Shown here: one piece after another, positions 1 through 64,000 of the stretch | Numbering within the stretch: position 1 is the first letter of the stretch | Layout of the letters: every line of letters starts with the position of its first letter | Source: Shigella phage Sf25 | DNA: 64,000 nt | Sequence record: MF327009 | Strand: one strand, 5' to 3' | Translations under genes and position numbers: made by a program | The notes under the pieces: model-generated | The model's database searches: none | The model's input: the letters and a program-made list of their open reading frames with translations, nothing else | Told to the model about the DNA's origin: nothing

Positions 1-546
1 TGCATTATCTACGGTAAAATTATAAGACGGAACAACAGAATCCAAATCATTTGGAAGTTTAATAAGATCTTCAAATTTACCACGACCCAAAAGTGGAGCG
101 ATTTTAAACCCAAATGAATTACAAAACGATTCCATCATGTAATCATCAACATAAGTTACATCACCACTTTCGGTAGTGACAATAATGTCAAATACATAAA
201 AATCTTTATCGCCATAATCAACATTCTTCTGAATGCCAGGTCCAGCGAATTCGCCAAAAACTTGATAAGTCACAACAGCTGAAGTTTCCATAATTTCTTG
301 GACAGCTTTAATAGAATCTTCGTAATTCTTTAAAATAATTTCATAACCGAAGAAATCTTCAGCAGGAAGAATCGGTCCAGTACGTTTAGCGCAAGTTACT
401 TTATCACGCTCAATAATCAATGAGAAATTTGTGCCGTGAATCTTTTCACGAGCTACCCATTCGCCGCCAGTCAATCCTAAGCTATAAAGTTTTTCAATAA
501 ATTTAGAGTTGTAATGATTTTCAAGACTGCTATACTTTTTAAACAT
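1..546 (-). CDS. rnlB: RNA ligase 2 (Rnl2), N-terminal part; the gene runs off the window start
   Basis: Reverse-strand frame starting at ATG 544-546; translation [43 protein letters not shown] with ligase motif I KIHGTN; matches recalled T4 Rnl2 N-terminus. Confidence 0.85.
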
Positions 547-555
547 AATTAATCC

Positions 556-834
556 TCAAAATGTAATTTCTAACCAATCACCATCACGCTGATCACTATT
601 GACTTTAAAGCTGAATCCTTCTTTTCTCAGCCAATCACCAATTTCTTCAGTAATCAATTTATCGCGAGCAGTACAATAATAACTAAAATATGTTTTACCT
701 TGTTCAGCTGCTTTATTAGCAAGTTCTGAAAAATCTTTAATAAAACACTCTAGCTTAAACTGTTTACTTTTTAATGCTTTTTCACGTAATTGATTAGCAA
801 AAGATTCATTTTCATAAAGATCATACTGTTCCAT
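556..834 (-). CDS. hypothetical protein (92 aa), 24.x-like
   Basis: ORF track; tightly packed between rnlB and the next ORF. Confidence 0.5.
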   Translation of the reverse strand: MEQYDLYENESFANQLREKALKSKQFKLECFIKDFSELANKAAEQGKTYFSYYCTARDKLITEEIGDWLRKEGFSFKVNSDQRDGDWLEITF

Positions 835-1036
835 TTTTCACCTTTTTATTGATATGTCTTTTTCTATAGACAACTTTTTCTCGAGTTTCAAATTTATTCT
901 TAGCAGTCATAGCTCGAGCCCATAATACAGCCACTTCTTTCGCCTGTAAGTTTAATTCACGAGCAATTTCAATGAATGACTTTCCAGACTCATGAAGAGT
1001 AAACACCACAACCTCAGTTCTCATAATCAATCTCAT
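821..1036 (-). CDS. hypothetical small protein (71 aa); its 5' end and upstream leader lie inside a 202-bp tandem duplication
   Basis: ORF track; a second copy of its first ~38 codons plus leader is present at 1125-1238. Confidence 0.5.
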   Translation of the reverse strand: MRLIMRTEVVVFTLHESGKSFIEIARELNLQAKEVAVLWARAMTAKNKFETREKVVYRKRHINKKVKNGTV

Positions 1037-1326
1037 GTTATCGAGTTGGTGCCATTATATACATCATTTTCTGATTGTGTTTTGTGTGCTTTCAAAATGA
1101 AGAAAGGGGCCGAAGCCCCTTATGTAATACAGCCACTTCTTTCGCCTGTAAGTTTAATTCACGAGCAATTTCAATGAATGACTTTCCAGACTCATGAAGA
1201 GTAAACACCACAACCTCAGTTCTCATAATCAATCTCATGTTATCGAGTTGGTGCCATTATATACATCATTTTCTGATTGTGTTTTGTGTGCTTTCAAAAT
1301 GAAGAAAGGGGCCGAAGCCCCTTATG
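923..1326. repeat. exact tandem duplication, 2 x 202 bp (923-1124 and 1125-1326)
   Basis: The two units read identically, including the hairpin ggggccgaagcccc and the start codon of the 71-aa ORF. Confidence 0.9.
1090..1119 (-). terminator. rho-independent terminator hairpin (GGGGC-CGAA-GCCCC plus U-run) downstream of hoc; duplicated at 1292-1321
   Basis: GC stem with GNRA-type loop followed on the minus strand by a T-rich run. Confidence 0.55.
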
Positions 1327-1327
1327 A

Positions 1328-2395
1328 TTATGGATAGGTATAGATGATACCAGTTTCTAAAGCAGTTTTATGAATGATGTATCCATTACGTGATTCTTGA
1401 ACATCAACTTCTGGATAGTCTTTCATCATCTTCTGAAGCGTATAACGATGCAAGTAGTATTTACTATCTGGATCGTCAGTTTTCCAATCTTTACCTTCTT
1501 CGGTCATTTTTTGGATTTCATCCATAACCCACCAACCACACCAGATGTAAGCTGAAGTACGATGTGGAAGAGGATGAACATAAGGTAATTCACCTTCTGG
1601 CTCTGGAGCAACTTTATCAGTTACCTGAACTTGACCTTCCGCCGTAATAGTTTTGCTATCATAATCAGCAGCAGTAACAGTTGCAGTAACTTCAATAGTT
1701 TGACTTCCAATAGATGAGGTATCAATGGTATATACATTAGTTGACCCTTCTACAGGAGAAGAATCTTTCTTCCATGAATACGCAATTTGCGCTTCTTCTG
1801 GAGCATCAGTGACATTAGCAGTAAATGTAGCCGAAGCATCTTGTTGAACGTTAATAGAAGGAGGAGTCAATGTAACCTGTGGATTCATTGTCTTCTTATT
1901 AACTGTTAATGATACTTCATTCGAAGTAACTTCCTTTTCATTGTAATTTTCAGCAGTTACTTGGGCTACGCATTTAATTCTTTTTACTCCACTTGTAGTT
2001 GGAGTATAGCTAAATGTAGAGTTAGTTTCTCCACCAACTTGTGAATCATCTACATACCACTGATACGTAGCAGATGCGCCTGATGGCTGCGAAGCCAAAG
2101 CAGCGGTAAATTCAACAGCTGTTCCGATTACTCCTTCCGGAGGACTATTAGGAGTTACGGCTAAGGTAGTCGTCTGTGTCTTATTTTGAACTGTGATAGT
2201 TGTACTAATTTCAGCTGTTTCGGGACTACTATCGGCAACTTGATTTGTTGCAACTACTTTAATAGTCTTTTGACCGGCAGGTCCTTTTAATACATAACTA
2301 AAAGTTGCTTCAGCTCCATCTTGTGGAACATCATCTACAGTCCAAGCATATGTAATAGGTCCATCTCCAGTTTGACCACTGGGCGTAGCAGTAAA
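1328..2395 (-). CDS. hoc: Hoc (highly immunogenic outer capsid protein, Ig-like domains); 5' end missing, no ATG/GTG in the open frame upstream of TTG 2098
   Basis: Frame open from 2395 to 1328; translation ...FTATPSGQTGDGPITYAWTVDDV...ASATYQWYVDDSQ...ELPYVHPLPHR...IIYTYP matches recalled T4 Hoc from about residue 22; a TAA immediately precedes F22. Confidence 0.8.
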   Translation of the reverse strand, partial: FTATPSGQTGDGPITYAWTVDDVPQDGAEATFSYVLKGPAGQKTIKVVATNQVADSSPETAEISTTITVQNKTQTTTLAVTPNSPPEGVIGTAVEFTAALASQPSGASATYQWYVDDSQVGGETNSTFSYTPTTSGVKRIKCVAQVTAENYNEKEVTSNEVSLTVNKKTMNPQVTLTPPSINVQQDASATFTANVTDAPEEAQIAYSWKKDSSPVEGSTNVYTIDTSSIGSQTIEVTATVTAADYDSKTITAEGQVQVTDKVAPEPEGELPYVHPLPHRTSAYIWCGWWVMDEIQKMTEEGKDWKTDDPDSKYYLHRYTLQKMMKDYPEVDVQESRNGYIIHKTALETGIIYTYP

Positions 2396-3015
2396 TTAAT
2401 GTAATAAATTAAGCTAAATAATGTTTGGTGTGCAGAAGCATGCTCAAAACTAGTTGGGTGAGATTTCCAATCCGGAGTTTCAGCGATCCATTGATAAATC
2501 CACCAAGGAACAGTACAGAATCCTGGATTTTTTCCAATCAACTGAAGATTCGGGCTAAAGTTTTCCGGAAGAGTAAATACAGACGGCTTTTCAGATTCAA
2601 TAATCTCAGCTACAGCCTGTTCGAATTTTTCTTCAACAAAAGGAGTATCTTCAATCAAAACATCGGTATTTTCAGGAATTTTATCCGTTTCTACTACTTC
2701 AATTTTAATGTCAGATTTAACTGGAGAATCAATCAAAAGTGCTGCTTCTGGATTGACTTCTTCATCGTCATATTTTAATCCCTCTGCAGCATCAGCAGCA
2801 TCAATTAAGTCTTTAATAGATAACCCATCAGTCTCTGGCATAGGTTCACTAGCGAGCTTCTGGAGAGCTTCTTCAATATCAACAACGATATTATCAAAAG
2901 ATTTATTCTTTTTGACCTTTATACCAAACTGTTCAGCATATTCAGCTAATTTAGCTTTAGCTTCTTTGTTATCATCAAGAGCCTTCAGCTCTGCAATATA
3001 ATCTTTATCTATCAT
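2335..3015 (-). CDS. inh: Inh-like protein (prohead protease inhibitor); 3' end reads about 20 codons into the hoc region in another frame
   Basis: 226-aa ORF starting MIDKDYIAELKALDDNKEAKAK; position between hoc and uvsW as in T4. Confidence 0.6.
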   Translation of the reverse strand: MIDKDYIAELKALDDNKEAKAKLAEYAEQFGIKVKKNKSFDNIVVDIEEALQKLASEPMPETDGLSIKDLIDAADAAEGLKYDDEEVNPEAALLIDSPVKSDIKIEVVETDKIPENTDVLIEDTPFVEEKFEQAVAEIIESEKPSVFTLPENFSPNLQLIGKNPGFCTVPWWIYQWIAETPDWKSHPTSFEHASAHQTLFSLIYYINLLLRPVVKLEMDLLHMLGL

Positions 3016-3028
3016 AATATTTCCTCAG

Positions 3029-3036
3029 TATAAATA
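3029..3036 (+). promoter_or_regulatory. late promoter TATAAATA upstream of uvsW
   Basis: Exact TATAAATA about 30 bp upstream of the uvsW ATG. Confidence 0.55.
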
Positions 3037-3065
3037 TAGATATATTTATTACATGGTATTTAGAC

Positions 3066-4577
3066 ATGACTGACATTAAAGTACATTTTTATGATTTTAG
3101 TCACGTGAGAATTGATTGTGAAGAAAGTACATTTCATGAACTCCGTGATTTCTTTAGCTTTGAAGCTGATGGGTATCGTTTTAATCCGAAATACAAATAT
3201 GGCCACTGGGATGGACGAATCCGTCTTTTAGATTATAATCGTCTTCTTCCATTCGGCTTAGTCGGGCAAATTAAAAAGTTCTGTGATAACTTTGGCTATA
3301 AAGCCTGGATTGACCCACAAATTAACGAAAAAGAAGAATTATCAAGAAAAGATTTTGATGAATGGCTTTCTAAATTAGAAATCTATTCAGGAAATAAAAG
3401 AATTGAACCACACTGGTATCAAAAAGATGCAGTGTTCGAAGGATTAGTCAATCGTCGTAGAATTCTTAATCTTCCAACATCCGCTGGTAAATCGTTAATT
3501 CAAGCTTTGCTTGCGCGATATTATTTGGAAAATTATGAAGGTAAAATTCTTATCATTGTTCCAACAACTGCTCTAACAACTCAGATGGCTGATGACTTCG
3601 TTGACTATCGTTTATTCAGTCATGCAATGATAAAGAAAATTGGTGGCGGAGCATCAAAAGATGATAAATATAAAAATGATGCACCAGTCGTTGTTGGTAC
3701 ATGGCAAACTGTAGTAAAACAACCGAAAGAATGGTTCTCACAGTTTGGAATGATGATGAATGATGAATGCCATCTTGCTACAGGAAAAAGTATTTCATCT
3801 ATCATATCAGGTTTAAATAACTGCATGTTCAAATTTGGTCTATCTGGTTCATTACGTGATGGCAAAGCCAATATCATGCAGTATGTTGGAATGTTTGGTG
3901 AAATATTTAAGCCAGTAACGACTTCTAAGTTAATGGAAGATGGACAAGTAACTGAGCTAAAAATTAATAGTATTTTTCTTCGCTATCCCGATGAGTTCAC
4001 TACTAAATTAAAGGGAAAAACTTATCAAGAAGAAATAAAAATTATTACGGGGCTTAGTAAAAGAAATAAATGGATCGCTAAATTAGCTATTAAGCTTGCG
4101 CAAAAAGATGAAAACGCTTTTGTCATGTTTAAACACGTATCGCACGGTAAAGCTATTTTCGATTTAATTAAAAATGAATACGATAAAGTTTATTACGTAT
4201 CAGGGGAAGTTGATACCGAAACCCGCAATATAATGAAAACCTTAGCTGAAAACGGTAAAGGAATAATTATAGTAGCTAGTTATGGTGTATTTTCTACTGG
4301 TATTTCAGTTAAAAATCTGCATCACGTTGTTTTAGCACACGGTGTTAAATCTAAAATTATTGTATTGCAAACAATAGGTCGCGTATTACGTAAGCATGGT
4401 TCTAAAACAATCGCAACAGTCTGGGACCTCATAGATGATTGCGGTGTTAAGCCAAAATCTGCTAATACGAAAAAGAAATATGTTCATTTGAACTATCTTT
4501 TAAAACACGGCATTGATCGTATTCAGCGCTACGCAGATGAAAAATTCAATTACGTAATGAAAACAGTTAATTTATAA
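3066..4577 (+). CDS. uvsW: UvsW DNA/RNA helicase (SF2)
   Basis: 503-aa ORF; Walker A PTSAGKS and DECH box; matches recalled T4 UvsW. Confidence 0.95.
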   Translation: MTDIKVHFYDFSHVRIDCEESTFHELRDFFSFEADGYRFNPKYKYGHWDGRIRLLDYNRLLPFGLVGQIKKFCDNFGYKAWIDPQINEKEELSRKDFDEWLSKLEIYSGNKRIEPHWYQKDAVFEGLVNRRRILNLPTSAGKSLIQALLARYYLENYEGKILIIVPTTALTTQMADDFVDYRLFSHAMIKKIGGGASKDDKYKNDAPVVVGTWQTVVKQPKEWFSQFGMMMNDECHLATGKSISSIISGLNNCMFKFGLSGSLRDGKANIMQYVGMFGEIFKPVTTSKLMEDGQVTELKINSIFLRYPDEFTTKLKGKTYQEEIKIITGLSKRNKWIAKLAIKLAQKDENAFVMFKHVSHGKAIFDLIKNEYDKVYYVSGEVDTETRNIMKTLAENGKGIIIVASYGVFSTGISVKNLHHVVLAHGVKSKIIVLQTIGRVLRKHGSKTIATVWDLIDDCGVKPKSANTKKKYVHLNYLLKHGIDRIQRYADEKFNYVMKTVNL

Positions 4578-4602
4578 GGGCTTCGGCCCTTTGGAGAAAA
4601 AG

Positions 4603-4833
4603 ATGTTACTAGAATTTAAACAATTTCTTTATGAAGCTTCTATTGATGAATTTATGGGTAAAATTGCCTCTTGTCAAACATTAGAAGGTCTAGAAGAACT
4701 TGAAGCTTATTATAAGAAAAGAGTTAAAGAAACTGAATTAAAAGATACTGATGACATCTCAGTCAGAGATGCTTTGGCAGGAAAAAGAGCTGAATTAGAA
4801 GATTCAGACGATGAAGTAGAAGAAAGCTTTTAA
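4603..4833 (+). CDS. uvsW.1: UvsW.1 small acidic protein
   Basis: 76-aa ORF from ATG 4603 with GGAG ribosome-binding site; position as in T4. Confidence 0.6.
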   Translation: MLLEFKQFLYEASIDEFMGKIASCQTLEGLEELEAYYKKRVKETELKDTDDISVRDALAGKRAELEDSDDEVEESF

Positions 4834-4888
4834 ATTAAAAAAGGCCCAACCAAAAAGGAAGGGCCAAAACTATAGACTAAAGGTCACA

Positions 4889-5056
4889 CTATAGCAAAAG
4901 TTGTGTTTCATTTAATTGTTCTTCCGAACTTTCTGAAACTGGTAGTTCTTTAATGTAATTATAGCAAGGCCCAGGATGTACAGGACCTTTGTCTGTTTCA
5001 ACAACCAATGCAGAATCGATTGGAGTTTTACAGACAACACAAATCTTATCTGACAT
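4889..5056 (-). CDS. small CxxC zinc-ribbon-like protein (55 aa), uvsY.-2-like
   Basis: Manual translation MSDKICVVCKTPIDSALVVETDKGPVHPGPCYNY; not in the ORF track because under 60 aa. Confidence 0.4.
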   Translation of the reverse strand: MSDKICVVCKTPIDSALVVETDKGPVHPGPCYNYIKELPVSESSEEQLNETQLLL

Positions 5057-5082
5057 GATTGTCTCCTCTGAATTATATATCT

Positions 5083-5090
5083 ATTTATAC
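5083..5090 (-). promoter_or_regulatory. possible late promoter (TATAAATA on minus strand) upstream of the 55-aa ORF
   Basis: Plus-strand tatttata about 27 bp upstream of the minus-strand start at 5056. Confidence 0.35.
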
Positions 5091-5309
5091 AACTCTCATA
5101 TGCATATCAATGCCCATATCTTTAGAATAAAAATATTCATCAAGATATCCGGCAAATTTTCCTTTAATATAAAGGACATCTTCACCGCATGGATGGTCGG
5201 CCAGGATACGAATATCCTGACGCTTAAGATTATGCTTTTTCATTAAGAATTGAATTTCCGTTTCAAATTCTTCTTCATAATTAAAAGCATCATCAATGCT
5301 ATATCTCAT
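5085..5309 (-). CDS. hypothetical protein (74 aa), uvsY.-1-like
   Basis: ORF track; start overlaps the uvsY stop. Confidence 0.5.
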   Translation of the reverse strand: MRYSIDDAFNYEEEFETEIQFLMKKHNLKRQDIRILADHPCGEDVLYIKGKFAGYLDEYFYSKDMGIDMHMRVV

Positions 5310-5722
5310 TATTTTCCAGCCTCAAATGCTCGCATGTCTTGAATATGCTTAATAGCAAATCCGCGTGATTTAATAGCATCAAGAGCTCCGCTACAGAAAT
5401 CCAATAAAATTCCCCAATATTGCAATGAAGTATCAACTTTTAAAACATCCTTATCAGCTGATAGAACTGTCTTCATTTCTGATTTCTCATAACGGTCCAT
5501 ACTAAATTCATCACCATCTCCTCGTCCCGAGTAGTAGTCTAATTTAGCTTTAAGAGCAACTTTTTTCTGTGCATCAATTCTAAGCATTTCCTTTTTAATA
5601 CTTGAATGCTTATTGAGCCATTTACTATATAACATCACATTATTAGCTGCTTCATACTGTAATTTAGTCGAATCTATAAACACATCTTTCTTCAATTCTT
5701 CTTGAAGATCTTCTAATCTCAT
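5309..5722 (-). CDS. uvsY: UvsY recombination mediator
   Basis: 137-aa ORF MRLEDLQEELKKDVFIDSTKLQYEAANN; length and sequence match recalled T4 UvsY. Confidence 0.9.
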   Translation of the reverse strand: MRLEDLQEELKKDVFIDSTKLQYEAANNVMLYSKWLNKHSSIKKEMLRIDAQKKVALKAKLDYYSGRGDGDEFSMDRYEKSEMKTVLSADKDVLKVDTSLQYWGILLDFCSGALDAIKSRGFAIKHIQDMRAFEAGK

Positions 5723-5761
5723 ATTGTTCTCTATTCAATTGTTATTGGATGGACTTAGATT

Positions 5762-5788
5762 CATTATACCACGTTTATACGTGAAGCA
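5762..5788 (-). promoter_or_regulatory. MotA-dependent middle promoter for uvsY (MotA box aTGCTTCA plus -10 TATAAT)
   Basis: Minus-strand reading ATGCTTCAcgtataaacgtggTATAAT just upstream of uvsY; fits the T4 middle-promoter consensus. Confidence 0.55.
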
Positions 5789-6187
5789 TTATACTCTATT
5801 ACTGGAAGCCAGTTGCAGTTTTATCTGCTCAATATCATCGGGGTTATCGATGACCGAAAAGCGTATTTCTACTATCAGAGTATAATCATCATAAACTGGT
5901 ATTACATTAACTGCTAATTTATCAATACGTGGCTCGTAGTTTCTTACTGCGCTTTCAATGTTACGCTCAACAGTATCAGCAGTAAGAGGAGTCATATTCT
6001 CAAAAAGCTGATCAGATAAATCGCATCCAAACTCTGGGTCAAATGGCCTTGACCCTTTCCTGGTTGTAATAATTCCTAAAAGGCTATTTTTAATTGACCT
6101 TAATCCAAGAGATCTTGAAACATCTTTGTCCCAATCCATTTTCATTTCTGGGTCAATGTCAGAATAAAGCTTATTAATATTTGCCAT
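5789..6187 (-). CDS. 25: baseplate wedge protein gp25
   Basis: 132-aa ORF, length and position as in T4. Confidence 0.85.
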   Translation of the reverse strand: MANINKLYSDIDPEMKMDWDKDVSRSLGLRSIKNSLLGIITTRKGSRPFDPEFGCDLSDQLFENMTPLTADTVERNIESAVRNYEPRIDKLAVNVIPVYDDYTLIVEIRFSVIDNPDDIEQIKLQLASSNRV

Positions 6188-6813
6188 TACAATAGCTCAA
6201 AGAATTCTTTGAGTCCTCTTATTACATGAGCGTGAGTTTTTCCACACTCTGGACACTTAATTGGAACAGCCAAATAAACAGTAGGCTTTAAAAGCATATC
6301 TTTTATAGCTACAATATCTGACTCTGTGATGATAGAATATAAATCTTCCAGTTCTTTTTCATTTAAGTCTTCAACTGGAATGCTTTCCCCGTTAGCATGA
6401 ATCGTTTCTATGCATGATACTATCATGTGGGCTATATTTTTATCATCAAAAATTTTAGGGTATCGGAATTTAATTTTAATGTCACCCAGTGTATACCAGA
6501 GGTCTTCTGGTGCATCTATTTGTGTATGTAATAGATTTATATGGGTTGGTATTTCAGTTCCACAGGTGCACTTCCAGGAGTTTTCGTGATTAACTTCACC
6601 GAGAGAATGTGCCCATAAATGAATCAACAATAGTTCTGATTCTTGGCGGTTTAAATCTTTTGCATTTGTGCAGTCTTTGATTAGCTTTTTAACAATTACT
6701 TCTACGGAACCATTATTTTTGGCAGTAATAAGTTCTAGATATTCTTTAAGCGTGAATGCGCGACAATTGATTATTTTAGAACCAACTCTCACATCAAATT
6801 TGTATTCATACAT
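6187..6813 (-). CDS. 26: baseplate hub protein gp26
   Basis: 208-aa ORF, length and position as in T4. Confidence 0.8.
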   Translation of the reverse strand: MYEYKFDVRVGSKIINCRAFTLKEYLELITAKNNGSVEVIVKKLIKDCTNAKDLNRQESELLLIHLWAHSLGEVNHENSWKCTCGTEIPTHINLLHTQIDAPEDLWYTLGDIKIKFRYPKIFDDKNIAHMIVSCIETIHANGESIPVEDLNEKELEDLYSIITESDIVAIKDMLLKPTVYLAVPIKCPECGKTHAHVIRGLKEFFELL

Positions 6814-6834
6814 ATTTGAATAAAAGGAGCATCT

Positions 6835-7584
6835 ATGGCAAACATTATTCGTTGTAAATTACCAGATGGTGTTCATCGTTTTAAACCATTTACGGTAGAA
6901 GATTATCGAGATTTTTTGTTAGTTCGAAACGATATAGAACATCGGTCACCACAAGAACAAAAAGAAATAATTACTGATTTAATTGATGATTATTTTGGAG
7001 ACTATCCGAAGACTTGGCAACCATTTATATTTTTGCAGGTATTTGTAGGGTCAATAGGTAAAACTAAAGTACCGGTCACATTTGTATGTCCAAAATGTAA
7101 AAAAGAAAAGACAGTTCCATTTGAAATATATCAAAAAGAATTAAAGGAACCTGTTTTTGATGTAGCTAATGTTAAAATTAAATTAAAGTTTCCTTCTGAG
7201 TTTTATGAAAATAAAGCAAAGATGATTACTGAAAATATTCATTCTGTTCAAGTAGATGAAATATGGTATGATTGGAAGGAAATTAGCGAGTCCAGTCAAA
7301 TAGAACTAGTTGACGCCATCGAGATAGAAACATTAGAAAAAATTCTCGATGCAATGAATCCTATTAATTTAACTCTACATATGTCATGCTGTAATAAGTA
7401 CATTAAAAAATACACTGATATAGTAGACGTGTTTAAGCTATTAGTTAACCCAGATGAGATATTTACTTTTTATCAAATTAATCACACACTCGTAAAAAGT
7501 AATTATAGCTTAAATTCAATAATGAAAATGATTCCTGCTGAGCGCGGATTCGTATTAAAACTGATTGAGAAGGATAAACAATAA
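6835..7584 (+). CDS. 51: baseplate hub assembly protein gp51
   Basis: 249-aa ORF, length and position as in T4. Confidence 0.8.
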
Positions 7585-8759
7585 TGAGTATGTTGCAACG
7601 CCCCGGATATCCAAATCTCAGCGTTAAATTATTTGATAGCTACGACGCTTGGAGTAATAATAGATTTGTTGAATTAGCTGCTACTATTACCACATTAACT
7701 ATGCGGGATTCTCTTTATGGACGAAATGAAGGAATGCTGCAGTTTTATGATTCTAAAAACATCCATACAAAAATGGATGGAAATGAAATAATTCAGATTT
7801 CTGTAGCTAATGCAAATGATATTAATAATGTTAAAACACGAATTTATGGATGTAAGCATTTTTCTGTGTCCGTAGATTCAAAAGGTGATAACATCATTGC
7901 TATTGAATTGGGAACTATTCATTCTATAGAAAATCTTAAATTTGGTAGACCATTTTTCCCTGATGCAGGTGAATCTATAAAAGAAATGCTTGGTGTCATT
8001 TATCAAGATCGCACATTATTAACTCCAGCAATAAATGCTATAAATGCTTATGTTCCTGATATTCCATGGACTAGCACATTTGAAAACTATTTGTCATATG
8101 TAAGAGAAGTTGCTCTAGCTGTAGGAAGCGACAAATTTGTATTTGTATGGCAAGACATCATGGGAGTTAACATGATGGACTATGATATGATGATAAATCA
8201 AGAACCATATCCAATGATTGTCGGTGAGCCATCTTTAATAGGTCAATTTGTCCAAGAATTAAAATATCCATTAGCATATGATTTCGTTTGGTTGACTAAA
8301 TCGAATCCTCACAAACGTGACCCAATGAAAAATGCTACTATCTATGCTCATTCATTTTTAGATTCTTCATTGCCAATGATTACTACGGGAAAGGGCGAAA
8401 ACTCTATTGTAGTGTCAAGGTCAGGTGCTTATTCTGAAATGACTTATAGGAATGGTTATGAAGAAGCTATTCGTCTTCAAACTATGGCGCAATACGATGG
8501 CTATGCTAAATGTTCTACTGTCGGTAATTTTAACTTGACTCCTGGCGTTAAAATTATTTTTAATGATAGTAAAAACCAATTTAAAACAGAATTTTACGTT
8601 GATGAAGTCATCCATGAATTATCCAATAATAATTCAGTAACTCATCTATATATGTTCACTAATGCAACGAAACTGGAAACAATAGACCCAGTTAAGGTTA
8701 AAAATGAATTTAAATCTGATACTACCACTGAAGAAAGTAGTTCTTCCAATAAGCAATAA
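7584..8759 (+). CDS. 27: baseplate hub protein gp27
   Basis: 391-aa ORF, length and position as in T4. Confidence 0.85.
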
Positions 8760-9237
8760 AGAAGTTTCTATTCCTAAAATGGGTCTTAAACACTATAACA
8801 TTTTAAAAGATGTTAAAGGTCCTGATGAAAATTTAAAACTTCTTATTGATTCTATTTGTCCGAATTTATCACCGGCAGAAGTTGATTTCGTTTCTATTCA
8901 TCTATTGGAATTTAATGGAAAGATTAAATCTCGTAAAGAAATAGATGGTTATACTTATGACATTAATGATGTTTATGTATGCCAAAGATTGGAATTTCAA
9001 TACCAAGGAAATACATTTTATTTTAGACCTCCTGGAAAATTTGAACAATTTTTAACTGTAAGCGATATGTTATCCAAATGCTTGCTTAAGGTCAATGATG
9101 AAGTTAAAGAAATTAATTTTCTTGAGATGCCAGCATTCGTTTTAAAATGGGCAAATGATATTTTTACAACTTTAGCAATTCCTGGCCCTAATGGTCCAAT
9201 AACCGGAATTGGCAATATTATTGGATTATTTGAATGA
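8704..9237 (+). CDS. 28: baseplate hub distal protein gp28
   Basis: 177-aa ORF as in T4; start uncertain because it overlaps gene 27 by 56 nt. Confidence 0.7.
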
Positions 9238-11006
9238 AAAAGCCACAAGAAATGCAAACGATGCGTAGAAAAGTTATTTCAGATAATAAACCAACACAGG
9301 AAGCGGCTAAATCCGCTTCCAACACTTTATCTGGACTTAACGATATATCTACGAAATTGGATGATGCTCAAGCTGCTTCTGAATTAATAGCTCAAACTGT
9401 CGAAGAAAAATCGAATGAAATAGTTGGAGCAATTGACAACGTAGAAAGCGCAGTGAGTGATACTACCGCAGGTTCTGAGTTAATTGCCGAAACTGTCGAA
9501 ATTGGCAACAATATTAATAAAGAAATCGGTGAATCACTCGGAAGTAAATTAGATAAATTAACAAGTTTACTAGAGCAAAAAATTCAGACAGCCGGAATTC
9601 AACAAACAGGAACTAGTTTAGCCACGGTTGAAAGCGCTATTCCTGTTAAAGTTGTTGAGGACGATACAGCTGAATCCGTTGGTCCTTTATTACCGGCTCC
9701 TGAAGCAGTTAATAATGATCCTGATGCTGATTTTTTCCCTACTCCTCAGCCAGTTGAACCTAAACAAGAATCGCCAGAAGAAAAACAGAAAAAAGACGCA
9801 TTTAATTTAAAATTATCTCAAGCTTTAGATAAATTAACAAAGACTGTTGATTTTGGATTTAAGAAATCCATTTCAATTACTGATAAAATATCAAGCATGT
9901 TATTTAAGTACACCATCAGTGCTGCTATTGAAGCTGCTAAAATGACTGCAATGATATTGGCTGTTGTTGTTGGAATAGACCTGTTGATGGTTCATTTTAA
10001 ATACTGGTCAGATAAATTTTCAAAAGCCTGGGATTTATTTAGTACTGATTTTACTAAATTCTCTAGCGAAACCGGAACATGGGGTCCTTTATTACAGAGC
10101 ATCTTTGATTCTATTGATAAAATTAAACAACTTTGGGAAGCGGGAGATTGGGGTGGATTGACAGCAGCTATCATAGAAGGACTCGGAAGTGTTCTTTTTA
10201 ATTTAGGAGAGCTTATTCAATTAGGTATGGCTAAATTATCTGCTGCAATTCTTCGAGTCATTCCTGGCATGAAAGACACTGCTGATGAAGTAGAAGGAAG
10301 AGCACTGGAAAATTTCCAAAATACTACTGGAGCATCTCTCAATAAAGAAGACCAGGAAAAAGTTGCAAATTATCAGTACAAAAGAATGAATGGAGACCTT
10401 GGCCCGATAGCAAAAGGATTAGATAAAATTGCTAATTGGAAAACTCGTGCATCTAATTGGATTCGTGGAGTTGATAATAAAGAAGCACTAACAACTGATG
10501 AAGAGAGAGCAGAGGAAGAAGAAAAATTAAAGCAGCTTTCTCCAGAGGAAGCTAAAATTGCTTTAATGAAAGCTAATGAAGCTCGTGCTGCTATGAATCG
10601 TTTTGAAAAATATGCCGATTCAGCTGATATGAGTAAAGACTCAACGGTTAAATCAGTTGAATCTGCCTATGAAGACCTTAAAAAACGGATGGATGACCCG
10701 GATTTAAATAATTCACCGGCGGTTAAAAAAGAACTTGCTGCTAGATTTTCTAAAATTGATGCTACTTATCAAGAGCTCAAGAAGAATCAGCCTAATGCCA
10801 AACCTGAAACTTCTGCTAAATCGCCAGAAGCAAAACAAGTCCAGGTAATAGAAAAGAACAAAGCACAGCAAGCTCCTGTTCAACAAGCATCTCCTTCAAT
10901 CAACAATACTAATAATGTTATTAAGAAAAATACTGTCGTTCATAATATGACACCTGTCACAAGCACAACTGCTCCTGGTGTATTTGATGCGACTGGGGTT
11001 AATTAA
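9234..11006 (+). CDS. 29: baseplate hub / tail-length determining protein gp29
   Basis: 590-aa ORF with ATGA overlap to gene 28; length and position as in T4. Confidence 0.85.
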   Translation: MKKPQEMQTMRRKVISDNKPTQEAAKSASNTLSGLNDISTKLDDAQAASELIAQTVEEKSNEIVGAIDNVESAVSDTTAGSELIAETVEIGNNINKEIGESLGSKLDKLTSLLEQKIQTAGIQQTGTSLATVESAIPVKVVEDDTAESVGPLLPAPEAVNNDPDADFFPTPQPVEPKQESPEEKQKKDAFNLKLSQALDKLTKTVDFGFKKSISITDKISSMLFKYTISAAIEAAKMTAMILAVVVGIDLLMVHFKYWSDKFSKAWDLFSTDFTKFSSETGTWGPLLQSIFDSIDKIKQLWEAGDWGGLTAAIIEGLGSVLFNLGELIQLGMAKLSAAILRVIPGMKDTADEVEGRALENFQNTTGASLNKEDQEKVANYQYKRMNGDLGPIAKGLDKIANWKTRASNWIRGVDNKEALTTDEERAEEEEKLKQLSPEEAKIALMKANEARAAMNRFEKYADSADMSKDSTVKSVESAYEDLKKRMDDPDLNNSPAVKKELAARFSKIDATYQELKKNQPNAKPETSAKSPEAKQVQVIEKNKAQQAPVQQASPSINNTNNVIKKNTVVHNMTPVTSTTAPGVFDATGVN

Positions 11007-11014
11007 GGAATAAT

Positions 11015-12109
11015 ATGGCAATTGTTAAAGAAATAACTGCTGATTTAATTAAAAAGTCCGGTGAGAAAATTTCAGCCGGACAGAGTACTAAATCAGAAGT
11101 AGGAACTAAAACATACACAGCCCAGTTTCCAACTGGGCGTGCTAGTGGTAATGACACTACAGGGGACTTCCAGGTAACAGATCTATATAAGAATGGATTA
11201 TTATTTACTGCATACAATATGTCATCTAGGGATTCTGGAAGTCTTAGATCGATGAGATCTAACTACTCTTCTTCATCTTCGAGTATTTTACGTACAGCCA
11301 GAAACACTATCAGTAATACAGTATCAAAACTGTCAAATGGATTAATATCAGATAATAATTCAGGAACAATAAGTAAAGCCCCTGTTGCAAATATTCTTTT
11401 ACCAAGATCTAAATCCGATGTTGATACATCATCACATAGATTTAATGATGTTCAAGAAAGTCTTATCAGCAGAGGAGGAGGTACTGCTACTGGTGTGCTA
11501 AGTAATATTGCTTCAACTGCAGTATTTGGGGCACTGGAAAGTATAACACAAGGTATAATGGCTGATAATAATGAACAGATTTATACGACAGCCAGAAGTA
11601 TGTATGGTGGTGCTGAAAATAGAACTAAAGTGTTTACTTGGGATTTGACTCCACGTTCAACAGAAGATTTAATGGCTATTATTAATATCTATCAATATTT
11701 TAACTATTTTTCTTATGGTGAAACTGGTAAATCTCAATATGCTGCTGAAATAAAGGGGTATTTAGATGATTGGTATCGTTCTACGTTAATTGAACCTTTA
11801 TCTCCGGAAGACGCAGCTAAAAATAAAACACTATTTGAGAAAATGACATCGAGTTTAACTAACGTTCTAGTGGTTTCAAACCCGACAATTTGGATGGTGA
11901 AAAACTTTGGTGCAACATCTAAGTTTGATGGAAAAACGGAAATATTCGGTCCATGTCAAATCCAGAGTATCAGATTTGATAAAACACCTAATGGTAACTT
12001 TAACGGATTAGCTATTGCTCCAAACCTCCCTAGTACATTTACTCTTGAGATTACTATGAGAGAAATTATCACGTTAAACCGTGCTTCTTTATATGCGGGG
12101 ACTTTTTAA
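11015..12109 (+). CDS. 48: baseplate-tail tube junction protein gp48
   Basis: 364-aa ORF, length and position as in T4. Confidence 0.85.
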   Translation: MAIVKEITADLIKKSGEKISAGQSTKSEVGTKTYTAQFPTGRASGNDTTGDFQVTDLYKNGLLFTAYNMSSRDSGSLRSMRSNYSSSSSSILRTARNTISNTVSKLSNGLISDNNSGTISKAPVANILLPRSKSDVDTSSHRFNDVQESLISRGGGTATGVLSNIASTAVFGALESITQGIMADNNEQIYTTARSMYGGAENRTKVFTWDLTPRSTEDLMAIINIYQYFNYFSYGETGKSQYAAEIKGYLDDWYRSTLIEPLSPEDAAKNKTLFEKMTSSLTNVLVVSNPTIWMVKNFGATSKFDGKTEIFGPCQIQSIRFDKTPNGNFNGLAIAPNLPSTFTLEITMREIITLNRASLYAGTF

Positions 12110-13074
12110 TGTATTCTTTAGAGGAATTTAATAATCAAGCAATAAACGCAGATTTCCAACGTAATAATATGTTTAGCTGCGTTTTTGCGACAACTCCATC
12201 AACTAAAAGCTCTTCGTTGATAAGTTCAATTAGCAACTTTTCTTATAATAACTTGGGCCTAAATTCAGATTGGTTAGGATTGACTCAAGGTGATATTAAT
12301 CAGGGAATTACCACGCTAATTACTGCTGGCACACAAAAACTGATAAGAAAATCAGGGGTTAGTAAATATCTTATTGGTGCCATGAGTCAACGTACAGTTC
12401 AAAGTTTATTAGGCTCATTTACAGTTGGTACATATTTAATTGACTTCTTTAACATGGCATATAACTCATCTGGATTGATGATATACTCTGTAAAAATGCC
12501 AGAGAATAGATTATCCTATGAAACTGACTGGAACTATAATTCTCCTAATATTCGTATAACTGGGAGAGAATTAGACCCTTTGGTTATTTCATTTAGAATG
12601 GATTCAGAAGCTTGTAACTATCGTGCAATGCAAGACTGGGTTAACTCCGTTCAAGACCCAGTAACTGGATTACGCGCTTTGCCACAAGATGTCGAGGCAG
12701 ATATTCAGGTTAATCTTCATGCTCGTAATGGATTACCTCATACTGCGGTGATGTTCACCGGATGCATTCCAGTGTCAGTGAGCGCTCCTGAGTTATCATA
12801 TGATGGAGATAACCAAATAACTACATTTGATGTTACTTTTGCGTATAGAGTCATGCAGGCTGGGTCGGTTGATAGACAAGCTGCGCTTGAGTGGCTTGAA
12901 TCTGCTGCTATAAATGGCATTCAAAGCGTTCTCGGAAATAGTGGAGGTGTTACTGGACTATCTAATTCGCTTTCACGACTCAGTAGATTAGGGGGAACTG
13001 CAGGAAGCATTTCAAACATTAATACTATGACAGGAATTGTCAATTCGCAAAGTAAAATATTAGGAGCAATATAA
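12109..13074 (+). CDS. 54: baseplate-tail tube initiator gp54
   Basis: 321-aa ORF, length and position as in T4. Confidence 0.85.
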   Translation: MYSLEEFNNQAINADFQRNNMFSCVFATTPSTKSSSLISSISNFSYNNLGLNSDWLGLTQGDINQGITTLITAGTQKLIRKSGVSKYLIGAMSQRTVQSLLGSFTVGTYLIDFFNMAYNSSGLMIYSVKMPENRLSYETDWNYNSPNIRITGRELDPLVISFRMDSEACNYRAMQDWVNSVQDPVTGLRALPQDVEADIQVNLHARNGLPHTAVMFTGCIPVSVSAPELSYDGDNQITTFDVTFAYRVMQAGSVDRQAALEWLESAAINGIQSVLGNSGGVTGLSNSLSRLSRLGGTAGSISNINTMTGIVNSQSKILGAI

Positions 13075-13078
13075 CAAT

Positions 13079-13108
13079 GGGGACCGAAAGGTCCCCATAT
13101 TTTTATTT
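13079..13108 (+). terminator. rho-independent terminator after gene 54 (GGGGACC-GAAA-GGTCCCC plus T-run)
   Basis: Perfect stem with GAAA loop followed by atatttttattt. Confidence 0.6.
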
Positions 13109-13393
13109 ACGGAATGAAATAAAAGCAGCAACTGAAGCAACTAAACTGTCTTCAATATAAACTTCAATTTTTACCGGAGCTTCTGACTCAAATTTACCTG
13201 TTACTACACCTTGGAAAATGCTTTCAGTCTGCTGTGGCTTTGAAAAATTTTCAGAAGGAAAAATTCCGAACTTTTTATCTGTTCCAAAAATTTTGATAAA
13301 TTCATCATAAACTGCTTCATTAAAAGCGTTATCAGCAGGAATAACGCCTTCAACTACAAGTTCTTGACCTAAAAAGCGTAAAGAAGATTTCAT
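13103..13393 (-). CDS. hypothetical protein (96 aa), alt-neighbourhood
   Basis: ORF track; preceded by an early-promoter cassette and ribosome-binding site. Confidence 0.5.
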   Translation of the reverse strand: MKSSLRFLGQELVVEGVIPADNAFNEAVYDEFIKIFGTDKKFGIFPSENFSKPQQTESIFQGVVTGKFESEAPVKIEVYIEDSLVASVAAFISFRK

Positions 13394-13400
13394 TTTGTGT

Positions 13401-13454
13401 TCCTCATGTTATGTCAGTAAGATTACTATAACACAACACGAGGGACTTGTAAAC
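13401..13454 (-). promoter_or_regulatory. early-promoter cassette (-35 GTTTAC, -10 TATAGT, RBS); 54 bp identical to 29491-29544
   Basis: Minus-strand GTTTACaag(18 nt)TATAGT then GAGGA; exact copy upstream of alc. Confidence 0.5.
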
Positions 13455-15511
13455 TACATCTTGAACTTTTTAGACATTCCGTTGATGTTAACCAAAGAAG
13501 CCAAGATTTGAGAAACTTCGTTTTCCTCTTCTTTTGATTCTTCTACGAGGAATTGATTAAACCCAGCCATTGGACGAACTTCGCCAGTTTCCATTAGATG
13601 ATCGCCATCATATACCGATTCTTCTAATTGTTCAGAAGGAGGAACGATTGTGCCTTCGATTAGATACTTGTTATAAGCAGTTTCTTTCATCATGTACGTG
13701 CTTACTTTATTAATCTTCAACAAAATTCCACGCGGTAGAATAACTTCAGCTTCTGATGGAAATCCTGATAAATGACCTGGAACGATAACTTTGATTCGCT
13801 CAGCTCCTTTAATTACCATACCCACGCTAGTTTCAGCATCTTCATTAGCATATGTAGAATGACTACCCATATGCATCAAATCTTCTGCATCAATGGAACC
13901 TTCTCCTTCACCAGAAAATACTGCGCCGGAATCATCTAGAGCCATATAGTTTTTACCATGCTCACCGAAGATATTTGGTTTAAGCGATGTTGATACGAAG
14001 TTCTTGAAATAGAACATTTTATTTTCAATGTTATGACGCAAAGTTTTAAAGGTAACTTCTTGCCCACGATAAAGAGTAGTTCCTGGAGGAAGAACTGAAC
14101 CTTTAGCAAATGCAGAATCCAACGTCTCGATGTGTTTAATAGCTCGTTCCATATATTCTTCACGGGTAGAATCAGGTTTACCTAAAAGGAACGAGTTCAT
14201 TTCAACATATGAATCTGCACAATAATCTTCAATTACATCAGACTCAGCCTGAGTTAATCCTTTTGGAGTTACTTCAGTGCTTGCGTATTCATATGCCTGA
14301 GCGGCAGATTCATTAATCAATTTATAAATGCCATTCATGACAAATTGAATAATAGCTGTCTTTTCATCTGGTGTAGCTTTAGAACCTTTAACTAAATCAT
14401 TGATAATTTTCTTAATAACATCAAAGCTATTAGAAATATTAATGTCAGCAAGATCGCTTAAAATTTTATCAGTTTTATAATCAAAGAATTCTTTATTCTT
14501 TAAATATTCTTGAGAACCTTGATATGTTATATCGCTCTGCAACTTGATAGATGGATCACGTAAACGTGCATGGGCTAATGCAATATGATTTCGGAAACTT
14601 TCTAGTTCATAATCGTTAGATTTAAAACGAGAAGCACTTCTCATACCACCGATAGCTCCTTTGCTAAAGTTTGAACCAATCTGAATAACGCCAGAGTTCA
14701 TCGGACCTTCTGCTTTATATACCGGAACTTTAGATTCAAACTCTTGATATTTCTTAGCAGCGAAGCTATCACCCTGAAGTGAAGCATCAACAGTAGAATA
14801 TTGAGCTTGTGCTGCTAATCGACGACTAATTTTAGTTTTCTGAATAACAGCTTGATCCGTGCGCTTATCATTTTCTAAAGCAATAGAAGCAGCAACAGCG
14901 ACAGCTTTAGGAACAGCATTACCTGTTTTAACGTCTACATAAACATCACCAACCTTTGATTCAACTTTTGTGAATAACTCAGTTGAAATAGGAGGTACAC
15001 CTGGAATGTCTTCTAAATTGGCATTTTTACGGTAAACCATAATATATGCATATTTCTTATCATAGTCCCAGATTTCCTTTAAAAGAACATATCGACCTGC
15101 TCCTTTAGTACGTACTAAACGGTCAGCAATAACTTGCATTTGACGAGCAGCGCCATTTGTTTTACTCTTTAGTACGCGGAATAAGCATGCATCAATTTTA
15201 TACTGTTTCATTGTTTGAAGAGCAGTATCAAAAACAGCATTAATGACGCCAATTGGATTTCCACCCAAGTTTTTAAGCTTGACTAACGATAATTTCTCGT
15301 TGACACCTATCATTACGATATGCATCATTTTGTCGCCTGGCTTAACGTTTTTATTCGTATCACCGCCAGAGGTGTATGTACAAAATCTAAATCCAGGAAG
15401 CACGCTTTCTTCACCGGCTTGAATAGCAAAAATTTGTGGTATTTTATGCTTAGGATTTAAGTTAACAACCGGCGCCGAAGCGCCGTCAAATAATTCTGTA
15501 ATAAGTTCCAT
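13454..15511 (-). CDS. Alt-like ADP-ribosyltransferase paralog (685 aa)
   Basis: N-terminus MELITELFDGASAPVVNLNPKHKIPQIF parallels the adjacent Alt; diverged over the whole length, so not a recent duplication. Confidence 0.7.
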   Translation of the reverse strand: MELITELFDGASAPVVNLNPKHKIPQIFAIQAGEESVLPGFRFCTYTSGGDTNKNVKPGDKMMHIVMIGVNEKLSLVKLKNLGGNPIGVINAVFDTALQTMKQYKIDACLFRVLKSKTNGAARQMQVIADRLVRTKGAGRYVLLKEIWDYDKKYAYIMVYRKNANLEDIPGVPPISTELFTKVESKVGDVYVDVKTGNAVPKAVAVAASIALENDKRTDQAVIQKTKISRRLAAQAQYSTVDASLQGDSFAAKKYQEFESKVPVYKAEGPMNSGVIQIGSNFSKGAIGGMRSASRFKSNDYELESFRNHIALAHARLRDPSIKLQSDITYQGSQEYLKNKEFFDYKTDKILSDLADINISNSFDVIKKIINDLVKGSKATPDEKTAIIQFVMNGIYKLINESAAQAYEYASTEVTPKGLTQAESDVIEDYCADSYVEMNSFLLGKPDSTREEYMERAIKHIETLDSAFAKGSVLPPGTTLYRGQEVTFKTLRHNIENKMFYFKNFVSTSLKPNIFGEHGKNYMALDDSGAVFSGEGEGSIDAEDLMHMGSHSTYANEDAETSVGMVIKGAERIKVIVPGHLSGFPSEAEVILPRGILLKINKVSTYMMKETAYNKYLIEGTIVPPSEQLEESVYDGDHLMETGEVRPMAGFNQFLVEESKEEENEVSQILASLVNINGMSKKFKM

Positions 15512-15514
15512 GAT

Positions 15515-17608
15515 TTATCCTTGAACGAACTTGTAAGGCATGTTTGTAATATCTATGCAAGACGCAATAATTCCAAGAGATGATTCTACTTTCTGTTTAA
15601 CGTTTGATGAAACAAATGATGCAAAGTCAACTCTGTCTTCTATTTCAATATCACCTGTCATTGCAACTACTTCGCCGGTTTCCATTAAATGGTCTCCATC
15701 ATAGATTACCGATTCGGTGAGCTCTTCCGTGGTCATAACTTCAGCTTGAATGAGTTTTGTATTATTAGACGTGGTTCCGTCATTATTAGAAGCATCAGTT
15801 ATTTTATTAACTTTGACCATCAATCCGCGCGGTAGAATAACTTCAGCTTCTGTTGCTATTCCGAGACTTCCTGGATATACAACATTAACTTTATGAGCTC
15901 CATCAATTGCCCATCCTATTTGAACTTTAACGTATTCAGGATTTTCTTTATACGCTCTTATTTCGTTTGGATTAATAGTTATTCCTTCTTCATTTTTATC
16001 AACTGTTAATTCATTGCGAGCTTCTGGTTCTAAAAGACCAATACCAGCATGTGTAATTCCAAAACGTCCAAAAATGATAGGAGTTAAAGAAGTAGATACA
16101 AAATTTCTGAAATAGAACACTTTATTTTTAACTAGTGCTTCGTATATAGGAGCAGTCATACTTTGAGCACGATAAACTGTGATGCCTTCCGGTATGCGGT
16201 CACCATTTTCAAAAGCTGAATCTAAGTTATTTATAGCAGATTCAATTTCTTTTTCACTCATTACATCATATCGTTCTGGATTGTAACGACCTAAAAGAAG
16301 ATTATTGATGTCAGTATATCCTGAACCGCAATATTCTCTAATGCCACGCTTTTGTGATGGAGTATATTTAGAACCATCGCGGGCAATAGTAATATCAATC
16401 ATTGGACCAGCACCAATTCCAGAAAAACTGTAAATCATTCGTTTGAGGAATTTAGTTTTTGCTGCGTTCCAGGAATTTTTAGTTATTTCTTCCCAGACTT
16501 CATCTGGTTGTCCTTTACGATTTTTATTATGATTAGCAAGCCATTTATCTTTATAATCTTCAAAGAATTGATTTACAGCTGCTGCGTATTTCTCTAAACA
16601 TTTTATTGAAGTAGTTGGTTCATTTTTAATTGCATTAAAAATTACTTCTTTAATTTTTTCTGAAACTTCACCGACTTGACTCATTGGAAAGAATTTATAA
16701 TCATAGTGAAGTTCATCTGCCGTTCCTTCGGCAATAATTTTTGCTGCCTTAGTTTTAGAAGCTAATGAATTAATTCCAAGCTTCATTTCTTCTGCTTCGG
16801 GAATTAAAGGTGCAGTAGTTGGTTTATTAAAATTAGCTGCTGTAGATTCATACTTCTGGAATAATTCACTTTCAAATCTAGAAGATTCCAATGACTGACT
16901 TTGTGCAATTGCTCTACGGGAAATTTTAACTTTAACGATTACAGCTTGGTCAGAACGTTTATCGTTTTCTTGTGCAATAGATGCTGCAATTGCCTCATTT
17001 TTAGTTACTTGAGCTCCAGTATCTTTATTGATATAAACATCGCCAACTTTCGATTCAACTTTAGTAAAGAGCTCGGTACTAATTTCCGGAACTCCTGGAA
17101 TGTCTTCTAGCGATACATTTTTGCGATGTATAAGAATATATGCATACTTTTTATCATAATCCCAGAGTTCCTTAAGAAGGACGTATCTGCCACCTGAACG
17201 ACTACGGATAAGTCTATCAGCAATAACTTGAATTTGTCGAGCTTGACCAGCGGTTTTAGACTTAAGAATACGAAGCATACAAGCATCAATTTTATACTGA
17301 CGCATTGTTTGCATTGCAACAGTAAAAACTGAATTGATATAATTAATTGGGCTTGGACCAAGACCTTTTAATTTAGCAATTGAACCTTTAGCAGTTAATG
17401 TAAAAGGAACAATATGCATCATTTTATCGCCCATTTTTAAATCGCGATTAGTATCACCTCCAGATGTATAGGTACATAAACGAAAGCCTGGCTGTTCAAT
17501 TGCATCATCAACGTGAACTGAAAAAATTTGCGGTATTTTCTTCTTTGGATTTAAGTTTGTAATCGGAAGAGTAGTATCTTCGTCAAATAATTCTGTAATG
17601 AGTTCCAT
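15515..17608 (-). CDS. alt: Alt ADP-ribosyltransferase (packaged, injected with the DNA)
   Basis: ORF begins (M)MELITELFDEDTTLPITNLNPKKKIPQIF, matching recalled T4 Alt N-terminus; sits next to gene 30. Confidence 0.8.
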   Translation of the reverse strand: MELITELFDEDTTLPITNLNPKKKIPQIFSVHVDDAIEQPGFRLCTYTSGGDTNRDLKMGDKMMHIVPFTLTAKGSIAKLKGLGPSPINYINSVFTVAMQTMRQYKIDACMLRILKSKTAGQARQIQVIADRLIRSRSGGRYVLLKELWDYDKKYAYILIHRKNVSLEDIPGVPEISTELFTKVESKVGDVYINKDTGAQVTKNEAIAASIAQENDKRSDQAVIVKVKISRRAIAQSQSLESSRFESELFQKYESTAANFNKPTTAPLIPEAEEMKLGINSLASKTKAAKIIAEGTADELHYDYKFFPMSQVGEVSEKIKEVIFNAIKNEPTTSIKCLEKYAAAVNQFFEDYKDKWLANHNKNRKGQPDEVWEEITKNSWNAAKTKFLKRMIYSFSGIGAGPMIDITIARDGSKYTPSQKRGIREYCGSGYTDINNLLLGRYNPERYDVMSEKEIESAINNLDSAFENGDRIPEGITVYRAQSMTAPIYEALVKNKVFYFRNFVSTSLTPIIFGRFGITHAGIGLLEPEARNELTVDKNEEGITINPNEIRAYKENPEYVKVQIGWAIDGAHKVNVVYPGSLGIATEAEVILPRGLMVKVNKITDASNNDGTTSNNTKLIQAEVMTTEELTESVIYDGDHLMETGEVVAMTGDIEIEDRVDFASFVSSNVKQKVESSLGIIASCIDITNMPYKFVQG

Positions 17609-17644
17609 CATATCCTCTCTAGTGTTTATTCTATTTATAAAATT

Positions 17645-17662
17645 AAAGGCCCGAAGGCCTTT
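17645..17662 (-). terminator. hairpin terminator (AAAGGCC-CGAA-GGCCTTT)
   Basis: Perfect stem-loop; T-rich on the minus strand downstream. Confidence 0.5.
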
Positions 17663-17849
17663 AATAATCTATTGGTAAGAGAGTACGATATATTTCAAAC
17701 TTTGGACCTTTTTCATAGGCATCAAATGTTTCTGTGAATTTATTATAAGCATATGCATCTATAAATTCAATCATAATTTGTGATACAGAAGTAGAAACAT
17801 CTCCACCTTCTTTTTGAGCCACGACAATTGTTTCTAAGTAAGCTTTCAT
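17661..17849 (-). CDS. hypothetical protein (62 aa)
   Basis: ORF track; overlaps the gene 30 stop. Confidence 0.45.
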   Translation of the reverse strand: MKAYLETIVVAQKEGGDVSTSVSQIMIEFIDAYAYNKFTETFDAYEKGPKFEIYRTLLPIDY

Positions 17850-19309
17850 AGACCAGTTACCTCATGAAAATCACCAAATACATCCTCGAATGTATTAGCT
17901 TTAGTTTTATCTTCACGTAAACGAATCGCAATCGGAAGAAATAATTTAACGTAATCGGTGCGGCCATCAGATTTTAACCAACCATTGCATTCGCACTCTA
18001 GAATTTTTCCAATATAATAATTTTGGTTTTCCATAATGCGAGTACGGTCAAGTTCATGCGATTTTACACCGGCTTTATCTTTTAAGCCTGAACCAGCATT
18101 TACTTTAATTTTTCCACACTCTGATTCAAGAATAAATCCACCCGCTTTAGTAGGGTCTTTACGGTGAGGATAAATTCCTACAATTTTTAAATCAACATCA
18201 ATTACTTCTTTAAATTTATAAAGATTTTTTGAACGAGCATTTTCCCATAATCCATCGATATTTTTGAGAATAATACCTTCAAGACCTTGGTCAATATACT
18301 TTTTATAAATTACCTTAGCTTCATCTAGGTTATTTACTACCTGGTTTTCAATTAAAATTACTTTATCATATCCTGATGTCATTTGTTCTAGTTTAGAAAA
18401 ACGTACATCATATTTTAAACGAAACGCCGGAAGACCGTATATTTCTACCAACGGGACATAATCCCAAACCTGAAACTTCATGCATTGAGCTTCTTTTTCA
18501 GAAATGGTTCCTTTTAAGGATTTATTGGCGATTCCATTAGAAGTAGTACGAGATTCCGCTACTTCGGCGAATTCTTTAGCTTTACTAATTTCAGGATAAG
18601 CATCAAAAAGAAAATCTAGGCCTTCTGGTTCCTTTTTAACTTGCTCATGGTATACCAATTCGCCATCAATTAACACACCTTCTGGATGAATCTGGCGGGC
18701 TTCAGCAGTCATTTTGATTAACTCTTCCTTAAGAAGATCTAATCCTAGATATTCATTACCAGCTCGTGATAAAAGACGAACATCATCTAATTCATCGCCT
18801 CGGACTTCAGCAAAACACCGGGCTCCATCTGCTTTTAACTGCGCAAAGGCTGGAAACTTGATATTCTTACTAATGCCCTTTTCATCATAAGAACTTGCCA
18901 GCATTTGAGGTTGTTCAGGAATTAAACCTGGCCAAACTTTGTTTGCAATAGATACTGAAGCACCGCATTCAAGGTCTCGCATCATCACTCGACGCAAAAC
19001 TTCAACATCATCCTTTTTACCATCAGTGATATATCCAGTTAATTCCTCAATTGCAGCATTTCCAGTCAATTTCCGAGTAGCTAACGTGAATTCAATGAAA
19101 TCAAGCATATCGGTAATGGTCAGCATTCCAAAACTCTGGGTAGCAATACCAGGTTTAGGCCATTTCTTGATATAATACTGTAACCCACGAGAATAAGTCA
19201 GACGATATACTCGTTTAAGCAATTCATTATCTTTATTCTTTTCAAGAATTGCTTGCTTCTGCTTAGTTGATCCAATAGATGCTATTTCATTCAGAATTTT
19301 AAGAATCAT
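17846..19309 (-). CDS. 30: ATP-dependent DNA ligase gp30
   Basis: 487-aa ORF; adenylation motif KADGAR; matches recalled T4 ligase. Confidence 0.9.
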   Translation of the reverse strand: MILKILNEIASIGSTKQKQAILEKNKDNELLKRVYRLTYSRGLQYYIKKWPKPGIATQSFGMLTITDMLDFIEFTLATRKLTGNAAIEELTGYITDGKKDDVEVLRRVMMRDLECGASVSIANKVWPGLIPEQPQMLASSYDEKGISKNIKFPAFAQLKADGARCFAEVRGDELDDVRLLSRAGNEYLGLDLLKEELIKMTAEARQIHPEGVLIDGELVYHEQVKKEPEGLDFLFDAYPEISKAKEFAEVAESRTTSNGIANKSLKGTISEKEAQCMKFQVWDYVPLVEIYGLPAFRLKYDVRFSKLEQMTSGYDKVILIENQVVNNLDEAKVIYKKYIDQGLEGIILKNIDGLWENARSKNLYKFKEVIDVDLKIVGIYPHRKDPTKAGGFILESECGKIKVNAGSGLKDKAGVKSHELDRTRIMENQNYYIGKILECECNGWLKSDGRTDYVKLFLPIAIRLREDKTKANTFEDVFGDFHEVTGL

Positions 19310-19573
19310 TGTTCATCCTTCAGAGTTTGATTTACAGCTCTATTATAAATCAATTCATCATTAAGCTCAGTTAAAGACCTATGATATGTAGTTCTAACTT
19401 TATTTCCTTGCATCCAGTGCTTGATATAAATGAAACCTTGCTCTACACATTTTTAAAAATTCGTTCGTCTTTTTGAGCTCGGAATTCTGGATTGCATCTA
19501 AAGAATTGATTTACGTGACCGTAATCACGCGTAGTATTACCTTCATTTTCATAAATAGTGTGAACGACAAACA

Positions 19574-19762
19574 TTAGAATGCTCCTTGGAAAATATTATC
19601 ACCACAAGTAGGTCTATTATACAAATACTCTATGCCACCAGGTTTAATATAGTTCCATGTCTGAAACGGATGTGTCTGATATGGATGATATAGATGATTA
19701 TAAGGATTAAACCCAGGAGTTCTCCAGGTAGTGTTCCAACGAAAAGAATCATTTTTAATCAT
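19574..19762 (-). CDS. hypothetical protein (62 aa), 30.x
   Basis: ORF track. Confidence 0.4.
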   Translation of the reverse strand: MIKNDSFRWNTTWRTPGFNPYNHLYHPYQTHPFQTWNYIKPGGIEYLYNRPTCGDNIFQGAF

Positions 19763-19779
19763 CTTTTCAATTACATCTT

Positions 19780-20412
19780 TTATAGCTTTTTCACTATCAA
19801 AACTTTCTTTATTTTCCTTCGGTGAAAAAGTTTATTTTCTACATCATTCCATGTATAAACTCGCTGCGCAGTTTTTGGAATATTGTCACGCTCTCCTCGA
19901 GCCATCCAATAAACAGGAACATTTAATATTTCACTCGCATGATCGCAATGATGCGCGAGATCGTCAATATAACAAATTACGTTATATTTCTCTTTTGCCT
20001 TTTTGAACAACTCTTCTTTTGAAGAATCATGACCACACATCATTACTTCCGAGAAGGCGCCAGGAAAAAGAGCATTCAAATTAAATTGACGATTCAACAG
20101 AGCGTCAATAGAATCACCCAATGCTGTAACAGCTACAAAATTATAATCTTCTTTTAGTTTGTTAATTACACACAGGGCATCTTTATATGGAGACAAGTAA
20201 CGAATAAAATCTGATCGATTATATTTTTCAATTAACTTGACACCAAGTTCTTCATCACAATTAAAGAGTTTACCTGGAGAAATAAATTTCTCATCTTGGA
20301 TCATTTTTAAAATATGTTCTAACGGAAGATTATATTTCTGAGCAAAATAAGGAAGACCTGATTGCCAGCTTAAACAAACTCCATCAATATCAGTTAAAAT
20401 AGTAGGCTTCAT
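19780..20412 (-). CDS. HAD-superfamily phosphatase-like protein (210 aa), 30.2-like
   Basis: N-terminal DIDGV matches the HAD motif I pattern DxDx(T/V). Confidence 0.5.
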   Translation of the reverse strand: MKPTILTDIDGVCLSWQSGLPYFAQKYNLPLEHILKMIQDEKFISPGKLFNCDEELGVKLIEKYNRSDFIRYLSPYKDALCVINKLKEDYNFVAVTALGDSIDALLNRQFNLNALFPGAFSEVMMCGHDSSKEELFKKAKEKYNVICYIDDLAHHCDHASEILNVPVYWMARGERDNIPKTAQRVYTWNDVENKLFHRRKIKKVLIVKKL

Positions 20413-20873
20413 AGAGAGTCTCTTAATAGGTTTAACACATCAATAAATTCAGCTTCGGTTAATATTGTATCATCTTTTGTTAGACCACTAGCCATGCTGT
20501 GCTTCAAAACTTTTCCTTTCGAGGCTTGTAATGCATCGCGAAAGCCCCTGTTTTGGAACGCTGCTTCAAAATATGCATTTGTGTATAATTCTTTCCACGC
20601 TGGGGAGTATCTTGAAAACGGAACTCCAAGCCAAAAGAGGGTCCCACGGTCCTGAGCTCTAGCATAAGACCTTCCAGCTTGTTGGGCGGCAAGCCCGGAT
20701 AACCCAAATATACGTCTTTGCTGTTCAACATTTTTCACCTTACATCCTTGGAGGAATCCTTCGAGACCTCCAAATTGGATACCATCCATAACAAAAGGCC
20801 ATTGGGCGAAATTACTTAATGCGCATGATGGCCATTTAAAATTGCTTCTAATCTCTAACTCAGACATTTTCAA
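20409..20873 (-). CDS. NADAR / DUF1768 (YbiA-like) domain protein (154 aa), 30.3-like
   Basis: Contains the LSNF-type motif (WPSCALSNFAQWPF) typical of YbiA/NADAR proteins; assignment by motif recollection only. Confidence 0.45.
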   Translation of the reverse strand: MKMSELEIRSNFKWPSCALSNFAQWPFVMDGIQFGGLEGFLQGCKVKNVEQQRRIFGLSGLAAQQAGRSYARAQDRGTLFWLGVPFSRYSPAWKELYTNAYFEAAFQNRGFRDALQASKGKVLKHSMASGLTKDDTILTEAEFIDVLNLLRDSL

Positions 20874-21066
20874 TACTTATAATTTCAACATCAGCCCAAT
20901 GACCATAGCAAGGAAGACGAAATTCAACTGGCCAGTTAGGGTCCTTTTCTAATATAATAGACTGAACTTGTGGCTCTTCATATTCATCGGTATACGGACC
21001 TTTATACGTTACTTTATATGTGACCTTAATATGCTGAATTCCAAAAATCTTATTAATTATATTCAT
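20860..21066 (-). CDS. hypothetical protein (68 aa), 30.x
   Basis: ORF track. Confidence 0.4.
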   Translation of the reverse strand: MNIINKIFGIQHIKVTYKVTYKGPYTDEYEEPQVQSIILEKDPNWPVEFRLPCYGHWADVEIISIENV

Positions 21067-21260
21067 ACTAATTCCTTTAATCCGTAAATAGGAGATAATT
21101 CATCGCCCATACGAAGGTCTTCATTTCCATCTACCCAGGAAACAATATAAGCCTCTTTTATTTGAATACCACTCCATTTAAATGGAGGTAGAACCTTAGA
21201 AATTAATCCAGGTATACCAACTCCCTTTAATTCAACAGTTTGACCTAAAAAGAATTTCAT
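21063..21260 (-). CDS. hypothetical protein (65 aa), 30.x
   Basis: ORF track. Confidence 0.4.
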   Translation of the reverse strand: MKFFLGQTVELKGVGIPGLISKVLPPFKWSGIQIKEAYIVSWVDGNEDLRMGDELSPIYGLKELV

Positions 21261-21547
21261 TAGAACCTCATCTGAAAACCGTGCGATTTAACATTACCGC
21301 CACCAATATCAGAGATATTAATTTCGCGCGCAATTGAAGGGTCAATGTCAATTTCACGATTGAGTTTAGTGATAGCTAAAGTATCGCGCCCATTTACAGT
21401 ACGGAACTCTAAAGGACATACTACATTAACGTAGTTTTTAATCGATTCACTGGTAGGTTGCAAATGAACAGGAAGGTCTTTAGGCGCCTTTGAGAAAACC
21501 ACTTCACAGAAATTTTTGCGGGTATCAAAATAAGTAGTCATAAACAT
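21260..21547 (-). CDS. hypothetical protein (95 aa), 30.x
   Basis: ORF track. Confidence 0.45.
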   Translation of the reverse strand: MFMTTYFDTRKNFCEVVFSKAPKDLPVHLQPTSESIKNYVNVVCPLEFRTVNGRDTLAITKLNREIDIDPSIAREINISDIGGGNVKSHGFQMRF

Positions 21548-21588
21548 AGTATTTTCCTCAGTAAGGGGCCGAAGCCCCTCATTTTATT

Positions 21589-21954
21589 TTAAATATCAAA
21601 TTCGTTAAGAACTACATCAAAGATTGCTTCAAGATGCTCAGGTTTAGCTCTGTTACTCAGAATATGACGAATCCAAGTTTTAACCAGAAGCTTGCGATTA
21701 ACGCCATTCCAGCAAGGATGAGTCCCTAAATCGCGTTGACGAAAATCATCATCCAAAGCGATTTTGAAGTTGGAACCTTCCATTGTGATTGAAACCGTGA
21801 TGCCATTTTCAAATCGCATATAAACGTAGTTAGGAGTCATATACTGTTCAATTTCGCATACTGATCCATTTTGATGTTTCCAAAGGCAAATAGTATCAAT
21901 AGAACCTGCAATACCATTAGAAACATATTTACGTTCAAAGTTGATGTAGTTCAT
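21589..21954 (-). CDS. hypothetical protein (121 aa), 30.x
   Basis: ORF track. Confidence 0.45.
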   Translation of the reverse strand: MNYINFERKYVSNGIAGSIDTICLWKHQNGSVCEIEQYMTPNYVYMRFENGITVSITMEGSNFKIALDDDFRQRDLGTHPCWNGVNRKLLVKTWIRHILSNRAKPEHLEAIFDVVLNEFDI

Positions 21955-22022
21955 TTTTATTCTCCGAGATGTTTAATTGCGGTACAGGTATATAATATCA
22001 TATCCTGTACCAAAGTAAACAA

Positions 22023-22355
22023 TTATTTTACTACTTTCCAGTGCTTCATGTCAAGTTTACCAACTTTTTTCATCTTCTCAATTAAGCGTTCGGCACGTTG
22101 GCGAGCTGTAACATAATACCATTCACCTAATTCATTTTGTTCAATTTTTCCAACGATTACTGTATTCAATTCATAAATCCAACCAGTAAAGAAATTATGA
22201 ACTTGAATTGTAAAGGTGAAATCTGTTCCCATACCTTCTGTTGTTTCTACTTCAATAATATCACCTTCAACTGCCATTAAGAACCACATAGTTTCATCAT
22301 ATTTACCATTGAAGCATTTAGTTTTAACTGCAGCGTTCAGATTAATCGTTTTCAT
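22023..22355 (-). CDS. hypothetical protein (110 aa), 30.x
   Basis: ORF track; early-promoter-like GTTTAC/TATTAT upstream at about 22385-22420. Confidence 0.45.
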   Translation of the reverse strand: MKTINLNAAVKTKCFNGKYDETMWFLMAVEGDIIEVETTEGMGTDFTFTIQVHNFFTGWIYELNTVIVGKIEQNELGEWYYVTARQRAERLIEKMKKVGKLDMKHWKVVK

Positions 22356-22442
22356 TTTATTCTCCTTTGTTTCTGTAAGATAATACTAACACAAAGGAAC
22401 CATACTGTAAACAACTTTGTGCAATCTTTGGAAAATAAAAAA

Positions 22443-22460
22443 GGACTCCCGAAGGAGTCC
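22443..22460 (-). terminator. hairpin terminator (GGACTCC-CGAA-GGAGTCC plus U-run)
   Basis: Perfect stem-loop followed on the minus strand by a T-run. Confidence 0.55.
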
Positions 22461-22465
22461 TCAAC

Positions 22466-22807
22466 TTATGCTTTCTGCTTACCAAAACGAGAAGCATCAT
22501 CTCGAAGAACCGCACGTGCTCGGCGCATGATCTTCTCAACAGTTTGATTGATACGAGAGTTCGACCCACGCTTGTAGCCAGCGCGTTTAGAATCACCAAC
22601 TTTCTTTTCAACTGCTTTCTTTGCTTTAGCTTGTTTTTTCTGCTTACCAAAACGAGAAGCATCATCTCGAAGAACCGCACGTGCTCGGCGCATGATCTTC
22701 TCAACAGTTTGATTGATACGAGAGTTCGACCCACGCTTGTAGCCAGCGCGTTTAGAATCACCAACTTTCTTTTCAACTGCTTTCTTTGCTTTAGCTTGTT
22801 TTGCCAT
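22466..22807 (-). CDS. small highly basic protein, expanded from about 58 to 113 aa by an in-frame 165-bp tandem duplication
   Basis: Translation MAKQAKAKKAVEKKVGDSKRAGYKRGSNSRINQTVEKIMRRARAVLRDDASRF with the 55-aa block repeated exactly. Confidence 0.55.
   Translation of the reverse strand: MAKQAKAKKAVEKKVGDSKRAGYKRGSNSRINQTVEKIMRRARAVLRDDASRFGKQKKQAKAKKAVEKKVGDSKRAGYKRGSNSRINQTVEKIMRRARAVLRDDASRFGKQKA
22472..22801. repeat. exact tandem duplication, 2 x 165 bp (22472-22636 and 22637-22801), in-frame
   Basis: Identical nucleotide units; boundary ambiguous by 1 bp. Confidence 0.9.
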
Positions 22808-23095
22808 TATAAATTCTCTTTTAAATGAAAATGCAGGACTTATTGGCATTGCCTGCGCAAGCCCTCAAGGGGAACATAGGTTTTTGGATATTTAACGACC
22901 AGGATAACCATAAACCCGTCATCATACCACCAAGACTTACACAGATAACACTTTTCTGACGCATGATAGTAACATTCAAGAGGTACACCGTAAAACTGCC
23001 GGGGTCTTGAAACTATAATGATTCGCAAATCATTAATCAGACAGTTCGACGGCTCCTCGATTTAGCTCACACTAAGGCAGTGAATCTCCAATAAA

Positions 23096-23344
23096 TTACT
23101 TCAATGTTACCACAAAGTGACGAACTGCTTTTCGTGCAGCAGAAGCCAGAGGCTTAGCATACTTAAGTTCATCTTTTTCCTGGAGCTCAGCAGCTAATGC
23201 AGTTTGAGCAGGATTCAGATGTTTGAAATAACGCAGGATTTCAAGAGCTTCGGCTTCAACATCAATAGATGCGCCATAGTTTTCGTGACCATTATTCCAT
23301 GCGTTTCGTTGCAGTTCAAGAGCGTGTTGTAATTGTTTAATCAT
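23096..23344 (-). CDS. rIII: rIII lysis-inhibition accessory protein
   Basis: 82-aa ORF MIKQLQHALELQRNAWNNGHENYG; length matches T4 rIII. Confidence 0.85.
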   Translation of the reverse strand: MIKQLQHALELQRNAWNNGHENYGASIDVEAEALEILRYFKHLNPAQTALAAELQEKDELKYAKPLASAARKAVRHFVVTLK

Positions 23345-23428
23345 TTAAAAATTCTCGTTAGAGATTAAAACTCGGTAGTCACGTTCTTCTGAATTTCATC
23401 TTCTTTCGACAGATCTCTCAGTTGTAGA

Positions 23429-23734
23429 CTAACAGGTAACGAATTTTTGTTTAATTTCTTTTGGCTGCTTAAGACCCAGAGCTACAAAAGGGTGTGGAAC
23501 GTTTCGAATTTGACCAACTGGAAGAGAAGTCAAATCACCAACTTCACAGAAACCTTCAGGAACATCAGGACCAACAGAGTGAACTACACACAGTTCAGGA
23601 ACTTCACCTTGAACACGTTTACCGATAATAAGTCCTGATTCTGTAACTTCTTCATCACCGGCTTGTGCAGGTTCAGAAACTAAAATAACATATTCACCGA
23701 CAGCACGAATTGGTAGCTGTTGTACTTCAGACAT
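23429..23734 (-). CDS. 31: gp31 co-chaperonin (GroES-like); ORF is 101 aa versus 111 aa recalled for T4
   Basis: [44 protein letters not shown] matches recalled gp31; ends at ...KFVTC. Confidence 0.8.
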
Positions 23735-23790
23735 CGTTTTTCCTTTTTGTTAGCAGATGAATTAATAATAACAAATAATTCTTAAAGCAT

Positions 23791-24099
23791 TTATTTACCA
23801 ATAAATTGAAGCAAATGCTCAACTTTCATACCATTAACGGAAATCAATTTGTCAATAGAAAAACCTCGCCATGCACCAAGCTCAACATCAAATACTGGAA
23901 TCATATCAGTAGATTCTTTCCGAGCAGATTCAGTCAATTTACCAGTTTGCATGGTTGGCATAAAGTCCGCATCACGAGTGCCTTTCATAGTACGAATAGT
24001 ACCATCAGACTTTTCAAAAACTACGTTTGAAATACCCATGGACAATTTAGTTTTCAAAATTTCACGAATTGCTACTTTCTGTTCAGTTGTCAGTTTCAT
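23791..24099 (-). CDS. hypothetical protein (102 aa), 31.1-like
   Basis: ORF track. Confidence 0.45.
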   Translation of the reverse strand: MKLTTEQKVAIREILKTKLSMGISNVVFEKSDGTIRTMKGTRDADFMPTMQTGKLTESARKESTDMIPVFDVELGAWRGFSIDKLISVNGMKVEHLLQFIGK

Positions 24100-24336
24100 T
24101 TATTTACCTATTACAGTTTTAATATGGGTTGTTCCACGTTCTTTAAGAGTGGAAAGCAATTTTTGGCATTTTTCTAAATCAGATTTCCAACTATACGGCC
24201 TATCAATACAAACCCATTCTGACTTATAATACTGCTTCCATTTAGAGAAAAAATATTTCTTATACTCTACAGCAAATGAAATGTTCTCGTTAGAATAAGA
24301 ACTAATTGCTGTGAGCTGTACCAAACGAAATTTCAT
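24100..24336 (-). CDS. hypothetical protein (78 aa), 31.2-like
   Basis: ORF track. Confidence 0.45.
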   Translation of the reverse strand: MKFRLVQLTAISSYSNENISFAVEYKKYFFSKWKQYYKSEWVCIDRPYSWKSDLEKCQKLLSTLKERGTTHIKTVIGK

Positions 24337-24917
24337 TATTCACCACAGAATTCGTTGATATTTTCCCAATTTAACTTATTTAAGTTTTTCTTAGGAACAT
24401 TAAACACTTCAATACCTGCATTTCGCAGAATATCATCCCAGCCAGGTTTATTTTTATCGTATGTTTCACAATAAACCAACTTTTTAATTCCAGATTGAGC
24501 TATCGCTTTTGCACAATCTGAGCAAGGAGAAAGTGTTACATACATAGTAGCACCTTCAATTGAAGAACCGTTTCGTGCAGCAAACAAAATCGCATTTAGT
24601 TCAGCATGAATTTCATTTTTAGACGACCATTCAGAGTGAGCGCTACGGTGTTCTTTCGCCAAGACAAAACGATCAGTTGAACCAAACGATACGCATTCAG
24701 GCTTATTACCTTGAATGATAGTATGTTTAGGCTTATTCAGCAACCAACCTTGCTCAGCAGCATAATCACAACAGTTCACACCACCAGCAGGTGAACCATT
24801 ATATCCGGTAGAAATAATACGTCCATTCTTTTCAATTACTGCTCCTACCTTCCAGGAGCAACATTTTGATTCCTGCGATACTAAATATGCAATTTGAAGT
24901 ACTGTACTCGCTTTCAT
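24336..24917 (-). CDS. cd: dCMP deaminase
   Basis: 193-aa ORF; zinc-binding deaminase motifs HAELNAI and PCSDCA. Confidence 0.9.
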   Translation of the reverse strand: MKASTVLQIAYLVSQESKCCSWKVGAVIEKNGRIISTGYNGSPAGGVNCCDYAAEQGWLLNKPKHTIIQGNKPECVSFGSTDRFVLAKEHRSAHSEWSSKNEIHAELNAILFAARNGSSIEGATMYVTLSPCSDCAKAIAQSGIKKLVYCETYDKNKPGWDDILRNAGIEVFNVPKKNLNKLNWENINEFCGE

Positions 24918-25252
24918 TTCATAATCACCAGATAAGCAGATTTAGCAGTTTCAACACGATAAATTTCGTGACGAAGTTTAGTTATACTTTTAATAACAGA
25001 ACTAATTATATTCTGCCCATCTTTAAAGCGGTTTTTCTTATCAATAAAAATTGCGCCAACCATCTTTTTGTGAAGCTCAACTGGATACTTCGTCACAATA
25101 ATAGCATCATATACGGAAGGATGAATACTATTTACTAGAGTGTCATTCATTAAAGTTATTCTAATGAACTGTGCTGTTTCAGAGTCAAGCGCTCTATGAT
25201 CACCAGTATCATTTTCAAGACAATTATCAATTATATCAGTTAAATTCATCAT
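24914..25252 (-). CDS. hypothetical protein (112 aa), cd.1-like
   Basis: ORF track. Confidence 0.45.
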   Translation of the reverse strand: MMNLTDIIDNCLENDTGDHRALDSETAQFIRITLMNDTLVNSIHPSVYDAIIVTKYPVELHKKMVGAIFIDKKNRFKDGQNIISSVIKSITKLRHEIYRVETAKSAYLVIMK

Positions 25253-25485
25253 AGTACGCCATACACCCTTTGTGCTTCAACTAATCCATCAAAATCCAGT
25301 TTAAGATGTGTTATTTGATCACCATCACCTGGATTCACAATTACTAATACTGAACGAGGAGTTTCGGTAATAACACGAACCGATGTTTCAGGAAATCGTT
25401 CAGAAACCTTATTTACCAATTCCTGAGCAAATAGTTTAACTTTTTCTTGGAATTCTTTAACAGTAATTGGTTTTTCACTTAGCAT
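25249..25485 (-). CDS. hypothetical protein (78 aa), cd.2-like
   Basis: ORF track. Confidence 0.45.
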   Translation of the reverse strand: MLSEKPITVKEFQEKVKLFAQELVNKVSERFPETSVRVITETPRSVLVIVNPGDGDQITHLKLDFDGLVEAQRVYGVL

Positions 25486-26006
25486 GTTGATCCCAGCTCC
25501 TTACTTTCAACGTTTTTAACTAATTTGACAGAAACTAATTCGGCATCTTGGGTAATCATTACCGGGCCTTCTTCATACTCTTCAAGATATTCTAGAGCTT
25601 TCTTTTTAGCTTCTTCCTTCGTATCAGTTTGAGCATAGATATAGAACATACAACCAGTAATACCTACTACTTTCCACTTAATTTCTTTATCAGTTTTAAT
25701 TTCAAATTTACTGATAGAGTCATCTTTTTGAACTTCTTCGAAAAAATAATATTCTGACATATAAGTAATTGAAAATAACGGGCTATCTTTATAAGATTCG
25801 CCCATTACATCAACAGCTTTATACCAGCAGTCATCAATTTCACGTTTAATGCTAATAACATTTTTCGCAGAATCTATTTTTACTTTAAATGAATTTTCCC
25901 CAATAAACTTGGCAATTCGTTTATTAGCCCCGCAAGTTTCATTAAAAATATCTTTATATCCAGCTTTAAAGCGATAAACCTTATCTTCTTCAAACCATTT
26001 GCTCAT
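25479..26006 (-). CDS. hypothetical protein (175 aa), cd.3-like
   Basis: ORF track. Confidence 0.45.
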   Translation of the reverse strand: MSKWFEEDKVYRFKAGYKDIFNETCGANKRIAKFIGENSFKVKIDSAKNVISIKREIDDCWYKAVDVMGESYKDSPLFSITYMSEYYFFEEVQKDDSISKFEIKTDKEIKWKVVGITGCMFYIYAQTDTKEEAKKKALEYLEEYEEGPVMITQDAELVSVKLVKNVESKELGSTC

Positions 26007-26068
26007 TTCAATTTCCTCATTTGTTTTGGTAGAGCTATAATATCACAACTCTACCGTAAAGTAAACTG

Positions 26069-26344
26069 TTAAATTGCCTTGAATTCTGATGTCTGTGATT
26101 CAAAACGAATATCGCCTTTGATGACTAGCTCAGCATCAAGACCGAATACGACAATGATATGTGCGGAACCTGGATACAGCGTAATGGCAATAGAATCAAC
26201 CTGGTCTGGAAGCAAAGTATTCAATACATGAGTCACTTGAGCATGAATTCGAAGCTCGGCTGCGTTATCAAGCTTTTCAAACATATTATTAGCGATAATT
26301 TGGCTAAACACTACTTCTACGATTTTAGAATAAGTCGGAAACAT
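26069..26344 (-). CDS. hypothetical protein (91 aa), cd.4-like
   Basis: ORF track. Confidence 0.45.
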   Translation of the reverse strand: MFPTYSKIVEVVFSQIIANNMFEKLDNAAELRIHAQVTHVLNTLLPDQVDSIAITLYPGSAHIIVVFGLDAELVIKGDIRFESQTSEFKAI

Positions 26345-26346
26345 AT

Positions 26347-26547
26347 TTACCTCACATAATTTTCTTCAAGCCAATCAATAACATCCAACGCATTATCAAA
26401 AGTTGAACCATCTACTTTATCTTCTGTTTCATAATCAAGAACATCTAAGCCTACTCTTCCATCAACAATAGGCCATAAACAAAATAGATATTTCTTTTCT
26501 TTTTCAATTTTATCACAAAGACGATAAATCTTTTCTATATTATTCAT
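26347..26547 (-). CDS. hypothetical protein (66 aa), cd.5-like
   Basis: ORF track. Confidence 0.4.
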   Translation of the reverse strand: MNNIEKIYRLCDKIEKEKKYLFCLWPIVDGRVGLDVLDYETEDKVDGSTFDNALDVIDWLEENYVR

Positions 26548-26736
26548 AAGTTTTCCATGGTAAAGGCAGTTTAGTTTTCTTTACTGTTAGTTCAATATCA
26601 GGATTCTTTTCTCTTAATTTAAGGCATTCCTCCCAAGCTCTGATTTCACTAGTGAATACACAAAATTGCCCATTACTAGTACCAACTAAACCACTATTTA
26701 CAATAACAATAGACCAAGTTTCATGATGCCACGCCA

Positions 26737-26737
<1 letters not shown>
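26540..26737 (-). CDS. hypothetical protein (65 aa)
   Basis: ORF track. Confidence 0.4.
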
Positions 26738-27962
<1,225 letters not shown>

Positions 27963-27965
27963 TTA

Positions 27966-28196
27966 TTATTTCTCAACCAATGATTGAATATAATCATGCA
28001 GGTCTTTAGATGCTTTACCCCACTTATTTTGGTATTCATTTTTAAGATTAGCCCGAGATTGAGCTAATAAAACATCATTAGTTGGAGGTAAAGATTCTAA
28101 CCGTTGAATCTGGCGTCCATAAATCATTGCAGCCATCTCGGATTCATAAATCAATCCTTTGAGATGTTCAAATTGATGCCATGAAATCATTTGCAT
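27966..28196 (-). CDS. hypothetical protein (76 aa), pseT.2-like
   Basis: ORF track. Confidence 0.45.
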   Translation of the reverse strand: MQMISWHQFEHLKGLIYESEMAAMIYGRQIQRLESLPPTNDVLLAQSRANLKNEYQNKWGKASKDLHDYIQSLVEK

Positions 28197-28639
28197 TTAT
28201 CCTCTTTTAACTCTTGACGATAATAACATATCATAGTTTTCTGATCATGTACATATCGTTTTACATCATTAAGCCAAATGCGAAATTCCTGGGAATCTTC
28301 AAATGGCATACCGACCCAAGCTTTACCATCAATAACTTTAACTTGCCAGGATAGTTTAGCTTCATCGTATGACTTTATTTGTACTGGCCAATTAGGATGA
28401 ACTGTTTCTTTCTTTACTTCTAGAGGCTTTGTCGAACAACCAACTAGAAGACCAATAGATAATATTACCCAAGCTTTACCATCAATAACTTTAACTTGCC
28501 AGGATAGTTTAGCTTCATCGTATGACTTTATTTGTACTGGCCAATTAGGATGAACTGTTTCTTTCTTTACTTCTAGAGGCTTTGTCGAACAACCAACTAG
28601 AAGACCAATAGATAATATTACTGCTGATAGTTTAATCAT
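28187..28639 (-). CDS. putative lipoprotein, expanded from about 99 to 150 aa by an in-frame 153-bp tandem duplication
   Basis: Signal/lipobox-like LSIGLLVGC-S; the 51-aa block ILSIGLLVGCSTKPLEVKK...DGKAWV is repeated exactly, giving two lipobox copies. Confidence 0.5.
   Translation of the reverse strand: MIKLSAVILSIGLLVGCSTKPLEVKKETVHPNWPVQIKSYDEAKLSWQVKVIDGKAWVILSIGLLVGCSTKPLEVKKETVHPNWPVQIKSYDEAKLSWQVKVIDGKAWVGMPFEDSQEFRIWLNDVKRYVHDQKTMICYYRQELKEDKCK
28314..28619. repeat. exact tandem duplication, 2 x 153 bp (28314-28466 and 28467-28619), in-frame
   Basis: Identical nucleotide units. Confidence 0.9.
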
Positions 28640-28989
28640 TTAGAAAGGTCCTGGATGTCTTCTGCGAACTTGTTGAAGGAGTTGTTGATTTGTTTTTCAA
28701 CCAATCCTGGCTTACTAGCCACCACATCCGCCTTCTTTGCGTCTTTGCGCAGCTTTTCATTTTCACGCTCAATAGCAGCAATTGCCTCACGATTTTTATT
28801 ATTCATTGCATCAATATAATTATATTGATTTTTTAAATCATTTAATGCTAAAGCATTTTCATTAGCAGTTTTTGTAATTTCTACGACAGACGTTTCTAAT
28901 CTTTCAATTTTGTGTTTTAAAACTAAAGAAGTTCCGCCCAATATAATTACAATTAATAGTAAACCTGCTGTAGTATTACTTAATTGCAT
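28636..28989 (-). CDS. hypothetical membrane-anchored protein (117 aa)
   Basis: ORF track; N-terminal hydrophobic segment LLLIVIILGGTSLVL. Confidence 0.45.
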   Translation of the reverse strand: MQLSNTTAGLLLIVIILGGTSLVLKHKIERLETSVVEITKTANENALALNDLKNQYNYIDAMNNKNREAIAAIERENEKLRKDAKKADVVASKPGLVEKQINNSFNKFAEDIQDLSK

Positions 28990-29483
28990 AAAGTTTTAAT
29001 AACCTCTATAATATCGTCTTGAGAAAGACCGTTAATTAAAATATGATGTTCAGCTGGAGATTTAGAAATTTTAAAGCATGCCGCAACATCTTCTGCCATA
29101 TCTGATGCACTACGATTTGGATTACTAATTCCAAGACGATGCTTTCCAGTCAAAGGATTAACGATGATATAGCATTTGCAGCTATTGATATGAACATTAG
29201 GCTGAGTCTGATTAATGAATACTTCGCACTCATACTTAGCGAGTTGATTTTCTAAAAAGACTTTCATCTCCTCAACCGCATCAGGAAGCATATCACGGGC
29301 TTGCTCAAGACGACGATTTCGATATTCTTTAATGGTCGTTTTCCGCTTGACTTGCTTAGCTAAATCTTTCTTAAGATCGGTGATATATCCAACTCGACGA
29401 TTTCCTTTAAATACAGAAATCCCATCTGTAGTATCACCGTATGCTTCAACGACCATCTCAGTAGTAATAAGCTGCAAATCCAT
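28980..29483 (-). CDS. alc: Alc (inhibitor of host transcription on cytosine DNA)
   Basis: 167 aa from the second Met; position between pseT.x and rnlA as in T4. Confidence 0.7.
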   Translation of the reverse strand: MDLQLITTEMVVEAYGDTTDGISVFKGNRRVGYITDLKKDLAKQVKRKTTIKEYRNRRLEQARDMLPDAVEEMKVFLENQLAKYECEVFINQTQPNVHINSCKCYIIVNPLTGKHRLGISNPNRSASDMAEDVAACFKISKSPAEHHILINGLSQDDIIEVIKTLCN

Positions 29484-29490
29484 CATAAAG

Positions 29491-29544
29491 TCCTCATGTT
29501 ATGTCAGTAAGATTACTATAACACAACACGAGGGACTTGTAAAC
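29491..29544 (-). promoter_or_regulatory. early-promoter cassette upstream of alc; 54 bp identical to 13401-13454
   Basis: Same -35/-10/RBS cassette as at 13401-13454. Confidence 0.5.
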
Positions 29545-29547
29545 AGC

Positions 29548-31135
<1,588 letters not shown>

Positions 31136-31162
31136 AATAAAATGGGCCTTGTGGCCCACTCC

Positions 31163-32332
31163 TTAAAAATATTTTTTAAAACTCATCATAACTTTATCAT
31201 CAACATCATTATCAATCTGTGCTACAAGGTAAGATGACAGTTCTACTTCTTGTGGCGCGGATTGAACATTATCAGAATTAAGATATTCACGAATCCAAGG
31301 ATACGGATGTTTAACCGGAGCATCAGTAATTGGGCATGGAAGACCGCACTGTTTCATACGAGATACAGTTAAGTAATCAATAAAGCTCCACATGCTATTT
31401 GTATTTAATCCAGGAACATCGCCATCTTTAAATAAATGAACTGCCCAGTCTTTTTCTTGACGGTTAACTTCCATGAAAATATCAACTGCTTCTTGTTCAC
31501 ACTCTTGGGCAATTTTAACCCATTCATCACCATCAGTGCCAAGTTGAAGTTGACGAATAATATATTGGGTGCCTTTAAGGTGAAGCTGCTCATCACGTGC
31601 AATGAACTTCATAATCTTGGCATTACCTTCCATGATTTCCATGTTTTTATGGAAGTTAAAGGTACATGCGAAAGATACATAAAAACGAATAGCTTCCAAT
31701 GCGTTGATTACATGCAAGCAGAGGTAAAGAGATTTCATTAGCGCTCGTTTAGTACATTCAACAACTTTGCCTAGCTCTTCTTTACGAAATCCTTCTGATA
31801 AAATTCCTTCATAATCTTCAACCGCATTCTGGTATTCACGAGTCTTAACTAGAACATCATCGTAATAGCGACCAATGGACTCGGCACGTTTCATAATAGC
31901 TTTATCTAATACAATCTCATCAAACACCTTTGACGGATCAGTATAAAGATTTCGCATGATATGAGTATATGAACGACTGTGAATAGTTTCACTAAAAGTC
32001 CATGTAGCAACCCATGTATCAAGGCTTGGATCTGAAATTAATGACATAAGTACAGCAGACGGTGCACGACCCTGAATGCTATCCAAAAGTGATTGATACT
32101 TCAGGTTATTAGTAAAAATATCTTGCTGATATTGAGGAAGCTTGTTAAATTGTGCAGCATCCATCATCAAGTTTACTTCTTCAGGACGCCAGAAAAATGA
32201 CAATTGCTTTTCGGTTAAATCTTCAAAAACTTTATGGCGTTGAATATCATAACGCGCAATACCAAGACCTGAACCGAAGAACATAGGTTCTTTTAAAACA
32301 TCAACTGGATTTGTATTAAAAACTGTGCTCAT
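31163..32332 (-). CDS. nrdB: ribonucleotide reductase small subunit, uninterrupted (no intron)
   Basis: Continuous 389-aa ORF MSTVFNTNPVDVLKEPMFF...; ferritin-like di-iron protein. Confidence 0.9.
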   Translation of the reverse strand: MSTVFNTNPVDVLKEPMFFGSGLGIARYDIQRHKVFEDLTEKQLSFFWRPEEVNLMMDAAQFNKLPQYQQDIFTNNLKYQSLLDSIQGRAPSAVLMSLISDPSLDTWVATWTFSETIHSRSYTHIMRNLYTDPSKVFDEIVLDKAIMKRAESIGRYYDDVLVKTREYQNAVEDYEGILSEGFRKEELGKVVECTKRALMKSLYLCLHVINALEAIRFYVSFACTFNFHKNMEIMEGNAKIMKFIARDEQLHLKGTQYIIRQLQLGTDGDEWVKIAQECEQEAVDIFMEVNRQEKDWAVHLFKDGDVPGLNTNSMWSFIDYLTVSRMKQCGLPCPITDAPVKHPYPWIREYLNSDNVQSAPQEVELSSYLVAQIDNDVDDKVMMSFKKYF

Positions 32333-32383
32333 AAATTTTCCGCTTAGTTAATAGATAGTGACTCGTCCGTGAGTCAAATTATA

Positions 32384-34897
32384 TCATAATTTACAGGATG
32401 AACAATCTTCAGCTTTTGGAGTTTCTATTTCATAATCATCAGTACCAGAACCGTCACGGGTATTATGATAATAGAAATTTTTTCCGCCAAAATACCAAAA
32501 ATATAAAAGGTCATCAATCATTATTGACATTGGAACCTTTCCTTTTGGAAAAATCTGCGGGTCATAATATGTATTAGCTGAAGCTGATTGACATACCCAT
32601 TTCAGCATAATAGCTACTTGCGTAAGATAAGGTTTATTGCCTTTCTTAGCTAATTTCCACGTATAATCATAGAGGTCTATGTTATGCTCAATATTGGGCA
32701 CGACTTGATTAAAGGAACCCTCTTTTGATTCTTTAACAGAGACTGGTCCACGTGGAGGCTCGATACCGTTTGTACTGTTAGAAACTTGGGAAGATGACTC
32801 ACATGGCATAAGTGCTGATAATGTGCTATTACGGATGCCAAAGAGCTTAAGGTCTTCCCGCAGCGACGACCAGTCACAAACGTATTTTGGAGCTGCGATT
32901 TGGTCAATCTTTTTATTGTACCAGTCGATAGGTAATTCGCCTCGAGACCAACGAGTGTCTGAATAATATTCGCAAGGTCCTTTTTCTTTGGCGAGCTTAA
33001 TGGATGCTTTAATGAGTCCATACTGTAATCTCTCAAATAGTTCATGTGTTAAATCGTTAGCATCTTCATAAGAAGCAAAATTACTTGCCAGCCAAGCTGC
33101 ATAGTTAGTAACACCTACACCAAGATTTCGACGCTTTTTAGCTTTTTCTGCTTCAGGAACTGGATATCCTTGGTAATCCAAAAGATTATCAAGAGCACGA
33201 ACTTGGACTTCTGCCAATTCATTAATTTTATCTTGGTCTTGCCAATCAAAGTTATCTAACACAAATGCAGATAACGTACACAATCCAATTTCAGCATCAG
33301 GACTATTCACATCATTTGTTGGAATAGCAATTTCACAGCACAAGTTGCTCTGACGAATAGGTGCCTTTTCACGAATAAACGGAGTATAGTTATTCGTATT
33401 ATCTATGAACTGTACATAAATCCTTGCTGTTCCTGAGCGTTCAGTCATGAGCAATTCAAATAGTTCACGGGCTTTAATACGCTTTTTACGAATATTAGGG
33501 TCTTTTTCTGCTGCTTCGTATAATTCACGGAAACGGTCTTGGTCTTTAAAATAAGAATAATAAAGCTCGCCACCCATTTCATGCGGACTGAACAAAGTAA
33601 TGTAATCGTTCTTTCCGAATCGTTCCATCATCAAATCATTCAGCTGAACACCATAATCCATATGACGGATACGGTTTTCTTCTACACCTTTGTTATTTTT
33701 CAAAACGAGAAGATTTTCAACTTCCAAATGCCAAATAGGATAATAAGCAGTAGCAGCGCCGCCACGAATTCCACCCTGTGAGCATGATTTAACAGCAGTC
33801 TGAAAATGTTTCCAAAAAGGAATAACACCAGTATGGCGTACTTCACCTGTGCCAATCTTAGAACCTTCGGCACGAATCATACCAACGTTAATACCAATTC
33901 CATAATCCATATGACGGATACGGTTTTCTTCTACACCTTTGTTATTTTTCAAAACGAGAAGATTTTCAACTTCCAAATGCCAAATAGGATAATAAGCAGT
34001 AGCAGCGCCGCCACGAATTCCACCCTGTGAGCATGATTTAACAGCAGTCTGAAAATGTTTCCAAAAAGGAATAACACCAGTATGGCGTACTTCACCTGTG
34101 CCAATCTTAGAACCTTCGGCACGAATCATACCAACGTTAATACCAATTCCAGCGCGTTTGGAGATATATTCAACAATTGAAGCAGAAGCCTTATTGATAG
34201 ACTTTAATGAATCACCTGCTTCAATAACAACGCATGAACTAAACTGCCGAGTTGGAGTACGGCAACCAGCCATAATAGGAGTTGGCAGTGAAATCTGTCG
34301 AGTAGATACTGCTTCATAAAAACGGATAACGTGTTTTAATCTATCAACAGGTTCATCTTGATGCAATGCCATTCCAATAGTCATAAATGCAAACTGTGGA
34401 GTTTCATAAATTTGACCAGTGGTTTTATCTTTAACTAGATATTTTTCTTTTAATTGCATCGCCCCGGAATAAGTAAATTCCATATCCCGCTCGTGCTTAA
34501 TTTTTGATTCTAAAAATGTAATTTCTTCGGCAGAATATTTTGACAACAATTCAGGGTCATATTTACCTTCATTTACACAGTAAGAAATGTGGTCAATAAA
34601 TGAACGTGGTTCATACTGCCCATAAACATGCTTACGAAGAGCGAACATTAAACAGCGTGCAGCTACATATTGATAATCAGGCTCTTCAACTGAAATAGAA
34701 TTCGCAGCAGCCTTAATTACAATGGTTTGAATGTCATCAGTTGTCATTCCATCACGGAGATATGATTTAATATTTTCATATAATTCATAAGGATCTACAG
34801 ATGTTCCTTCAGCTGCCCAAGATAAAACTTTAATAATTTTTTGCGGGTCAAAGCTCTGAGAAACACCACTACTTTTGATAACATTAATTAATTGCAT
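32384..34897 (-). CDS. nrdA: ribonucleotide reductase large subunit carrying an in-frame 249-bp tandem duplication (837 aa versus 754 aa expected)
   Basis: MQLINVIKSSGVSQSFDPQKI...; 83-aa block GIGINVGMIRAEGSKIG...NRIRHMDY repeated exactly. Confidence 0.9.
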   Translation of the reverse strand: MQLINVIKSSGVSQSFDPQKIIKVLSWAAEGTSVDPYELYENIKSYLRDGMTTDDIQTIVIKAAANSISVEEPDYQYVAARCLMFALRKHVYGQYEPRSFIDHISYCVNEGKYDPELLSKYSAEEITFLESKIKHERDMEFTYSGAMQLKEKYLVKDKTTGQIYETPQFAFMTIGMALHQDEPVDRLKHVIRFYEAVSTRQISLPTPIMAGCRTPTRQFSSCVVIEAGDSLKSINKASASIVEYISKRAGIGINVGMIRAEGSKIGTGEVRHTGVIPFWKHFQTAVKSCSQGGIRGGAATAYYPIWHLEVENLLVLKNNKGVEENRIRHMDYGIGINVGMIRAEGSKIGTGEVRHTGVIPFWKHFQTAVKSCSQGGIRGGAATAYYPIWHLEVENLLVLKNNKGVEENRIRHMDYGVQLNDLMMERFGKNDYITLFSPHEMGGELYYSYFKDQDRFRELYEAAEKDPNIRKKRIKARELFELLMTERSGTARIYVQFIDNTNNYTPFIREKAPIRQSNLCCEIAIPTNDVNSPDAEIGLCTLSAFVLDNFDWQDQDKINELAEVQVRALDNLLDYQGYPVPEAEKAKKRRNLGVGVTNYAAWLASNFASYEDANDLTHELFERLQYGLIKASIKLAKEKGPCEYYSDTRWSRGELPIDWYNKKIDQIAAPKYVCDWSSLREDLKLFGIRNSTLSALMPCESSSQVSNSTNGIEPPRGPVSVKESKEGSFNQVVPNIEHNIDLYDYTWKLAKKGNKPYLTQVAIMLKWVCQSASANTYYDPQIFPKGKVPMSIMIDDLLYFWYFGGKNFYYHNTRDGSGTDDYEIETPKAEDCSSCKL
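33651..34148. repeat. exact tandem duplication, 2 x 249 bp (33651-33899 and 33900-34148), in-frame within nrdA
   Basis: Identical nucleotide units; boundary ambiguous by 3 bp. Confidence 0.9.
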
Positions 34898-34915
34898 AAG
34901 TCCTCAACTTGAAAA

Positions 34916-35271
34916 TCGTCTTTAAACAATCGGTTAACTATATGAGCTATTATATCACCATGACACGGCTTTGGTTTACATGTGCATCCTAGCCTCATTC
35001 CACGTAAAGGCTCTAAATGTGCTTTAGTTATTTCTCCGGATTTAATTCGACGTATAAAATCTTTTTTGAATAATTCAATGGCAGCCTCCCGGCTCGTCTT
35101 TAAACAATCGGTTAACTATATGAGCTATTATATCACCATGACACGGCTTTGGTTTACATGTGCATCCTAGCCTCATTCCACGTAAAGGCTCTAAATGTGC
35201 TTTAGTTATTTCTCCGGATTTAATTCGACGTATAAAATCTTTTTTGAATAATTCAATGGCAGCCTCCCGGC
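34916..35271. repeat. exact tandem duplication, 2 x 178 bp (34916-35093 and 35094-35271), just upstream of the nrdA start
   Basis: Identical units; unit length not a multiple of 3; replaces the 3' end of the upstream ORF. Confidence 0.9.
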
Positions 35272-35392
35272 TGCCAGCATCTTTACCGACGTAATTTCCC
35301 CAAAATGTACCACGGTGAATATTAACATCAAAGTCGGATTTATATTTATTCACTACCCGGCATAGACGGCCCGCGCGGTTGTAGGTGTTCAT
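35075..35392 (-). CDS. hypothetical protein (nrdA.1-like); C-terminus altered by the 178-bp duplication
   Basis: ORF track; without the second copy the frame would end ...NRLFKDDFQVEDLCN overlapping the nrdA ATG. Confidence 0.45.
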
Positions 35393-35609
35393 ATTGTTCT
35401 TCCGTTAAAACAGTAATATCGTAGTAACAGTCAGAAGAAGTTTTAACTGTGGAAATTTTATTATCAAAATACTCACGAGTCATTTTATGAGTATAGTATT
35501 TTTTACCATAAATGGTAATAGGCTGTTCTGGTCCTGGAACTTCTAACTCGCTTGGGTTAGGAAGTGTAAAAAGAACGGCACCAGAAGTATCTTTAAATCG
35601 TAAAATCAT
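35346..35609 (-). CDS. hypothetical protein (87 aa)
   Basis: ORF track. Confidence 0.4.
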
Positions 35610-36466
35610 ATTGCCATTTTCCCTTTAATTGCTGGATGCGATTCATAATTTTCAAGGATAAAATCTTTCGGTTTCATGTATTCAGTTAACCAGTAAAGCT
35701 GTGTTTCGGTGTCACAATTTCCAAACTCTATAGGCCAATCAATTTTAAGTTCACACAGTTCTTTAGGCTCACGACGTAAAATTTCTTTACATTGCTCAGT
35801 ATGATTCATATAGATGTGAGTATTACCACCAGAAAATATCAAATCTCCTGGGATAAGATTACACATCTTAGCCACAATATGCGTCAAGGCAGCGTACGAG
35901 GCAATGTTGAATGGCAAGCCCAAGAAAACATCTACACTTCTTTGGTACCATTGTAAATCAAGATAACCATTACGCACATTAAACTGATAGAACATATGAC
36001 AGGGCGGTAATGCCATTTGATTGATTTCAGCTGGATTCCATGCTGAAACGATTTGACGTCGATCAGTTGGTAATTTTTTAATACGATCAATAGTTTCAAC
36101 TAATTGATCCACACCACCGAAATCACGCCATTGTTTACCGTATATAGGACCAAGTTCACCACTATGATATCCTAGGTCTTTAGCTTGGTTTTCATAATTG
36201 TCATCCCAGATAGTTTTACCTTGAATAAGACTACCGTGAGTAAGAAGACGTAAATCATTAACATTGGTAGAACCGGAAATAAACCATAAAAGCTCAGCAA
36301 TGCATGCATTCCAGGCGAGCTTCTTAGTTGTTACTGCAGGAAAACCTTTGGTTAAATCCCATCGTAATTTAGTACCGAACAAAGCAATTGTTCCTGTGCC
36401 CGTTCGGTCATCGGTTTCATAGCCATTTTCAAAAATGTCTTTAATTAAATCTTGGTATTGTTTCAT
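35606..36466 (-). CDS. td: thymidylate synthase, uninterrupted (no intron)
   Basis: Continuous 286-aa [28 protein letters not shown] with catalytic PPCH; same length as spliced T4 Td. Confidence 0.9.
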
Positions 36467-36511
36467 TTAGTACCTTATATAAATTATAATACATTTTATG
36501 AAGCTAAATAA

Positions 36512-36859
36512 TCAATACGGTTTAGCATCAAATTTTCTCTCAATTTCAGGTGTGAAATATAATTCTTTACCGCGTTTGGAAAAGCGACCAATAATATGAT
36601 AATTATTCTCATCAAACGTGATATTACCAATATCCATAGCTTTCAACCAAATATCGATATTTCTATCCAGCTTTATATCAAAATTCCAATACGGAGAACT
36701 ATTACCGAAAATACTACAAGCGGATTCAGTGAAACAGCTACTATAAATCTTGTCTTTAGGAACTACTAATTGATAGACACCTTTAATAAACTGAGGACCT
36801 TGCCATTTTGGCTGTTTCTCGTCTTTTTCTAACAGAATAGGGTAATAATTAAAATTCAT
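36512..36859 (-). CDS. hypothetical protein (115 aa)
   Basis: ORF track. Confidence 0.45.
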   Translation of the reverse strand: MNFNYYPILLEKDEKQPKWQGPQFIKGVYQLVVPKDKIYSSCFTESACSIFGNSSPYWNFDIKLDRNIDIWLKAMDIGNITFDENNYHIIGRFSKRGKELYFTPEIERKFDAKPY

Positions 36860-36878
36860 ATTTCCGCCACGCGTTATT

Positions 36879-37705
<827 letters not shown>

Positions 37706-37716
37706 ATTATCTCCTA

Positions 37717-38049
37717 TTAAAAAGGATCAGGAACATATCCGCTAGCTTTAATCATTTTAATTAACGTTAACATTCCTTTGTTAACTGCTCGGGAGATTTC
37801 ATCAAAAACTTCATCACTAAAAAGTTCTAACACGCCCTTCTGAACTTTTAATTTACAGCCAACAATTTCTTCATCGCCTATAGTAAATTCATTACCACCA
37901 ATTCCACCGAAAAACTTAATTACACCAGTTAACTGTCTTCCACGAGAATATGGGTCGTGTGATAAAGTAATATGAGTCACCCCGGGTACAGTTTTAAATT
38001 GGCAGCGAATATTTACTTGTGAAATTCCAGTTACATGAATGTCAGACAT
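37717..38049 (-). CDS. hypothetical protein (110 aa), frd.2-like
   Basis: ORF track. Confidence 0.45.
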   Translation of the reverse strand: MSDIHVTGISQVNIRCQFKTVPGVTHITLSHDPYSRGRQLTGVIKFFGGIGGNEFTIGDEEIVGCKLKVQKGVLELFSDEVFDEISRAVNKGMLTLIKMIKASGYVPDPF

Positions 38050-38059
38050 AATATTTTCC

Positions 38060-38302
38060 TCAAATAGACTTTTTCACAATTTTCCAATCAGCTTTAAACT
38101 GATCGACGTCAGAGTGATAAATCCAGAATCCTGCGCTTTCACCGTCTTCATAAAGCGGACACCCATCACATTCATCTTCCCATCCCATGCCACGTAAAAG
38201 GTGTTCAGCTTTTTCAACAAGTTCAGAATCTTTACCGATGATATTAAAATACCATTTACCTCTAACTTCTGAATCTTTGATGCTCTGGCGTTGTAATCTC
38301 AT
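38060..38302 (-). CDS. hypothetical protein (80 aa), frd.3-like
   Basis: ORF track. Confidence 0.45.
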   Translation of the reverse strand: MRLQRQSIKDSEVRGKWYFNIIGKDSELVEKAEHLLRGMGWEDECDGCPLYEDGESAGFWIYHSDVDQFKADWKIVKKSI

Positions 38303-38440
38303 TTTATTCTCCTTAGCAAGCTTTAATCAAAAGATATAAACAGACCAACATAACTGCTGCCATAATATAAGGTGCGAACATTTTCTTTTCTCCATTAGTT
38401 TTGATAGGGTAATAGTATCACACTACTACCCTTCTGTAAA

Positions 38441-38887
38441 CTACTTTTTGAAAGTTTTTCGCAAAAGTTCAATGATTTCATCTACATTGTTTTCGTCAAC
38501 AATGCAGTGAATTTTTGTTACGCCAGAAACCTTGTCTATGACTTCATCTACATTGTTTTCGTCAACAATGCAGTGAATTTTTGTTACGCCAGAAACCTTG
38601 TCTTTGACTTCATCTTCTTCAGAAGTCGGTTCTTTATACTCACGAAAACAATGAAATTCATCTTCGCAAATTTCTAAAAGTCTATCTTTGAGGTAAAAAT
38701 GCTTTCCATTTGCGCATTCAATGTGTTTTACTGCTTTATATCCATTAGCGACGGAAACTTCTTTAACTTCAAACCATCCGCCATTATCTCGAATAGCTTT
38801 AACGATTGATGAATTAGAACGTGGGCTATAATTAATAAATGTATCAATAAGTCTTGGAACAAGTTCATACTTTTTGCCAATATACAT
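38441..38887 (-). CDS. hypothetical protein (148 aa) with an internal 22-aa tandem repeat
   Basis: ORF track; ...VKDKVSGVTKIHCIVDENNVDE VIDKVSGVTKIHCIVDENNVDE.... Confidence 0.45.
   Translation of the reverse strand: MYIGKKYELVPRLIDTFINYSPRSNSSIVKAIRDNGGWFEVKEVSVANGYKAVKHIECANGKHFYLKDRLLEICEDEFHCFREYKEPTSEEDEVKDKVSGVTKIHCIVDENNVDEVIDKVSGVTKIHCIVDENNVDEIIELLRKTFKK
38472..38615. repeat. near-exact tandem repeat, 66-bp unit, about 2.2 copies, 2 mismatches
   Basis: Position i matches i+66 across 38472-38549 except at 38476 and 38538. Confidence 0.8.
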
Positions 38888-38930
38888 TACGTTTCCTCAT
38901 TTTGATAGGGGCTTGATAGCCCCTTGATAA

Positions 38931-39158
38931 TTATTGTTCAATCAGTCCCATGTAAAATTCTGCGTCTTCGGCATCCATGCCATCACAATATTCATTAGCC
39001 ATAAAGCGGGTGAGGTCTTCAAGAGGACCTTCAACAACAATTTGAATACTCCAAAATTTAGAATCTTGCACACTTGTGATACTAAGTTCAGGATAACGAT
39101 TACGAATAATCTCTTCAATATATTCAAAATCAACAATGTCAATATCAACTTTAGCCAT
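38931..39158 (-). CDS. hypothetical protein (75 aa from [11 protein letters not shown]), 32.1-like
   Basis: ORF track 38931-39221, trimmed to the internal Met that follows an RBS and the early promoter at 39201-39230. Confidence 0.45.
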
Positions 39159-39200
39159 ATTATTTTCCTCTTTAATCATCAGCAGTATTGCCGATAGTTG

Positions 39201-39230
39201 TATAGTACCATGGAAGGACAAGGATGTAAA
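39201..39230 (-). promoter_or_regulatory. early promoter (-35 GTTTAC, -10 TACTAT) with AT-rich upstream element
   Basis: Minus-strand GGTTTACatccttgtccttccatggTACTAT; cassette recurs at 55870-55899 and 59253-59282. Confidence 0.5.
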
Positions 39231-39244
39231 CCGTTTTGTGAAAA

Positions 39245-39281
39245 AAATTTTTGAAATAAAAAGGGGACCTCTAGGGTCCCC
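39245..39281 (-). terminator. rho-independent terminator after gene 32 (GGGGACC-CTAGA-GGTCCCC plus U-run)
   Basis: Strong stem-loop followed on the minus strand by ttttatttcaaaaattttttt. Confidence 0.65.
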
Positions 39282-39303
39282 AATTAATTAGTAATATAAT
39301 CTA

Positions 39304-40212
39304 TTAAAGGTCATTCAAAAGGTCATCCAGGTCCGTGTCATCAGCACTAGATGAACTGCCAGAGCTTGAGCTCATAAAATCATCTTCAGTTTTTGTATTG
39401 AAGTCATCAACATTGAATGCATCCAAATCATCAGCAACTTTATCAGCTTTCTTAGCGGCAGTTGCTGCGGCACCGCCCATCACAGCAGTTCCCATAACTT
39501 GACCGAATTTAGTGCTCAGTTCTTCAAACGATTTGAATTTATCTTTAGAAGTCATTTCAGAAAGGTCAACCATTTGTTCGAACAGTTCTTTCTGGAAAGA
39601 TTCATCATCAATGTTTGGAATCGCAGATTGATTCAGGAATTTAGATTCATCGTAGTTACTAAATCCAGAAACCTGTTTAACTTTCAGTACAAAGTTAGCA
39701 CCTTCCCACGGACAAGTTACATCAACCGGAGTTTCACCCATTTCAACATCAACCGCAATCATCGCGTTGATTTTATCCCAGATTTTCTTACCGAAACGAT
39801 ATTTAAATACTTTACCTTCATTTTCTGGAGCAGCTGGGTCTTTTACAACAAGAATATTAGCCCAGTAAGAAGTTTTACGTTTAACAAGACTGTACTCTTT
39901 ATTGTCAGTGTTATACAGATCATTTTTACTAATGTATTGACATACTGGGCAAGAATCGTAATCACCGTGGGTAGATGAACAATTTTCGATATACCATTTA
40001 CCATTTTTCTTGAAACCGTGATTTACAAGAATTGCGAATGGTGCTTGTTCATCATTTTTAGACGGAAGAAAACGAATTACTGCTTGACCGTTACCCGCAT
40101 TGTCGAGTTTCAGTTTCCACTCGCCTTTATCTTCAGAAGAAAAACCACCTTTATTTCCAGCCAGTTTAGCCATTTGTGCAGCGAGTTCAGCAGTAGATTT
40201 ACGTTTAAACAT
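39304..40212 (-). CDS. 32: single-stranded DNA-binding protein gp32
   Basis: [50 protein letters not shown]; acidic C-terminal tail; matches recalled T4 gp32. Confidence 0.95.
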
Positions 40213-40310
40213 TTTTATTTCCTTTTTAATTTAATTAACAGTTGGTGCTATGACGATGTATGACCTCATAGCTGGTCAGTGAGATAATTATAATCTATTT
40301 ATAATAAGCA
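40213..40310 (-). promoter_or_regulatory. gene 32 5' leader: AU-rich translational operator (UUAAAUUAAAAAGGAAAUAAAA-AUG) and a TATAAATA late-promoter match at 40296-40303
   Basis: Sequence read directly; gp32 autoregulation through such an operator is established for T4. Confidence 0.5.
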
Positions 40311-40311
40311 A

Positions 40312-40809
40312 TTAATACTTGCAAGATTTCACAGTTTCAATAAAAACTTTTTTAGCTTCCTGTGAATCAATATTTAAAATTTTTCTATAAGCCTTTAACT
40401 TTATAGAATAATTATTCCAAACTAAATTATCAGTTTGTTGATCATGTTTATCAATTATATTTAAAAACGAATCAAGCAAGATAAACGTCTCAAACGAAAT
40501 TATGTTCGATTGCAGAAGTTTAAAAATATAACTTGACTGAACTTTTGGATTATACTCAAAAATTTCTTTAAAAGCAGAAACTTCAACTTTTTTACTAAAA
40601 TAATAAATGTTGCGAATATCTTCTTCAAACTTAAATTTAATTTGCTTTAAGCGTCCGATATATTCACGATAAAACACAAGTGCATCAGCGTCAGAGATGT
40701 CACCAATCCAAGCATCTTGGTTAGCAACCAAATTGCTTATAAAGATTAAAGCAAGTTCCTTTAATTTATATTTTTCTGATAACTTCTGGAAAAAATACTT
40801 ATCCCTTCG
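40312..40809 (-). CDS. 59: gp59 helicase loader, C-terminal 165 residues only (about residues 53-217), fused in-frame to gene 33
   Basis: RRDKYFFQKLSEKYKLKELALIFISNLVANQDAW...ETVKSCKY matches recalled T4 gp59; the N-terminal about 52 residues are absent. Confidence 0.75.
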   Translation of the reverse strand, partial: RRDKYFFQKLSEKYKLKELALIFISNLVANQDAWIGDISDADALVFYREYIGRLKQIKFKFEEDIRNIYYFSKKVEVSAFKEIFEYNPKVQSSYIFKLLQSNIISFETFILLDSFLNIIDKHDQQTDNLVWNNYSIKLKAYRKILNIDSQEAKKVFIETVKSCKY

Positions 40810-41127
40810 ATTAGTTTTTTCACAACGAACAACAGAAGGACGTAAAAGATTTTCGTCGATAGCTTCTGACTGAATTTTTTCAATTATACCCGAAGGAATA
40901 AATTTAGCAAATTGAGTTTCAGGAATAGAATTTTCTTCTAAGAACGCTGTTGTAGCTTCAAGATAACTCATTCCAAACTCTTCTACCATTTTTTCAATAA
41001 TAAATCCATTTTCTTGGCGGTCAAGAAGCTTTGCTATTTCATCCTTTTCTTTCTTAATTGAAAGTTCTTTTTCTGAAAGACCGGTCTCATCGACCGGACG
41101 AATATCATTTAGAGAAAACTGTGTCAT
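40810..41127 (-). CDS. 33: gp33 late-transcription co-activator, residues 1-106, lacking its last about 6 codons and stop, fused in-frame to gene 59
   Basis: MTQFSLNDIRPVDETGLSEKELSIKKEKDEIAKLLDRQENGFII...VVRCEKTN continues directly into the gp59 sequence. Confidence 0.75.
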
Positions 41128-41374
41128 AAAGTTCAACTACCTCTTCAGTTTCAGCTTCAAACACATCACGGTTATCTTTATGATACAAAGCTAACAGACG
41201 ATTAAACATCTTACCATCAACGCCAAGTTCATCTTTGGCACGAATTCGAATATCTTTAATCAATTCATTATAACCAGAAATTTTCAGTTTATGATCAGAT
41301 GCTTCTTTAATAAATTTAGCTAAGTCTTCGCCATGGATAGCTTCATCAAATTCAACCATTTCTTTTTTAGCCAT
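41105..41374 (-). CDS. dsbA: DsbA double-stranded DNA-binding protein
   Basis: 89-aa ORF; position between rnh and 33 as in T4. Confidence 0.75.
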   Translation of the reverse strand: MAKKEMVEFDEAIHGEDLAKFIKEASDHKLKISGYNELIKDIRIRAKDELGVDGKMFNRLLALYHKDNRDVFEAETEEVVELYDTVFSK

Positions 41375-41382
41375 TATTCACC

Positions 41383-42300
41383 TCAAAATTCATTAATGCT
41401 ATTAGTTAATTTAGAAAGACCCGCTTTTACAAAATATGAATAAATTTTGCCACGCGGTGGTAATTTATATGAATTATAGTAATTCACAATGTTTGAAGCA
41501 ATATTATCAGGAATATAATCAAAATCAATTAGAACTAAATTTTCTTTATAACGATTATATTCAGATTCAGTGAGAAGCACCTTAGCTTGCTCACGGTCAT
41601 TAGCAATAGCTTCAACAATAGAGGTTTTCATTGAAGGAGTTCGTTCACCTTCAACTCTAGTAAACCAAAAGTCAGACCGTACTTTAACTGAAGCAACGTT
41701 ATCCTTTTTGTCACCTTTAAGGATTTTAGTCATACAGTCAATTTCAGCAGAACCGCTTTTAATTTTAACCCATTTCTTGTGCATCGGTGACCATTGCTTA
41801 ACATTTGGGTATTTATGAAGTTGAGTAAAGTCACCATCCGATGAAATGATTAAAATCTTGTGTCCTTCTAAAGAGAACTTTTTAACAAGAACAGCAATAT
41901 GGTCATCTGCTTCATACTTATCAATATCCATAACAATGTATGGCATATAAGCTTTCAATTCATCTATAACTTTATGACTGGATTCAAAATAACCTTCCCA
42001 GTCCCAAGTAGATTCTTCTCGTGCTTTTCCACGGTTTTTCTTATAATAATAAGCAAAATCACGACGCCAATATCCAGATTTCGCGTTATCAATACACAAT
42101 ACAATTTTAGTGTATCCAAGAGCTTTTGCTTTTTTGACATTAAACTTAATTGAGTTCAATATCAAATGACGAACCATTGATAAATTAATTTTTTCTTTAT
42201 CTGGAAAGTTTACCAAAGCAGTTGAAAGCGCAATTTGACTAAAGTCAATTAAGCAGATTCCTTCTTTGTAATCTTCATCCAGCATCATTTCTAAATCCAT
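41383..42300 (-). CDS. rnh: RNase H (5'-3' exonuclease, FEN-1 family)
   Basis: 305 aa from MDLEMMLDEDYKEGICLIDFSQIALS; matches recalled T4 RNase H. Confidence 0.9.
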   Translation of the reverse strand: MDLEMMLDEDYKEGICLIDFSQIALSTALVNFPDKEKINLSMVRHLILNSIKFNVKKAKALGYTKIVLCIDNAKSGYWRRDFAYYYKKNRGKAREESTWDWEGYFESSHKVIDELKAYMPYIVMDIDKYEADDHIAVLVKKFSLEGHKILIISSDGDFTQLHKYPNVKQWSPMHKKWVKIKSGSAEIDCMTKILKGDKKDNVASVKVRSDFWFTRVEGERTPSMKTSIVEAIANDREQAKVLLTESEYNRYKENLVLIDFDYIPDNIASNIVNYYNSYKLPPRGKIYSYFVKAGLSKLTNSINEF

Positions 42301-42362
42301 ATGAACCTCGTTCAATTAGTGAGATTTCTATTATATACCATCCGAATCTTAAAGTAAACAAG

Positions 42363-42370
42363 TATAAATA
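42363..42370 (+). promoter_or_regulatory. late promoter TATAAATA upstream of gene 34
   Basis: Exact TATAAATA about 35 bp upstream of the gene 34 ATG. Confidence 0.65.
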
Positions 42371-42404
42371 CTTATTATTGAAAACACAATAGGAGCCCGG
42401 GAGA

Positions 42405-45400
42405 ATGGCCGAGATTAAAAGAAAGTTCAGAGCAGAAGATGGTCTGGACGCAGGTGGTGATAAAATAATCAACGTAGCTTTAGCTGATCGTACCGTAGGA
42501 ACTGACGGTGTTAACGTTGATTACTTAATTCAAGAAAACACAGTTCAACAATATGATCCAACTCGTGGATATTTAAAAGATTTTGTAATCATTTATGATA
42601 ACCGCTTTTGGGCTGCTATAAATGATATTCCAAAACCGGCAGGAGCTTTTAATAGCGGACGCTGGAGAGCATTACGTACCGATGCTAACTGGATTACAGT
42701 CTCATCTGGTTCATATCAATTAAAATCTGGTGAAGCTATTTCGGTTAACACTGCAGCTGGTAATGATATTACATTTACTTTACCATCTACTCCAATTGAC
42801 GGTGATACTATCGTTCTCCAAGATATTGGAGGAAAACCTGGAGTTAACCAAGTTTTAATTGTAGCTCCAGTACAAAGTATTGTAAACTTTAGAGGTGAAC
42901 AGGTACGTTCAGTACTAATGACTCATCCAAAGTCACAGCTAGTTTTAATTTTTAGTAATCGTCTGTGGCAAATGTATGTTGCTGATTATAGTAGAGAAGC
43001 TATAGTTGTAACACCAGCAAGTCTCTATCAGGCGCAATCTAATGATTTTATCGTACGTAGATTTACTTCTGCTGCACCAATTAATGTTAAACTTCCAAGA
43101 TTTGCTAATCATGGCGATATTATTAATTTCGTTGATTTAGATAAACTGAATCCACTTTATCATACAATTGTTACTACATACGATGAAACGACTTCAGTAC
43201 AAGAAGTTGGAACTCATTCCATTGAAGGCCGTACATCGATTGACGGTTTCTTGATGTTTGATGATAATGAGAAATTGTGGAGATTGTTTGACGGGGATAG
43301 TAAAGCACGTTTACGTATCATAACGACTAATTCAAATATTCGTCCAAACGAAGAAGTTATGGTATTTGGTGCAAATAACGGAACAACTCAAACGATTGAG
43401 CTTCAGCTTCCAACTAATATTTCTGTTGGTGATACTGTTAAAATTTCCATGAATTACATGAGAAAAGGACAAACAGTTAAAATCAAAGCTGCAGGTGAAG
43501 ATAAAATTGCTTCTTCAGTTCAATTGCTGCAATTCCCAAAACGTTCAGAATATCCGCCTGAAGCTGAGTGGGTTACAGTTCAAGAATTAGTTTTTAACGG
43601 TGAAACTAATTATGTTCCAGTTTTACAGCTTGCTTATATAGAAGATTCTGATGGAAAATACTGGGTTGTACAGCAAAATGTTCCAACCGTAGAAAGAGTA
43701 GATTCTTTAAATGATTCTACTAGAGCAAGATTAGGCGTGATTGCTTTAGCTACACAAGCGCAAGCTAATGTCGATTTAGAAAATTCTCCGCAAAAAGAAT
43801 TAGCAATTACTCCAGAAACATTAGCTAACCGTACTGCTACAGAAACTCGTAGAGGTATCGCAAGAATAGCAACTACTGCTCAAGTGAATCAGAACACCAC
43901 ATTCTCTTTTGCTGATGATATTATCATTACTCCTAAAAAGCTGAATGAAAGAACTGCTACAGAAACTCGTAGAGGTGTTGCTGAAATTGCTACGCAACAG
44001 GAAACTAATGCAGGTACTGATGATACTACAATCATCACTCCTAAAAAGCTTCAAGCTCGACAAGGTTCTGAATCATTATCAGGTATTGTAACCTTTGTAT
44101 CTACCGCGGGAGCTACTCCAGCTTCTAGTCGTGAATTAAATGGTACAAACGTTTATAATAAAAACACTAATAATTTAGTTGTTTCGCCTAAAGCTCTAGA
44201 TCAGTATAAAGCTACTCCAACGCAGCAAGGTGCAGTAATTTTAGCAGTTGAAAGTGAAGTAATTGCTGGACAGAGCCAAGAAGGATGGGCAAATGCGGTT
44301 GTAACGCCAGAAACGTTACATAAAAAGACATCAACTGATGGAAGAATTGGATTAATTGAAATTGCTACACAGTCTGAAGTTAATACAGGAACTGATTATA
44401 CTCGTGCAGTCACTCCTAAAACTTTAAATGATCGTAAAGCAACTGAAAGTTTAAGTGGTATAGCAGAAATAGCAACACAAGTTGAATTCGACGCAGGCGT
44501 CGACGATACTCGTATCTCTACACCATTAAAAATTAAAACCAGATTTAATAGTACTGATCGTACTTCTGTTGTTGCTCTATCTGGATTAGTTGAATCAGGA
44601 ACTCTCTGGGACCATTATACCCTTAATATTCTTGAAGCAAATGAGACACAGCGTGGTACACTTCGTGTGGCTACACAAGTTGAAGCTGCTGCAGGAACAT
44701 TAGATAATGTTTTAATAACTCCTAAAAAGCTTTTAGGTACTAAATCTACCGAATCGCAGGAAGGTGTTATTAAAGTTGCAACACAAACTGAAACTGTTGC
44801 TGGTACATCATCTAATACTGCTGTATCTCCAAAGAATTTAAAATGGATCGTGCAGAGCGAACCTACTTGGGCAGCTACAACGGCTATAAGAGGATTTGTT
44901 AAAACTTCTTCTGGTTCTATTACTTTCGTTGGTAATGATACTGTTGGTTCAACACAACCTTTAGAATCATATGAAAAAAATAGCTATGCTATATCTCCAT
45001 ATGAATTAAACAGAGTATTAGCTAACTATTTACCATTAAAAGCCAAAGCAGTTGATAGTAATTTACTCGATGGTCTAGATTCACTCCAGTTCATTCGTAG
45101 GGACATCGCCCAGACAGTTAATGGATCACTAACCTTAACGCAACAAACGAATCTGAGTGCCCCTCTTGTATCATCTAGTACTGCTACGTTTGGTGGATCA
45201 GTTTCTGCTAATAGTACATTGACTATTTCTAACACAGGAACAGCTACTCGACTGATTTTTGAAAAAGGACCTCAGACTGGAACAAATCCGGCTCAAACGA
45301 TGACTATCAGAGTTTGGGGAAATGAGTTTGGAGGTGGTTCTGATACATCACGTTCAACTGTATTTGAAGTTGGTGATGAAACGTCTAATCACTTCTATTC

Positions 45401-46274
45401 GCAACGTAATAAAGCTGGTAATATTGTTTTCAGTATTAATGGTACTGTAATGCCAATAAATGTGAATGCTTCGGGTTCATTGAATGCTAATGGTGTTGCA
45501 ACATTTGGTAGTTCTGTTACTGCTAATGGTGAATTCATCAGTAAATCAGCAAATGCTTTTAGAGCAATAAATGGTGATTACGGATTCTTCATTCGTAATG
45601 ATGGTGGAAACACCTATTTCATGTTAACTGCTTCTGGTGATCAAACTGGTGGATTTAATGGATTAAGACCTTTAGCAATAAACAATACATCAGGTCAAGT
45701 TACAATCGGTGAAGGATTAATTGCAGCAAAAGGTGTTACGATAAATTCTGGTGGTTTGACTGTTAACTCGAGAATTCGTTCTCAAGGTTCTAAAACTGCT
45801 GATTTATATACTCGTGCTCCTACTGCTGATACAGTCGGATTCTGGTCAATTGACATTAATGATTCAGCTACATACAACCAATTCCCTGGTTATTTTAAAA
45901 TGGTTGAAAAAACTAATGAAGTGACTGGGCTTCCATACTTAGAACGTGGTGAAGAAGTTAAATCTCCTGGTACTTTGACTCAGTTTGGTAATACTCTTGA
46001 TTCACTTTACCAAGATTGGATTACTTATCCAATAACTCCTGAAGCACGTACAACCCGTTGGACACGTACTTGGCAGAAGAATAAAAATTCATGGTCAAGT
46101 TTTGTCCAAGTATTTGATGGTGGAAACCCTCCTCAACCTTCTGATATTGGTGCTTTACCTTCTGATAATGCAATAATCGGAAACTTGACAATAAGAGATT
46201 TCTTAAGGATTGGTAACGTCCGCATTATTCCAGATCCTGTGACTAAATCAGTTAAATTCGAGTGGATTGAATAA
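42405..46274 (+). CDS. 34: long tail fibre proximal subunit gp34
   Basis: 1289-aa ORF; recurring ITPKKL...TETRRG...IATQ motifs; length matches T4 gp34. Confidence 0.95.
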   Translation: MAEIKRKFRAEDGLDAGGDKIINVALADRTVGTDGVNVDYLIQENTVQQYDPTRGYLKDFVIIYDNRFWAAINDIPKPAGAFNSGRWRALRTDANWITVSSGSYQLKSGEAISVNTAAGNDITFTLPSTPIDGDTIVLQDIGGKPGVNQVLIVAPVQSIVNFRGEQVRSVLMTHPKSQLVLIFSNRLWQMYVADYSREAIVVTPASLYQAQSNDFIVRRFTSAAPINVKLPRFANHGDIINFVDLDKLNPLYHTIVTTYDETTSVQEVGTHSIEGRTSIDGFLMFDDNEKLWRLFDGDSKARLRIITTNSNIRPNEEVMVFGANNGTTQTIELQLPTNISVGDTVKISMNYMRKGQTVKIKAAGEDKIASSVQLLQFPKRSEYPPEAEWVTVQELVFNGETNYVPVLQLAYIEDSDGKYWVVQQNVPTVERVDSLNDSTRARLGVIALATQAQANVDLENSPQKELAITPETLANRTATETRRGIARIATTAQVNQNTTFSFADDIIITPKKLNERTATETRRGVAEIATQQETNAGTDDTTIITPKKLQARQGSESLSGIVTFVSTAGATPASSRELNGTNVYNKNTNNLVVSPKALDQYKATPTQQGAVILAVESEVIAGQSQEGWANAVVTPETLHKKTSTDGRIGLIEIATQSEVNTGTDYTRAVTPKTLNDRKATESLSGIAEIATQVEFDAGVDDTRISTPLKIKTRFNSTDRTSVVALSGLVESGTLWDHYTLNILEANETQRGTLRVATQVEAAAGTLDNVLITPKKLLGTKSTESQEGVIKVATQTETVAGTSSNTAVSPKNLKWIVQSEPTWAATTAIRGFVKTSSGSITFVGNDTVGSTQPLESYEKNSYAISPYELNRVLANYLPLKAKAVDSNLLDGLDSLQFIRRDIAQTVNGSLTLTQQTNLSAPLVSSSTATFGGSVSANSTLTISNTGTATRLIFEKGPQTGTNPAQTMTIRVWGNEFGGGSDTSRSTVFEVGDETSNHFYSQRNKAGNIVFSINGTVMPINVNASGSLNANGVATFGSSVTANGEFISKSANAFRAINGDYGFFIRNDGGNTYFMLTASGDQTGGFNGLRPLAINNTSGQVTIGEGLIAAKGVTINSGGLTVNSRIRSQGSKTADLYTRAPTADTVGFWSIDINDSATYNQFPGYFKMVEKTNEVTGLPYLERGEEVKSPGTLTQFGNTLDSLYQDWITYPITPEARTTRWTRTWQKNKNSWSSFVQVFDGGNPPQPSDIGALPSDNAIIGNLTIRDFLRIGNVRIIPDPVTKSVKFEWIE

Positions 46275-46282
46275 GAGGTATT

Positions 46283-47398
46283 ATGGAAAAATTTATGGCA
46301 GAGTTTGGACAAGGATATGTCCAAACTCCATTTTTATCGGAAAGCAATTCAGTAAGATATAAAATAAGTATAGCGGGTTCTTGCCCGCTTTCTACTGCAG
46401 GGCCTTATGTTAAATTTCAAGATAATCCTATTGGAAGTCAAACATTTAATGCAGGTCTTCATTTGAGAGTTTTTGATCCTACATCAGGGGCGTTAGTCGA
46501 TAGTAAATCATATGCATTTTCATCATCTAACGATACGACATCAGCTGCTTTTATTGATTTTATGAATTCAATTTCATCTAATAGAATAGTTGCTATATTA
46601 ACAAGTGGAAAAGTTAATTTCCCTCCTGAAGTAGTTTCTTGGTTAAGAACAGCAGGAACATCTGCTTTTCCATCTGATGCTATATTATCTAGATTTGATG
46701 TTTCATACGCAGCTTTTTACACTTCAGTAAAACGGGCAATCGCGTTAGAACACGTTAAATTAAGTAATAGAAAAAGCACAGATGATTATCAAACTATACT
46801 AGATGTAGTATTTGATAGCATAGAAGATGTTGGAGCAACAGGTTTTCCAAAAAGAACTTATGAAAGCGTTGAACAATTTATGTCAGCAGTTGGTGGAACA
46901 AATAATGAAATAGCGCGTTTACCTACTTCAGCCGCAATAAGTAAACTTTCTGACTACAATTTAATTCCTGGCGATGTTCTTTATCTTAAAGCACAGTTAT
47001 ATGCTGACGCAGATTTATTAGCATTAGGAACTACTAATATTTCAATTCGTTTTTATAACTCATCAAACGGATATATTTCTTCAACCCAAGCTGAATTTAC
47101 AGGACAGGCTGGATCTTGGGAATTAAAAGAGGATTATGTGGTTGTTCCAGAAAATGCAGTTGGATTTACGATATATGCACAGAGAACTGCTCAAGCAGGA
47201 CAAGGCGGCATGCGAAATTTAAGCTTTTCTGAAGTATCAAGAAATGGTGGAATTTCAAAACCCGCCGAGTTTGGTGTTAATGGTATTAGAGTTAATTATG
47301 TCTGTGAATCTGCTTCACCTCCTGATATAATGGTACTTCCAACACAATCGTCTACAAATACTGGAAAAGTTTTTGGACAAGAATTTAGAGAAGTTTAA
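46283..47398 (+). CDS. 35: long tail fibre hinge connector gp35
   Basis: 371-aa ORF; position and length as in T4. Confidence 0.9.
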   Translation: MEKFMAEFGQGYVQTPFLSESNSVRYKISIAGSCPLSTAGPYVKFQDNPIGSQTFNAGLHLRVFDPTSGALVDSKSYAFSSSNDTTSAAFIDFMNSISSNRIVAILTSGKVNFPPEVVSWLRTAGTSAFPSDAILSRFDVSYAAFYTSVKRAIALEHVKLSNRKSTDDYQTILDVVFDSIEDVGATGFPKRTYESVEQFMSAVGGTNNEIARLPTSAAISKLSDYNLIPGDVLYLKAQLYADADLLALGTTNISIRFYNSSNGYISSTQAEFTGQAGSWELKEDYVVVPENAVGFTIYAQRTAQAGQGGMRNLSFSEVSRNGGISKPAEFGVNGIRVNYVCESASPPDIMVLPTQSSTNTGKVFGQEFREV

Positions 47399-47403
47399 AC
47401 TGA

Positions 47404-47430
47404 GGGAGCCTTCGGGTTCCCTTTTTCTTT
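47404..47430 (+). terminator. rho-independent terminator after gene 35 (GGGAGCC-TTCG-GGTTCCC plus T-run)
   Basis: Stem-loop followed by tttttcttt. Confidence 0.65.
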
Positions 47431-47437
47431 ATAAATA
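47430..47437 (+). promoter_or_regulatory. late promoter TATAAATA upstream of gene 36
   Basis: Exact TATAAATA about 24 bp upstream of the gene 36 ATG. Confidence 0.65.
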
Positions 47438-47460
47438 CTATTAAAATAAAGGGGCATACA

Positions 47461-48126
47461 ATGGCTGATTTAAAAGTAGGTTCAACAACTGGAGGCTCTG
47501 TCATTTGGCATCAAGGAAATTTTCCATTGAATCCAGCCGGTGACGATGTACTCTATAAATCATTTAAAATATATACAGAATATAATAAACCACAAGCAGC
47601 TGATAACGATTTCGTTTCTAAAGCTAATGGTGGTACTTACGCTTCAAAGGTAACATTTAACGGTGGCGTGCAAATACCATATGCTATAAACAATACAAAC
47701 CAAAGCGGTATTTTTCCTGGTAATGGTGATGCTGCTACTTTTGCTACAGCAAATATTGATATTGTTTCATGGTATGGCATTGGTTTTAAATCATCACAAG
47801 GATCTGCAGGTAGAACTGTAGTAATTAATGCACGTAATGGCGATATTAGCACAAAAGGCGTTGTATCTGCTTCAGGACAAGTAAGAAGCGATATGACTGC
47901 TCCAGTTGCAGCAAATGATCTCACAAGAAAAGATTATGTTGATGGAGCAATAAATATTGTTACGGATAACGCAAATTCACGTGTATTGCGTAGAGGCGAT
48001 ACTATGACTGGAAATTTAACAGCTCCAAACTTTTTCTCACAGAATCCAGCGTCTCAACCTTCACATGTTCCACGATTTGATCAAATTGTTATTAAGGATT
48101 CTGTTCAAGATTTCGGCTATTATTAA
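47461..48126 (+). CDS. 36: long tail fibre distal connector gp36
   Basis: 221-aa ORF; length matches T4 gp36. Confidence 0.9.
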   Translation: MADLKVGSTTGGSVIWHQGNFPLNPAGDDVLYKSFKIYTEYNKPQAADNDFVSKANGGTYASKVTFNGGVQIPYAINNTNQSGIFPGNGDAATFATANIDIVSWYGIGFKSSQGSAGRTVVINARNGDISTKGVVSASGQVRSDMTAPVAANDLTRKDYVDGAINIVTDNANSRVLRRGDTMTGNLTAPNFFSQNPASQPSHVPRFDQIVIKDSVQDFGYY

Positions 48127-48134
48127 GAGGACTT

Positions 48135-51100
48135 ATGGCTACTTTAAAACAAATACAATTTAAAAGAAGCAAAACTGCAGGTCAACGTCCTGCTGCTTCA
48201 GTATTAGCCGAAGGTGAATTGGCTATAAACTTAAAAGACCGTACTCTTTTTACTAAAGATGACTCGGGAAATATTATTGATTTAAGCATTTCTGCCGGTG
48301 GTAACATTAGTGGAAATATCACTCAAAATGGTGATTATTTACAAAACGGCACGTATAATCTTAATGGAAATCAGTTTGTTTATGCAGGAAAGTATATTGA
48401 ATTCTTGCCAAAAACTGCTGGAAATGGTGCTTGGGCAAATCAGCACACAAATAAAGCTCCAATTTTCACCGATTTGAGTTCAACTACTTCAACTTCTGAA
48501 TATCATCCGCTAATTAAACAACGTTATAAAGATGGAACGTTTTCATTAGGGACTTTAGTTTCTGAAGGCTCAATGAAGATACACTATATCGATGAAACTG
48601 GCACTTCAAAATATTGGACTTTCCGACGTGATGGTGGTTTTGTTGTTGATAGTGGTAGTTTAACTGTTACTGCTGGAAACATATCTGCTTCAGGCAATAT
48701 TAATTCGGCATCAGGGGTTGTTTCAGCTCCTCAAATTAATACAAAAACCATTGTTTTAGATACAAAAGCATTTGGACAATATGATTCGCAGTCATTAGTT
48801 CAGTATGTTTATCCTGGCACTGGCGAAACAAACGGTATAAACTATCTTCGTAAAGTTCGCGCAAAATCAGGTGGTACAATTTATCATGAAATAGCTTCAG
48901 CTCAAAGTGGAAAAAGCGATGAAATTTCGTGGTGGACTGGAAATACAGCCGTTAATAAACAAATGGGTCTTCGTAATGATGGTGCAATGGTATTACGTCG
49001 TTCACTTGCTATTGGCACAATTACTACAGATGAAAACGTAAATAACTATGGATCTGCTGGAGCAATGGGAGAAAAATACATTGTTCTTGGAGATGCGTCA
49101 ACTGGACTAGCTTATAAAAAGACAGGAGTTTATGACTTAGTTGGTAGTGGTTTATCTGTTGCTTCTATCACTCCCGACAGTTTTCGTAGTACCCGTAAAG
49201 CAATTTTTGGACGTTCTGAAGACCAAGGCGGTACATGGCTTCTTCCTGGTCAAAACGCTGCTCTTCTTTCAGTTCGTACAGATATTGATCAAAATAATAA
49301 CGGTGATGGTCAAACTCATATTGGATATAATAGTAACAGCAAGTTTTATCATTATTTTAGAGGCAGAGGCCGAATGGCTGTTGGAATGGCTGAAGGTCTT
49401 ATTGTTGAGCCTGGAATTTTAGATATTAAAACTGGTTCAAATACTGTTTCTATTAGAGCTGATGGCGGAATTTCATCTACTCAGCGTCTTTCATTGCAGA
49501 ATGGTATATTTTTATCTTCTGACGGAAATAACAACGGTATATCGTTTAAAGCTTCTAGCAGTATAGATGGAACTAAAACTCTTAATTGGGATGCTGGTAC
49601 TCGTGCAGGTCAAAACAAAAATACAGTAATTTTAAAAGCATGGGGAAATTCATTTAATACAAGTGGTGGAACTGATAGACATACTGTATTTGAAGTTTCT
49701 GATTCGCAAGGATACTACTTTTATGCTCAACGTACTACCCCTGCATCCGGTCAAACAGTAGGTCCTATTAATTTTAAATTTAATGGTACTGTAGAAACCG
49801 GTCATATCAATGGATTAGGTAATATTACTTTATCTGGGGCAGTTATAGCAGATTCTGCTAATATTAAAGGACCGCTAAAAATATCTAATGCTAATACAGC
49901 TGATGCTTTTAGAATATGGAACGCTGAATATGGAGCCATTTTCCGTCGTTCAGAAACATCATTGCATATTATTCCTACACTTAAAGATGCAGGGGAAAAT
50001 GGTGGAATAAGTAATCTTCGCCCATTAAGTATTGATCTTTCAAACGGATTTGTGCAAATGCATCATTCTCTTTCTGTGGGGAATACAGTAAGAACGAATG
50101 GATTGTTTGCTGTGGATACTTCAGCTGCTCTTGTTGCAATTAACAGATGTTCCTATTGTGAAACAAAGATACGTTCAAGGGAATAGCACCTATTCATTAG
50201 GTACTTTAATTAATGGTGGTGATTTCCGTTTACATTACCATGAAGGCGGTGACAGTTCTTCAACAGGTGCAGTTATAAAAGATATTTCCTGGGAATTTAA
50301 ACGTAATGGTGATTTCTATTCGCCAGGTCGTTTACGTACAGGAAATATCTATATTGGAACTGATGGTAATATCACGGGTGGTTCTGGTAACTTTGCTAAC
50401 TTGAATACAACTTTAAACCGTAAAGTTAATTCTGGTTTTATTACTTATGGAGCAACTGCAGGTTGGTACAAGTTTGCAACAGTAACAATGCCTCAAGCTA
50501 CATCAACCGTTTCAATTACAGTCACTGGCGGAAATGGATTTAATTCTGGATCATTTAATCAGTGTGCAATTTCTGAAATTGTTCTTCGTACAGGAAACAA
50601 TAATCCTCTGGTGATACATATGACATTTATGTTAATATGGGAACATATGCTAATCAGTTGATATTTAACTATAGTTCTGTTGATAATGCCACAGTTCAAA
50701 TTATTGGCGCATTCAGTTCAGCTCAAAATCCTGTTGATGCATTGCCAGAAACATATGTTAAAGGTCAGGTAGCAGATGTATTGACTAACTTAGTTGATTC
50801 TGGAAAAACGAAGCGTTTTGTTGCTGAATCTGAAATAGCTATTAATAATCAAACTGGATTACGTATTACGAGTAATGGTGATAAATCTGGTTCAAATTCA
50901 GTATTATTCAGAAATGATGGATCAGCGTTTTATATTCTTTTAACAGATAAAAACGCAGCAGATGGAAATACGACTGCCACAGAAGGAGATTGGAATGGTA
51001 AACGTCCTTTCCAAATTAATATGACTTCTGGTGAAGTAACATTCGGAAATAATATTAATATTTCTGGAAACGGAAGCATTACTTGGACAAAAGCCGGAGC

Positions 51101-51770
51101 AAACCCTAGAAATATGAGAATATTTCATGCAGGTGATGCTTCTCGTGGTAACCGTATTGAAATCGCAGATGATACTAATTATATTGCTTACTTTGAAAAA
51201 ACTCCAGGTGGAGCTAACCGCTTTGTAGTTAATGGTGCTACTGTAGCTGGTGTTAATCAAATGAATTCATTTGGTATTAACATCAATAACGCGCTTGGTG
51301 GAAATAGTATAGCATTTGGTGATAATGACACGGGTATTAAGCAAAACGGCGATGGATTATTAGACATTTATGCGAATGGTGTGCAAACGTTCCGTTTCCA
51401 AAACGGTGATTTGTACTCATATAAAAATATAAATGCCCCAAACGTTTATATTCGTTCTGATATTCGCTTAAAATCTAATTTCAAACCTATCGAAAATGCA
51501 CTTGATAAAGTTGAAAAACTCAATGGTGTCATTTATGATAAAGCTGAATATATCGGTGGAGAGGCAATTGAAACTGAAGCGGGTATTGTGGCTCAAACGT
51601 TACAAGACGTTTTACCAGAAGCCGTCCGTGAAACAGAAGACAGCAAGGGTAATAAAATACTCACTGTTTCTTCTCAAGCCCAGATTGCTCTTCTGGTTGA
51701 AGCTGTGAAAACGCTTTCTTCTCGTGTAAAAGAACTTGAATCTAAACTTCTTGAATCTAAACTTATGTAA
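48135..51770 (+). CDS. 37: long tail fibre distal subunit gp37, T2-type with C-terminal intramolecular chaperone domain; reading frame broken twice (about 50140-50160 and 50604-50615)
   Basis: Three consecutive ORFs in three frames (48135-50186, 50098-50661, 50637-51770), all gp37-like: [37 protein letters not shown]...; [34 protein letters not shown]; C-terminal SDIRLKSNF...VKELESKL. Confidence 0.8.
51456..51767 (+). other. peptidase S74-type intramolecular chaperone / self-cleavage domain at the gp37 C-terminus
   Basis: Motif RSDIRLK followed by a coiled-coil-like tail; domain assignment by recollection of the family. Confidence 0.55.
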
Positions 51771-51772
51771 AA

Positions 51773-51792
51773 GAGGGCTTCGGCCCTCTAAG
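51773..51792 (+). terminator. hairpin after gene 37 (AGAGGGC-TTCG-GCCCTCT)
   Basis: Perfect stem-loop followed by aaggattttt. Confidence 0.45.
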
Positions 51793-51800
51793 GATTTTTA

Positions 51801-52498
51801 ATGGCAATTGTAGGTGTTCCTGGCTGGATTGGTGAATCTGCCGTGAATGAAACAGGACAGCGTTGGATGGATGCTGCAATGAGAGCAGTCCGTGTTTCAG
51901 TTCCCGGTTGGATGAGCTCAATGGCCGGACAATCTAAAGAAGTATATTATAGCATTGGTGCTAGTAATTCTTATAATAAAGATACATTAATAAACTGAAT
52001 GCATACGTGACACTTAATATCAATTCAGGCGTGCATGTTTGGGGCCGTGGCGGGAATGGCGGAAATAACTCTGCCGGTGGAGCAGGAGGAACTGCAATAA
52101 ATAATGGAATTGGAACTAGATTGCGTATTAACAACAATGGTGTTATCGCAGGAGGCGGTGGCGGCGGTGGAGGCGGATATTATTCTCCTTTTTCACAAAT
52201 GAAATTGACTTTTGGCGGTGGCGGCGGTCGTCCATTTGGTGCTGCTGGCGGGTCTGCTAATATGGAACAGGGCGCTACTGCTGGTACTATTTCTGCACCT
52301 GGTAAAGGGTCTGTCAATGGTATCTATAATGGCGGGAATGGCGGTGATGCTGGTGCCGCAGGTGGTAAATGTAATATTCGTGGGCAAGGATCAGAATATA
52401 ACGGCGGTGCGGCCGGTAAAGCTGTTACTGGTAATGCTCCAACTTGGACTAAGGTTGGTACAATATATGGCCCTCTGATATTCTATTTGGTGTTCTAG
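51801..52498 (+). CDS. 38: gp38 receptor-recognising adhesin (T2-type, glycine-rich islands); split by a frameshift near 51980-51996
   Basis: ORF 51801-51998 (MAIVGVPGWIGESAVNETGQRWM...) and ORF 52007-52498 in another frame with GGGGGGGGG islands; the second frame is open back to 51980. Confidence 0.75.
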
Positions 52499-53100
52499 AT
52501 CGCTTGTTCAAAGATAACGCTACCGGGAAAGTTCTTGCTTCCCGGGTAGCTGTCGTAATTCTTTTATTTATGATGGCGATTGTTTGGTATAGGGGAGATA
52601 GTTTCTTTGAGTACTATAAGCAATCAAAGTATGAAACATACAGTGAAATTATTGAAAAGGAAAGAAATGCACGCTTTGAATCTGTCGCCCTGGAACAACT
52701 CCAGATAGTTCATATATCATCTGAGGCAGACTTTAGTGCGGTGTATTCTTTCCGCCCTAAAAACTTAAACTATTTTGTTGATATTATAGCATACGAAGGA
52801 AGATTACCTTCAACAATAACTGAAAAATCACTTGGAGGATATCCTGTTGATAAAACTATGGATGAATATATAGTTCATTTAAATGGACGTCATTATTATT
52901 CTGACTCAAAATTTGCTTTTTTACCAACTAAAAAGCCTACTCCCGAAATAAACTACATGTACAGTTGTCCATATTTTAATTTGGATAATATCTATGCTGG
53001 AACGATAACCATGTACTGGTATAGAAATGATCATATAAGTAATGACCGCCTTGAATCAATATGTGCTCAGGCGGCCAGAATATTAGGAAGGGCTAAATAA
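52467..53100 (+). CDS. t: holin T; the ATG at 52467 is out of frame with the body (in-frame body 52453-53100, first canonical start TTG 52504)
   Basis: Body (WPS)DILFGVLDRLFKDNATGKVLASRVAVVILLFMMAIVWYRGDSFFEYY matches recalled T4 T residues 11-218; ATG GCC is followed by a stop in its own frame. Confidence 0.75.
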
Positions 53101-53373
53101 TTATTTGTTTGTATACATCTCTAGATATCGATATACACCCTCAAAACCCTCGTTGAATTCGTCGATGAGGGTTTTCTTATCTTCTTGAGTTAATTCAGAA
53201 ACAATTTTACGGAATGAATTCTGATTTAATTTTCTACCTTCATGCGTTACTCCAATCTCATTCAAAAATGCAATAAAATTAGCACGATTTTCAACAATAT
53301 CTTCTCTGGAAAATTTAATCAAAATAGACGCAACAGTAATAATTTCACGAACTGTATCAATGTTTTTATTCAT
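53101..53373 (-). CDS. asiA: AsiA anti-sigma70 factor
   Basis: 90-aa ORF MNKNIDTVREIITVASILIKFSREDIVENRANFIAFLNEIGVTHEG; matches recalled T4 AsiA. Confidence 0.9.
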   Translation of the reverse strand: MNKNIDTVREIITVASILIKFSREDIVENRANFIAFLNEIGVTHEGRKLNQNSFRKIVSELTQEDKKTLIDEFNEGFEGVYRYLEMYTNK

Positions 53374-53385
53374 TAACTATACCAC

Positions 53386-53538
53386 TCAATTAGTTGACTT
53401 TGTTATAATATCATCAGACGCTTGATTTGTAAACTGGTCTGTGTTATTTTCTTCAAAAATTTTTTCTACGAATTCCTTGAACGACTCGCGTTCCTGAGCT
53501 ACATTATGCTCGATTACCTTTTCAAGATTATGACTCAT
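53386..53538 (-). CDS. small hypothetical protein (50 aa)
   Basis: Manual translation MSHNLEKVIEHNVAQERESFKEF; start overlaps the arn stop (ATGA). Confidence 0.35.
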   Translation of the reverse strand: MSHNLEKVIEHNVAQERESFKEFVEKIFEENNTDQFTNQASDDIITKSTN

Positions 53539-53813
53539 TCGAAATAATCTTCAATTTCGTAATCATGGACGTAAATCATTATAGTTTTTAATACATCATC
53601 AATACTTTTTCCTGGAGCTGGAATTACGTAAAAATATCCTGCTTTTGAGAGGTCTTTATAAGTTCCAATCAAGAAATCATTATTCTCAAGATGTAGTTCT
53701 TCAACTAATTCATTAACAATTGAGTGGTATAAATTTGGTAGAAACTTATATAGCTTTTCTAGAATATCAATTTTGATTGTATATTGAACCACGGACTGAG
53801 AATCAATAATCAT
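53535..53813 (-). CDS. arn: Arn anti-restriction protein
   Basis: 92-aa ORF; length and position between asiA and motA as in T4. Confidence 0.75.
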   Translation of the reverse strand: MIIDSQSVVQYTIKIDILEKLYKFLPNLYHSIVNELVEELHLENNDFLIGTYKDLSKAGYFYVIPAPGKSIDDVLKTIMIYVHDYEIEDYFE

Positions 53814-53896
53814 AGACCTTCCCCTTATGTTTCTGTTTGCGATTAGATTCTTTAAACGCTTTCTTCTTATCTTTATGAACAGAAGCTTTATTAAAA

Positions 53897-54115
53897 TTAT
53901 GTTTTGCGACTAAATTGTTCATAGTGCTGAATTACCTCTCTTAAACATTTGCATGTGAATGAAAACTTTTTAGCTACACCACATTCAAATATATGTTCTC
54001 TTAAATCGCGTGTATCGGTATATCCCATCTCAACAATAAAGTGCCTTATCAGATTTTTATCTTTATCATTCAGAGAGTTAAAATAATCAGATTTTGAATT
54101 AATTTCCCTGGCCAA
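53897..54115 (-). CDS. hypothetical protein (72 aa)
   Basis: ORF track. Confidence 0.4.
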   Translation of the reverse strand: MAREINSKSDYFNSLNDKDKNLIRHFIVEMGYTDTRDLREHIFECGVAKKFSFTCKCLREVIQHYEQFSRKT

Positions 54116-54395
54116 ATTGAATCACCTTCAGTTGACGTTTTAATTCTTTTATCATTTCTTCGTTCATCGCAATATAAAGATCGCGTAAAGCAGGTTTTAG
54201 CATGTCATTTATTATAGAACTAAATGGACACACATAATCTTTTCCTACAAGCTTTTTGGTGAATTCCATATCACAGAACTTAAATCCCGGCTCATTGGCA
54301 TAAATTCCCCAATTAGTTGACATCATTTTATTAGCATATTCCAGTGCCTGGATTTGATTCATAATTCCATCAATTTGAAACTTTTTAATATTCAT
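54099..54395 (-). CDS. hypothetical protein (98 aa)
   Basis: ORF track. Confidence 0.45.
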   Translation of the reverse strand: MNIKKFQIDGIMNQIQALEYANKMMSTNWGIYANEPGFKFCDMEFTKKLVGKDYVCPFSSIINDMLKPALRDLYIAMNEEMIKELKRQLKVIQFGQGN

Positions 54396-54856
54396 TAGTA
54401 AAGGTCCTCAGAGTAAAGTTCTTTTTCACTACCACCACGTTCAATACGTACTTGTCCAGCGTAAGTTGCAATAATCATTGCTTCTTCACGTGTCCAATAA
54501 TTACTATATTGGTCAATAAACCCTTGGTCATCATCACAAACTTGTTGAGTAACTAATTGAGGTTTAACTACATCTAAAACTTCTGCCATATCTTTAGAAT
54601 AATGACGAGCACCTGGAATAATAAGAGTTCGTCCATCTTTTAATTTAAAACGGTTGGCTGCACAGACAATTCGTCGTTGATACTTTTGGTTTTCATCCCA
54701 ATATGCAGGCTGCCAACAGATTTCAGGAACTTCTTTCAGAATATCTTCTTCTGTGCATTTATAACCATGCGCTTTAAATTTTTCAACAAGACTTTCTGGA
54801 GTTTCACGAGATAAAGGAACATTCAGCATTTTTAAACGATTAATAAATGGGTTCAT
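54395..54856 (-). CDS. hypothetical protein (153 aa)
   Basis: ORF track. Confidence 0.45.
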
Positions 54857-55182
54857 TTAAACCATCCTTTAATACGTTGCCACAAAGTTTTCTGCTGAGC
54901 TTTGTTAACACCAATTGAACGAATAACCGGTTGAGATTCCTGGAATTCTTTATAATCGGCAAGGTAAATTTCGTAAGCTGCATCCGTAAATGAACTTATC
55001 GCTGCCATAAAATTATTGCGAATACCTACTGGAGCATCTTTACTTTCACGAATAATCATGTATTTACCAGTCTTAATCTTTACGATAGTTCCAAGATAAG
55101 CTCCGTGGTACCAAATATCCCAACCCTCTTGAGTAGGTTCTGCGCAACGACGAAGTTCATTAACAATTTCTAACTTGTTCAT
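54853..55182 (-). CDS. hypothetical protein (109 aa)
   Basis: ORF track. Confidence 0.45.
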
Positions 55183-55192
55183 TATTTATTCC

Positions 55193-55828
55193 TCACAGTT
55201 CAGATGCTACAGTGATTACAGCTTCAATGTTTTCTGCCGAGCGTTTAATGTCAAGATACACATTACCGTTTTTAGCGATTTTACATGACATTCCGATGTC
55301 AGTAAATTTCTGAATATGATGTTCCATCATTTTGTATCCAAAAATTCGCATGTTTCCATTGTTGTTAATTTCAAAATTGCGAATTCCGTGAGTGCGTTTT
55401 TCTAAAATAGCGAGATAGTTACTGCGATAAGTTTCAACCTTTTTAAGAACAAATCCATTTTCATCTAAAAGTTTTAACATGAGGTCTTTATCTTCTTCCA
55501 TATCGGAAGTAATCTCGCGAGCTTTACGAGTTGCTCGTTTTTTCAGTAGTTCCGGAGCATTTTCTTGTGCGTATAAAGTTGCTGCATTTGAAATAATATC
55601 CTGAGCTTCACCAGTAATGATTAATCCATCACCAGATTTCTCCACCAGGCCTTTTTTAATCAATACCCCAATATTACTATTAACTACTGCGTTACCTAAA
55701 TCTGGATGCACCTCACGAACTTCTGCGGCTGTAATGAAATCTTTCTTAGCAATAGTAATTAAAATCGCAGCTGTTTTTTCATTCAGAACATCGTTAGAAG
55801 CTTTGATGATGTAAGTTACTTTAGACAT
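55193..55828 (-). CDS. motA: MotA middle-transcription activator
   Basis: 211-aa ORF MSKVTYIIKASNDVLNEKTAAILITIAKKDFITAAEVREVHPDLGNAVV; matches recalled T4 MotA. Confidence 0.9.
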   Translation of the reverse strand: MSKVTYIIKASNDVLNEKTAAILITIAKKDFITAAEVREVHPDLGNAVVNSNIGVLIKKGLVEKSGDGLIITGEAQDIISNAATLYAQENAPELLKKRATRKAREITSDMEEDKDLMLKLLDENGFVLKKVETYRSNYLAILEKRTHGIRNFEINNNGNMRIFGYKMMEHHIQKFTDIGMSCKIAKNGNVYLDIKRSAENIEAVITVASEL

Positions 55829-55869
55829 TTTCTAATCTCCGTAATTCTGTATCAGTAGTTGATAGTTGT

Positions 55870-55899
55870 ATAGTACCACAGTATGCTTTGGTTGTAAAC
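55870..55899 (-). promoter_or_regulatory. early promoter for motA (-35 GTTTAC, -10 TACTAT)
   Basis: Minus-strand GGTTTACaaccaaagcatactgtggTACTAT with AT-rich upstream element; motA is an immediate-early gene in T4. Confidence 0.55.
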
Positions 55900-55930
55900 C
55901 GTTTTGTGAAAAAATTTTTGAAATAAAAAA

Positions 55931-55950
55931 GGGAGAGCCGAGGCTCTCCC
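55931..55950 (-). terminator. rho-independent terminator (GGGAGAGCC-GA-GGCTCTCCC plus U-run)
   Basis: Strong stem-loop; minus-strand T-run follows. Confidence 0.65.
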
Positions 55951-55955
55951 TAAAA

Positions 55956-56105
55956 TTACTGCTCAAACACGATAACTATCATGATAACACGTTGAATTCC
56001 GAACGCAAGAAGACCTCCTGCTACGGCTGGAACAACACCTAAACCAGCCAGTAAAATGCTACCGGATACTAATGCAGCGCTTGTAATACCTATGAATGGA
56101 CTCAT
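55956..56105 (-). CDS. small hydrophobic membrane protein (49 aa)
   Basis: Manual translation MSPFIGITSAALVSGSILLAGLGVVPAVAGGLLAFGIQRVIMIVIVFEQ; overlaps the gene 52 stop. Confidence 0.4.
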   Translation of the reverse strand: MSPFIGITSAALVSGSILLAGLGVVPAVAGGLLAFGIQRVIMIVIVFEQ

Positions 56106-57430
56106 TTGATTTCCTCTAAATCTTTGGTGTATTCTGTAACTACATCAGTAGTTTTCCAATATTCGTTTTCTTCTTTTTTAGCTTTAGCTTCTTCAGCAAG
56201 TTTCTTTGCTTCATCAGAAGTCATATGAAAAATATTCATACCAACTAGTTTATCAACATAAGAAGAATACATATCAATTTTAGAAAGTTCTTCTGTCAGT
56301 TCTTTACGAGTTTTACCTTGTACAACAATTTCACCTGAAATTACTTTCTTAATGAAATGTGCCTTGGCAAAGGCTAAACGAAATGCTGATTCAGTTTCTT
56401 TGATTTTGTTATCAATTCGTTTTTGGACATAAGTTTTACGAATTTCAACAAAGTCTTTAATTAAATCGACTACGTTATCGTAAACTTGTAGTTTTCCTTT
56501 CTCATTAATAACCGTAATATTCTGAGAACGACGCTCAATCAACCCGAAGTCTTTCATAATTTTTGCATGGCGTTCTTCTTCATTATCGCTCAAAGAATAT
56601 TCTTTACGGAATTTAACTTTAAAGCCAAAACCATGCTCACCACAAGCATCATCCCATGTAATGAAGCCTTTATCTTCAAGTGGGTCTAAGATTTTACTCA
56701 CATAAGTTTCACGATCATACTTATACGGAATCTCAGTGATATGCATTTGAGTTCGTGAAGTAAACTTATATGTTCCACGAATTTCATATTGCCCATCAAT
56801 TTCAACGACTTCACCACGAAATTCTGGGAATTCTACCTTCGGTTTAGTTACTTTCTTTCCTTGAAGAGCTTGTAGTACAGCTTTCTTGACAGAAGAAACG
56901 CTATGAGGAAGAATGTAAGTTGCATAACCAGTTGCAATACCGGAAACGCCATTAAGAAGAACAGTAGGAATAATAGGCAAATAGAAAGCAGGCGGAATGT
57001 GTTCTTTATCTTGATGTACCGGAGCATATTCAGTATCTTTATATACGTTATAGAAATTTTTACTTACACGAGCAAAAATATAACGACTTGCTGCTGCTTT
57101 TTGGACGGTACGAGAACCAAAGTTTCCTTGACCATCTAACAGAGGAAAGTTATTATTCCAAGTATTAGCCATCAAAGCACCTGCGTCTTGTGCAGAGTTT
57201 TCACCATGATGATATCCAAGGTCTGCTACACCACCTGCAATAGAAGCGAGTTTGTGAAACTTATCTTTATTTCCTCGTGCCAAATCAAGAGCTCGAGAAA
57301 TAACAAATCGTTGAACTGGCTTAAATCCATCAATCATATTTGGGATAGCACGATTTTCAACCGTGTACATAGCATAAGCCAATGCTTCATTATCAATGAT
57401 ACTTTTTAAATCGCGATTATTCAGTTGCAT
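56102..57430 (-). CDS. 52: DNA topoisomerase II medium subunit gp52 (GyrA-like)
   Basis: 442-aa ORF MQLNNRDLKSIIDNEALAYAMYTVENRAIPNMIDGFKPVQRFV; matches recalled T4 gp52. Confidence 0.9.
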   Translation of the reverse strand: MQLNNRDLKSIIDNEALAYAMYTVENRAIPNMIDGFKPVQRFVISRALDLARGNKDKFHKLASIAGGVADLGYHHGENSAQDAGALMANTWNNNFPLLDGQGNFGSRTVQKAAASRYIFARVSKNFYNVYKDTEYAPVHQDKEHIPPAFYLPIIPTVLLNGVSGIATGYATYILPHSVSSVKKAVLQALQGKKVTKPKVEFPEFRGEVVEIDGQYEIRGTYKFTSRTQMHITEIPYKYDRETYVSKILDPLEDKGFITWDDACGEHGFGFKVKFRKEYSLSDNEEERHAKIMKDFGLIERRSQNITVINEKGKLQVYDNVVDLIKDFVEIRKTYVQKRIDNKIKETESAFRLAFAKAHFIKKVISGEIVVQGKTRKELTEELSKIDMYSSYVDKLVGMNIFHMTSDEAKKLAEEAKAKKEENEYWKTTDVVTEYTKDLEEIK

Positions 57431-57434
57431 AAAT

Positions 57435-57575
57435 TTACCATACTAGTGAATGTAGTGCCATAATAACATCAGAAATGAAAAGCACGACTTGAATTAATCC
57501 GAACATTACTCCATAATATAGTGCTACCAATAAAGTAGCAAGGGCTAATGAATAGCCCAAGATTTTCTTAATCAT
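57435..57575 (-). CDS. ac: small membrane protein (46 aa), ac-like
   Basis: Manual translation MIKKILGYSLALATLLVALYYGVMFGLIQVVLF; position as T4 ac; T4 Ac recalled as 51 aa. Confidence 0.4.
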   Translation of the reverse strand: MIKKILGYSLALATLLVALYYGVMFGLIQVVLFISDVIMALHSLVW

Positions 57576-57620
57576 TAGTAGATAACAACACAAATGTTAA
57601 ATATGCACACATACCCTGGG

Positions 57621-57680
57621 CTAAAGCTTGAAATTATTACGATAGAACTGCATCACATGTTCGTTATGGAAATTACTCAT
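57621..57680 (-). CDS. stp: Stp-like peptide (19 aa; T4 Stp is 26 aa)
   Basis: Manual translation [19 protein letters not shown]; first 16 residues match recalled T4 Stp. Confidence 0.4.
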   Translation of the reverse strand: MSNFHNEHVMQFYRNNFKL

Positions 57681-58138
57681 TAATATGCCTGCAAAACAAA
57701 TTTAAAGTTATCAGCCAACATACGGTTCATTTCTTCAAGTGTTTGATACTCAGAATGATGATTACGAGTAAACGCTAAAGCTAACTGTCCTTTTCCAAAT
57801 CCCGTCGTCAGAGGTTTCATCTTAGAAGCAGGCAGATAAAATACTGTGTATACCATATTGTTATTTGCAATAGTACGTGCAAGCTGAGACCGACGTTGAC
57901 GAATATGACTTAGAACTGCACTGAATCCTTGCTTAGAACGCTGATTACCTACATAAAATCGTGCAGACACACATGGATTACTAAATGGACGACCATCTAA
58001 TTTACTTACTAAAAAGTAAAATCCAGGTTTAGATAAAATATCTTTATGCGGAGTTCCCAAAAACCACTCACCACCCTTGATTGTACCAATAACAGTTGCG
58101 CCTGCATTATTCAGATCAGTAACAGTCATATATTTCAT
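57680..58138 (-). CDS. ndd: Ndd nucleoid disruption protein
   Basis: 152 aa from [28 protein letters not shown]; position as in T4. Confidence 0.75.
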
Positions 58139-58198
58139 ATTAATTTCCTCTAAATTATTTTCTACTCCAAGGCCGCATGAATACACGCGGCCATTAAA

Positions 58199-58414
58199 TT
58201 AATCGTCGCAGTCGACGCTCAATTCCCAAAACTCTTCTACGGTATAAGTTTCAGTATCATTTTCAATACAAAAACGTTCATTACTGTTATTTGCTAAAGT
58301 AGCATTAACTGTCGGTTTCTCGCTAGTGCTCTTAAGAGGTGAAATGCGAATTAACTGATCACCGTTATCTAAACAGAAAATTTCACCAACTTTTACATCT
58401 TTAAAACTTTTCAT
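58199..58414 (-). CDS. hypothetical protein (71 aa), ndd.x
   Basis: ORF track. Confidence 0.4.
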   Translation of the reverse strand: MKSFKDVKVGEIFCLDNGDQLIRISPLKSTSEKPTVNATLANNSNERFCIENDTETYTVEEFWELSVDCDD

Positions 58415-58529
58415 AATTCACCTCAAGGAGTATAAAATCCAAATGCAGTTGTTGACCATCCCATCCAATATGGAAAATTTGCACCAATGTAAAACATAAG
58501 AATATAAAACCAAATGTTTAGTAAATTCA

Positions 58530-58718
58530 TTATTTTACACCATTCCAAATTGTTTCAACTACAGATTTTAAGCCATTTTGATGAATGTCCATTCCGACTA
58601 CCGCCATCAAATAGATTCCAACTACGTTTAACATATCAATCATTAAAACGATTGGGAATATACTCAAAACTACTAGTATTATAACTACATTCCATATAGC
58701 TTTAATAATCTTTTTCAT
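58530..58718 (-). CDS. small membrane protein (about 62 aa from MKKIIKAIWNVVIIL)
   Basis: ORF track 58530-58853, trimmed to the internal Met preceded by GGAGG and an early promoter at 58746-58776. Confidence 0.4.
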   Translation of the reverse strand: MKKIIKAIWNVVIILVVLSIFPIVLMIDMLNVVGIYLMAVVGMDIHQNGLKSVVETIWNGVK

Positions 58719-58961
58719 TTTCTGTTCCTCCGTAGTTGATAGGGTAATAATACCACAGAGGAACAGTCTTGTAAACAACTTTTTTAAAAATATTCGTAAT
58801 AAATGTGAATACCAACTACTACTGCTGAAACTTGCACAACCCACCACGCACAAGCAATAAGCACAGAATTCAAAATTTTCATAATAACCTCATCACAAAA
58901 GTAAATGTTAAACAAATTAATGGAATACTAATTAACCAAACGAAACACCACCATAATGAAC

Positions 58962-59225
58962 TCATAGTTCAATCTCAGCGATTTCCAAGTGTTTTTGTTT
59001 TATTGCCTTTTTAACACAATCATGGACTAAATATGACCATGAATCATTATATTCTCCATTAACTAATCGTTGGAGATCTTCACGTGATGATAAGTAAGGT
59101 TGATCTGATTCCCATTTTGATAAAAATACTGCAGTAAAAATATCTCCTTCATCTGTAGTTGAAGTCGTAAATGCAATAAATTCACCGGTAATTTTATGTT
59201 TAGCGTAATAAAATTTAAATTTCAT
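58962..59225 (-). CDS. hypothetical protein (87 aa)
   Basis: ORF track; early promoter at 59253-59282 and GGAGG ribosome-binding site upstream. Confidence 0.45.
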   Translation of the reverse strand: MKFKFYYAKHKITGEFIAFTTSTTDEGDIFTAVFLSKWESDQPYLSSREDLQRLVNGEYNDSWSYLVHDCVKKAIKQKHLEIAEIEL

Positions 59226-59252
59226 TTTCCGCTCCTCCGTAGTTGATAGTTA

Positions 59253-59282
59253 TATAGTACCACGGTCCTTGTGGTATGTAAA
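59253..59282 (-). promoter_or_regulatory. early promoter (-35 GTTTAC, -10 TACTAT)
   Basis: Same cassette as at 39201-39230 and 55870-55899. Confidence 0.5.
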
Positions 59283-59299
59283 CCGTTTTGTGAAAATTT

Positions 59300-59857
59300 T
59301 TAAATGGAAAGATACCATCCGTTGTAGTTGCTTTTTCTTACAACCTTACGAAGGTCTTCTCTATCACCGATGAACTTCGGAGTGTACTGGATGACACCTG
59401 GGTGAATTTCTTTAGTGTTGAATATAATTATACAGTCAGCGACCTGATGATTCAGAATGGGCCCTAGATTTATTCCAGAACCATATGGATACTCTCCGCT
59501 GCATCCTGTTGTTACAGAAATCCAACGTGAGTCAGTTTGATGTGTCTTAACTTCTACACGAAGCCCGCAGTATCTTGGATGCGCCAATACATCCCATGCG
59601 TATGTATACGGGTCATTAACATCCTCTTGGCCTTTGTTAACATATCCGCTTAGCCAATCTGCTACAAAAAACTCTGCGTACACCGCGATACGACATCTTT
59701 CAATAACTTCTGCTTTATCCTGATTTGGATTTTGTTTTAAAGAGTATCTTGCTGTATCAGCAATTTTGACCTTCATTTCACTAGTCAAGTCATTGTTCGA
59801 TAGGGTAAATGTCGGAATCTGAAATAGTCTCTGTAAACCCGGATTCGTTTTCTGCAT
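59300..59857 (-). CDS. denB: endonuclease IV
   Basis: 185-aa ORF MQKTNPGLQRLFQIPTFTLSNNDL; length as T4 EndoIV. Confidence 0.8.
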   Translation of the reverse strand: MQKTNPGLQRLFQIPTFTLSNNDLTSEMKVKIADTARYSLKQNPNQDKAEVIERCRIAVYAEFFVADWLSGYVNKGQEDVNDPYTYAWDVLAHPRYCGLRVEVKTHQTDSRWISVTTGCSGEYPYGSGINLGPILNHQVADCIIIFNTKEIHPGVIQYTPKFIGDREDLRKVVRKSNYNGWYLSI

Positions 59858-60119
59858 TTAGACTTTCCTTTTTACCGCTGAGATAAGCGTTATACACTTT
59901 AAGAGTACCGTAGTAAATTCGGTCATTTTCATCTAAAGACACACGGTCAAGTTCATCAAGTTCCTTTTTATCCATGACTATAACATCATTGCAATAAAGA
60001 AACCCAAGTTTTTCGTGACCAAACTCAAATTTATTACAGTACACAATATTAGCGTGATGATTTCCGTGCAGTTTAATCTCTTTTATGTCGGAATCACCGA
60101 TATTCATACAATAAATCAT
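59790..60119 (-). CDS. hypothetical protein (109 aa); overlaps the denB start by 68 nt
   Basis: ORF track; the long overlap is atypical and makes the 3' boundary uncertain. Confidence 0.4.
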   Translation of the reverse strand: MIYCMNIGDSDIKEIKLHGNHHANIVYCNKFEFGHEKLGFLYCNDVIVMDKKELDELDRVSLDENDRIYYGTLKVYNAYLSGKKESLNAENESGFTETISDSDIYPIEQ

Positions 60120-60137
60120 AATTTTTCCTTAAAACAA

Positions 60138-60153
60138 AAGGGCCGAAGCCCTT
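60138..60153. terminator. hairpin (AAGGGCC-GAAG-CCCTT) with flanking T-runs on both strands
   Basis: Stem-loop between two minus-strand ORFs. Confidence 0.4.
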
Positions 60154-60157
60154 TATT

Positions 60158-60352
60158 TTACTTGAATTGTGCAATTCTTTTCTCTAGACATTCAGCATAA
60201 GATTTCATTGAGATGAACTGTGAAAGCAGCAGTTCTTGCTCAACTGCACTAACCGTTAGAAACTTTGTGCTTTCTAAAAATTTGCTCAGTGCATTAATTT
60301 TGAGCATTAATTGATCGTATTCTTCTTTTACTCGTGCTTGATAACCTAACAT
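60158..60352 (-). CDS. hypothetical protein (64 aa), rIIB.1-like
   Basis: ORF track. Confidence 0.45.
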   Translation of the reverse strand: MLGYQARVKEEYDQLMLKINALSKFLESTKFLTVSAVEQELLLSQFISMKSYAECLEKRIAQFK

Positions 60353-60380
60353 AATTTTCCTTAGTTAAGGGCCGAAGCCC

Positions 60381-61319
60381 TTATTTAAATTGCTCAGTAA
60401 CGTCTTCAACTACTTCGTATTGGCAAGTACGCATTTTAGCATCGTTGTAATCAATCGGAATTGATACTACATCACGCGGATGTACTTTAACTTTTACAAC
60501 TCGGCTAGTTGAACTACCAAAGTGACGAATATAAGATTTAGAACACACATGCAGACCACGAGAACAAGTTTGTGTATCATCGTCGTTCACACGAGTACGT
60601 GGCATTTTAACTACTTTACCAGGACTGTTATCAAAGGTATTTGAGTGACAATCAAAGTAATTGCTACGAACTACTTTCCAAGCATAGAAGTAACCATCTT
60701 CTGTAATTTCAATATCGTTTGCTACCAAGAAATCAAAGAGTCGAGATACCGCTTTTTGGCTTGGGTTTTCCAGCAGATTTTCCAAGAACGGAAAATAAAA
60801 TTCAAAGTTTTCACCTTTTTCCATCGAATCGAGAATACGATCAACTAAACCAGACCGTAATTCGATATTTTGATAGAACAAGCTTCCGCCTTCAATTCGA
60901 ACATCGCCGGAAATATATTTTTCAACAGCGCGACGAACATTAATTTTTTGTGCAGCTTCTTCCAGCTTATCCGCTACAAGCAGATTAAGAATTTCCTGGA
61001 AGTTTGAATGAGTATTAGGTGTTGCGTTATAAGTTACACCGTCGACAGTAATTGAAATGAATTTTTTAGATGCATTCCAAATAATGTCAGATTTAGCAAC
61101 TGGAGCAATAACTGCATCGCTATTAACTTTAACTGTAATATCACCGCTAATAGTAACTTTAGGGCGTTTAGCTTCTTCAGCATTTTTCAAAACACGACGG
61201 ATTGTATCAACCGATACATCCTTCCAATAAGCCAATTCCTGTTGGGTGTAATTACCGCTTGAATACAGTTTAACAATTTCAGCTTGTTCGTTTTTGGTCA
61301 GGCATTTAATATTGTACAT
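60381..61319 (-). CDS. rIIB: rIIB membrane-associated protein
   Basis: 312-aa ORF MYNIKCLTKNEQAEIVKLYSSGNYTQQELAYWKDVS; matches recalled T4 rIIB. Confidence 0.9.
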   Translation of the reverse strand: MYNIKCLTKNEQAEIVKLYSSGNYTQQELAYWKDVSVDTIRRVLKNAEEAKRPKVTISGDITVKVNSDAVIAPVAKSDIIWNASKKFISITVDGVTYNATPNTHSNFQEILNLLVADKLEEAAQKINVRRAVEKYISGDVRIEGGSLFYQNIELRSGLVDRILDSMEKGENFEFYFPFLENLLENPSQKAVSRLFDFLVANDIEITEDGYFYAWKVVRSNYFDCHSNTFDNSPGKVVKMPRTRVNDDDTQTCSRGLHVCSKSYIRHFGSSTSRVVKVKVHPRDVVSIPIDYNDAKMRTCQYEVVEDVTEQFK

Positions 61320-61330
61320 AATTTTCCTTA

Positions 61331-63757
61331 TTAGGCCGCAAGGGCCTTCATAGTTTTAGCGATTTGAGAAACTTCATCATCACTTAAAGAGTTGCGATAA
61401 CCGATGAAGTCGGAAACAATACGGAATTTCTTGGTAAACTCAGCAACCATTTTATCACTGTTTTTTGAAGCATTATTTGATAATACATCAAAAAGATTAG
61501 TTACTGTCCAGATGTCATGACCGATGGTACCTTTTCCACCGTTGAAATATACGCCCCGCAATGAACTAACTATATTAGCGAGTCGTGTATATTCTTCAGA
61601 AACTTCATCTGTACTGAAGTACTTCATCATAAAATCTAGTTCAGGATACTTGATAATTTTATCAATATATCGTTGAGCTGAACTTGAATAACCTACGTAC
61701 TTATCATAATCTACATCATCAAAAGCATCTACATATAAATCACGCAGAGTTTCAAAAATACATTGGCACTGACCGAGTTCTTTTACCTTTTTCTGCAAAA
61801 GCGGACGAATAACATAAAATTCATTAATGCCAATAAGATTAGCCATACGAATCAAAATATTCATAGATGGATGACAAAGAGATGTAGTACCATCCATAGA
61901 GAAAATATCAGAACGATGCATATACGCTACATAACCAGTAATTTCATCTGCTTCTGATGTGAGCGTAAACAGTTCCTCTTTTTCCCATCGCCCATCTTTA
62001 ATTTCAAACTTAAATGCTGTAGCAGCTTTAGGACGAGGAGCTTTACTTTTAACTACCTTTGGAATATAGCTTTTAACTAAAGCTTCAATTTCTGACAAAT
62101 AATGAATGTTAACTTCATCACTTTCAAACATCGCCATAATATCAGGAAGTAAATCAATCTGCGATTCTACTTCTGGATTAATAAACAGAAGACGCTCATT
62201 GTGATGAATATTCAAAGTGTTATTAAATTCACTATCATCTAACGCATGTGCTAATCCACGAACAATATTAACACGATTTTTAATATTATCAATAACGATA
62301 TTAATTTTTGTTGTATTAATACCAAACAGACGATAACTTGATGCAACGGCTGAAGTTTCATGACTTTGCTTAATGCGTTTCAGTCGAGGGTCAAGATTTA
62401 CTTCATACACAACTCCTGCATTGCATAACTTACTGTCAGGTTCAAACATGCTCTGCATCTTTTTATATGACAGATTTTTAGTCGTGAATTTGACTGAATT
62501 ACTAATCATATAATCTCGAGCAGAATATCCCATCTTCATCAATTCACGATATGTGTGACGAGGAGATGTAGATTCTTTAAATCGTTTTACATCTTCATTG
62601 AATGCCTTCTCACTAAGCTCTTTAACACGCTCAATAATATTTTTACGAGTACGATCATCTAGTGAAAGAGCTTCGCGTGATGGAGCAATATCAAGTGAAC
62701 CCATTGGAAACTTAATGTAATTCACTTCATTGCGAATGCTTAGCCAGTTACGGTCTCTAATAACACCATCGATAGGATAAACAATACCGCCATAGATAGC
62801 ATATAATCCACCACGATCAGGCCAGTATCTTTCTGGATTTACACCATAATAATCATCAAAATCAGGAAAATAATCAATTTCAATAATATTTTTACGAGTA
62901 CGATCATCTAGTGAAAGAGCTTCGCGTGATGGAGCAATATCAAGTGAACCCATTGGAAACTTAATGTAATTCACTTCATTGCGAATGCTTAGCCAGTTAC
63001 GGTCTCTAATAACACCATCGATAGGATAAACAATACCGCCATAGATAGCATATAATCCACCACGATCAGGCCAGTATCTTTCTGGATTTACACCATAATA
63101 ATCATCAAAATCAGGAAAATAATCAATTTCGCGGTCAAGACCATTAATGATAGCCAAATCTTTGAACGGTCGCATGATATAAGAAACTTCATAAGCAAAG
63201 TTTCTAAAGTCTTTTTCTTCAACTGGAACTACGATTTCAATACCAGTTTTATCATCTGGACCCATTTCTTTTACGAATGTAGGTTTAATCTGTGGGCCAT
63301 CACCATCCATGTAAGCTACATAACCACGAATTTCACCTTTATGATACGAAGTAATACTAAACGTATCAGTATAACTAAACGGAGATTTAGAACCTAAACC
63401 AAATCCGCCAATAAAGTCATTAGATTCAGCCTTAGATGAACTGAAGTATGAATTATACAGCCCAGGAGAATTATCATCACCCTGAATATCAAAATCACTC
63501 ATACCCGGACCAAAATCTCGACAAACAAATCGTGGATCTAATCGTCCTGGAACTTGAATGATAAATTTTTCAGGATTTCCATTAAGTGCATGAGCATCAA
63601 TCATGTTAGTAATCAATTCACGGACTACTGCGCGAATCTTGTTTGTATACAAATCAGATGACAGAATTTTAAATACTTTAGGATTTGCTGCGATGCTAAA
63701 TGCTTTTGATTTAGAACCATTGCCAAGAATTGTTTCTTTTTCAGTGGTGATAATCAT
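61331..63757 (-). CDS. rIIA: rIIA protein carrying an in-frame 249-bp tandem duplication (808 aa versus 725 aa expected)
   Basis: [20 protein letters not shown]...; 83-aa block [24 protein letters not shown]...TRKNIIE repeated exactly. Confidence 0.9.
62631..63128. repeat. exact tandem duplication, 2 x 249 bp (62631-62879 and 62880-63128), in-frame within rIIA
   Basis: Identical nucleotide units. Confidence 0.9.
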
Positions 63758-63767
63758 AATTTCCTCA

Positions 63768-63971
63768 TTAATTCATATTACGCTTAATAACTTCAGCAAC
63801 TTCTAGTAGTTCATCTTTAGTTGCAGTGTCGGATTGAATTTTATCTCTAATATCTTTAAAGCGGTTTTTAAATTCTTCGGCTTCTCCCATATCGAAAAAG
63901 CGTTGAATGATTCTATATTCTCGATGAACTGCTTTATCAAAAAGTTCTAAATTTACTTTATATGATTTCAT
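63768..63971 (-). CDS. hypothetical protein (67 aa), rIIA.1-like
   Basis: ORF track; immediately upstream of rIIA. Confidence 0.45.
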
Positions 63972-64000
63972 TTCAATATCCTCATTTGCCCAATTAATTA

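Follow-up and report, generated by a model that had tools for sequence, protein, structure and literature searches.

Large duplications and deletions on a Tequatrovirus backbone in the record of Shigella phage Sf25 probably originated at the record level

The 64,000 nucleotides of Shigella phage Sf25 analyzed here (MF327009; hereafter the window) run from rnlB to rIIA.1, with gene order collinear across the full 64 kb with that of the nearest relative, Shigella phage Sf24 (NC_042078 / MF327008; Tequatrovirus; ~97.7% nucleotide identity). Coding substitutions relative to Sf24 fall at codon position 3 in 1221 of 1750 cases, with a ts/tv of 1.9, and the genes untouched by the events described below are intact. 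Judged by these comparisons, the backbone is that of a real Tequatrovirus, which shares with Sf24 a long (1287-aa) gp37 and a T2-type gp38 adhesin. Noise of the type left by poor long reads is low (one private coding homopolymer indel in 64 kb), only 0.6% of bases lie in homopolymer runs of at least 6, and N runs, vector sequence and contig-end marks are absent from the window. No unedited counterpart of the sequence was found in the collections searched.

Several differences from Sf24 are ordinary natural variation. These include ~100 bp at 5089, common to other phages, and three features that are also found in other phages: the absence of segG, a 175-aa ORF at 25489-26004 (515-bp) that is missing from Sf24, and a single gp121 copy in place of the diverged gp121/gp122 tandem pair of Sf24. 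A hypervariable patch in gp37, the window's own and unlike Sf24, is counted among the natural differences, and a frameshift in 30.2 is a natural allele common to the window and PP355090.1. The hoc allele is likewise the window's own (90% aa identity to Sf24 Hoc over the retained residues). The original prediction had described a cluster of duplications and lesions; the events, none of which occurs in Sf24, are real (Table 1), but some of the differences from Sf24 belong to this ordinary class.

Table 1. Sequence events in the window, in order of position (n/n+1, junction left by a deletion)
Event	Position	Strand	Location and effect
202 bp x2, exact duplication	923-1326 (923-1124, 1125-1326)		gene 24.3 codons 1-34 plus 100 bp upstream
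-133 bp junction	2395/2396		hoc/inh
-29 bp junction, AGCTCCTTTATTTATCATATTTATAAATA	6817/6818		gp26/gp51 intergenic
T5 homopolymer (T6 in all relatives)	19450-19454	-	-1 frameshift in 30.1
165 bp x2, exact duplication	22472-22801		in frame, gene 30.9; 113 aa vs 58
-72 bp junction	23431/23432		gene 31 C-terminus
153 bp x2, exact duplication	28314-28619		in frame, pseT.2 (spanin-family ORF); 150 aa vs 99
249 bp x2, exact duplication	33651-34148		in frame, nrdA; 837 aa vs 754
178 bp x2, exact duplication	34916-35271		inside nrdA.1
66 bp x2 duplication, 2 mismatches	38469-38600		in frame, frd.2; 148 aa vs 126
-173 bp junction	40809/40810		gp59/gp33
-173 bp junction	50146/50147	+	gene 37; 0 bp microhomology
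-70 bp junction	50607/50608	+	gene 37
15 bp x2, exact duplication, CTTGAATCTAAACTT	51735-51764	+	gp37, in frame; +5 aa
-103 bp junction	51997/51998	+	gene 38 (adhesin)
-71 bp junction	52469/52470	+	gp38 stop / t start
-134 bp junction	57630/57631		stp/ac
-130 bp junction	58625/58626		ndd.2a/ndd.4
249 bp x2, exact duplication	62631-63128		in frame, rIIA

Seven tandem arrays were recovered from the 64-kb window with Tandem Repeats Finder and a repeat finder, all at the sizes originally predicted, six of them exact and the 66-bp one with mismatches. The six large exact duplications (153-249 bp) add up to 1,196 duplicated bp without a single difference between copies; the lineage itself differs by 2-3% from its closest relatives. 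In a sequence of 64 kb, chance cannot account for exact repeats 150-250 bp long, and a repeat search found the regions concerned not to be repetitive. The 202-bp duplication has 0 bp of junction homology, keeps an intact 24.3 beside a 44-aa partial copy, and was found in neither Sf24 nor TadeuszReichstein. Relative to the references, the window shows a net gain of 165 bp at 30.9 (10 of 10), 153 bp at pseT.2 (9 of 9), 249 bp at nrdA (9 of 9) and 249 bp at rIIA (9 of 9). The nrdA.1 duplication, which causes a frameshift toward the C-terminal end, shortly before the overlapping nrdA start, corresponds to a net gain of 178 bp over 8 of 9 references, the ninth carrying an unrelated homing-endonuclease replacement. 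The best of 514 records probed with the nrdA junction all align in 2 pieces spanning 252 bp, with both halves 100% identical, and the best of 423 records at the rIIA junction all align in 2 pieces spanning 252-253 bp. The 15-bp duplication lies two codons ahead of the gp37 stop and is not present in the three closest gp37 alleles.

The predicted lesions in hoc, the 33/59 pair, gp37 (twice), gp38 and t proved to be real deletions of 70-173 bp, and further lesions were found in gp31, 26/51, stp/ac and ndd.2a/ndd.4, in addition to the 15-bp duplication and the 30.1 frameshift. Through the hoc/inh deletion, hoc loses codons 1-21 with its start, inh exchanges its last ~19 codons for a foreign C-terminus, and the spacer between the two is gone; over region 800-3100, the best 25 of 699 database records all align in 3 pieces, and every top record keeps the segment (2231 = 2301 - 202 + 132, the deletion then being estimated at 132 bp). 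Genes 26 and 51 are divergent, and the 29-bp deletion between them takes out the Shine-Dalgarno sequence of gene 26 and the late-promoter TATAAATA, at a site where the gene 26 RBS and TATA boxes are annotated in T4 record M77695; among 501 records probed, the best, T4 and T2 included, span 169 bp (140 + 29). Gene 31, which encodes the co-chaperonin, has lost its last 10 codons, its stop and the downstream spacer (product 101/111 aa), a segment of 72 bp that is retained in 10 of 10 references. The stp/ac deletion takes the C-terminal part of stp and ac codons 1-32; the ndd deletion joins ndd.4 to an ndd.2a remnant in a fusion ORF of 62 aa, and both segments (134 and 130 bp, respectively) are retained in 9 of 9 references. 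At 33/59, the loss of ~55 N-terminal gene 59 codons and of the last 3 codons and stop of gene 33 yields a 271-aa gp33-gp59 fusion, a product not on record in databases; gp59 (217 aa) and gp33 (112 aa) are both intact in 9 of 9 references. The C-terminus of gp33 is a clamp-binding epitope (PMC2988020), and in the window gp33 has lost this end and is joined to the shortened gp59.

The hypervariable gp37-gp38-t cassette holds five events in 2.3 kb, which could signal a local assembly problem or biology. The 173-bp deletion in gene 37 causes a frameshift, so that gp37 ends at aa 683 of 1287, and it was not found in Sf24, PinkRuby or teqsoen; the two gene 37 deletions total 243 bp, and the frame is restored downstream, with the 461 bp between them out of frame. 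Gene 38 is frameshifted as well (product 65/261 aa), and its stop is lost in the 71-bp deletion, along with holin t codons 1-9 and the spacer that carries the t ribosome-binding site. All references covering the site of this deletion (L011-L018, L020, L021 and Sf24) break there, L011-L018 having an intact 218-aa holin in 8 of 8 cases, and across the gp37-t region the top 4 full-coverage records each align in 5 pieces. Here gp37 and gp38 are truncated, and t and hoc are without starts. The sequence as written cannot be a viable wild-type genome, as had been proposed. The accompanying claim that genes 33, 59, 37, 38 and t are needed stands broadly, except that gene 59, though important, is not strictly essential; gp31 and the 26/51 control region are hit in addition. 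The ~17 duplications and deletions together would kill the phage.

None of the listed events was found in any local reference covering its site (2-10 of 21, with 2 covering 1-20 kb, 10 covering 20-43 kb and 9-11 covering 47-64 kb), and the alignments of all covering references are interrupted at the same points of the window. Database-wide probes of the hoc region, the four gp37-t deletions, the nrdA, rIIA and frd.2 duplications and the 29-bp deletion likewise set each junction against 420-700 deposited phage records, the best of which lack it. Across these references and records, every event is private to the window. The original prediction had held that the same structures in related phages would mark them as ancestral, and none was seen in the covering references or the best deposited records. 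An ancestral or ordinary origin, with the structures normal for this lineage and odd only against T4, has in its favour the natural differences listed above, from the ~100 bp at 5089 to the gp37 patch; but 0 of the 18 listed events occur in any reference or in the best database records, and all relatives carry the genes concerned undamaged and at standard length. Such an origin of the large events was refuted by these comparisons and retains next to no probability.

In T4, illegitimate recombination and replication slippage are expected to leave short-repeat homology at breakpoints. The breakpoints of the six exact duplications and ten deletions fit random, homology-independent placement, with junction microhomology of 0-3 bp for duplications (P=0.08 vs random breakpoints) and 0-1 bp for deletions (P=0.19). 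The 66-bp frd.2 duplication is a clear outlier and the sole event with a natural signature: it is flanked by a pre-existing imperfect direct repeat (12/15 identical, an identity reached at offset 66 by 1.5e-4 of random sites), and its junction copy combines bases from the two repeats. It is also private, the best of 497 records spanning 145 bp (211 - 66). Because it lies between imperfect direct repeats and has a hybrid junction, we read it as probably a genuine slippage or unequal-exchange event; slipped-strand or unequal exchange between short direct repeats resembles this duplication, unlike the six exact duplications and ten deletions with their junction identity of only 0-3 bp. The earlier view of the zero-divergence duplications as very recent events or artefacts holds; the 66-bp one is an event of a different type. 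The 30.1 frameshift (product 43/89 aa), whose T5 allele is found in none of 494 records, is a slippage or sequencing-type event of a class separate from the large events, and the frd.2 duplication, the 30.1 frameshift and the 30.2 frameshift all lie outside the artefact class. The genuine slippage-type mutations indicate that the parent lineage does make private indels, an observation that counts against an artefactual reading.

The size spectrum of the large events looks bounded, and the largest size is tied in both classes (249 bp twice among duplications, 173 bp twice among deletions); each tie has ~3% probability under a uniform model, an argument that hinges on the assumed size distribution. 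By a hand estimate, about 7 of the 16 large events affect essential genes or their control regions, compared with ~37% of the window being essential, with no depletion of essential-sequence hits. The large events ignore gene boundaries and essentiality, and do not cluster significantly (P=0.2). In four of the six exact duplications the unit length is divisible by 3, which could hint at selection (P about 0.10).

These in-frame cases bear on whether the events existed in real DNA, either as a defective or laboratory-mutant T4-like genome with many illegitimate-recombination events or as the consensus of a defective population sustained by a co-infecting helper phage; the two forms together seem improbable. 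Phages do form tandem duplications, such as the adaptive in-frame duplication in the tail-fibre gene of EfV12-phi1 (PMC6365445) and those of T4 gp37 (Tetart et al., 1996, as cited in PMC6365445), Sf24 has its own diverged tandem pair, and the window carries at least one genuine slippage duplication. The known tail-fibre duplications share the head-to-tail, in-gene form of the window's 15-, 66-, 153-, 165- and 249-bp ones, but they are single selected events in viable phages and concern only the receptor-binding fibre, whereas those in the window are scattered over 30.9, pseT.2, nrdA, nrdA.1, rIIA and 24.3 beside lethal deletions, and gp37 itself is truncated. Moreover, the window has ~17 private events in its 64 kb, which damage gp31, gp33/59, gp37 (twice), gp38, t and 26/51 all at once; a single genome with all these lesions could not propagate, and complementation would not mend so many in one molecule. 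The breakpoints lack short-repeat homology, no point-mutation load accompanies the events, and no relative has even one of them. The causes originally considered were errors of assembly or consensus, a mutant or defective population, and editing; the evidence narrows them, pointing to an origin at the record level or in silico more than to a real DNA population.

We infer, with a probability of roughly 0.85, that the large duplications and deletions are record-level artefacts or in-silico edits that were never part of phage biology. Within this reading, simulated or deliberate in-silico edits have slightly better than an even chance. Simulated structural variants and unmerged-overlap joins share with the window exact copies, clean excisions, arbitrary coordinates, bounded sizes, repeated maxima and a disregard for frames and essential genes, and are candidates for the generating process. 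A faulty build, for example by consensus errors or the naive stitching of pieces that overlap or leave gaps, is a weaker candidate: contigs, amplicons or reference-ordered fragments joined end to end would turn untrimmed overlaps into duplications and unfilled gaps into deletions, so that one process accounts for both event types and for the exact identity of copies. All sizes are below ~250 bp, at read scale, five junctions fall in gp37-gp38-t, a strain-variable region where assemblies fragment, and the private 30.1 homopolymer -1 could be a sequencing error. However, the pieces would have to range from 250-470 bp at some points to 9-12 kb at others, De Bruijn assemblers make no junction k-mers missing from the reads, and overlaps between their contigs all have the same length k, unlike the 153-249 bp seen here; in addition, the affected regions are not repetitive, the clustering is not significant and the remaining sequence is of high quality. 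Present evidence does not separate assembly error from editing.

The base layer is a genuine, previously unsampled Sf24-like Tequatrovirus segment from rnlB to rIIA.1; under the record-level reading, it would be overlaid at essentially arbitrary coordinates by ~17 sequence-level operations. Six of these are exact copy-paste duplications of 153-249 bp and ten are clean excisions of 29-173 bp; the 15-bp duplication may be a further one. These operations would never have passed through phage replication under selection, and would therefore belong to the record and not to the phage.

The window covers rnlB to rIIA.1 of a Tequatrovirus (T4-like) genome; throughout its 64 kb the genes follow the T4 order, and the nucleotide sequence is highly identical to that of recognised members of the genus. 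When the window was divided into three chunks and compared by Megablast with 50,697 phage records, each chunk matched about 1,000 of them, and 472-474 records covered 80% or more of every 25-kb chunk. The top match was Shigella phage Sf24 (NC_042078/MF327008), which is collinear across the full 64 kb at 97.6-97.8% identity (about 97.7% overall), and positions 31000-97000 of its genome, with their annotation, were taken as the comparison sequence. The 1,750 coding substitutions relative to Sf24 showed the synonymous bias of divergence under purifying selection (1,221, 314 and 215 at codon positions 3, 1 and 2, respectively), with a transition/transversion ratio of 1.9, and genes free of the events described below were full length, with 96-100% protein identity. 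These background differences look like real evolution, and together the position-3 bias, the substitution ratio and the intact event-free genes indicate that the backbone represents a true phage lineage rather than a scrambled known genome. PP355090.1, suggested as a parent by an identical frameshifted 30.2 product, was ruled out by an overall identity of only 92-96%. Exact probes for a lineage-specific gp37 patch had no match in IMG/VR, JGI metagenome contigs or GTDB genome contigs, and an exact duplication-junction probe had none in IMG/VR. The exact forms of the truncated gp37 and the gp33-gp59 fusion protein were absent from the protein records searched, which is uninformative because the exact, intact gp29 and gp34 proteins were absent from them as well. 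The Sf24-like lineage of the window is thus unsampled in the collections searched.

Against this backbone, the original prediction had listed seven tandem duplications and lesions in hoc, the 33/59 pair, gp37 (twice), gp38 and t. Checking the sizes and coordinates of the seven arrays and comparing their copies confirmed every duplication at exactly the predicted size. Deletions were sized as the net difference between unique flanking anchors in each reference, and their junctions were then fixed to the base; all the predicted lesions proved to be deletions, and four deletions and a 15-bp duplication were added to the set.

Tandem duplications and deletions in the window. For deletions, the position gives the two adjoining nucleotides at the junction; "additional" marks events outside the original prediction.
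Event	Position	Size (bp)	Description
Tandem duplication	923-1326	202 x2	Copies exact
Tandem duplication	22472-22801	165 x2	Copies exact; 30.9 in frame, 113 vs 58 aa
Tandem duplication	28314-28619	153 x2	Copies exact; pseT.2 spanin in frame, 150 vs 99 aa
Tandem duplication	33651-34148	249 x2	Copies exact; NrdA in frame, 837 vs 754 aa
Tandem duplication	34916-35271	178 x2	Copies exact; nrdA.1 frameshifted
Tandem duplication	38469-38600	66 x2	Two mismatches; frd.2 in frame, 148 vs 126 aa
Tandem duplication	62631-63128	249 x2	Copies exact; rIIA in frame, lengthened
Tandem duplication (additional)	51735-51764	15 x2	Copies exact (CTTGAATCTAAACTT x2); +5 aa two codons upstream of gp37 stop
Deletion	2395/2396	-133	hoc start and inh end lost; inh gains a foreign C-terminus, hoc without start codon
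Deletion (additional)	6817/6818	-29	Between divergent genes 26 and 51
Deletion (additional)	23431/23432	-72	Last 10 codons of gene 31 lost; gp31 101/111 aa
Deletion	40809/40810	-173	gp59 N-terminus and gp33 end lost
Deletion	50146/50147	-173	Within gp37
Deletion	50607/50608	-70	Within gp37
Deletion	51997/51998	-103	Within gp38; product 65/261 aa
Deletion	52469/52470	-71	gp38 stop, t ribosome-binding site and t codons 1-9 lost; holin t without start
Deletion (additional)	57630/57631	-134	stp/ac
Deletion (additional)	58625/58626	-130	ndd.2a/ndd.4

Related phages with the same structures would have pointed to an ancestral origin, and none was found. The 21 local references comprised Sf24 (whole window), TadeuszReichstein (window 1-25 kb), PP355090.1, eight genomes or metagenome contigs with identical NrdB (20-43 kb), eight with identical Ndd (47-64 kb), and PinkRuby and teqsoen (gp36 to arn). 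All of them break at the same window positions with identical net sizes, and their genes have standard lengths (gp59, 217 aa; gp33, 112; gp31, 111; spanin, 99; holin, 218; NrdA, 754 where the intron is absent). Database probes gave the same picture. With positions 800-3100 around hoc, the best 25 of 699 records each aligned in three pieces spanning about 2,231 bp, which is the length of the 2,301-bp query once the 202-bp duplication is taken out and the missing hoc/inh stretch put back; from gp37 to t, only four records had full coverage, each in five pieces. The best records for the nrdA (514 records), rIIA (423) and frd.2 (497) junctions were split in two pieces over an unduplicated span, and the best of 501 records for the 29-bp deletion, including T4 and T2 with 100% identical flanks, all retain the 29 bp. 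As no junction was shared by any local reference or by the best of the 423-699 records per probe, the events do not represent structural variation typical of the lineage. The 15-bp duplication was likewise absent from Sf24, PinkRuby and teqsoen, and may either belong with the artefacts or be natural. Several further differences from Sf24 were dropped as events because other relatives share them, namely a deletion of about 100 bp at 5089, a 44-bp insertion at 22928, the absence of segG (40276-40310), a 515-bp insertion (25489-26004) and the gp121/gp122 difference. The 515-bp insertion, between cd.2 and cd.3, carries a 175-aa ORF without a Pfam hit that is found in about half of the relatives and not in Sf24; this ORF and the segG absence are ordinary cassette variation. 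Sf24 carries a diverged tandem pair annotated as mutually similar, gp121/gp122 (27903-28497 of the local reference sequence), whereas the window (59793-60119) and several relatives have a single gp121 copy and other relatives none; this pair is a genuine natural tandem duplication.

The consequences for gene content are severe. The gp37 product stops after 683 of 1,287 aa, its gene being split into three ORFs, and gp33, shortened by three residues at its end, continues in frame into residues ~56-217 of gp59 as a fusion of 271 aa; the 112-residue gp33's sliding-clamp-binding epitope lies at its extreme C-terminus (PMC2988020). In the T4 record M77695, the 29-bp stretch is annotated with the ribosome-binding site of gene 26 and the TATA boxes of late promoters, so that its deletion strips genes 26 and 51 of translation and late-transcription signals. 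Genes 31, 33, 37, 38, 26 and 51 are essential in T4, and t is needed for lysis. The damage to genes 31, 33, 37, 38 and t and to the 26/51 expression signals therefore bears out the view that the sequence as written is not a viable wild-type genome, and a replicating lineage could not carry this lesion set. By a hand estimate, about 37% of the window is taken up by essential genes, and about 7 of the 16 large events (the six exact duplications and ten deletions) strike them or their control regions, indicating no depletion of events in essential sequence. An origin in a real defective or mutant DNA population appears improbable. Single, selected, in-frame tail-fibre duplications are known in nature, as described in PMC6365445, which cites Tetart et al. 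(1996), and Sf24 offers its tandem gene pair. However, gp37 of the window is not an otherwise intact receptor-binding fibre gene with an in-frame duplication, as it has two frameshifting deletions along with the 15-bp duplication, and we know of no comparable case with so many simultaneous lethal lesions. It is also very unlikely that the junctions are real and belong to a physical DNA population, namely a heavily rearranged, non-autonomous T4-like genome, sustained by a co-infecting helper phage or born of a replication or recombination defect. Loss of the N-terminus of the gp59 helicase loader might be one such defect, promoting homology-independent template switching. To our knowledge, such a defective-interfering-like form has not been described for T-even phages, and junctions that proved physically real would mean a load of homology-independent rearrangements without precedent among T-even genomes.

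The anatomy of the junctions points in another direction. Junction identity was 0, 1, 2, 3, 1 and 2 bp in the six exact duplications (9 bp in sum) and 0-1 bp in each of the ten deletions (4 bp in sum), compared with 4.7 +/- 2.6 bp (P = 0.08) and 7.3 +/- 3.1 bp (P = 0.19), respectively, when random breakpoints of the same sizes were simulated in Sf24. The breakpoints are thus indistinguishable from random positions, and none of these 16 events has an endpoint repeat beyond chance that would suggest a repeat- or microhomology-mediated origin. Nor was there significant clustering (P = 0.2), with no more than four large events within any 2.4 kb. Lengths divisible by 3 occur in four of the six exact duplications (P ~0.10) and in only 1 of the 10 deletions; selection, suggested by in-frame sizes in 6 of 8 duplications overall, was rejected since only 4 of 6 (P ~0.1) are left when the two small events of natural type are excluded. 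The largest sizes are tied, with 249 bp occurring twice among the six duplications and 173 bp twice among the ten deletions (each about 3% under a uniform model), which hints at a size cap, depending on the size model assumed; the events are too few to fit a generator. We therefore consider it about 85% probable that these events belong to the sequence record and not to a phage, in support of the original interpretation. A genuine parent genome with a few natural private mutations would have been subjected to about 17 copy-or-cut operations, homology-independent, blind to selection and bounded in size. Stitching or assembly error would explain both kinds of event, duplications being untrimmed overlaps and deletions unfilled gaps, but it calls for pieces as small as 250-470 bp beside others of 9-12 kb, and for variable-length overlaps in DNA that is not repetitive. 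We tentatively favour simulated or deliberate editing as the record-level origin, because there are only two simple operation types, with arbitrary coordinates, bounded sizes with repeated maxima and clean intervening sequence.

The 66-bp frd.2 duplication stands apart as the only event with a pre-existing direct repeat at its endpoints beyond chance. All references already contain the imperfect direct repeat TCAATGATTTCATCT ... TCTTTGACTTCATCT, spaced exactly 66 bp and identical at 12 of 15 positions, and among random sites a fraction of only 1.5e-4 shows a repeat this good at the same spacing. The junction copy in the window, TCTATGACTTCATCT, is a hybrid of both repeats, its two mismatches to the upstream repeat being the bases of the downstream one. 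Such a pattern is the hallmark of slippage or unequal exchange, which makes the duplication probably genuine, though private to the window. Two homopolymer changes outside the original prediction also differ in class from the large events. In 30.2 (~19825), A6 to A5 causes a -1 frameshift whose exact 210-aa product is encoded by PP355090.1, and the allele is natural. In 30.1 (19450-19454), T6 to T5 causes a -1 frameshift; the T5 allele was found in none of 494 records, bases in runs of at least six make up only 0.6% of the genome, and the change is of the slippage or sequencing type, not a random edit.

Other differences add to the genuine variation of the lineage. The 461 bp between the gp37 deletions are 86-88% identical to the references (best database identity, 88%), and positions 50175-50358 carry 56 substitutions in 184 bp relative to PinkRuby, biased to codon position 3. 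The deletions are not the edges of a recombined mosaic block, as divergence is limited to 50175-50358 and the sequence on either side of each junction is almost the same as in PinkRuby. Used as a protein query, the patch gave only two distant matches and missed Sf24 itself, and the search was thus uninformative; the patch looks like a new fibre allele of the unsampled lineage. The retained part of hoc (1331-2395) shares only 90% protein identity with Sf24 Hoc and 95.8% DNA identity with TadeuszReichstein between genes 99-100% identical to Sf24, and is a distinct, new allele. An exact 54-nt repeat, with copies upstream of alt.-3 and alc at a distance of 16 kb (13401-13454 and 29491-29544), was ruled out as another planted copy because Sf24 has both copies (53/54 identity); it is natural, and its minus-strand sequence resembles an early promoter with a ribosome-binding site. 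In addition, a family of direct repeats of 64-98 nt with 61-80% identity occurs at 22372, 38401, 39184, 55852, 58729 and 59236, with the motif TTGATAG...GTAAAC...TTTTTGAAA and one pair running on into a GC-rich hairpin. These repeats look like T4 early-promoter or terminator cassettes between gene blocks.

Taken as a whole, the event set is best not regarded as a real biological feature; the biological import of the lesions is small, and they are most likely silent on phage function. The matter is one of data hygiene, for annotation or comparison based on the record would yield spurious pseudogenes, fusion proteins (gp33-gp59 and ndd.4-ndd.2a) and domain duplications (NrdA, rIIA, the spanin and 30.9), and could also wrongly suggest a non-functional host-range cassette. 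What is real and usable is a so far unsampled lineage, Sf24-like and bearing a new hypervariable gp37 patch, a new hoc allele and, in frd.2, a clean example of repeat-mediated duplication, among which the lineage, the gp37 patch and the frd.2 duplication are of modest genuine interest.

Follow-up and report, generated by a model that had tools for sequence, protein, structure and literature searches.

The duplicated DNA lies in the hoc region of a T4-like phage, in a window (the whole 64,000-nucleotide stretch of record MF327009 analyzed here) that belongs to Tequatrovirus. On the minus strand the genes run in the order rnlB (to 546), 24.2 (556-834), 24.3 (821-1036), hoc (from 1328) and inh (to 3015), with uvsW following inh on the plus strand, so that the rnlB-hoc setting assumed in the first-pass annotation is the one found. 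This order, rnlB-24.2-24.3-hoc-inh-uvsW, is conserved in relatives. The product of 24.3 matches PF11242 across the entire profile (positions 1-63 of 63; 3.9e-31; 107.5 bits, with the cut-off at 29.2), which places it in that family, and it also has a weak resemblance to GerE-type helix-turn-helix proteins. Homologues of 24.3 have been annotated by others from an internal ATG, giving products of 55-67 aa. The features discussed below are collected in Table 1.

Between 24.3 and hoc, TRF reports a period of 202 bp with 2.0 copies, 100% matches and 0 indels at 923-1326, and a base-by-base check gives 923-1124 identical to 1125-1326, head to tail, with a run length of exactly 202. The self-match ends precisely at the unit borders, leaving 0 bp of microhomology at the junction, where G meets T at 1124/1125. 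Chance cannot account for an exact adjacent repeat of 202 bases. The unit holds no complete gene, only codons 1-38 of 24.3 with a leader and a terminator; read on the minus strand, each copy consists of AAGGGGCUUCGGCCCCUU then UCUUCAUUUU (the hairpin and its U-rich tail), a leader of ~65 nt and 24.3 codons 1-38. The local genes are undamaged by the repeat, as hoc keeps its terminator (from copy 2) and 24.3 keeps its own leader (from copy 1).

The hairpin, AAGGGGCTTCGGCCCCTT followed by the tail TCTTCATTTT, would form a stem of 7 pairs, 5 of them G-C, closed by a UUCG loop. Its G+C-rich stem, short loop, U-rich tail and position just past a stop codon are those of an intrinsic terminator, and it is predicted to be one. 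The scan for terminator-like sites gives 4 in the repeat, each of the two hairpins being found in two registers, where shuffled sequence would give 0.1; the fold of hairpin copy 1 is calculated at -13.9 kcal/mol, with a shuffle z-score of only -1.43. In phage GiZh, the homologous hairpin is annotated as a rho-independent terminator, predicted by three methods. Promoter searches of the 202-bp unit returned only weak sigma-70-like matches, 5 against 2.7 +/- 1.6 in shuffles, which is not above expectation.

The description of the locus in the first-pass annotation thus holds at each point. The exact 202-bp tandem duplication is confirmed by TRF and by base-by-base identity, and its contents (the start of 24.3, the first 38 codons, the leader and the terminator hairpin) by the open reading frames, the PF11242 match and the terminator scan. 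Two predicted terminators do lie in series, at 1121-1104 and 1323-1306 on the minus strand, and a truncated second ORF start does read into the hairpin. This fragment, 24.3', spans only positions 1-34 of the PF11242 profile, and no record of its 48-aa product was found in public assemblies. The underlying DNA is nothing new: in T4-like phages this stretch, with the hoc terminator and the start of 24.3, is well known.

Table 1. Features of the repeat and private lesions of the window (positions in the window; a slash marks the joint between two adjacent bases)
Feature	Position	Strand	Remarks
Gene 24.3, intact, 71 aa; DUF2774, small winged-helix/GerE-like protein	821..1036	-	PF11242
Copy 1 of the 202-bp unit	923..1124		Adjoins intact 24.3: codons 1-38, leader, terminator hairpin copy 1
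24.3', truncated duplicate ORF, 48 aa	1092..1238	-	38 native codons, then 10 across the junction into hairpin copy 1
Predicted intrinsic-terminator hairpin, extra copy 1	1104..1121	-	GGGGC-UUCG-GCCCC stem-loop with U-rich tail; after the 24.3' stop
Junction letters	1124/1125		CCCCTTATG / TAATACAGCC
Copy 2 of the 202-bp unit	1125..1326		Adjoins hoc stop codon: native-position hairpin and 24.3' fragment
Predicted intrinsic-terminator hairpin, native copy 2 (hoc terminator)	1306..1323	-	5 nt past the hoc stop codon
hoc without start codon and first 21 codons	1328..2395	-	Private 133-bp deletion at 2395/2396
165-bp x2 duplication, nearly all of gene 30.9	22472..22802		Exact; junction microhomology 1 bp
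72-bp deletion	23431/23432		Last 10 codons and stop of gene 31 gone
153-bp x2 duplication inside pseT.2, in frame	28314..28621		Exact; microhomology 2 bp
249-bp x2 duplication inside nrdA, in frame	33651..34151		Exact; microhomology 3 bp
178-bp x2 duplication inside nrdA.1, frameshift	34916..35272		Exact; microhomology 1 bp
173-bp deletion	40809/40810		gp59 codons 1-52 and gp33 C-terminus and stop gone
173-bp deletion inside gene 37, frameshift	50146/50147		Alignment to relatives
70-bp deletion inside gene 37, second frameshift	50606/50607		gp37 split into three ORFs
~103-bp loss inside gene 38, frameshift	51997..52002		Alignment to relatives
72-bp deletion	52470/52471		gp38 stop and holin t start and first 9 codons gone
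~136-bp loss	57630..57633		ac start and first 32 codons gone
130-bp deletion	58625/58626		ndd.2a start and ndd.4 stop gone
249-bp x2 duplication inside rIIA, in frame	62631..63130		Exact; microhomology 2 bp

Comparison of the rnlB-hoc interval with related phages, proposed in the first-pass annotation as a check, gives a single copy in every relative examined. BLAST of the 202-bp unit against 23 related loci found one match in each of the 23, at 97-100% identity, with six loci identical to the unit. The interval 500-1900 (1,401 bases) matches 685 phage records, and the best 40 of these 685 span it in ~1,199-1,204 bases, in two pieces, and so hold one copy. The spacing from the hoc stop to the 24.3 start is ~100 bp in 20 contigs, 10 with an identical UvsW and 10 with an identical gp24.2. 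The junction itself was searched as a 40-mer of 20 + 20 bases across the joint, a design in which neither half alone can seed a match, and found no match in 50,697 phage records; a junction 30-mer had no match in IMG/VR, GTDB (one genome per species) or JGI metagenome contigs. The 202-bp duplication is private to the MF327009 stretch.

The genome that carries the repeat is of an ordinary kind. Over the whole window the closest record is that of Shigella phage Sf24, at 97.6-97.8% identity. We considered whether the window could be Sf24 with uniform synthetic point mutations and rejected this, as identity is mosaic, ranging from 88.8% to 99.7% per block, like that among natural T4-like phages. 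Its backbone is that of a real genome, with a mosaic, natural-looking pattern of substitutions relative to Sf24 and with 75 of the 96 Sf24 genes intact, each at full length in one frame. The remaining exceptions outside the events of Table 1 are natural gene-content differences and two single-base homopolymer losses. The latter, at ~19450 and ~19825 (T6 to T5 and A6 to A5 relative to Sf24 and A2), frameshift 30.1 and 30.2, and they could be sequencing errors or natural pseudogenization.

Natural mosaicism can be seen at several places. At 25490-26011, a 175-aa ORF is common to the window and Shigella phage A2 and absent from Sf24, and at 40276-40310 the window lacks segG, the homing-endonuclease gene that lies between genes 32 and 59 in Sf24. 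Between relatives, hoc varies in length by whole Ig-like domains (281, 376, ~472 and 568 aa). That of the window is of the 376-aa type but divergent, at 91% to Sf24 and at best ~96-97% to other loci, and a 40-mer from it was absent from IMG/VR. Likewise, no record was found of the intact 1,289-aa gp34 of the window. A natural repeat family, such as the Ig-domain repeats of hoc, was considered as a source of the 202-bp repeat and rejected; those repeats, found within long hoc alleles, have a length of 288 bp and an identity of ~77%, and are unrelated to it.

The 202-bp repeat is not alone. TRF finds six exact two-copy duplications in the 64 kb, this one included, with 100% identity between the copies in all, and all six regions are single-copy in phages A2 and Sf24. 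The background is one exact tandem duplication in ~350 kb of relatives' sequence, against six in the 64-kb window. The duplication in nrdA would lengthen NrdA to 837 aa from 754, and no record of an 837-aa product was found. That one duplication among relatives is in the Sf24 RefSeq record, of 265 bp x2 with 0 bp of junction homology (NC_042078.1, ~92,090-92,619; 10591-11120 in the locus compared), annotated as two similar genes, gp121 and gp122; the window is single-copy there (~59977-60240). That duplication may be an assembly artefact in the deposited record. In the frd.2 region (38472-38615), the window has a 66-bp tandem repeat of 2.2 copies at 97% identity, with one 66-bp (22-codon, in-frame) copy more than A2 or Sf24. 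This repeat may be natural, its copies being inexact, unlike those of the six exact duplications.

Alongside the duplications, the window has nine private, clean deletions, of 70-173 bp each, whose flanks match Sf24 and A2 up to the cut. The one nearest the repeat removes, besides the start of hoc, the stop and last 20 codons of inh, and its 133 bp are kept in 12 of 12 relatives compared (Sf24, A2 and ten UvsW loci). We tested 14 junctions (six duplications and eight deletions, the ninth deletion having been found later) as 40-mers, none of which was present in 50,697 phage records, while a control 40-mer in the same search matched 236 records; all matches sampled were to the control, and none of the records matched at more than one place. 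Translocation of the missing segments was also considered and rejected: no other part of the window holds any of them, and only 2 of the window's bases lack a counterpart in relatives, with no foreign insert.

The numbered genes of T4 were defined by conditional-lethal mutants, and genes 31, 33, 37, 38 and t are needed for plaques. Conditional-lethal genes make up 36.5% of the interval and are touched by 6 of the 14 events, which indicates no avoidance (P(<=obs)=0.73). Lesions that fall at a random rate in genes needed for growth could not be carried by a replicating phage, and we infer that the genome as written would be non-viable and could not grow. The deletions are enriched at the ends of coding sequences (5 of 8, P=0.016), which a purely random process does not predict. 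Among the event lengths, 249, 173 and 72 each occur twice (P ~0.007 if lengths are uniform), a recurrence that suggests a mechanical process. Together, the recurring lengths and the enrichment of deletions at coding-sequence ends hint at a non-biological generator.

The first-pass annotation had implicitly treated the duplication as a genuine phage feature, and this premise finds no support in single-copy relatives and in a window with ~15 private lesions, several of them in essential genes. If real nonetheless, the repeat would have to have arisen very recently in a wild T4-like phage, in the spacer between hoc and 24.3, through illegitimate (homology-independent) joining or through replication template switching. 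It would be selectively near-neutral, the efficient homologous recombination of T4 would not yet have resolved it, and the deletions elsewhere would be sequence errors of separate origin. We regard this as improbable, although several observations speak for it. The duplication leaves hoc, the terminator, 24.3 and the leader intact, and T4 readily makes tandem amplifications (PMC9391042). Events in essential genes are all deletions, with none of the six duplications among them (~5% by chance), and four of the six duplications have lengths divisible by three. Junction microhomology is 0, 1, 2, 3, 1 and 2 bp in the six duplications and 0-2 bp in the deletions, with a random mean of 0.76; the sum over the duplications, 9 against 4.6 expected, is slightly raised, within what random junctions would give (P=0.076). 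As the six duplications spare essential genes, we keep a small probability that they form a separate, real class.

Weighing against a real duplication is the junction itself, which is absent from relatives and public contigs. Direct repeats of 150-250 bp are unstable in T4, given its recombination, and here there are six independent exact repeats with zero divergence, each of which would have to be very recent. The unit includes no complete gene for amplification to favor, and the window around it has nine deletions, just as clean, that no viable phage could carry. Its 0 bp of microhomology also contrasts with the 6-10 bp of real T4 events (PMC9391042).

A second way to accept the repeat is to accept every lesion with it, as the record of a defective, non-propagating T4-like genome (from a metagenome, for example, or a damaged or mutagenized molecule) that underwent a burst of short homology-independent events. 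The 15 events do share one style, being clean, 70-250 bp long and with little or no microhomology, and the natural divergence of the backbone and the two single-base homopolymer losses would fit such a molecule. However, at least four independently lethal lesions (gp33, gp37, gp38 and t) would bar replication to consensus-level abundance, no process is known to produce such a burst, and the lesion-specific proteins and junctions are in none of the public collections searched. We consider this reading very improbable, still more so than a real duplication among sequence errors.

The repeat is, very probably, an artefact of sequence construction, through untrimmed or abutted assembly joins or through in-silico editing. 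It is private, its copies are base-identical, and the lesions that accompany it share its style and could not be reconciled with function. The joints of duplications and deletions, with 0-3 bp of homology, resemble those that random cutting would give. As the genome would not be viable as written, the lesions, the 202-bp repeat included, would not have been present in the phage. The underlying DNA would be the ordinary hoc-24.3 intergenic region of a T4-like phage nearest Sf24, written twice. If pieces were joined end to end, untrimmed overlaps would leave duplications and unfilled gaps would leave deletions; deliberate or accidental in-silico editing is an alternative process that would give the same pattern. 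Between the two we lean toward editing, since the rest of the sequence is clean, the size ranges are narrow and event lengths recur. Several observations run counter to an artefact: the 202-bp duplication breaks nothing locally and would be tolerated by the phage, the six duplications spare essential genes, the backbone looks natural, deletions are enriched at gene ends, and exact repeats do occur in curated records, as in the 265 bp of Sf24, whether real or not.

The outcome is a quality-control warning, as the window is untrustworthy at the structural level. A finding in it that depends on a repeat, on an ORF that is truncated or fused, on an absent start or stop, or on unusual spacing should be compared with the 15 private lesions before it is interpreted, for example at hoc/inh, 31, 33/59, 37, 38/t, ac, ndd.2a/ndd.4, nrdA, nrdA.1, rIIA, 30.9 and pseT.2. 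A real repeat would amount to a minor structural polymorphism, near-neutral, that involves no new mechanism and adds only a second terminator and a 48-aa fragment. Were the six duplications a real class, they would suggest that an unusually active process of duplication, independent of microhomology, is at work in the phage.

Three known systems offer a comparison. With the hoc-24.3 intergenic region of T4-like phages, the unit shares 97-100% identity in 23 relatives; the difference is in number and spacing, as relatives have one copy and ~100 bp between hoc and 24.3, whereas the window has two copies and ~300 bp. With the segmental amplification of dmd-tifA in T4 (Srikant, Guegler and Laub 2022, PMC9391042), it shares a head-to-tail repeat in a T4-type phage and deletions elsewhere. 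In experimentally evolved T4, the joints of tandem amplifications and of deletions lie at microhomologies, typically of 6-10 bp, whereas here there are 0 bp at the 202-bp junction and 0-3 bp across the six. The amplified segments of T4 carry the whole selected gene with its promoter, often in more than two copies (PMC9391042), whereas the present unit holds only 38 codons of a gene and occurs in exactly two. The compensating deletions in viable evolved T4 clones are of 0.7-6 kb and all in genes non-essential on the laboratory host (PMC9391042), whereas those of the window, at 70-173 bp, break gp31, gp33, gp59, gp37, gp38 and t.

The third comparison is with artefacts of assembly and finishing; regions written twice and frameshift errors are among the faults commonly met in phage assemblies (Phage Annotation Guide, PMC8785237). 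Shared with these are base-perfect duplications of about read or overlap length that are found in one record only and lie beside gene-breaking errors. The exact 265-bp duplication of the Sf24 record, without junction homology, resembles those of the window. The usual assembly artefact, however, is one duplication per genome, at the circularization point, whereas the window has six duplications and nine deletions and is otherwise clean, so that multiple abutted pieces or in-silico editing fits better than a single circularization overlap.

Follow-up and report, generated by a model that had tools for sequence, protein, structure and literature searches.

The window, a stretch of 64,000 nucleotides from Shigella phage Sf25 (MF327009), lacks 133 bp across the end of inh and the start of hoc. 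It carries 15 other lesions of the same class, and sequence comparisons make it likely that the inh/hoc gap and its companions date from the production of the sequence and were never part of a replicating phage.

The window and its relatives

The window comes from a Tequatrovirus (T4-like) genome. At its left end 24.2, 24.3, hoc and inh lie on the minus strand and are followed by uvsW on the plus strand, an order common to T4, T6, A2, Sf24 (MF327008) and Bas41 (Escherichia phage FriedrichZschokke, MZ501067), which places hoc at its conserved position. The rest of the window holds baseplate genes, alt, ligase, nrd, td/frd, 32, 59/33 and the tail-fibre genes (34-38), then t, motA, 52 and rII. 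The phage collection has no record identical to this genome; the best matches there are ~97% identical over stretches of 12-25 kb, the similarity is mosaic, and the point divergence of the window from its relatives is ordinary. A 175-aa ORF at 25479-26006, between cd.2 and cd.3, is annotated in Bas41 as a putative homing endonuclease, and genes 32 and 59 have no segG between them (40275-40311); for both, the states with and without the gene are found among relatives. Apart from the lesions described below, the remaining differences are ordinary whole-gene insertions or deletions (homing endonucleases, segG), variable among the relatives themselves.

A 133-bp gap between inh and hoc

Set against 13 relatives (T4, T6, A2, Sf24, Bas41 and eight contigs from metagenomes or isolates), the window is short of exactly 133 bp at 2395|2396, where the minus strand reads ...TTATTACATTAA|TTTACTGCTACG... 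in the alignments. The missing segment comprises the inh stop with the 19 codons before it, a 9-nt spacer with a TAAGGA ribosome-binding site, and the hoc ATG and codons 1-21. The first-pass annotation had proposed a single deletion over the inh stop, the junction and the hoc 5′ end, and had suggested that the junction be aligned to T4, T2 or T6. Alignment to T4 and T6 gave one clean gap at 2395|2396; the single deletion stands, and its size is to be revised from 60-100 bp to 133 bp. Shigella phage A2, whose flanks are 99.8% identical to the window, likewise shows one clean 133-bp gap, and in the eight contigs, which encode an identical UvsW, the breakpoint is the same and the 133 nt are present in 8/8. 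Among contigs encoding this UvsW (hoc at ~3842-5260), Hoc length was found to be 281, 376 or 471-472 aa, a spread that points to whole Ig-like domains having been gained and lost.

Of the 665 phage records hit by a 501-nt query over the site, the best 40 listed were all matched in two pieces, whose outer ends lay 633-637 nt apart in the record. Microhomology at the joint is 0-1 nt. A 34-mer covering the junction had no match in the phage collection (50,697 phage records), a 23-mer had none in IMG/VR or in the JGI metagenomes, and an exact look-up of the fused Inh′ protein in the gene index returned no match. A related phage with the same junction, which the first-pass annotation had named (together with an expressed Hoc) as a refutation, turned up in none of these three collections, and the lesion is unique among >600 Tequatrovirus records. 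As the window differs from each of the relatives examined by this same structural change, chance need not be considered.

Consequences for Inh and Hoc

Inh is the inhibitor of the prohead protease gp21. In the window inh has no stop of its own and reads for 19 codons into hoc in another frame, as had been recognised at first pass, to end at TAG 2337-2335. The resulting ORF, inh′ (2335-3015, minus strand, 226 aa), consists of residues 1-207 of native Inh, 100% identical to Sf24 Inh, followed by 19 residues read from hoc codons 22-41 out of frame. From the alignments and the ORF, this foreign tail (2338-2394, minus strand), LLLRPVVKLEMDLLHMLGL, stands in place of the conserved RDGSVLIRETRNSSFVTLK, and homology to Inh stops short of the C-terminal end. 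That the ORF has the native length of 226 aa is a coincidence. Among T4, T6, A2, Sf24 and Bas41 the native tail shows synonymous differences only, and is therefore under constraint (purifying selection). Inh was identified by its identity to annotated inh genes, as the Pfam search recognised neither the native nor the altered form.

Hoc is the highly immunogenic outer capsid protein of T4, present as one copy per gp23 hexamer; it is a head-decoration protein that binds mucus and surfaces. Its frame in the window stays open for 355 codons (minus strand), from 2395 to a stop at 1328-1330, and is closed on the upstream side by TAA at 2398-2396. This single ORF (codons 22-376 and the stop, 1328-2395, minus strand) has, in translation, 90.4% amino-acid identity to residues 22-376 of Sf24 Hoc and PKD/Ig Pfam matches, and its C-terminal capsid-binding domain (...ELPYVHPLPH...IIYTYP) is intact, so that its homology to Hoc is clear. 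The frame begins at residue 22 (FTATPSG...) relative to Hoc of T4, T6, A2, Sf24 and Bas41, the residue also given, for T4 Hoc, in the first-pass annotation. No secondary decay was seen across the 355 open codons.

A complete, translatable hoc gene was not found, the ATG, the ribosome-binding site and codons 1-21 all being inside the missing 133 bp. The first in-frame ATG, GTG or TTG is the TTG at 2096-2098 (minus strand), 99 codons in and at about Hoc residue 121, in agreement with the earlier reading; it has no upstream Shine-Dalgarno motif. A search for a start that could rescue Hoc found no convincing ribosome-binding site (Shine-Dalgarno) at any of the 8 in-frame ATG, GTG or TTG codons, and the ATG ATG that directly follows the inh′ stop is out of frame with Hoc, opening an ORF of 15 codons only. 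Taken at face value, the sequence predicts that no Hoc would be made. A shortened Hoc, still able to bind the capsid, might be thought to arise from TTG 2098, from an ATG further down or from ribosomes re-initiating past the inh′ stop, given that the capsid-binding domain is C-terminal (PMC10385173) and intact in the window, and that the inh′ stop at 2337-2335 is inside hoc, so that ribosomes are delivered there. The start-like codons lacking a Shine-Dalgarno motif and the ATG pair in the wrong frame speak against it, and it presupposes that the deletion is real; we regard such a product as extremely improbable.

Sixteen lesions in the window

The window holds 16 lesions, namely nine deletions of 70-300 bp and seven head-to-tail tandem duplications of 66-249 bp, a density of ~1 per 4 kb over 64 kb. 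The eight deletions other than the inh/hoc one were found by chained comparisons with Sf24 and Bas41 and by base-level alignments, and have a microhomology of 0-1 nt; gene damage was read from all Sf24 proteins mapped onto the window. A ~93-bp deletion (joint at 23431|23432) leaves gene 31 without its last 10 codons and stop. At 40809|40810 a loss of 173 bp joins gene 33, short of its last 3 codons, in frame to gene 59, which lacks its first 52, and gives one 274-codon ORF (40312-41136). Gene 37 is frameshifted by a 173-bp deletion (50146|50147), changes frame a second time at a 70-bp deletion (50606|50607), and is present as three ORFs. Gene 38 has a 103-bp deletion (51997|51998) and is found as two ORFs without residues 66-100, and a further 72-bp deletion (52469|52470) takes away its 3′ end together with the ribosome-binding site, the ATG and the first ~9 codons of holin t. 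Gene 37, gene 38 and t are thus broken by four deletions inside 2.3 kb. Finally, a 300-bp deletion (57630|57631) takes out ac and a small ORF beside it, and ndd.2a and ndd.4 are fused by a 130-bp one (58624|58625).

Genes 31, 33, 37 and 38 are essential in T4 by classical genetics, and t is required for lysis. The lesion at 38/t has the same anatomy as the one at inh/hoc: an upstream 3′ end, the spacer with the ribosome-binding site, and a downstream ATG with its first codons. It is informative on the inh/hoc lesion because the genes it hits are needed for adsorption and lysis, and it is therefore no tolerated variant. The first-pass annotation had implied a loss by the phage that was specific to Hoc, and this is not supported, given 15 more lesions of the same class in the window, including those in 38/t, 37, 38, 31 and 33/59.

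A whole-window scan revealed the tandem duplications, six perfect and one near-perfect, with 0-3 nt of microhomology at the joints. The one nearest to hoc is a perfect 202-bp duplication (923-1326, copies 923-1124 and 1125-1326) which begins 1 nt past the hoc stop and covers the hoc terminator hairpin and the 5′ region of 24.3, up to its first ~36 codons; it creates an extra truncated 24.3 ORF of 48 aa (1092-1238), and is absent from all relatives compared. Perfect duplications were also found in gene 30.9 (165 bp, 22472-22802), in pseT.2/spanin (153 bp, 28314-28621), in nrdA (249 bp, 33651-34151; 837 aa vs 754), in nrdA.1, which is broken by it (178 bp, 34916-35272), and in rIIA (249 bp, 62631-63130; 808 aa vs 725). 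The near-perfect one lies in frd.2 (66 bp, 38469-38600) and has 2 mismatches beside the joint. Those in nrdA, rIIA, pseT.2, 30.9 and frd.2 are in frame. Duplication length is a multiple of 3 in 4 of the 6 perfect cases, an excess that is not significant (binomial P about 0.1). Some sizes recur: 249 bp exactly in both nrdA and rIIA, which are unrelated genes, and 173 bp in two deletions. When ~240 kb of relatives' DNA were scanned likewise, a single perfect tandem duplication was obtained, of 265 bp, in Sf24. It is at 14091-14620, gives rise to the paralogous gp121/gp122, and is single copy in the window.

Besides these lesions, single-base losses in homopolymers (a run of six T shortened to five and a run of six A to five, at ~19450 and ~19825) frameshift 30.1 and 30.2. 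They are typical of read errors and hint at imperfect read data. A search for inversions or translocations in the window relative to its relatives gave none.

In every relative compared, the breakpoints fell at identical window coordinates and the relatives were collinear there. Comparison was extended to relatives sharing the gene 37 allele and to eight contigs chosen for an identical NrdB or PseT.3. In the latter, nrdA is of 754 aa, pseT.2 of 99 aa and gp31 of 111 aa, and gp33 is encoded apart from gp59. Exact look-ups of the gp34 and gp29 proteins gave no match, and rare 40-mers from the window led to a single IMG/VR fragment, a relative that has none of the lesions. A composite query made of 16 junction 34-mers and one control 34-mer from uvsW was also run against the 50,697 phage records: 224 records matched, the 40 listed of them (sampled down the ranking) all did so on the control 34-mer and at no junction, and 0 records covered more than one 34-mer. 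What is found is a large set of lesions of one class, striking genes regardless of essentiality and absent from relatives, as expected of an artefact.

Origin of the lesions

Tail fibres, host lysis and folding of the capsid protein are impossible with these lesions, and the sequence is therefore not that of a replicating phage. At least 6 of the 16 lesions must be non-biological. Since the others resemble them in size range, in the cleanness of their junctions and in being unique to the window, one process for all 16 is most economical, and the inh/hoc lesion, having companions incompatible with a replicating phage, is most economically seen as one more defect of the record. Such a process would most probably be the joining of pieces (contigs or reads) without resolving their ends: an unmerged overlap would leave an exact tandem duplication, and an unfilled gap would appear as a deletion. 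The outcome would be no different if the string had been altered in another non-biological way. We infer the artefactual origin, as well as its exact route, from lesions, a uniqueness to the window and broken essential genes that are themselves directly observed.

Some facts stand against an artefact. The inh/hoc deletion taken alone is compatible with a live phage, hoc and inh being dispensable; T6 and Bas41 have hoc pseudogenes of natural origin; the inh/hoc junction is inside a run of perfect identity to Sf24; and duplications or deletions that arose naturally and recently would look equally perfect. The whole pattern could be biological, that of a defective, rearranged T-even genome maintained by complementation in a mixed population, or made by a replication or recombination mutator. 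Clean joints with 0-3 nt of microhomology are what illegitimate recombination can give, and the multiples of 3 among the perfect duplications go in the same direction, but the statistics of microhomology and of multiples of 3 are too weak to separate a natural from an artificial origin. Against a biological pattern, 16 lesions in 64 kb, several of them lethal, are unprecedented among >600 sequenced relatives; essential and dispensable genes are struck alike, with no selection filter visible; and neither inversions or translocations nor an unusual point divergence accompany them. We hold this origin to be very improbable.

Alternatively, whatever the origin of the other lesions, the 133-bp deletion may be genuine and mark a natural or laboratory hoc-null variant, with no Hoc on its capsid and a scrambled 19-residue C-terminus of Inh, viable since both genes are dispensable. 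In its favour, Hoc is nonessential, and T4 remains viable in its Hoc-deficient mutants (PMC10385173; PMC10580926, HAP1 nonsense mutant); two independent T6 records and Bas41 carry hoc as a frameshifted pseudogene; and the junction lies inside a continuous Sf24-like haplotype. This reading has nevertheless to account for a deletion that is one of 16 lesions alike in size class and junction type, at least 6 of which are impossible in a viable phage, that has no equal among >600 Tequatrovirus records, that left the rest of hoc without secondary decay, and that removes an Inh tail kept by purifying selection in five phages. We judge it unlikely. That the lesions are real, and describe a Hoc-less T-even genome with a remodelled Inh or, at the extreme, a hyper-rearranged one with 16 fresh lesions, complementation-maintained or mutator-made, seems to us quite unlikely.

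We also considered the joints as haplotype switches, produced by chimeric assembly or reference filling. Only the middle segment of gene 37 fits: between the first two deletions of that gene (50147-50607, 461 nt) the window carries a different allele, ~88% identical to Sf24 and PinkRuby, and both flanks are 100% identical. For the lesions in general the idea is not supported: the joints at inh/hoc, 33/59 and 38/t are inside runs of perfect identity to Sf24. For inh/hoc this run is continuous from 2375 to 3316 and holds no joint between two haplotypes.

A naive reading of the window would be that of a wild T4-like phage discarding Hoc and altering its prohead-protease inhibitor, and the context argues against such use. 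Gene content, pseudogene calls and host-range inference from 37/38 should not be relied on before reads have been used to check the 16 junctions.

Comparison with known hoc losses and with assembly artefacts

In both T6 records (MH550421, hoc 2826-4076; AP018814, 1826-2957) hoc is frameshifted at about codon 160, and the agreement of the two makes this frameshift reproducible. In Bas41 (hoc 1207-2425) a frameshift at about codon 277 cuts off the capsid-binding domain. Judging from these reading frames, T6 and Bas41 are probably without functional Hoc. The window is like them in being a Tequatrovirus sequence whose hoc is inactivated but otherwise still recognisable, and the comparison indicates that hoc loss is tolerated and recurrent. 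It differs in the nature of the damage. T6 and Bas41 have a single frameshift inside hoc, with Inh, the spacer and the hoc start untouched and the other genes intact, whereas the window misses 133 bp across two genes and has 15 more lesions elsewhere along its length. A natural hoc pseudogene would have its lesion confined to the dispensable gene, and here 31, 33/59, 37, 38 and t are broken as well.

Hoc-deficient mutants of T4 are also available (HAP1, with the C496T ochre mutation, and T4 delta-Hoc), which have no functional Hoc on the capsid and are viable (PMC10580926). They differ from the window in that their mutations are defined ones, point or engineered, made in T4 itself; the window belongs to a phage other than T4, and its lesion alters Inh too. 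As hoc loss is already on record for T6, Bas41 and laboratory T4 mutants, a real hoc deletion would be ordinary. If true, the deletion would add one more case of a type seen before and would bring no new principle, its sole unusual aspect being the co-deletion of the Inh tail.

The artefacts met at the joints of draft assemblies offer the other comparison. The window is unlike the product of a fixed k-mer overlap, which would have one length, as its duplications range from 66 to 249 bp. It otherwise resembles such joint artefacts: head-to-tail duplications that are exact are mixed with clean deletions, none longer than a few hundred bp, gene essentiality is ignored, there are no inversions, and homopolymer-length errors are found elsewhere in the window.

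Follow-up and report, generated by a model that had tools for sequence, protein, structure and literature searches.

The window analysed here, a stretch of 64,000 nucleotides of Shigella phage Sf25 (sequence record MF327009), comes from a T2-like Tequatrovirus and carries on its minus strand, as the original prediction had claimed, two adjacent open reading frames at 13454..15511 (685 aa) and 15515..17611 (698 aa). The first is alt2, a gene for a second Alt-family ADP-ribosyltransferase that ends with a TAG stop, and the other, upstream of it, is alt, which encodes the canonical Alt ADP-ribosyltransferase in its T2-type allele. Although the 698-aa frame is present, alt most likely starts one codon further inside, at the second ATG (17608), because the Shine-Dalgarno sequence GAGAGG is better spaced from this codon (5 nt) than from the first ATG at 17611 (only 2 nt) and because the T2 and T4 records also start the gene there. 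The gene thus spans 15515..17608 and encodes a protein of 697 aa, beginning with MELITE, followed by a TAA stop (15517-15515). The position of the locus, between gene 30/alt.1 and alt.-3/gene 54, is conserved.

Gene alt.1 is followed by a GC-rich hairpin (17645-17662), and immediately behind this hairpin, some 24 nt before the start codon of alt, lies a T4-type late promoter box (TATAAATA, 17632..17639, minus strand). We consider it a putative late promoter of alt because of its position, since the motif by itself is no more frequent in the window than chance predicts (8 occurrences against 9.3 expected). At the junction of the two genes (15512..15522, minus strand), an AAGGA Shine-Dalgarno sequence (15522-15518) overlaps the TAA stop of alt, which is followed after 3 nt by the alt2 ATG at 15511. 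This short gap, the good Shine-Dalgarno sequence and the lack of any promoter or terminator in the junction suggest that both genes share one transcript, initiated at the late promoter in front of alt. As for a late promoter of its own, the nearest TATAAATA (16228-16235) lies 717 nt upstream of alt2, inside alt, and was set aside given the chance frequency of the motif in the window. On its 3' side, the alt operon is bounded by an early-promoter cassette (13401..13454, minus strand), composed of GTTTAC-17-TATAGT, a 5' UTR and a Shine-Dalgarno sequence, which abuts the alt2 stop and drives alt.-3 (13103-13393).

Both proteins are of the Alt type, in agreement with the original prediction. They match PF03496 (ADPrib_exo_Tox) with 72.8 bits for Alt2 and 129.8 bits for Alt (gathering cut-off, 23.4 bits) and PHROG 802, the "Alt-like RNA polymerase ADP-ribosyltransferase" family, with E values of 1e-256 (Alt2, residues 1-685) and 2e-273 (Alt). 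The N-domain family PF26846 (Tevenvirinae_ADPRT) is precomputed on a 99%-identical Alt2 homologue and on alt::alt2 hybrids (see below), and no match to it was reported in our direct Pfam scan of Alt and Alt2. Along Alt2, the putative six-residue propeptide MELITE (15494-15511) is followed by an N-terminal domain (residues 7-238, 14798..15493), a helical middle region (residues 239-415, 14267..14797), an ART catalytic domain (residues 416-631, 13619..14266) and a predicted C-terminal propeptide (residues 632-685, 13457..13618), all on the minus strand. Alt, on the same strand, comprises the corresponding N-terminal domain (residues 7-238, 16895..17590) and an effector module (residues 239-632, 15713..16894).

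That both genes encode ADP-ribosyltransferases hinged on the 685-aa paralog having an ART fold and its catalytic residues, and both are present. The Alt2 residues are R482 (14066-14068), S507-T508-S509 (13985-13993) and E587-A-E589 (13745-13753), and those of Alt are R480 (the Arg of YRAQ, within 16163-16174), S505-T506-S507 (16088-16096) and E587-A-E589 (within 15824-15850). R482, S507, S509, E587 and E589 are invariant in all 23 Alt/Alt2 sequences compared, and T508 is kept in 21 of them. Judged from its AlphaFold (AF2) model (pLDDT 77), Alt2 has an ART fold: a Foldseek search against the PDB retrieved 70 matches at E<=0.001, the best 50 of which are all ADP-ribosyltransferase toxins, headed by the Vis toxin (4xzk, E 1.4e-7, target TM-score 0.68) and including C3, Certhrax, iota-like toxins, CDTa and VIP2, all with probability 1.00. 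Profile and fold searches were needed to detect this relation, as a single-sequence search with Alt2 against the PDB sequences yielded nothing at E<=0.01. In a profile alignment to the C3-like ART 4xsg, R482 falls on the catalytic Arg of the toxin and E587-x-E589 on its Q-x-E. From the ExE motif, arginine is the expected target residue, but the motif does not indicate which proteins are modified. Alt and Alt2 are predicted to be enzymatically active, paralogous arginine-type (R-S-ExE) mono-ADP-ribosyltransferases.

Among phage enzymes that enter the cell together with the DNA and reprogram the host, Alt is the textbook example. In T4, it is a head protein present in ~40 copies and cut by the prohead protease gp21 at ITE-6 and LTE-619 (PMC5694885, PMC9026906). 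Both cleavage motifs occur at homologous positions in Alt2 (ITE at residues 4-6 and LEE at 629-631, the latter aligned with the mapped LTE-619 site), and [IL]-x-E6 and [LIM]-x-E631 are kept in all 23 Alt/Alt2 sequences, none of which departs from E6 or E631. From this conservation we infer that Alt2, like T4 Alt, enters the prohead core, where gp21 would trim it after ITE-6 and after L-E-E631 to a mature protein of ~69 kDa. It would then ride in the head and, once injected with the DNA, probably ADP-ribosylate host proteins on arginine as soon as infection begins. Conservation of such short L/I-x-E motifs could also mirror shared ancestry instead of use, and the literature searched for virion proteomics of phages with two Alt proteins held nothing usable for Alt2.

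Pairwise alignment of the two paralogs (BLASTP) gives 41% identity over their full length (E 3e-164), far beyond chance, with a very uneven distribution. The N-terminal region, described initially as near-identical, does contain all the motifs quoted in support of that description but reaches only 55-75% identity per 40-residue block, or ~67% over residues 1-238. Identity is 15-25% in the middle region, the most diverged part, and 30-47% in the catalytic region. The target-recognition regions are strongly different, including the aromatic ARTT residue three positions before E587, which is F584 in Alt2, Ile in the Alt of the window and Pro in T4 Alt. An old duplication had been proposed, and the synonymous divergence between the paralogs is indeed saturated (dS 1.2-1.8), with the same tandem pair found in other genera (JS10, SP18); the duplication is older than the split of several Tevenvirinae genera. 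The window carries private exact duplications at other places. The alt/alt2 region is unlike them, as was also anticipated, since it aligns colinearly and in a single piece, with 98.4% identity, to phage TadeuszReichstein.

The tandem pair is already known from about 400 phage records, T2 included. Alt2 is found at >=95% identity in 401 records (among them T2, RB18 and RB33), which means that a conserved alt2 is present in roughly three quarters of the 544 Tequatrovirus records matched. Both genes are intact, alt2 being an uninterrupted 685-codon frame with dN/dS values of 0.02-0.04 (from 51-105 synonymous differences) that indicate strong purifying selection. Existing labels for the pair are "Alt2" or alta/altb (the T2 record names the upstream gene alt), the BASEL record MZ501106 carries an "ADP-ribosyltransferase Alt2", and the duplication is mentioned in papers of 2006 and 2026. 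We found no report of experiments on Alt2 in the literature searched for Alt2, ADP-ribosyltransferase and phage, which fits the loss of alt2 in T4.

Comparison across genera reveals a modular pattern in which the N-terminal domain clusters by genus and the effector by paralog type. N-domains are 65-67% identical between the paralogs of one genome versus 42-46% across genera. By contrast, the ART domain of the window's Alt is 93% identical in protein (80% in DNA) to that of alta of Dhakavirus JS10 and only 67% to that of T4 Alt, and alt nucleotides 681-1937 are 80% identical to JS10 alta. The window's Alt and T4 Alt share 72% identity overall, made up of 100% over residues 41-240, 13-32% over residues ~275-420 and 95-100% in the C-terminal tail. 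Of the JS10 pair, altb clusters with Alt2 (identity of 59% for the ART domain and 45% for the middle region) and alta with the window's Alt; the SP18 pair has no clear orthology to either type. The delivery parts, namely the N-terminal domain and the C-terminal propeptide, would thus co-vary with phage lineage, whereas the effector part (helical region and ART domain) sets Alt and Alt2 apart and appears to have been exchanged between phage genera. A profile search of a large protein database for fusions of the N-domain to other effectors found none among the matches listed (at least seven proteins), which are six truncated Alt-like fragments (142-379 aa) with PF26846 and one partial fragment without Pfam match.

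In T4, alt2 was lost by a 1-nt frameshift (a single A gone from an A-run) and a 1.69-kb deletion that corresponds to window positions 13473..15164 (minus strand) and sits at a 9-nt microhomology, CTAAA(A/G)AGT. The alt.-1 and alt.-2 of T4 are nearly identical to Alt2 residues 1-55 and 62-116, and the T4 record itself explains them by an ancient duplication of the beginning of alt. A single alt(N)::alt2(C) hybrid gene is present in two isolates, ECML-134 and PST, and on two metagenome contigs, with four different breakpoints that are all located within the N-domain. Because natural hybrids break at four points inside it, the N-domains of Alt and Alt2 may well be interchangeable. We rejected the possibility that the hybrids are assembly chimeras, as alt and alt2 share no exact stretch longer than 25 nt (17-19 nt in the N-domain), which is below the assembler k (31, 99), and hybrids of the same kind occur in finished isolate genomes. 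Every hybrid retains the Alt2 effector; we do not read this as selection, since deletion geometry suffices: unequal crossing-over with alt upstream and alt2 downstream can only yield that outcome.

Taking these data together, we consider it probable that alt and alt2 form a late operon encoding two R-S-ExE ADP-ribosyltransferases, that Alt2 is packaged, trimmed and injected, and that the host targets of the two enzymes are most likely different or only partly overlapping, because their effector parts diverge and swap independently of the delivery parts. Different targets are plausible from the sequences. More tentatively, Alt2 may represent another injected arginine ADP-ribosyltransferase carried in the head, one with host targets of its own, possibly in counter-defence or in translation and RNA metabolism, rather than RNA polymerase, that has stayed unstudied because T4 deleted alt2. 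The Alt family would then behave like polymorphic toxins, with a lineage-specific scaffold (N-domain and C-propeptide) and effector cassettes swapped between genera and reshuffled by unequal crossing-over of the tandem copies.

It is less likely that Alt2 is a redundant second copy, packaged and injected to modify the same targets as Alt (Arg265 of RNA polymerase alpha and others) and thereby adding dosage or robustness. The common arginine-type ExE motif and delivery parts would agree with this idea, as would the non-essentiality of alt in T4 (PMC9026906) and the fact that some phages do without one or the other gene (alt2 is absent from T4, the Alt effector from hybrids such as those of ECML-134 and PST), which also fits partial redundancy. 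However, identity between the effector regions is only 15-47% and their ARTT loops differ, each paralog is under strong purifying selection, and the two types stay distinct lineages from genus to genus (Alt2 goes with JS10 altb and Alt with JS10 alta), a long-term keeping of two diverged types that redundancy in its pure form does not predict. Quite improbable is an active but non-packaged Alt2 that, made late, would act on host or phage proteins in the infected cell like ModA and ModB, which show in T4 that enzymes of the same clade can act without packaging (PMC5512222): Alt2 retains the Alt architecture absent from these two proteins (ITE-6 propeptide, 67% identical N-domain, C-terminal motif and propeptide), and hybrids of an Alt N-terminus with an Alt2 body are the sole Alt-family gene at the locus in viable phages. 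Finally, a decaying duplicate (a pseudogene in the making) or an assembly artefact, as the wrecked T4 counterpart and the private exact duplications elsewhere in the window might suggest, is already refuted by the intact frame with all its catalytic residues, the low dN/dS, the conservation in 401 records and the colinearity of the region with many independent genomes.

Roughly three quarters of the Tequatrovirus records matched have alt2 and T4 does not, so the T4-based picture of injected ADP-ribosylation may be incomplete for most relatives, including therapeutic phages. The pair itself adds nothing beyond annotation pipelines and published notes; the present analysis contributes the mode of alt2 loss in T4, the alt::alt2 hybrids, and an N-domain that tracks the genus while the enzyme module is exchanged. 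The finding is of value for drawing attention to an unstudied enzyme that would be easy to test and to a clear instance of effectors being exchanged as modules.

Among known systems, the closest is T4 Alt (gpAlt, NP_049811; NAD+--arginine ADP-ribosyltransferase), which has the locus, architecture, R-S-ExE residues and gp21 motifs in common with the window's proteins. The upstream gene of the window is its ortholog, but with another, T2-type effector allele closer to Dhakavirus JS10 alta, and Alt2 is only about 42% identical to it. To our knowledge, ADP-ribosylation of RNA polymerase alpha Arg265 is known for T4 Alt only. Alt2 of Bas43 TadeuszReichstein (QXV84768) and the 685-aa "alt.-1" of T2 (AYD82791) are the same gene at the same position, with 97.7-99.8% protein identity to the window's Alt2 over residues 117-685; the RefSeq Tequatrovirus entries "Alt-like RNA polymerase ADP-ribosyltransferase (x2)" are also this gene, under names that range from "hypothetical protein" to "Alt2". 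T4 alt.-1 and alt.-2 (NP_049810 and NP_049809) are its remains, frameshifted and deleted where the window gene is intact. The alta/altb genes of Dhakavirus JS10 (and JS98) and of Gaprivervirus SP18 form a like tandem at the same locus, with genus-specific N-terminal domains. More distantly, the C3-like, Vis and iota/VIP2-type R-S-E toxins (PF03496) share the ART fold, the catalytic Arg, the STS and the (Q/E)-x-E ARTT motif, although at only 15-20% sequence identity. Unlike them, Alt and Alt2 contain a long insertion between STS and ExE, a 240-residue Tevenvirinae-specific N-domain and propeptides removed by protease, and they are delivered by phage head ejection and not by secretion (propeptide removal and delivery being predictions for Alt2). 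The capsid-targeting principle has been described (PMC9026906), and the capsid-targeted internal proteins of T4, like polymorphic toxins, likewise combine a conserved delivery part with a variable, exchangeable effector; as they have no sequence relationship with Alt and Alt2, this likeness would concern the mode of evolution only.

The window (~35% G+C) is a segment of a T4-like phage genome that keeps the T4 gene order around alt: plus-strand genes 29, 48, and 54 are followed by a minus-strand group made up of alt.-3, two long ORFs, alt.1, and the DNA ligase gene (30). The two ORFs, alt2 (13454-15511, 685 aa) and, upstream of it, alt (15515-17611 as listed, 698 aa), are adjacent minus-strand genes located where the original prediction had placed them. 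The alt start is most likely the second ATG (17608), giving 697 aa, because a GAGAGG Shine-Dalgarno sequence lies 5 nt from it, versus 2 nt from the first ATG, and because MELITE is the start in T2 and T4 records. This tandem pair is a correct finding but already a known one, since it is on record in several places: the record of a BASEL phage names the two genes “Alt” and “Alt2”, RefSeq records give “Alt-like RNA polymerase ADP-ribosyltransferase (x2)”, the T4 record states that alt.-1 and alt.-2 “reflect an old duplication of the first part of gene alt”, and alt duplications in T4-like phages were mentioned by Nolan et al. 2006 (PMC1524935).

The pairwise alignment of Alt and Alt2 reveals related yet strongly diverged proteins, with 41% identity across their full length (BLASTP, E 3e-164). 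A block comparison indicates that this identity is uneven: it is 55-75% per 40-residue block in the N-terminal domain (Alt2 residues 1-238; 67% overall), 15-25% in the middle (~239-420), and 30-47% in the catalytic region, and a short conserved patch surrounds YDGDHLMETGE in the C-terminal tail. The N-terminal regions, formerly described as near-identical, are thus homologous but fall short of near-identity; this was the sole overstatement, the description of the paralog pair being otherwise confirmed and its earlier interpretation supported. Both proteins match the ADP-ribosyltransferase exoenzyme family PF03496 far over the Pfam threshold, and PHROG 802 (“Alt-like RNA polymerase ADP-ribosyltransferase”) spans both end to end. 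Five residues (R482, S507, S509, E587, and E589, Alt2 numbering) are invariant in 23 aligned Alt/Alt2 sequences, T508 of the Ser-Thr-Ser motif being kept in 21 of them, and a profile search against PDB sequences aligned the catalytic Arg and Q-x-E of a C3-like transferase with the Alt-family Arg and ExE. In ADP-ribosylating toxins, an ARTT motif of the ExE type is associated with arginine acceptors. The AlphaFold2 model of Alt2 (mean pLDDT 77) has as its best Foldseek match among solved structures the Vis toxin (E 1.4e-7), followed by C3, Certhrax, iota-like toxins, CDTa, and VIP2, all with probability 1.00. The 685-aa paralog, whose status as an ADP-ribosyltransferase (ART) had been made to depend on its fold and catalytic residues, therefore has a model that matches the ART fold and keeps all of these residues.

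Alt2 residues 117-685, the portion absent from T4, find matches of at least 95% identity in 401 phage records, T2, RB18, and RB33 among them. Pairwise dN/dS of alt2 among four phages is 0.02-0.04 (51-105 synonymous differences), and alt2 is evidently a live gene. Synonymous divergence between alt and alt2 is saturated (dS 1.2-1.8), so that the duplication is old, as had been proposed; Dhakavirus JS10 and Gaprivervirus SP18 have the same tandem pair, named alta/altb, at this locus. In T4, alt.-1 and alt.-2 are almost exact matches to Alt2 residues 1-55 and 62-116. Compared with the window, T4 is one A short in an A-run, which causes a frameshift, and it also lacks 1.69 kb of alt2 (window 13473-15164), with the junction at a CTAAA(A/G)AGT microhomology. 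In phage PYps10T an intact alt2 accompanies an alt allele of the T4 type, and the T4 state is therefore a secondary loss; T4 is the exception.

Upstream of alt, a GC-rich hairpin 3' of alt.1 is followed by a candidate T4 late-promoter box, TATAAATA (17632-17639), ~24 nt before the alt start codon. The alt2 start lies 3 nt past the alt stop codon, which is overlapped by an AAGGA Shine-Dalgarno sequence, and the junction between the genes contains neither promoter nor terminator. From this arrangement of late box and junction we infer a late alt-alt2 operon. T4 Alt is present at ~40 copies per head, and mass spectrometry has shown that the prohead protease gp21 cuts it after ITE-6 and LTE-619, so that 6 residues are lost from the N terminus and 63 from the C terminus (PMC5694885, PMC9026906). 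Alt2 has both gp21 motifs at homologous positions (ITE 4-6 and LEE 629-631), and [IL]-x-E and [LIM]-x-E are kept at the two sites in all 23 homologues; the predicted mature protein comprises residues 7-631 (69.1 kDa). No virion proteomics covering Alt2 was found in the literature searched, and the retention of both motifs at homologous positions points to, without proving, packaging, trimming, and injection of Alt2 in the manner of Alt.

The window also contains repeats of other kinds. A 54-nt exact repeat (13401-13454 and 29491-29544) comprises a T4 early promoter (GTTTAC-17-TATAGT), a 5' UTR, and a Shine-Dalgarno sequence, and resembles the mobile early-promoter cassettes of T4-type phages; the first copy adjoins the alt2 stop and drives alt.-3, and the second drives a 168-aa minus-strand ORF (28980-29486). 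Head-to-tail duplications of 66-249 nt, exact or near-exact, occur at 33651-34148, 62631-63128, 923-1326, 34916-35271, 22465-22794, 28314-28619, and 38469-38600. The 249-nt pair within nrdA is single-copy in the closest phage genomes, a 1001-nt query aligning in two pieces to 752 nt of each close record; this duplication is private to the window sequence, and may have arisen in the laboratory or as an artefact of assembly, or may be an inserted feature. A family of 60-100-nt repeats with 61-80% identity (38401-38464, 39184-39290, 55852-55958, 58729-58799, 59236-59306, and 22372-22435) has GTAAAC and TATAGTA-like boxes, in some cases with a GC-rich hairpin behind them, and resembles early promoter or terminator cassettes that recur between genes. 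Three plus-strand 68-nt repeats at 43806-44476 (69-72% identity, spacing 120 and 483 nt) look like a repeated protein motif.

The suggestion that Alt and Alt2 have distinct, or partly distinct, targets is about evenly balanced. It is favored by the essentially unrelated helical region before the ART core, by the different insert that separates the STS motif from ExE, and by the persistence of the paralog types as separate lineages under purifying selection. It is also favored by a difference between the paralogs at the position three residues ahead of the first ExE Glu, where C3-like and iota-like toxins have an aromatic residue that takes part in substrate recognition; of the 23 aligned sequences, 12 have Phe or Tyr here, among them Alt2 (F584) and its closest relatives. 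Window Alt has Ile at this position and T4 Alt has Pro. Against distinct targets, viable phages can lose either gene.

The tandem pair can collapse to one hybrid gene. A single hybrid of 684-686 aa, annotated merely as “alt” or “Alt-like”, lies between alt.1 and alt.-3 in phages ECML-134 and PST and in two metagenome contigs. Up to the switch point all informative residues are Alt-type; beyond it they are Alt2-type, save for no more than two in any one gene. The four breakpoints all differ and all fall within the N-terminal domain: at hybrid residues 44-55 in contig L007 (P0003, 4001-6061), 99-103 in PST (L009, 1602-3662), 148-159 in ECML-134 (L008, 1602-3662), and 175-193 in contig L006 (P0005, 4001-6055). 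Assembly chimerism is ruled out, since alt and alt2 share no exact stretch longer than 25 nt and hybrids of this kind also occur in finished isolate genomes; they are therefore real products of unequal crossover. As a deletion in the alt-alt2 order can yield only alt(N)::alt2(C), their direction is uninformative on selection. Because the hybrid is the only Alt-family gene at the locus in the finished isolate genomes, it suggests that the Alt and Alt2 N-domains are interchangeable.

Tequatrovirus Alt exists as two effector alleles, a T2 type (at least 95% identity to window Alt, 314 records) and a T4 type (60-80%, 212 records). The N-domain groups by phage genus and the effector part (helical middle plus ART domain) by paralog type across genera. 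Within phages, N-domain and ART-domain identities are 67% and 34% for window Alt versus Alt2, and 65% and 34% for JS10 alta versus altb; across genera, N-domains of the window or T4 share 42-46% identity with JS10 or SP18 alta and 38-39% with SP18 altb. Window Alt2 and JS10 altb share 46% (N-domain) and 59% (ART). At the DNA level, nt 681-1937 of window alt are 80% identical to JS10 alta, with no detectable similarity outside them (the window Alt effector module is at 15713-16894, compared with 1236-2492 of JS10 locus L010). This common block starts where the N-domain ends and reaches roughly to the C-terminal cleavage site; its limits, together with the domain groupings, therefore suggest that the N-domain and C-propeptide serve as a delivery scaffold specific to the lineage, and that the middle is an effector cassette open to exchange. 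The pattern implies that this cassette was exchanged between genera, its putative edges lying close to residue 228 and to the gp21 site at the C-terminal end. Window Alt is 100% identical to T4 Alt in the N-domain and 67% in the ART domain, versus 46% and 93% to JS10 alta, and in its effector part is far closer to this Dhakavirus protein than to T4 Alt.

Follow-up and report, generated by a model that had tools for sequence, protein, structure and literature searches.

Probable sequence-construction artefact behind an exact 165-bp in-frame doubling of the gene 30.9 homologue in a Tequatrovirus

The stretch of DNA analysed here (64,000 nucleotides, referred to as the window) belongs to a new Tequatrovirus. 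It shares approximately 97-98% identity with phages SholemSchwarzbard, KRT47, and Sf24, and the best phage record reaches 96.8-98.1% over long stretches. The locus under study shows a T4-type gene order (30 ... 30.7, 30.8, the doubled 30.9 gene, rIII, 31, 31.1, 31.2, cd), in which the homologue of T4 gene 30.9 has 30.8 and rIII on either side, shares their strand, and is followed by a terminator; this position is conserved among members of the protein family phrog_1427 (T4 gp30.9). The doubled open reading frame (ORF) begins at the conserved start codon (ATG at 22807) and ends at a stop codon at 22466-22468. It is followed by a strong terminator hairpin, beyond which lies an early-type promoter for 30.8; the start codon, the stop codon, and the terminator are all intact despite the duplication. 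An alternative upstream ATG at 22849 would give a doubled product of 127 aa. The homologues of gp30.9 share the common start MAKQAKAK while differing in their upstream extensions, and the true product is therefore taken to be 58 aa long. The coordinates of these features, and of the other rearrangements described below, are listed in Table 1.

Within this gene, an exact array with a period of 165 nt occupies positions 22472-22802 (2 x 165 + 1 nt by exact extension) and lies entirely within one minus-strand ORF. TRF described the array with a period of 165, 2.0 copies, 100% matches, 0 indels, and a score of 662. A preliminary description of the window had placed two identical units at 22472-22636 and 22637-22801, coordinates that proved to be exactly right. 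Its reading of the duplication as in frame, giving a protein with two exact 55-residue basic modules, was likewise borne out, residues 3-57 being the same as residues 58-112. At the junction between the units (22636|22637) the homology amounts to 1 nt. An adjacent exact repeat of 165 nt cannot have originated by chance, and the same repeat scan, applied as a control to 62 kb of the nearest relative, detected no exact tandem duplications. What the preliminary description had overlooked is that the 165-bp array does not stand alone, as TRF identified six perfect two-copy duplications in the window, this one included.

The single module matches the phrog_1427 profile from end to end (residues 1-58, E=2.3e-31), and the doubled protein matches it in two stretches (E=1.2e-59). 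Homologues are 84-100% identical over the aligned stretch, usually one whole module, and have in common with the window the site between 30.8 and rIII, the downstream terminator, and the start MAKQAKAK. However, every known member of the family is single-module, whereas the window encodes two exact modules. The protein is very basic, with a pI of 11.4 and 33% K+R, and the AF2 single-sequence model of gp30.9 is all helical, with a pTM of 0.33 that is too low for any statement on the fold. Searches with the gp30.9 protein gave no Pfam family above the cut-off and no match among PDB sequences at E<=10, and the Rfam scan of the window gave no match. No function for phrog_1427 was found in PHROGs, Pfam, PDB, Rfam, or the literature, in which 'gp30.9' occurs in one paper. 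The module had previously been proposed to bind nucleic acids, a role suggested by its composition alone, as no DNA- or RNA-binding domain or fold was recognisable in Pfam or PDB. Several public records of gp30.9 homologues (PV390659.2, LR597657.1, and the UniRef entry of Klebsiella phage PMBT63) label the 58-68-aa protein as a '1,4-alpha-glucan (glycogen) branching enzyme', which is evidently an automatic mis-annotation.

Table 1. Positions of the doubled 30.9 gene, its parts, and the other private rearrangements in the window, with the microhomology at each junction
Feature	Position	Strand	Junction microhomology (nt)	Remarks
Intrinsic terminator hairpin	22441..22462	-		directly after the 30.9 stop; left intact by the duplication; same terminator annotated in phage ASO78A
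Doubled T4 gene 30.9 homologue	22466..22807	-		113 aa vs 58 aa in all relatives
165-bp unit 1	22472..22636	-	1	encodes residues 58-112 of the doubled protein; identical to unit 2
165-bp unit 2	22637..22801	-		encodes residues 3-57; identical to unit 1
2 x 202 bp exact duplication	923..1326		0	5' part of a small ORF and intergenic region next to hoc; single copy in SholemSchwarzbard
2 x 153 bp exact duplication	28314..28619	-	2	in frame, pseT.2 spanin gene, 150 aa vs 99 (+51 aa); single in 8 relatives
2 x 249 bp exact duplication	33651..34148	-	3	in frame, nrdA, 837 aa vs 754 (+83 aa); single in 8 relatives
2 x 178 bp exact duplication	34916..35271	-	1	nrdA.1 homologue, last codons frame-shifted; single in 8 relatives
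2 x 249 bp exact duplication	62631..63128	-	2	in frame, rIIA, 808 aa (+83 aa); single in Sf24
133-nt deletion	junction 2394..2395		1	hoc start and inh stop lost; vs SholemSchwarzbard only
93-nt deletion	junction 23431..23432		0	essential gene 31 shortened by its final 10 codons; gp31 101 aa vs 111; identical boundaries in two relatives
173-nt deletion	junction 40809..40810		0	gp33 without its C-terminal clamp-binding tail fused to gp59 without ~52 N-terminal residues
173-nt deletion	junction 50146..50147		0	frameshift in tail-fibre gene 37
70-nt deletion	junction 50606..50607		1	second gene 37 frameshift
103-nt deletion	junction 51997..51998		0	adhesin gene 38 split
72-nt deletion	junction 52469..52470		1	gp38 stop lost; start and ~20 codons of holin t lost
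130-nt deletion	junction 58624..58625		1	ndd.2a / ndd.4 region; identical boundaries in two relatives

The comparison with the single-copy gene of related phages, which the preliminary description had proposed, showed 30.9 to be single-copy in all relatives compared. For instance, gp205 of KRT47 is encoded by a single-copy gene of 177 nt annotated as 'similar to T4 gp30.9', and in relatives 30.9 is called at a length of 58 or 72 aa, so that the 113-aa product of the window departs from the single-module size of about 58 aa. When 1,401 nt around 30.9 were used as a query, 440 phage records covered at least 80% of it, and every top match aligned in two pieces that together covered 1,235-1,238 nt. 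With a 60-nt query that had the duplication junction at its centre, none of 50,697 phage records gave a contiguous match, although the two halves of the junction query had 100% matches in hundreds of them. The exact junction 40-mer was likewise not found in IMG/VR, JGI metagenomes, or GTDB genomes. Identical proteins were also sought for the doubled product (127 and 113 aa), gp34, and Alt, with no match; a gene-37 50-mer was missing from IMG/VR, another 50-mer with SNPs private to the window had no match in IMG/VR, JGI metagenomes, or GTDB genomes, and complete E. coli genomes and plasmids gave no match either. At the protein level, the doubled gp30.9 was compared with 5.8 billion proteins, among which no two-copy homologue was found; the 34 homologue clusters retrieved all covered at most 50% of the query, and the longer database entries of gp30.9 were upstream start-codon extensions only.

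The doubling of 30.9 is accompanied by other changes of the same kind. The comparison set comprised the three closest genomes (SholemSchwarzbard, KRT47, and Sf24) plus another 12 independent loci taken from GenBank, ENA metagenomes, and Logan. A total of 14 rearrangements were private to the window, consisting of six duplications (153-249 bp) and eight deletions (70-173 nt), all of them absent from each of the 15 comparison genomes or contigs covering the respective site. Across the six arrays, 1,196 bases are duplicated with zero divergence between copies. The deletions are clean, with no inserted bases, and their boundaries are the same or within about 2 nt where two relatives cover the site. 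The two deletions in gene 37 together distribute this gene over three reading frames, and the gene-31 deletion junction (23431|23432) was absent from all phage records. The clamp-binding tail of gp33, lost in the fusion with gp59, has been described as 'absolutely essential' (PMC2988020). Judging from the established roles of the genes that were hit, the genome as written cannot give rise to an infectious, lysing phage. The earlier suggestion that the duplication doubles the valency of the module is undermined by the five look-alike duplications and by the eight private deletions inactivating essential genes.

Different patterns were observed for the point differences and for the rearrangements. 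Mismatches to the relatives fall mainly at codon position 3 (484/596), and the codon changes comprise 470 synonymous and 86 non-synonymous ones; the point differences have therefore been filtered by selection and look natural. The same third-position and synonymous bias rules out synthesis or random mutation of the entire sequence as the source of the point substitutions, though not of the rearrangements. As for the rearrangements, the lengths of six of the 14 events are divisible by three (p=0.31), which, together with the breaking of essential genes, indicates that no selection filter acted on them. Taken alone, the six duplications all lie in non-essential genes or regions (~p=0.06) and four keep the reading frame (~p=0.10), so that on their own they would be compatible with a viable phage. 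However, selective filtering of the duplications is ruled out by the eight deletions that break essential genes and by the random combined frame statistics. With the rearrangements unfiltered and the substitutions strongly filtered, it follows that the rearrangements post-date all selection.

Taking these observations together, we infer that the 165-bp doubling is very probably a sequence-construction artefact, made with the record, because it is one of 14 private rearrangements of which several destroy essential genes. The true gene is an ordinary single-copy 58-aa gp30.9 homologue. A single process would have scattered six perfect duplications and eight clean deletions over a Tequatrovirus genome that is otherwise normal and has diverged naturally. 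Our guess at the most likely mechanism is that ordered contigs were joined end to end: an overlap left unmerged would produce an exact tandem duplication as long as the overlap itself, and closing a gap without filler would produce a clean deletion. Other post-assembly or in-silico editing would have the same appearance. In keeping with an artefact, the copies are 100% identical, the breakpoints are arbitrary and without homology, and the record combines several like events with gap-like deletions, regardless of reading frame and essentiality. The window resembles assembly and scaffolding artefacts in its perfect copies, similar-sized events, clean deletions, broken ORFs, and absence of the events from every relative, but it differs in that no strain switch occurs at the 165-bp junction. 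A weak further hint is that the size maxima are tied in both classes of events (249 and 249 bp for the duplications, 173 and 173 nt for the deletions), which suggests a hard technical or algorithmic cap in the generating process.

The relatedness profile of the window, based on 16 comparison sequences, changes more strongly across the junctions than it does at controls (p=0.0014, a value confounded by the hypervariable tail-fibre region), and with matched controls outside this region the shift gave p=0.035. These shifts agree weakly with chimeric joins. At the 165-bp junction itself no relatedness shift was observed, the segment 21785-23185 being uniformly identical to SholemSchwarzbard. It was also noted that 21785-23431 shows a single mismatch to this phage (at 23186) in the roughly 1.65 kb leading to the gene-31 deletion junction, and that from 23432 on about one mismatch occurs per 40-50 nt, so that the switch in relatedness coincides with a rearrangement junction.

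The main alternative is a genuine and very recent in-frame duplication of 30.9 in a viable wild Tequatrovirus, encoding a 113-aa two-module protein, with the lethal deletions being unrelated assembly errors, which appears very unlikely. This explanation would account for the location of the doubling, in frame and inside a non-essential small gene whose start, stop, and terminator are preserved, and for the fact that all six duplications spare essential genes; moreover, T4 readily forms tandem amplifications (PMC9391042). However, natural T4 amplifications and deletions typically show a microhomology of 6-10 bp, with a range of 2-10 bp (PMC9391042), and a natural tandem duplication retains one copy of the short repeat at its junction, as opposed to 1 nt of homology at the 165-bp junction. 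Random breakpoints in this genome have a mean microhomology of 0.75 nt, with P(>=6 nt)=0.003, an expectation matched by the 0-3 nt at the duplications and the 0-1 nt at the deletions. Exact 165-bp direct repeats should also be unstable under the active homologous recombination of T4, which counts against a genuine duplication. The 30.9 array has, furthermore, the same anatomy as the five other private duplications, two of which have lengths that are not multiples of three, and would nevertheless have to be an event of another kind. Neither the hundreds of close relatives nor any of the large collections contain it. The co-occurrence of six duplications whose copies show no divergence across 1,196 duplicated bases would, moreover, call for an unknown burst mechanism. 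No independent isolate with the duplication, as would be expected of a natural one, was found across the 50,697 phage records, IMG/VR, JGI metagenomes, GTDB, and the 15 loci. Deletions in viable T4 affect non-essential genes only (PMC9391042), and a natural duplication would be expected in a viable genome, whereas genes 33/59, 37, 38, t, and 31 are hit by private deletions in the window. If this explanation were true, the product would be the first two-module member of the gp30.9 family, and the duplication would be unusual for a T4-type phage in being independent of homology.

The natural amplifications of T4 (for example dmd-tifA, described by Srikant et al. 2022, together with the rII and gene 16-18 duplications that this paper cites) resemble the arrays of the window as head-to-tail direct repeats in a T4-type genome. 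They usually comprise whole genes under selection, with non-essential deletions alongside (PMC9391042), in contrast to the 153-249-bp fragments, 0-3 nt of homology, and hit essential genes of the window. In the frd.2 homologue (38472-38615), the window also contains an in-frame duplication of 66 bp, absent from the relatives examined, which has one mismatch between its copies, an imperfect 12-nt flanking direct repeat, and a hybrid junction, and which looks like a natural slippage event and serves as an internal positive control. This duplication is window-specific, in-frame, and tandem like the 165-bp one, but unlike it carries the flanking 12-nt repeat and the hybrid junction that are hallmarks of a natural event.

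A real but defective molecule is a further candidate, and a very unlikely one. It could be a rearranged genome that is not viable, or a chimera formed during amplification (whole-genome amplification, for example) and captured in one long read or in a consensus of low coverage. Such a molecule would explain how rearrangements blind to essentiality stand alongside natural-looking SNPs, as well as their uniqueness to this record. Nevertheless, 14 events within 64 kb on one molecule would be extreme, and the tied size maxima noted above (249, 249; 173, 173) suggest an algorithmic cap instead. Chimeras of displacement amplification are predominantly inverted, and no inversions were present in the window relative to three relatives, which disfavours amplification chimeras. 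It is highly improbable, finally, that a wild Tequatrovirus recently doubled gp30.9 by a homology-independent in-frame duplication as one of a burst; if true, the result would be a two-module basic helical protein and a hint of an unrecognised duplication-prone state of replication or repair in T4-like phages.

With the doubling read as an artefact of sequence construction, its biological weight is small, the underlying gene being the ordinary T4-type one, and its main value is as a quality flag, with at least 14 construction errors in a 64-kb stretch. The same artefact should be assumed for any finding in this window that rests on perfect tandem repeats, on proteins of unusual length or fused proteins, or on split genes. 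This applies to the 837-aa NrdA, the 808-aa RIIA, the 150-aa spanin, and the gp33-gp59 fusion, and likewise to the split genes 37, 38, t, 31, and hoc/inh.

Other differences from the relatives were observed in the window. In hoc (1328-2400), one 288-bp Ig-like repeat is apparently missing compared with SholemSchwarzbard (net -288 in a repeat region), besides the 133-nt deletion at its start. An exact 15-bp tandem duplication at 51735-51764 (CTTGAATCTAAACTT), with 3 nt of microhomology and absent from three relatives, repeats LESKL at the C-terminus of gp37. Two segments are replaced relative to the closest relatives, 20904-21254 in the 30.4/30.5 region (349 vs 169 nt) and 57630-57677 near ac/stp (46 vs 346 nt); the boundaries are not clean in either case, and both therefore probably reflect natural mosaicism. 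Between the cd.2-like and cd.3 genes, the minus strand carries a 175-aa ORF (25479-26006) with no Pfam match, which is absent from SholemSchwarzbard; an identical protein is encoded in many T4-like genomes and metagenome contigs, and KRT47 gp213 is a same-sized ORF at the corresponding position. This ORF appears to be an optional accessory gene.
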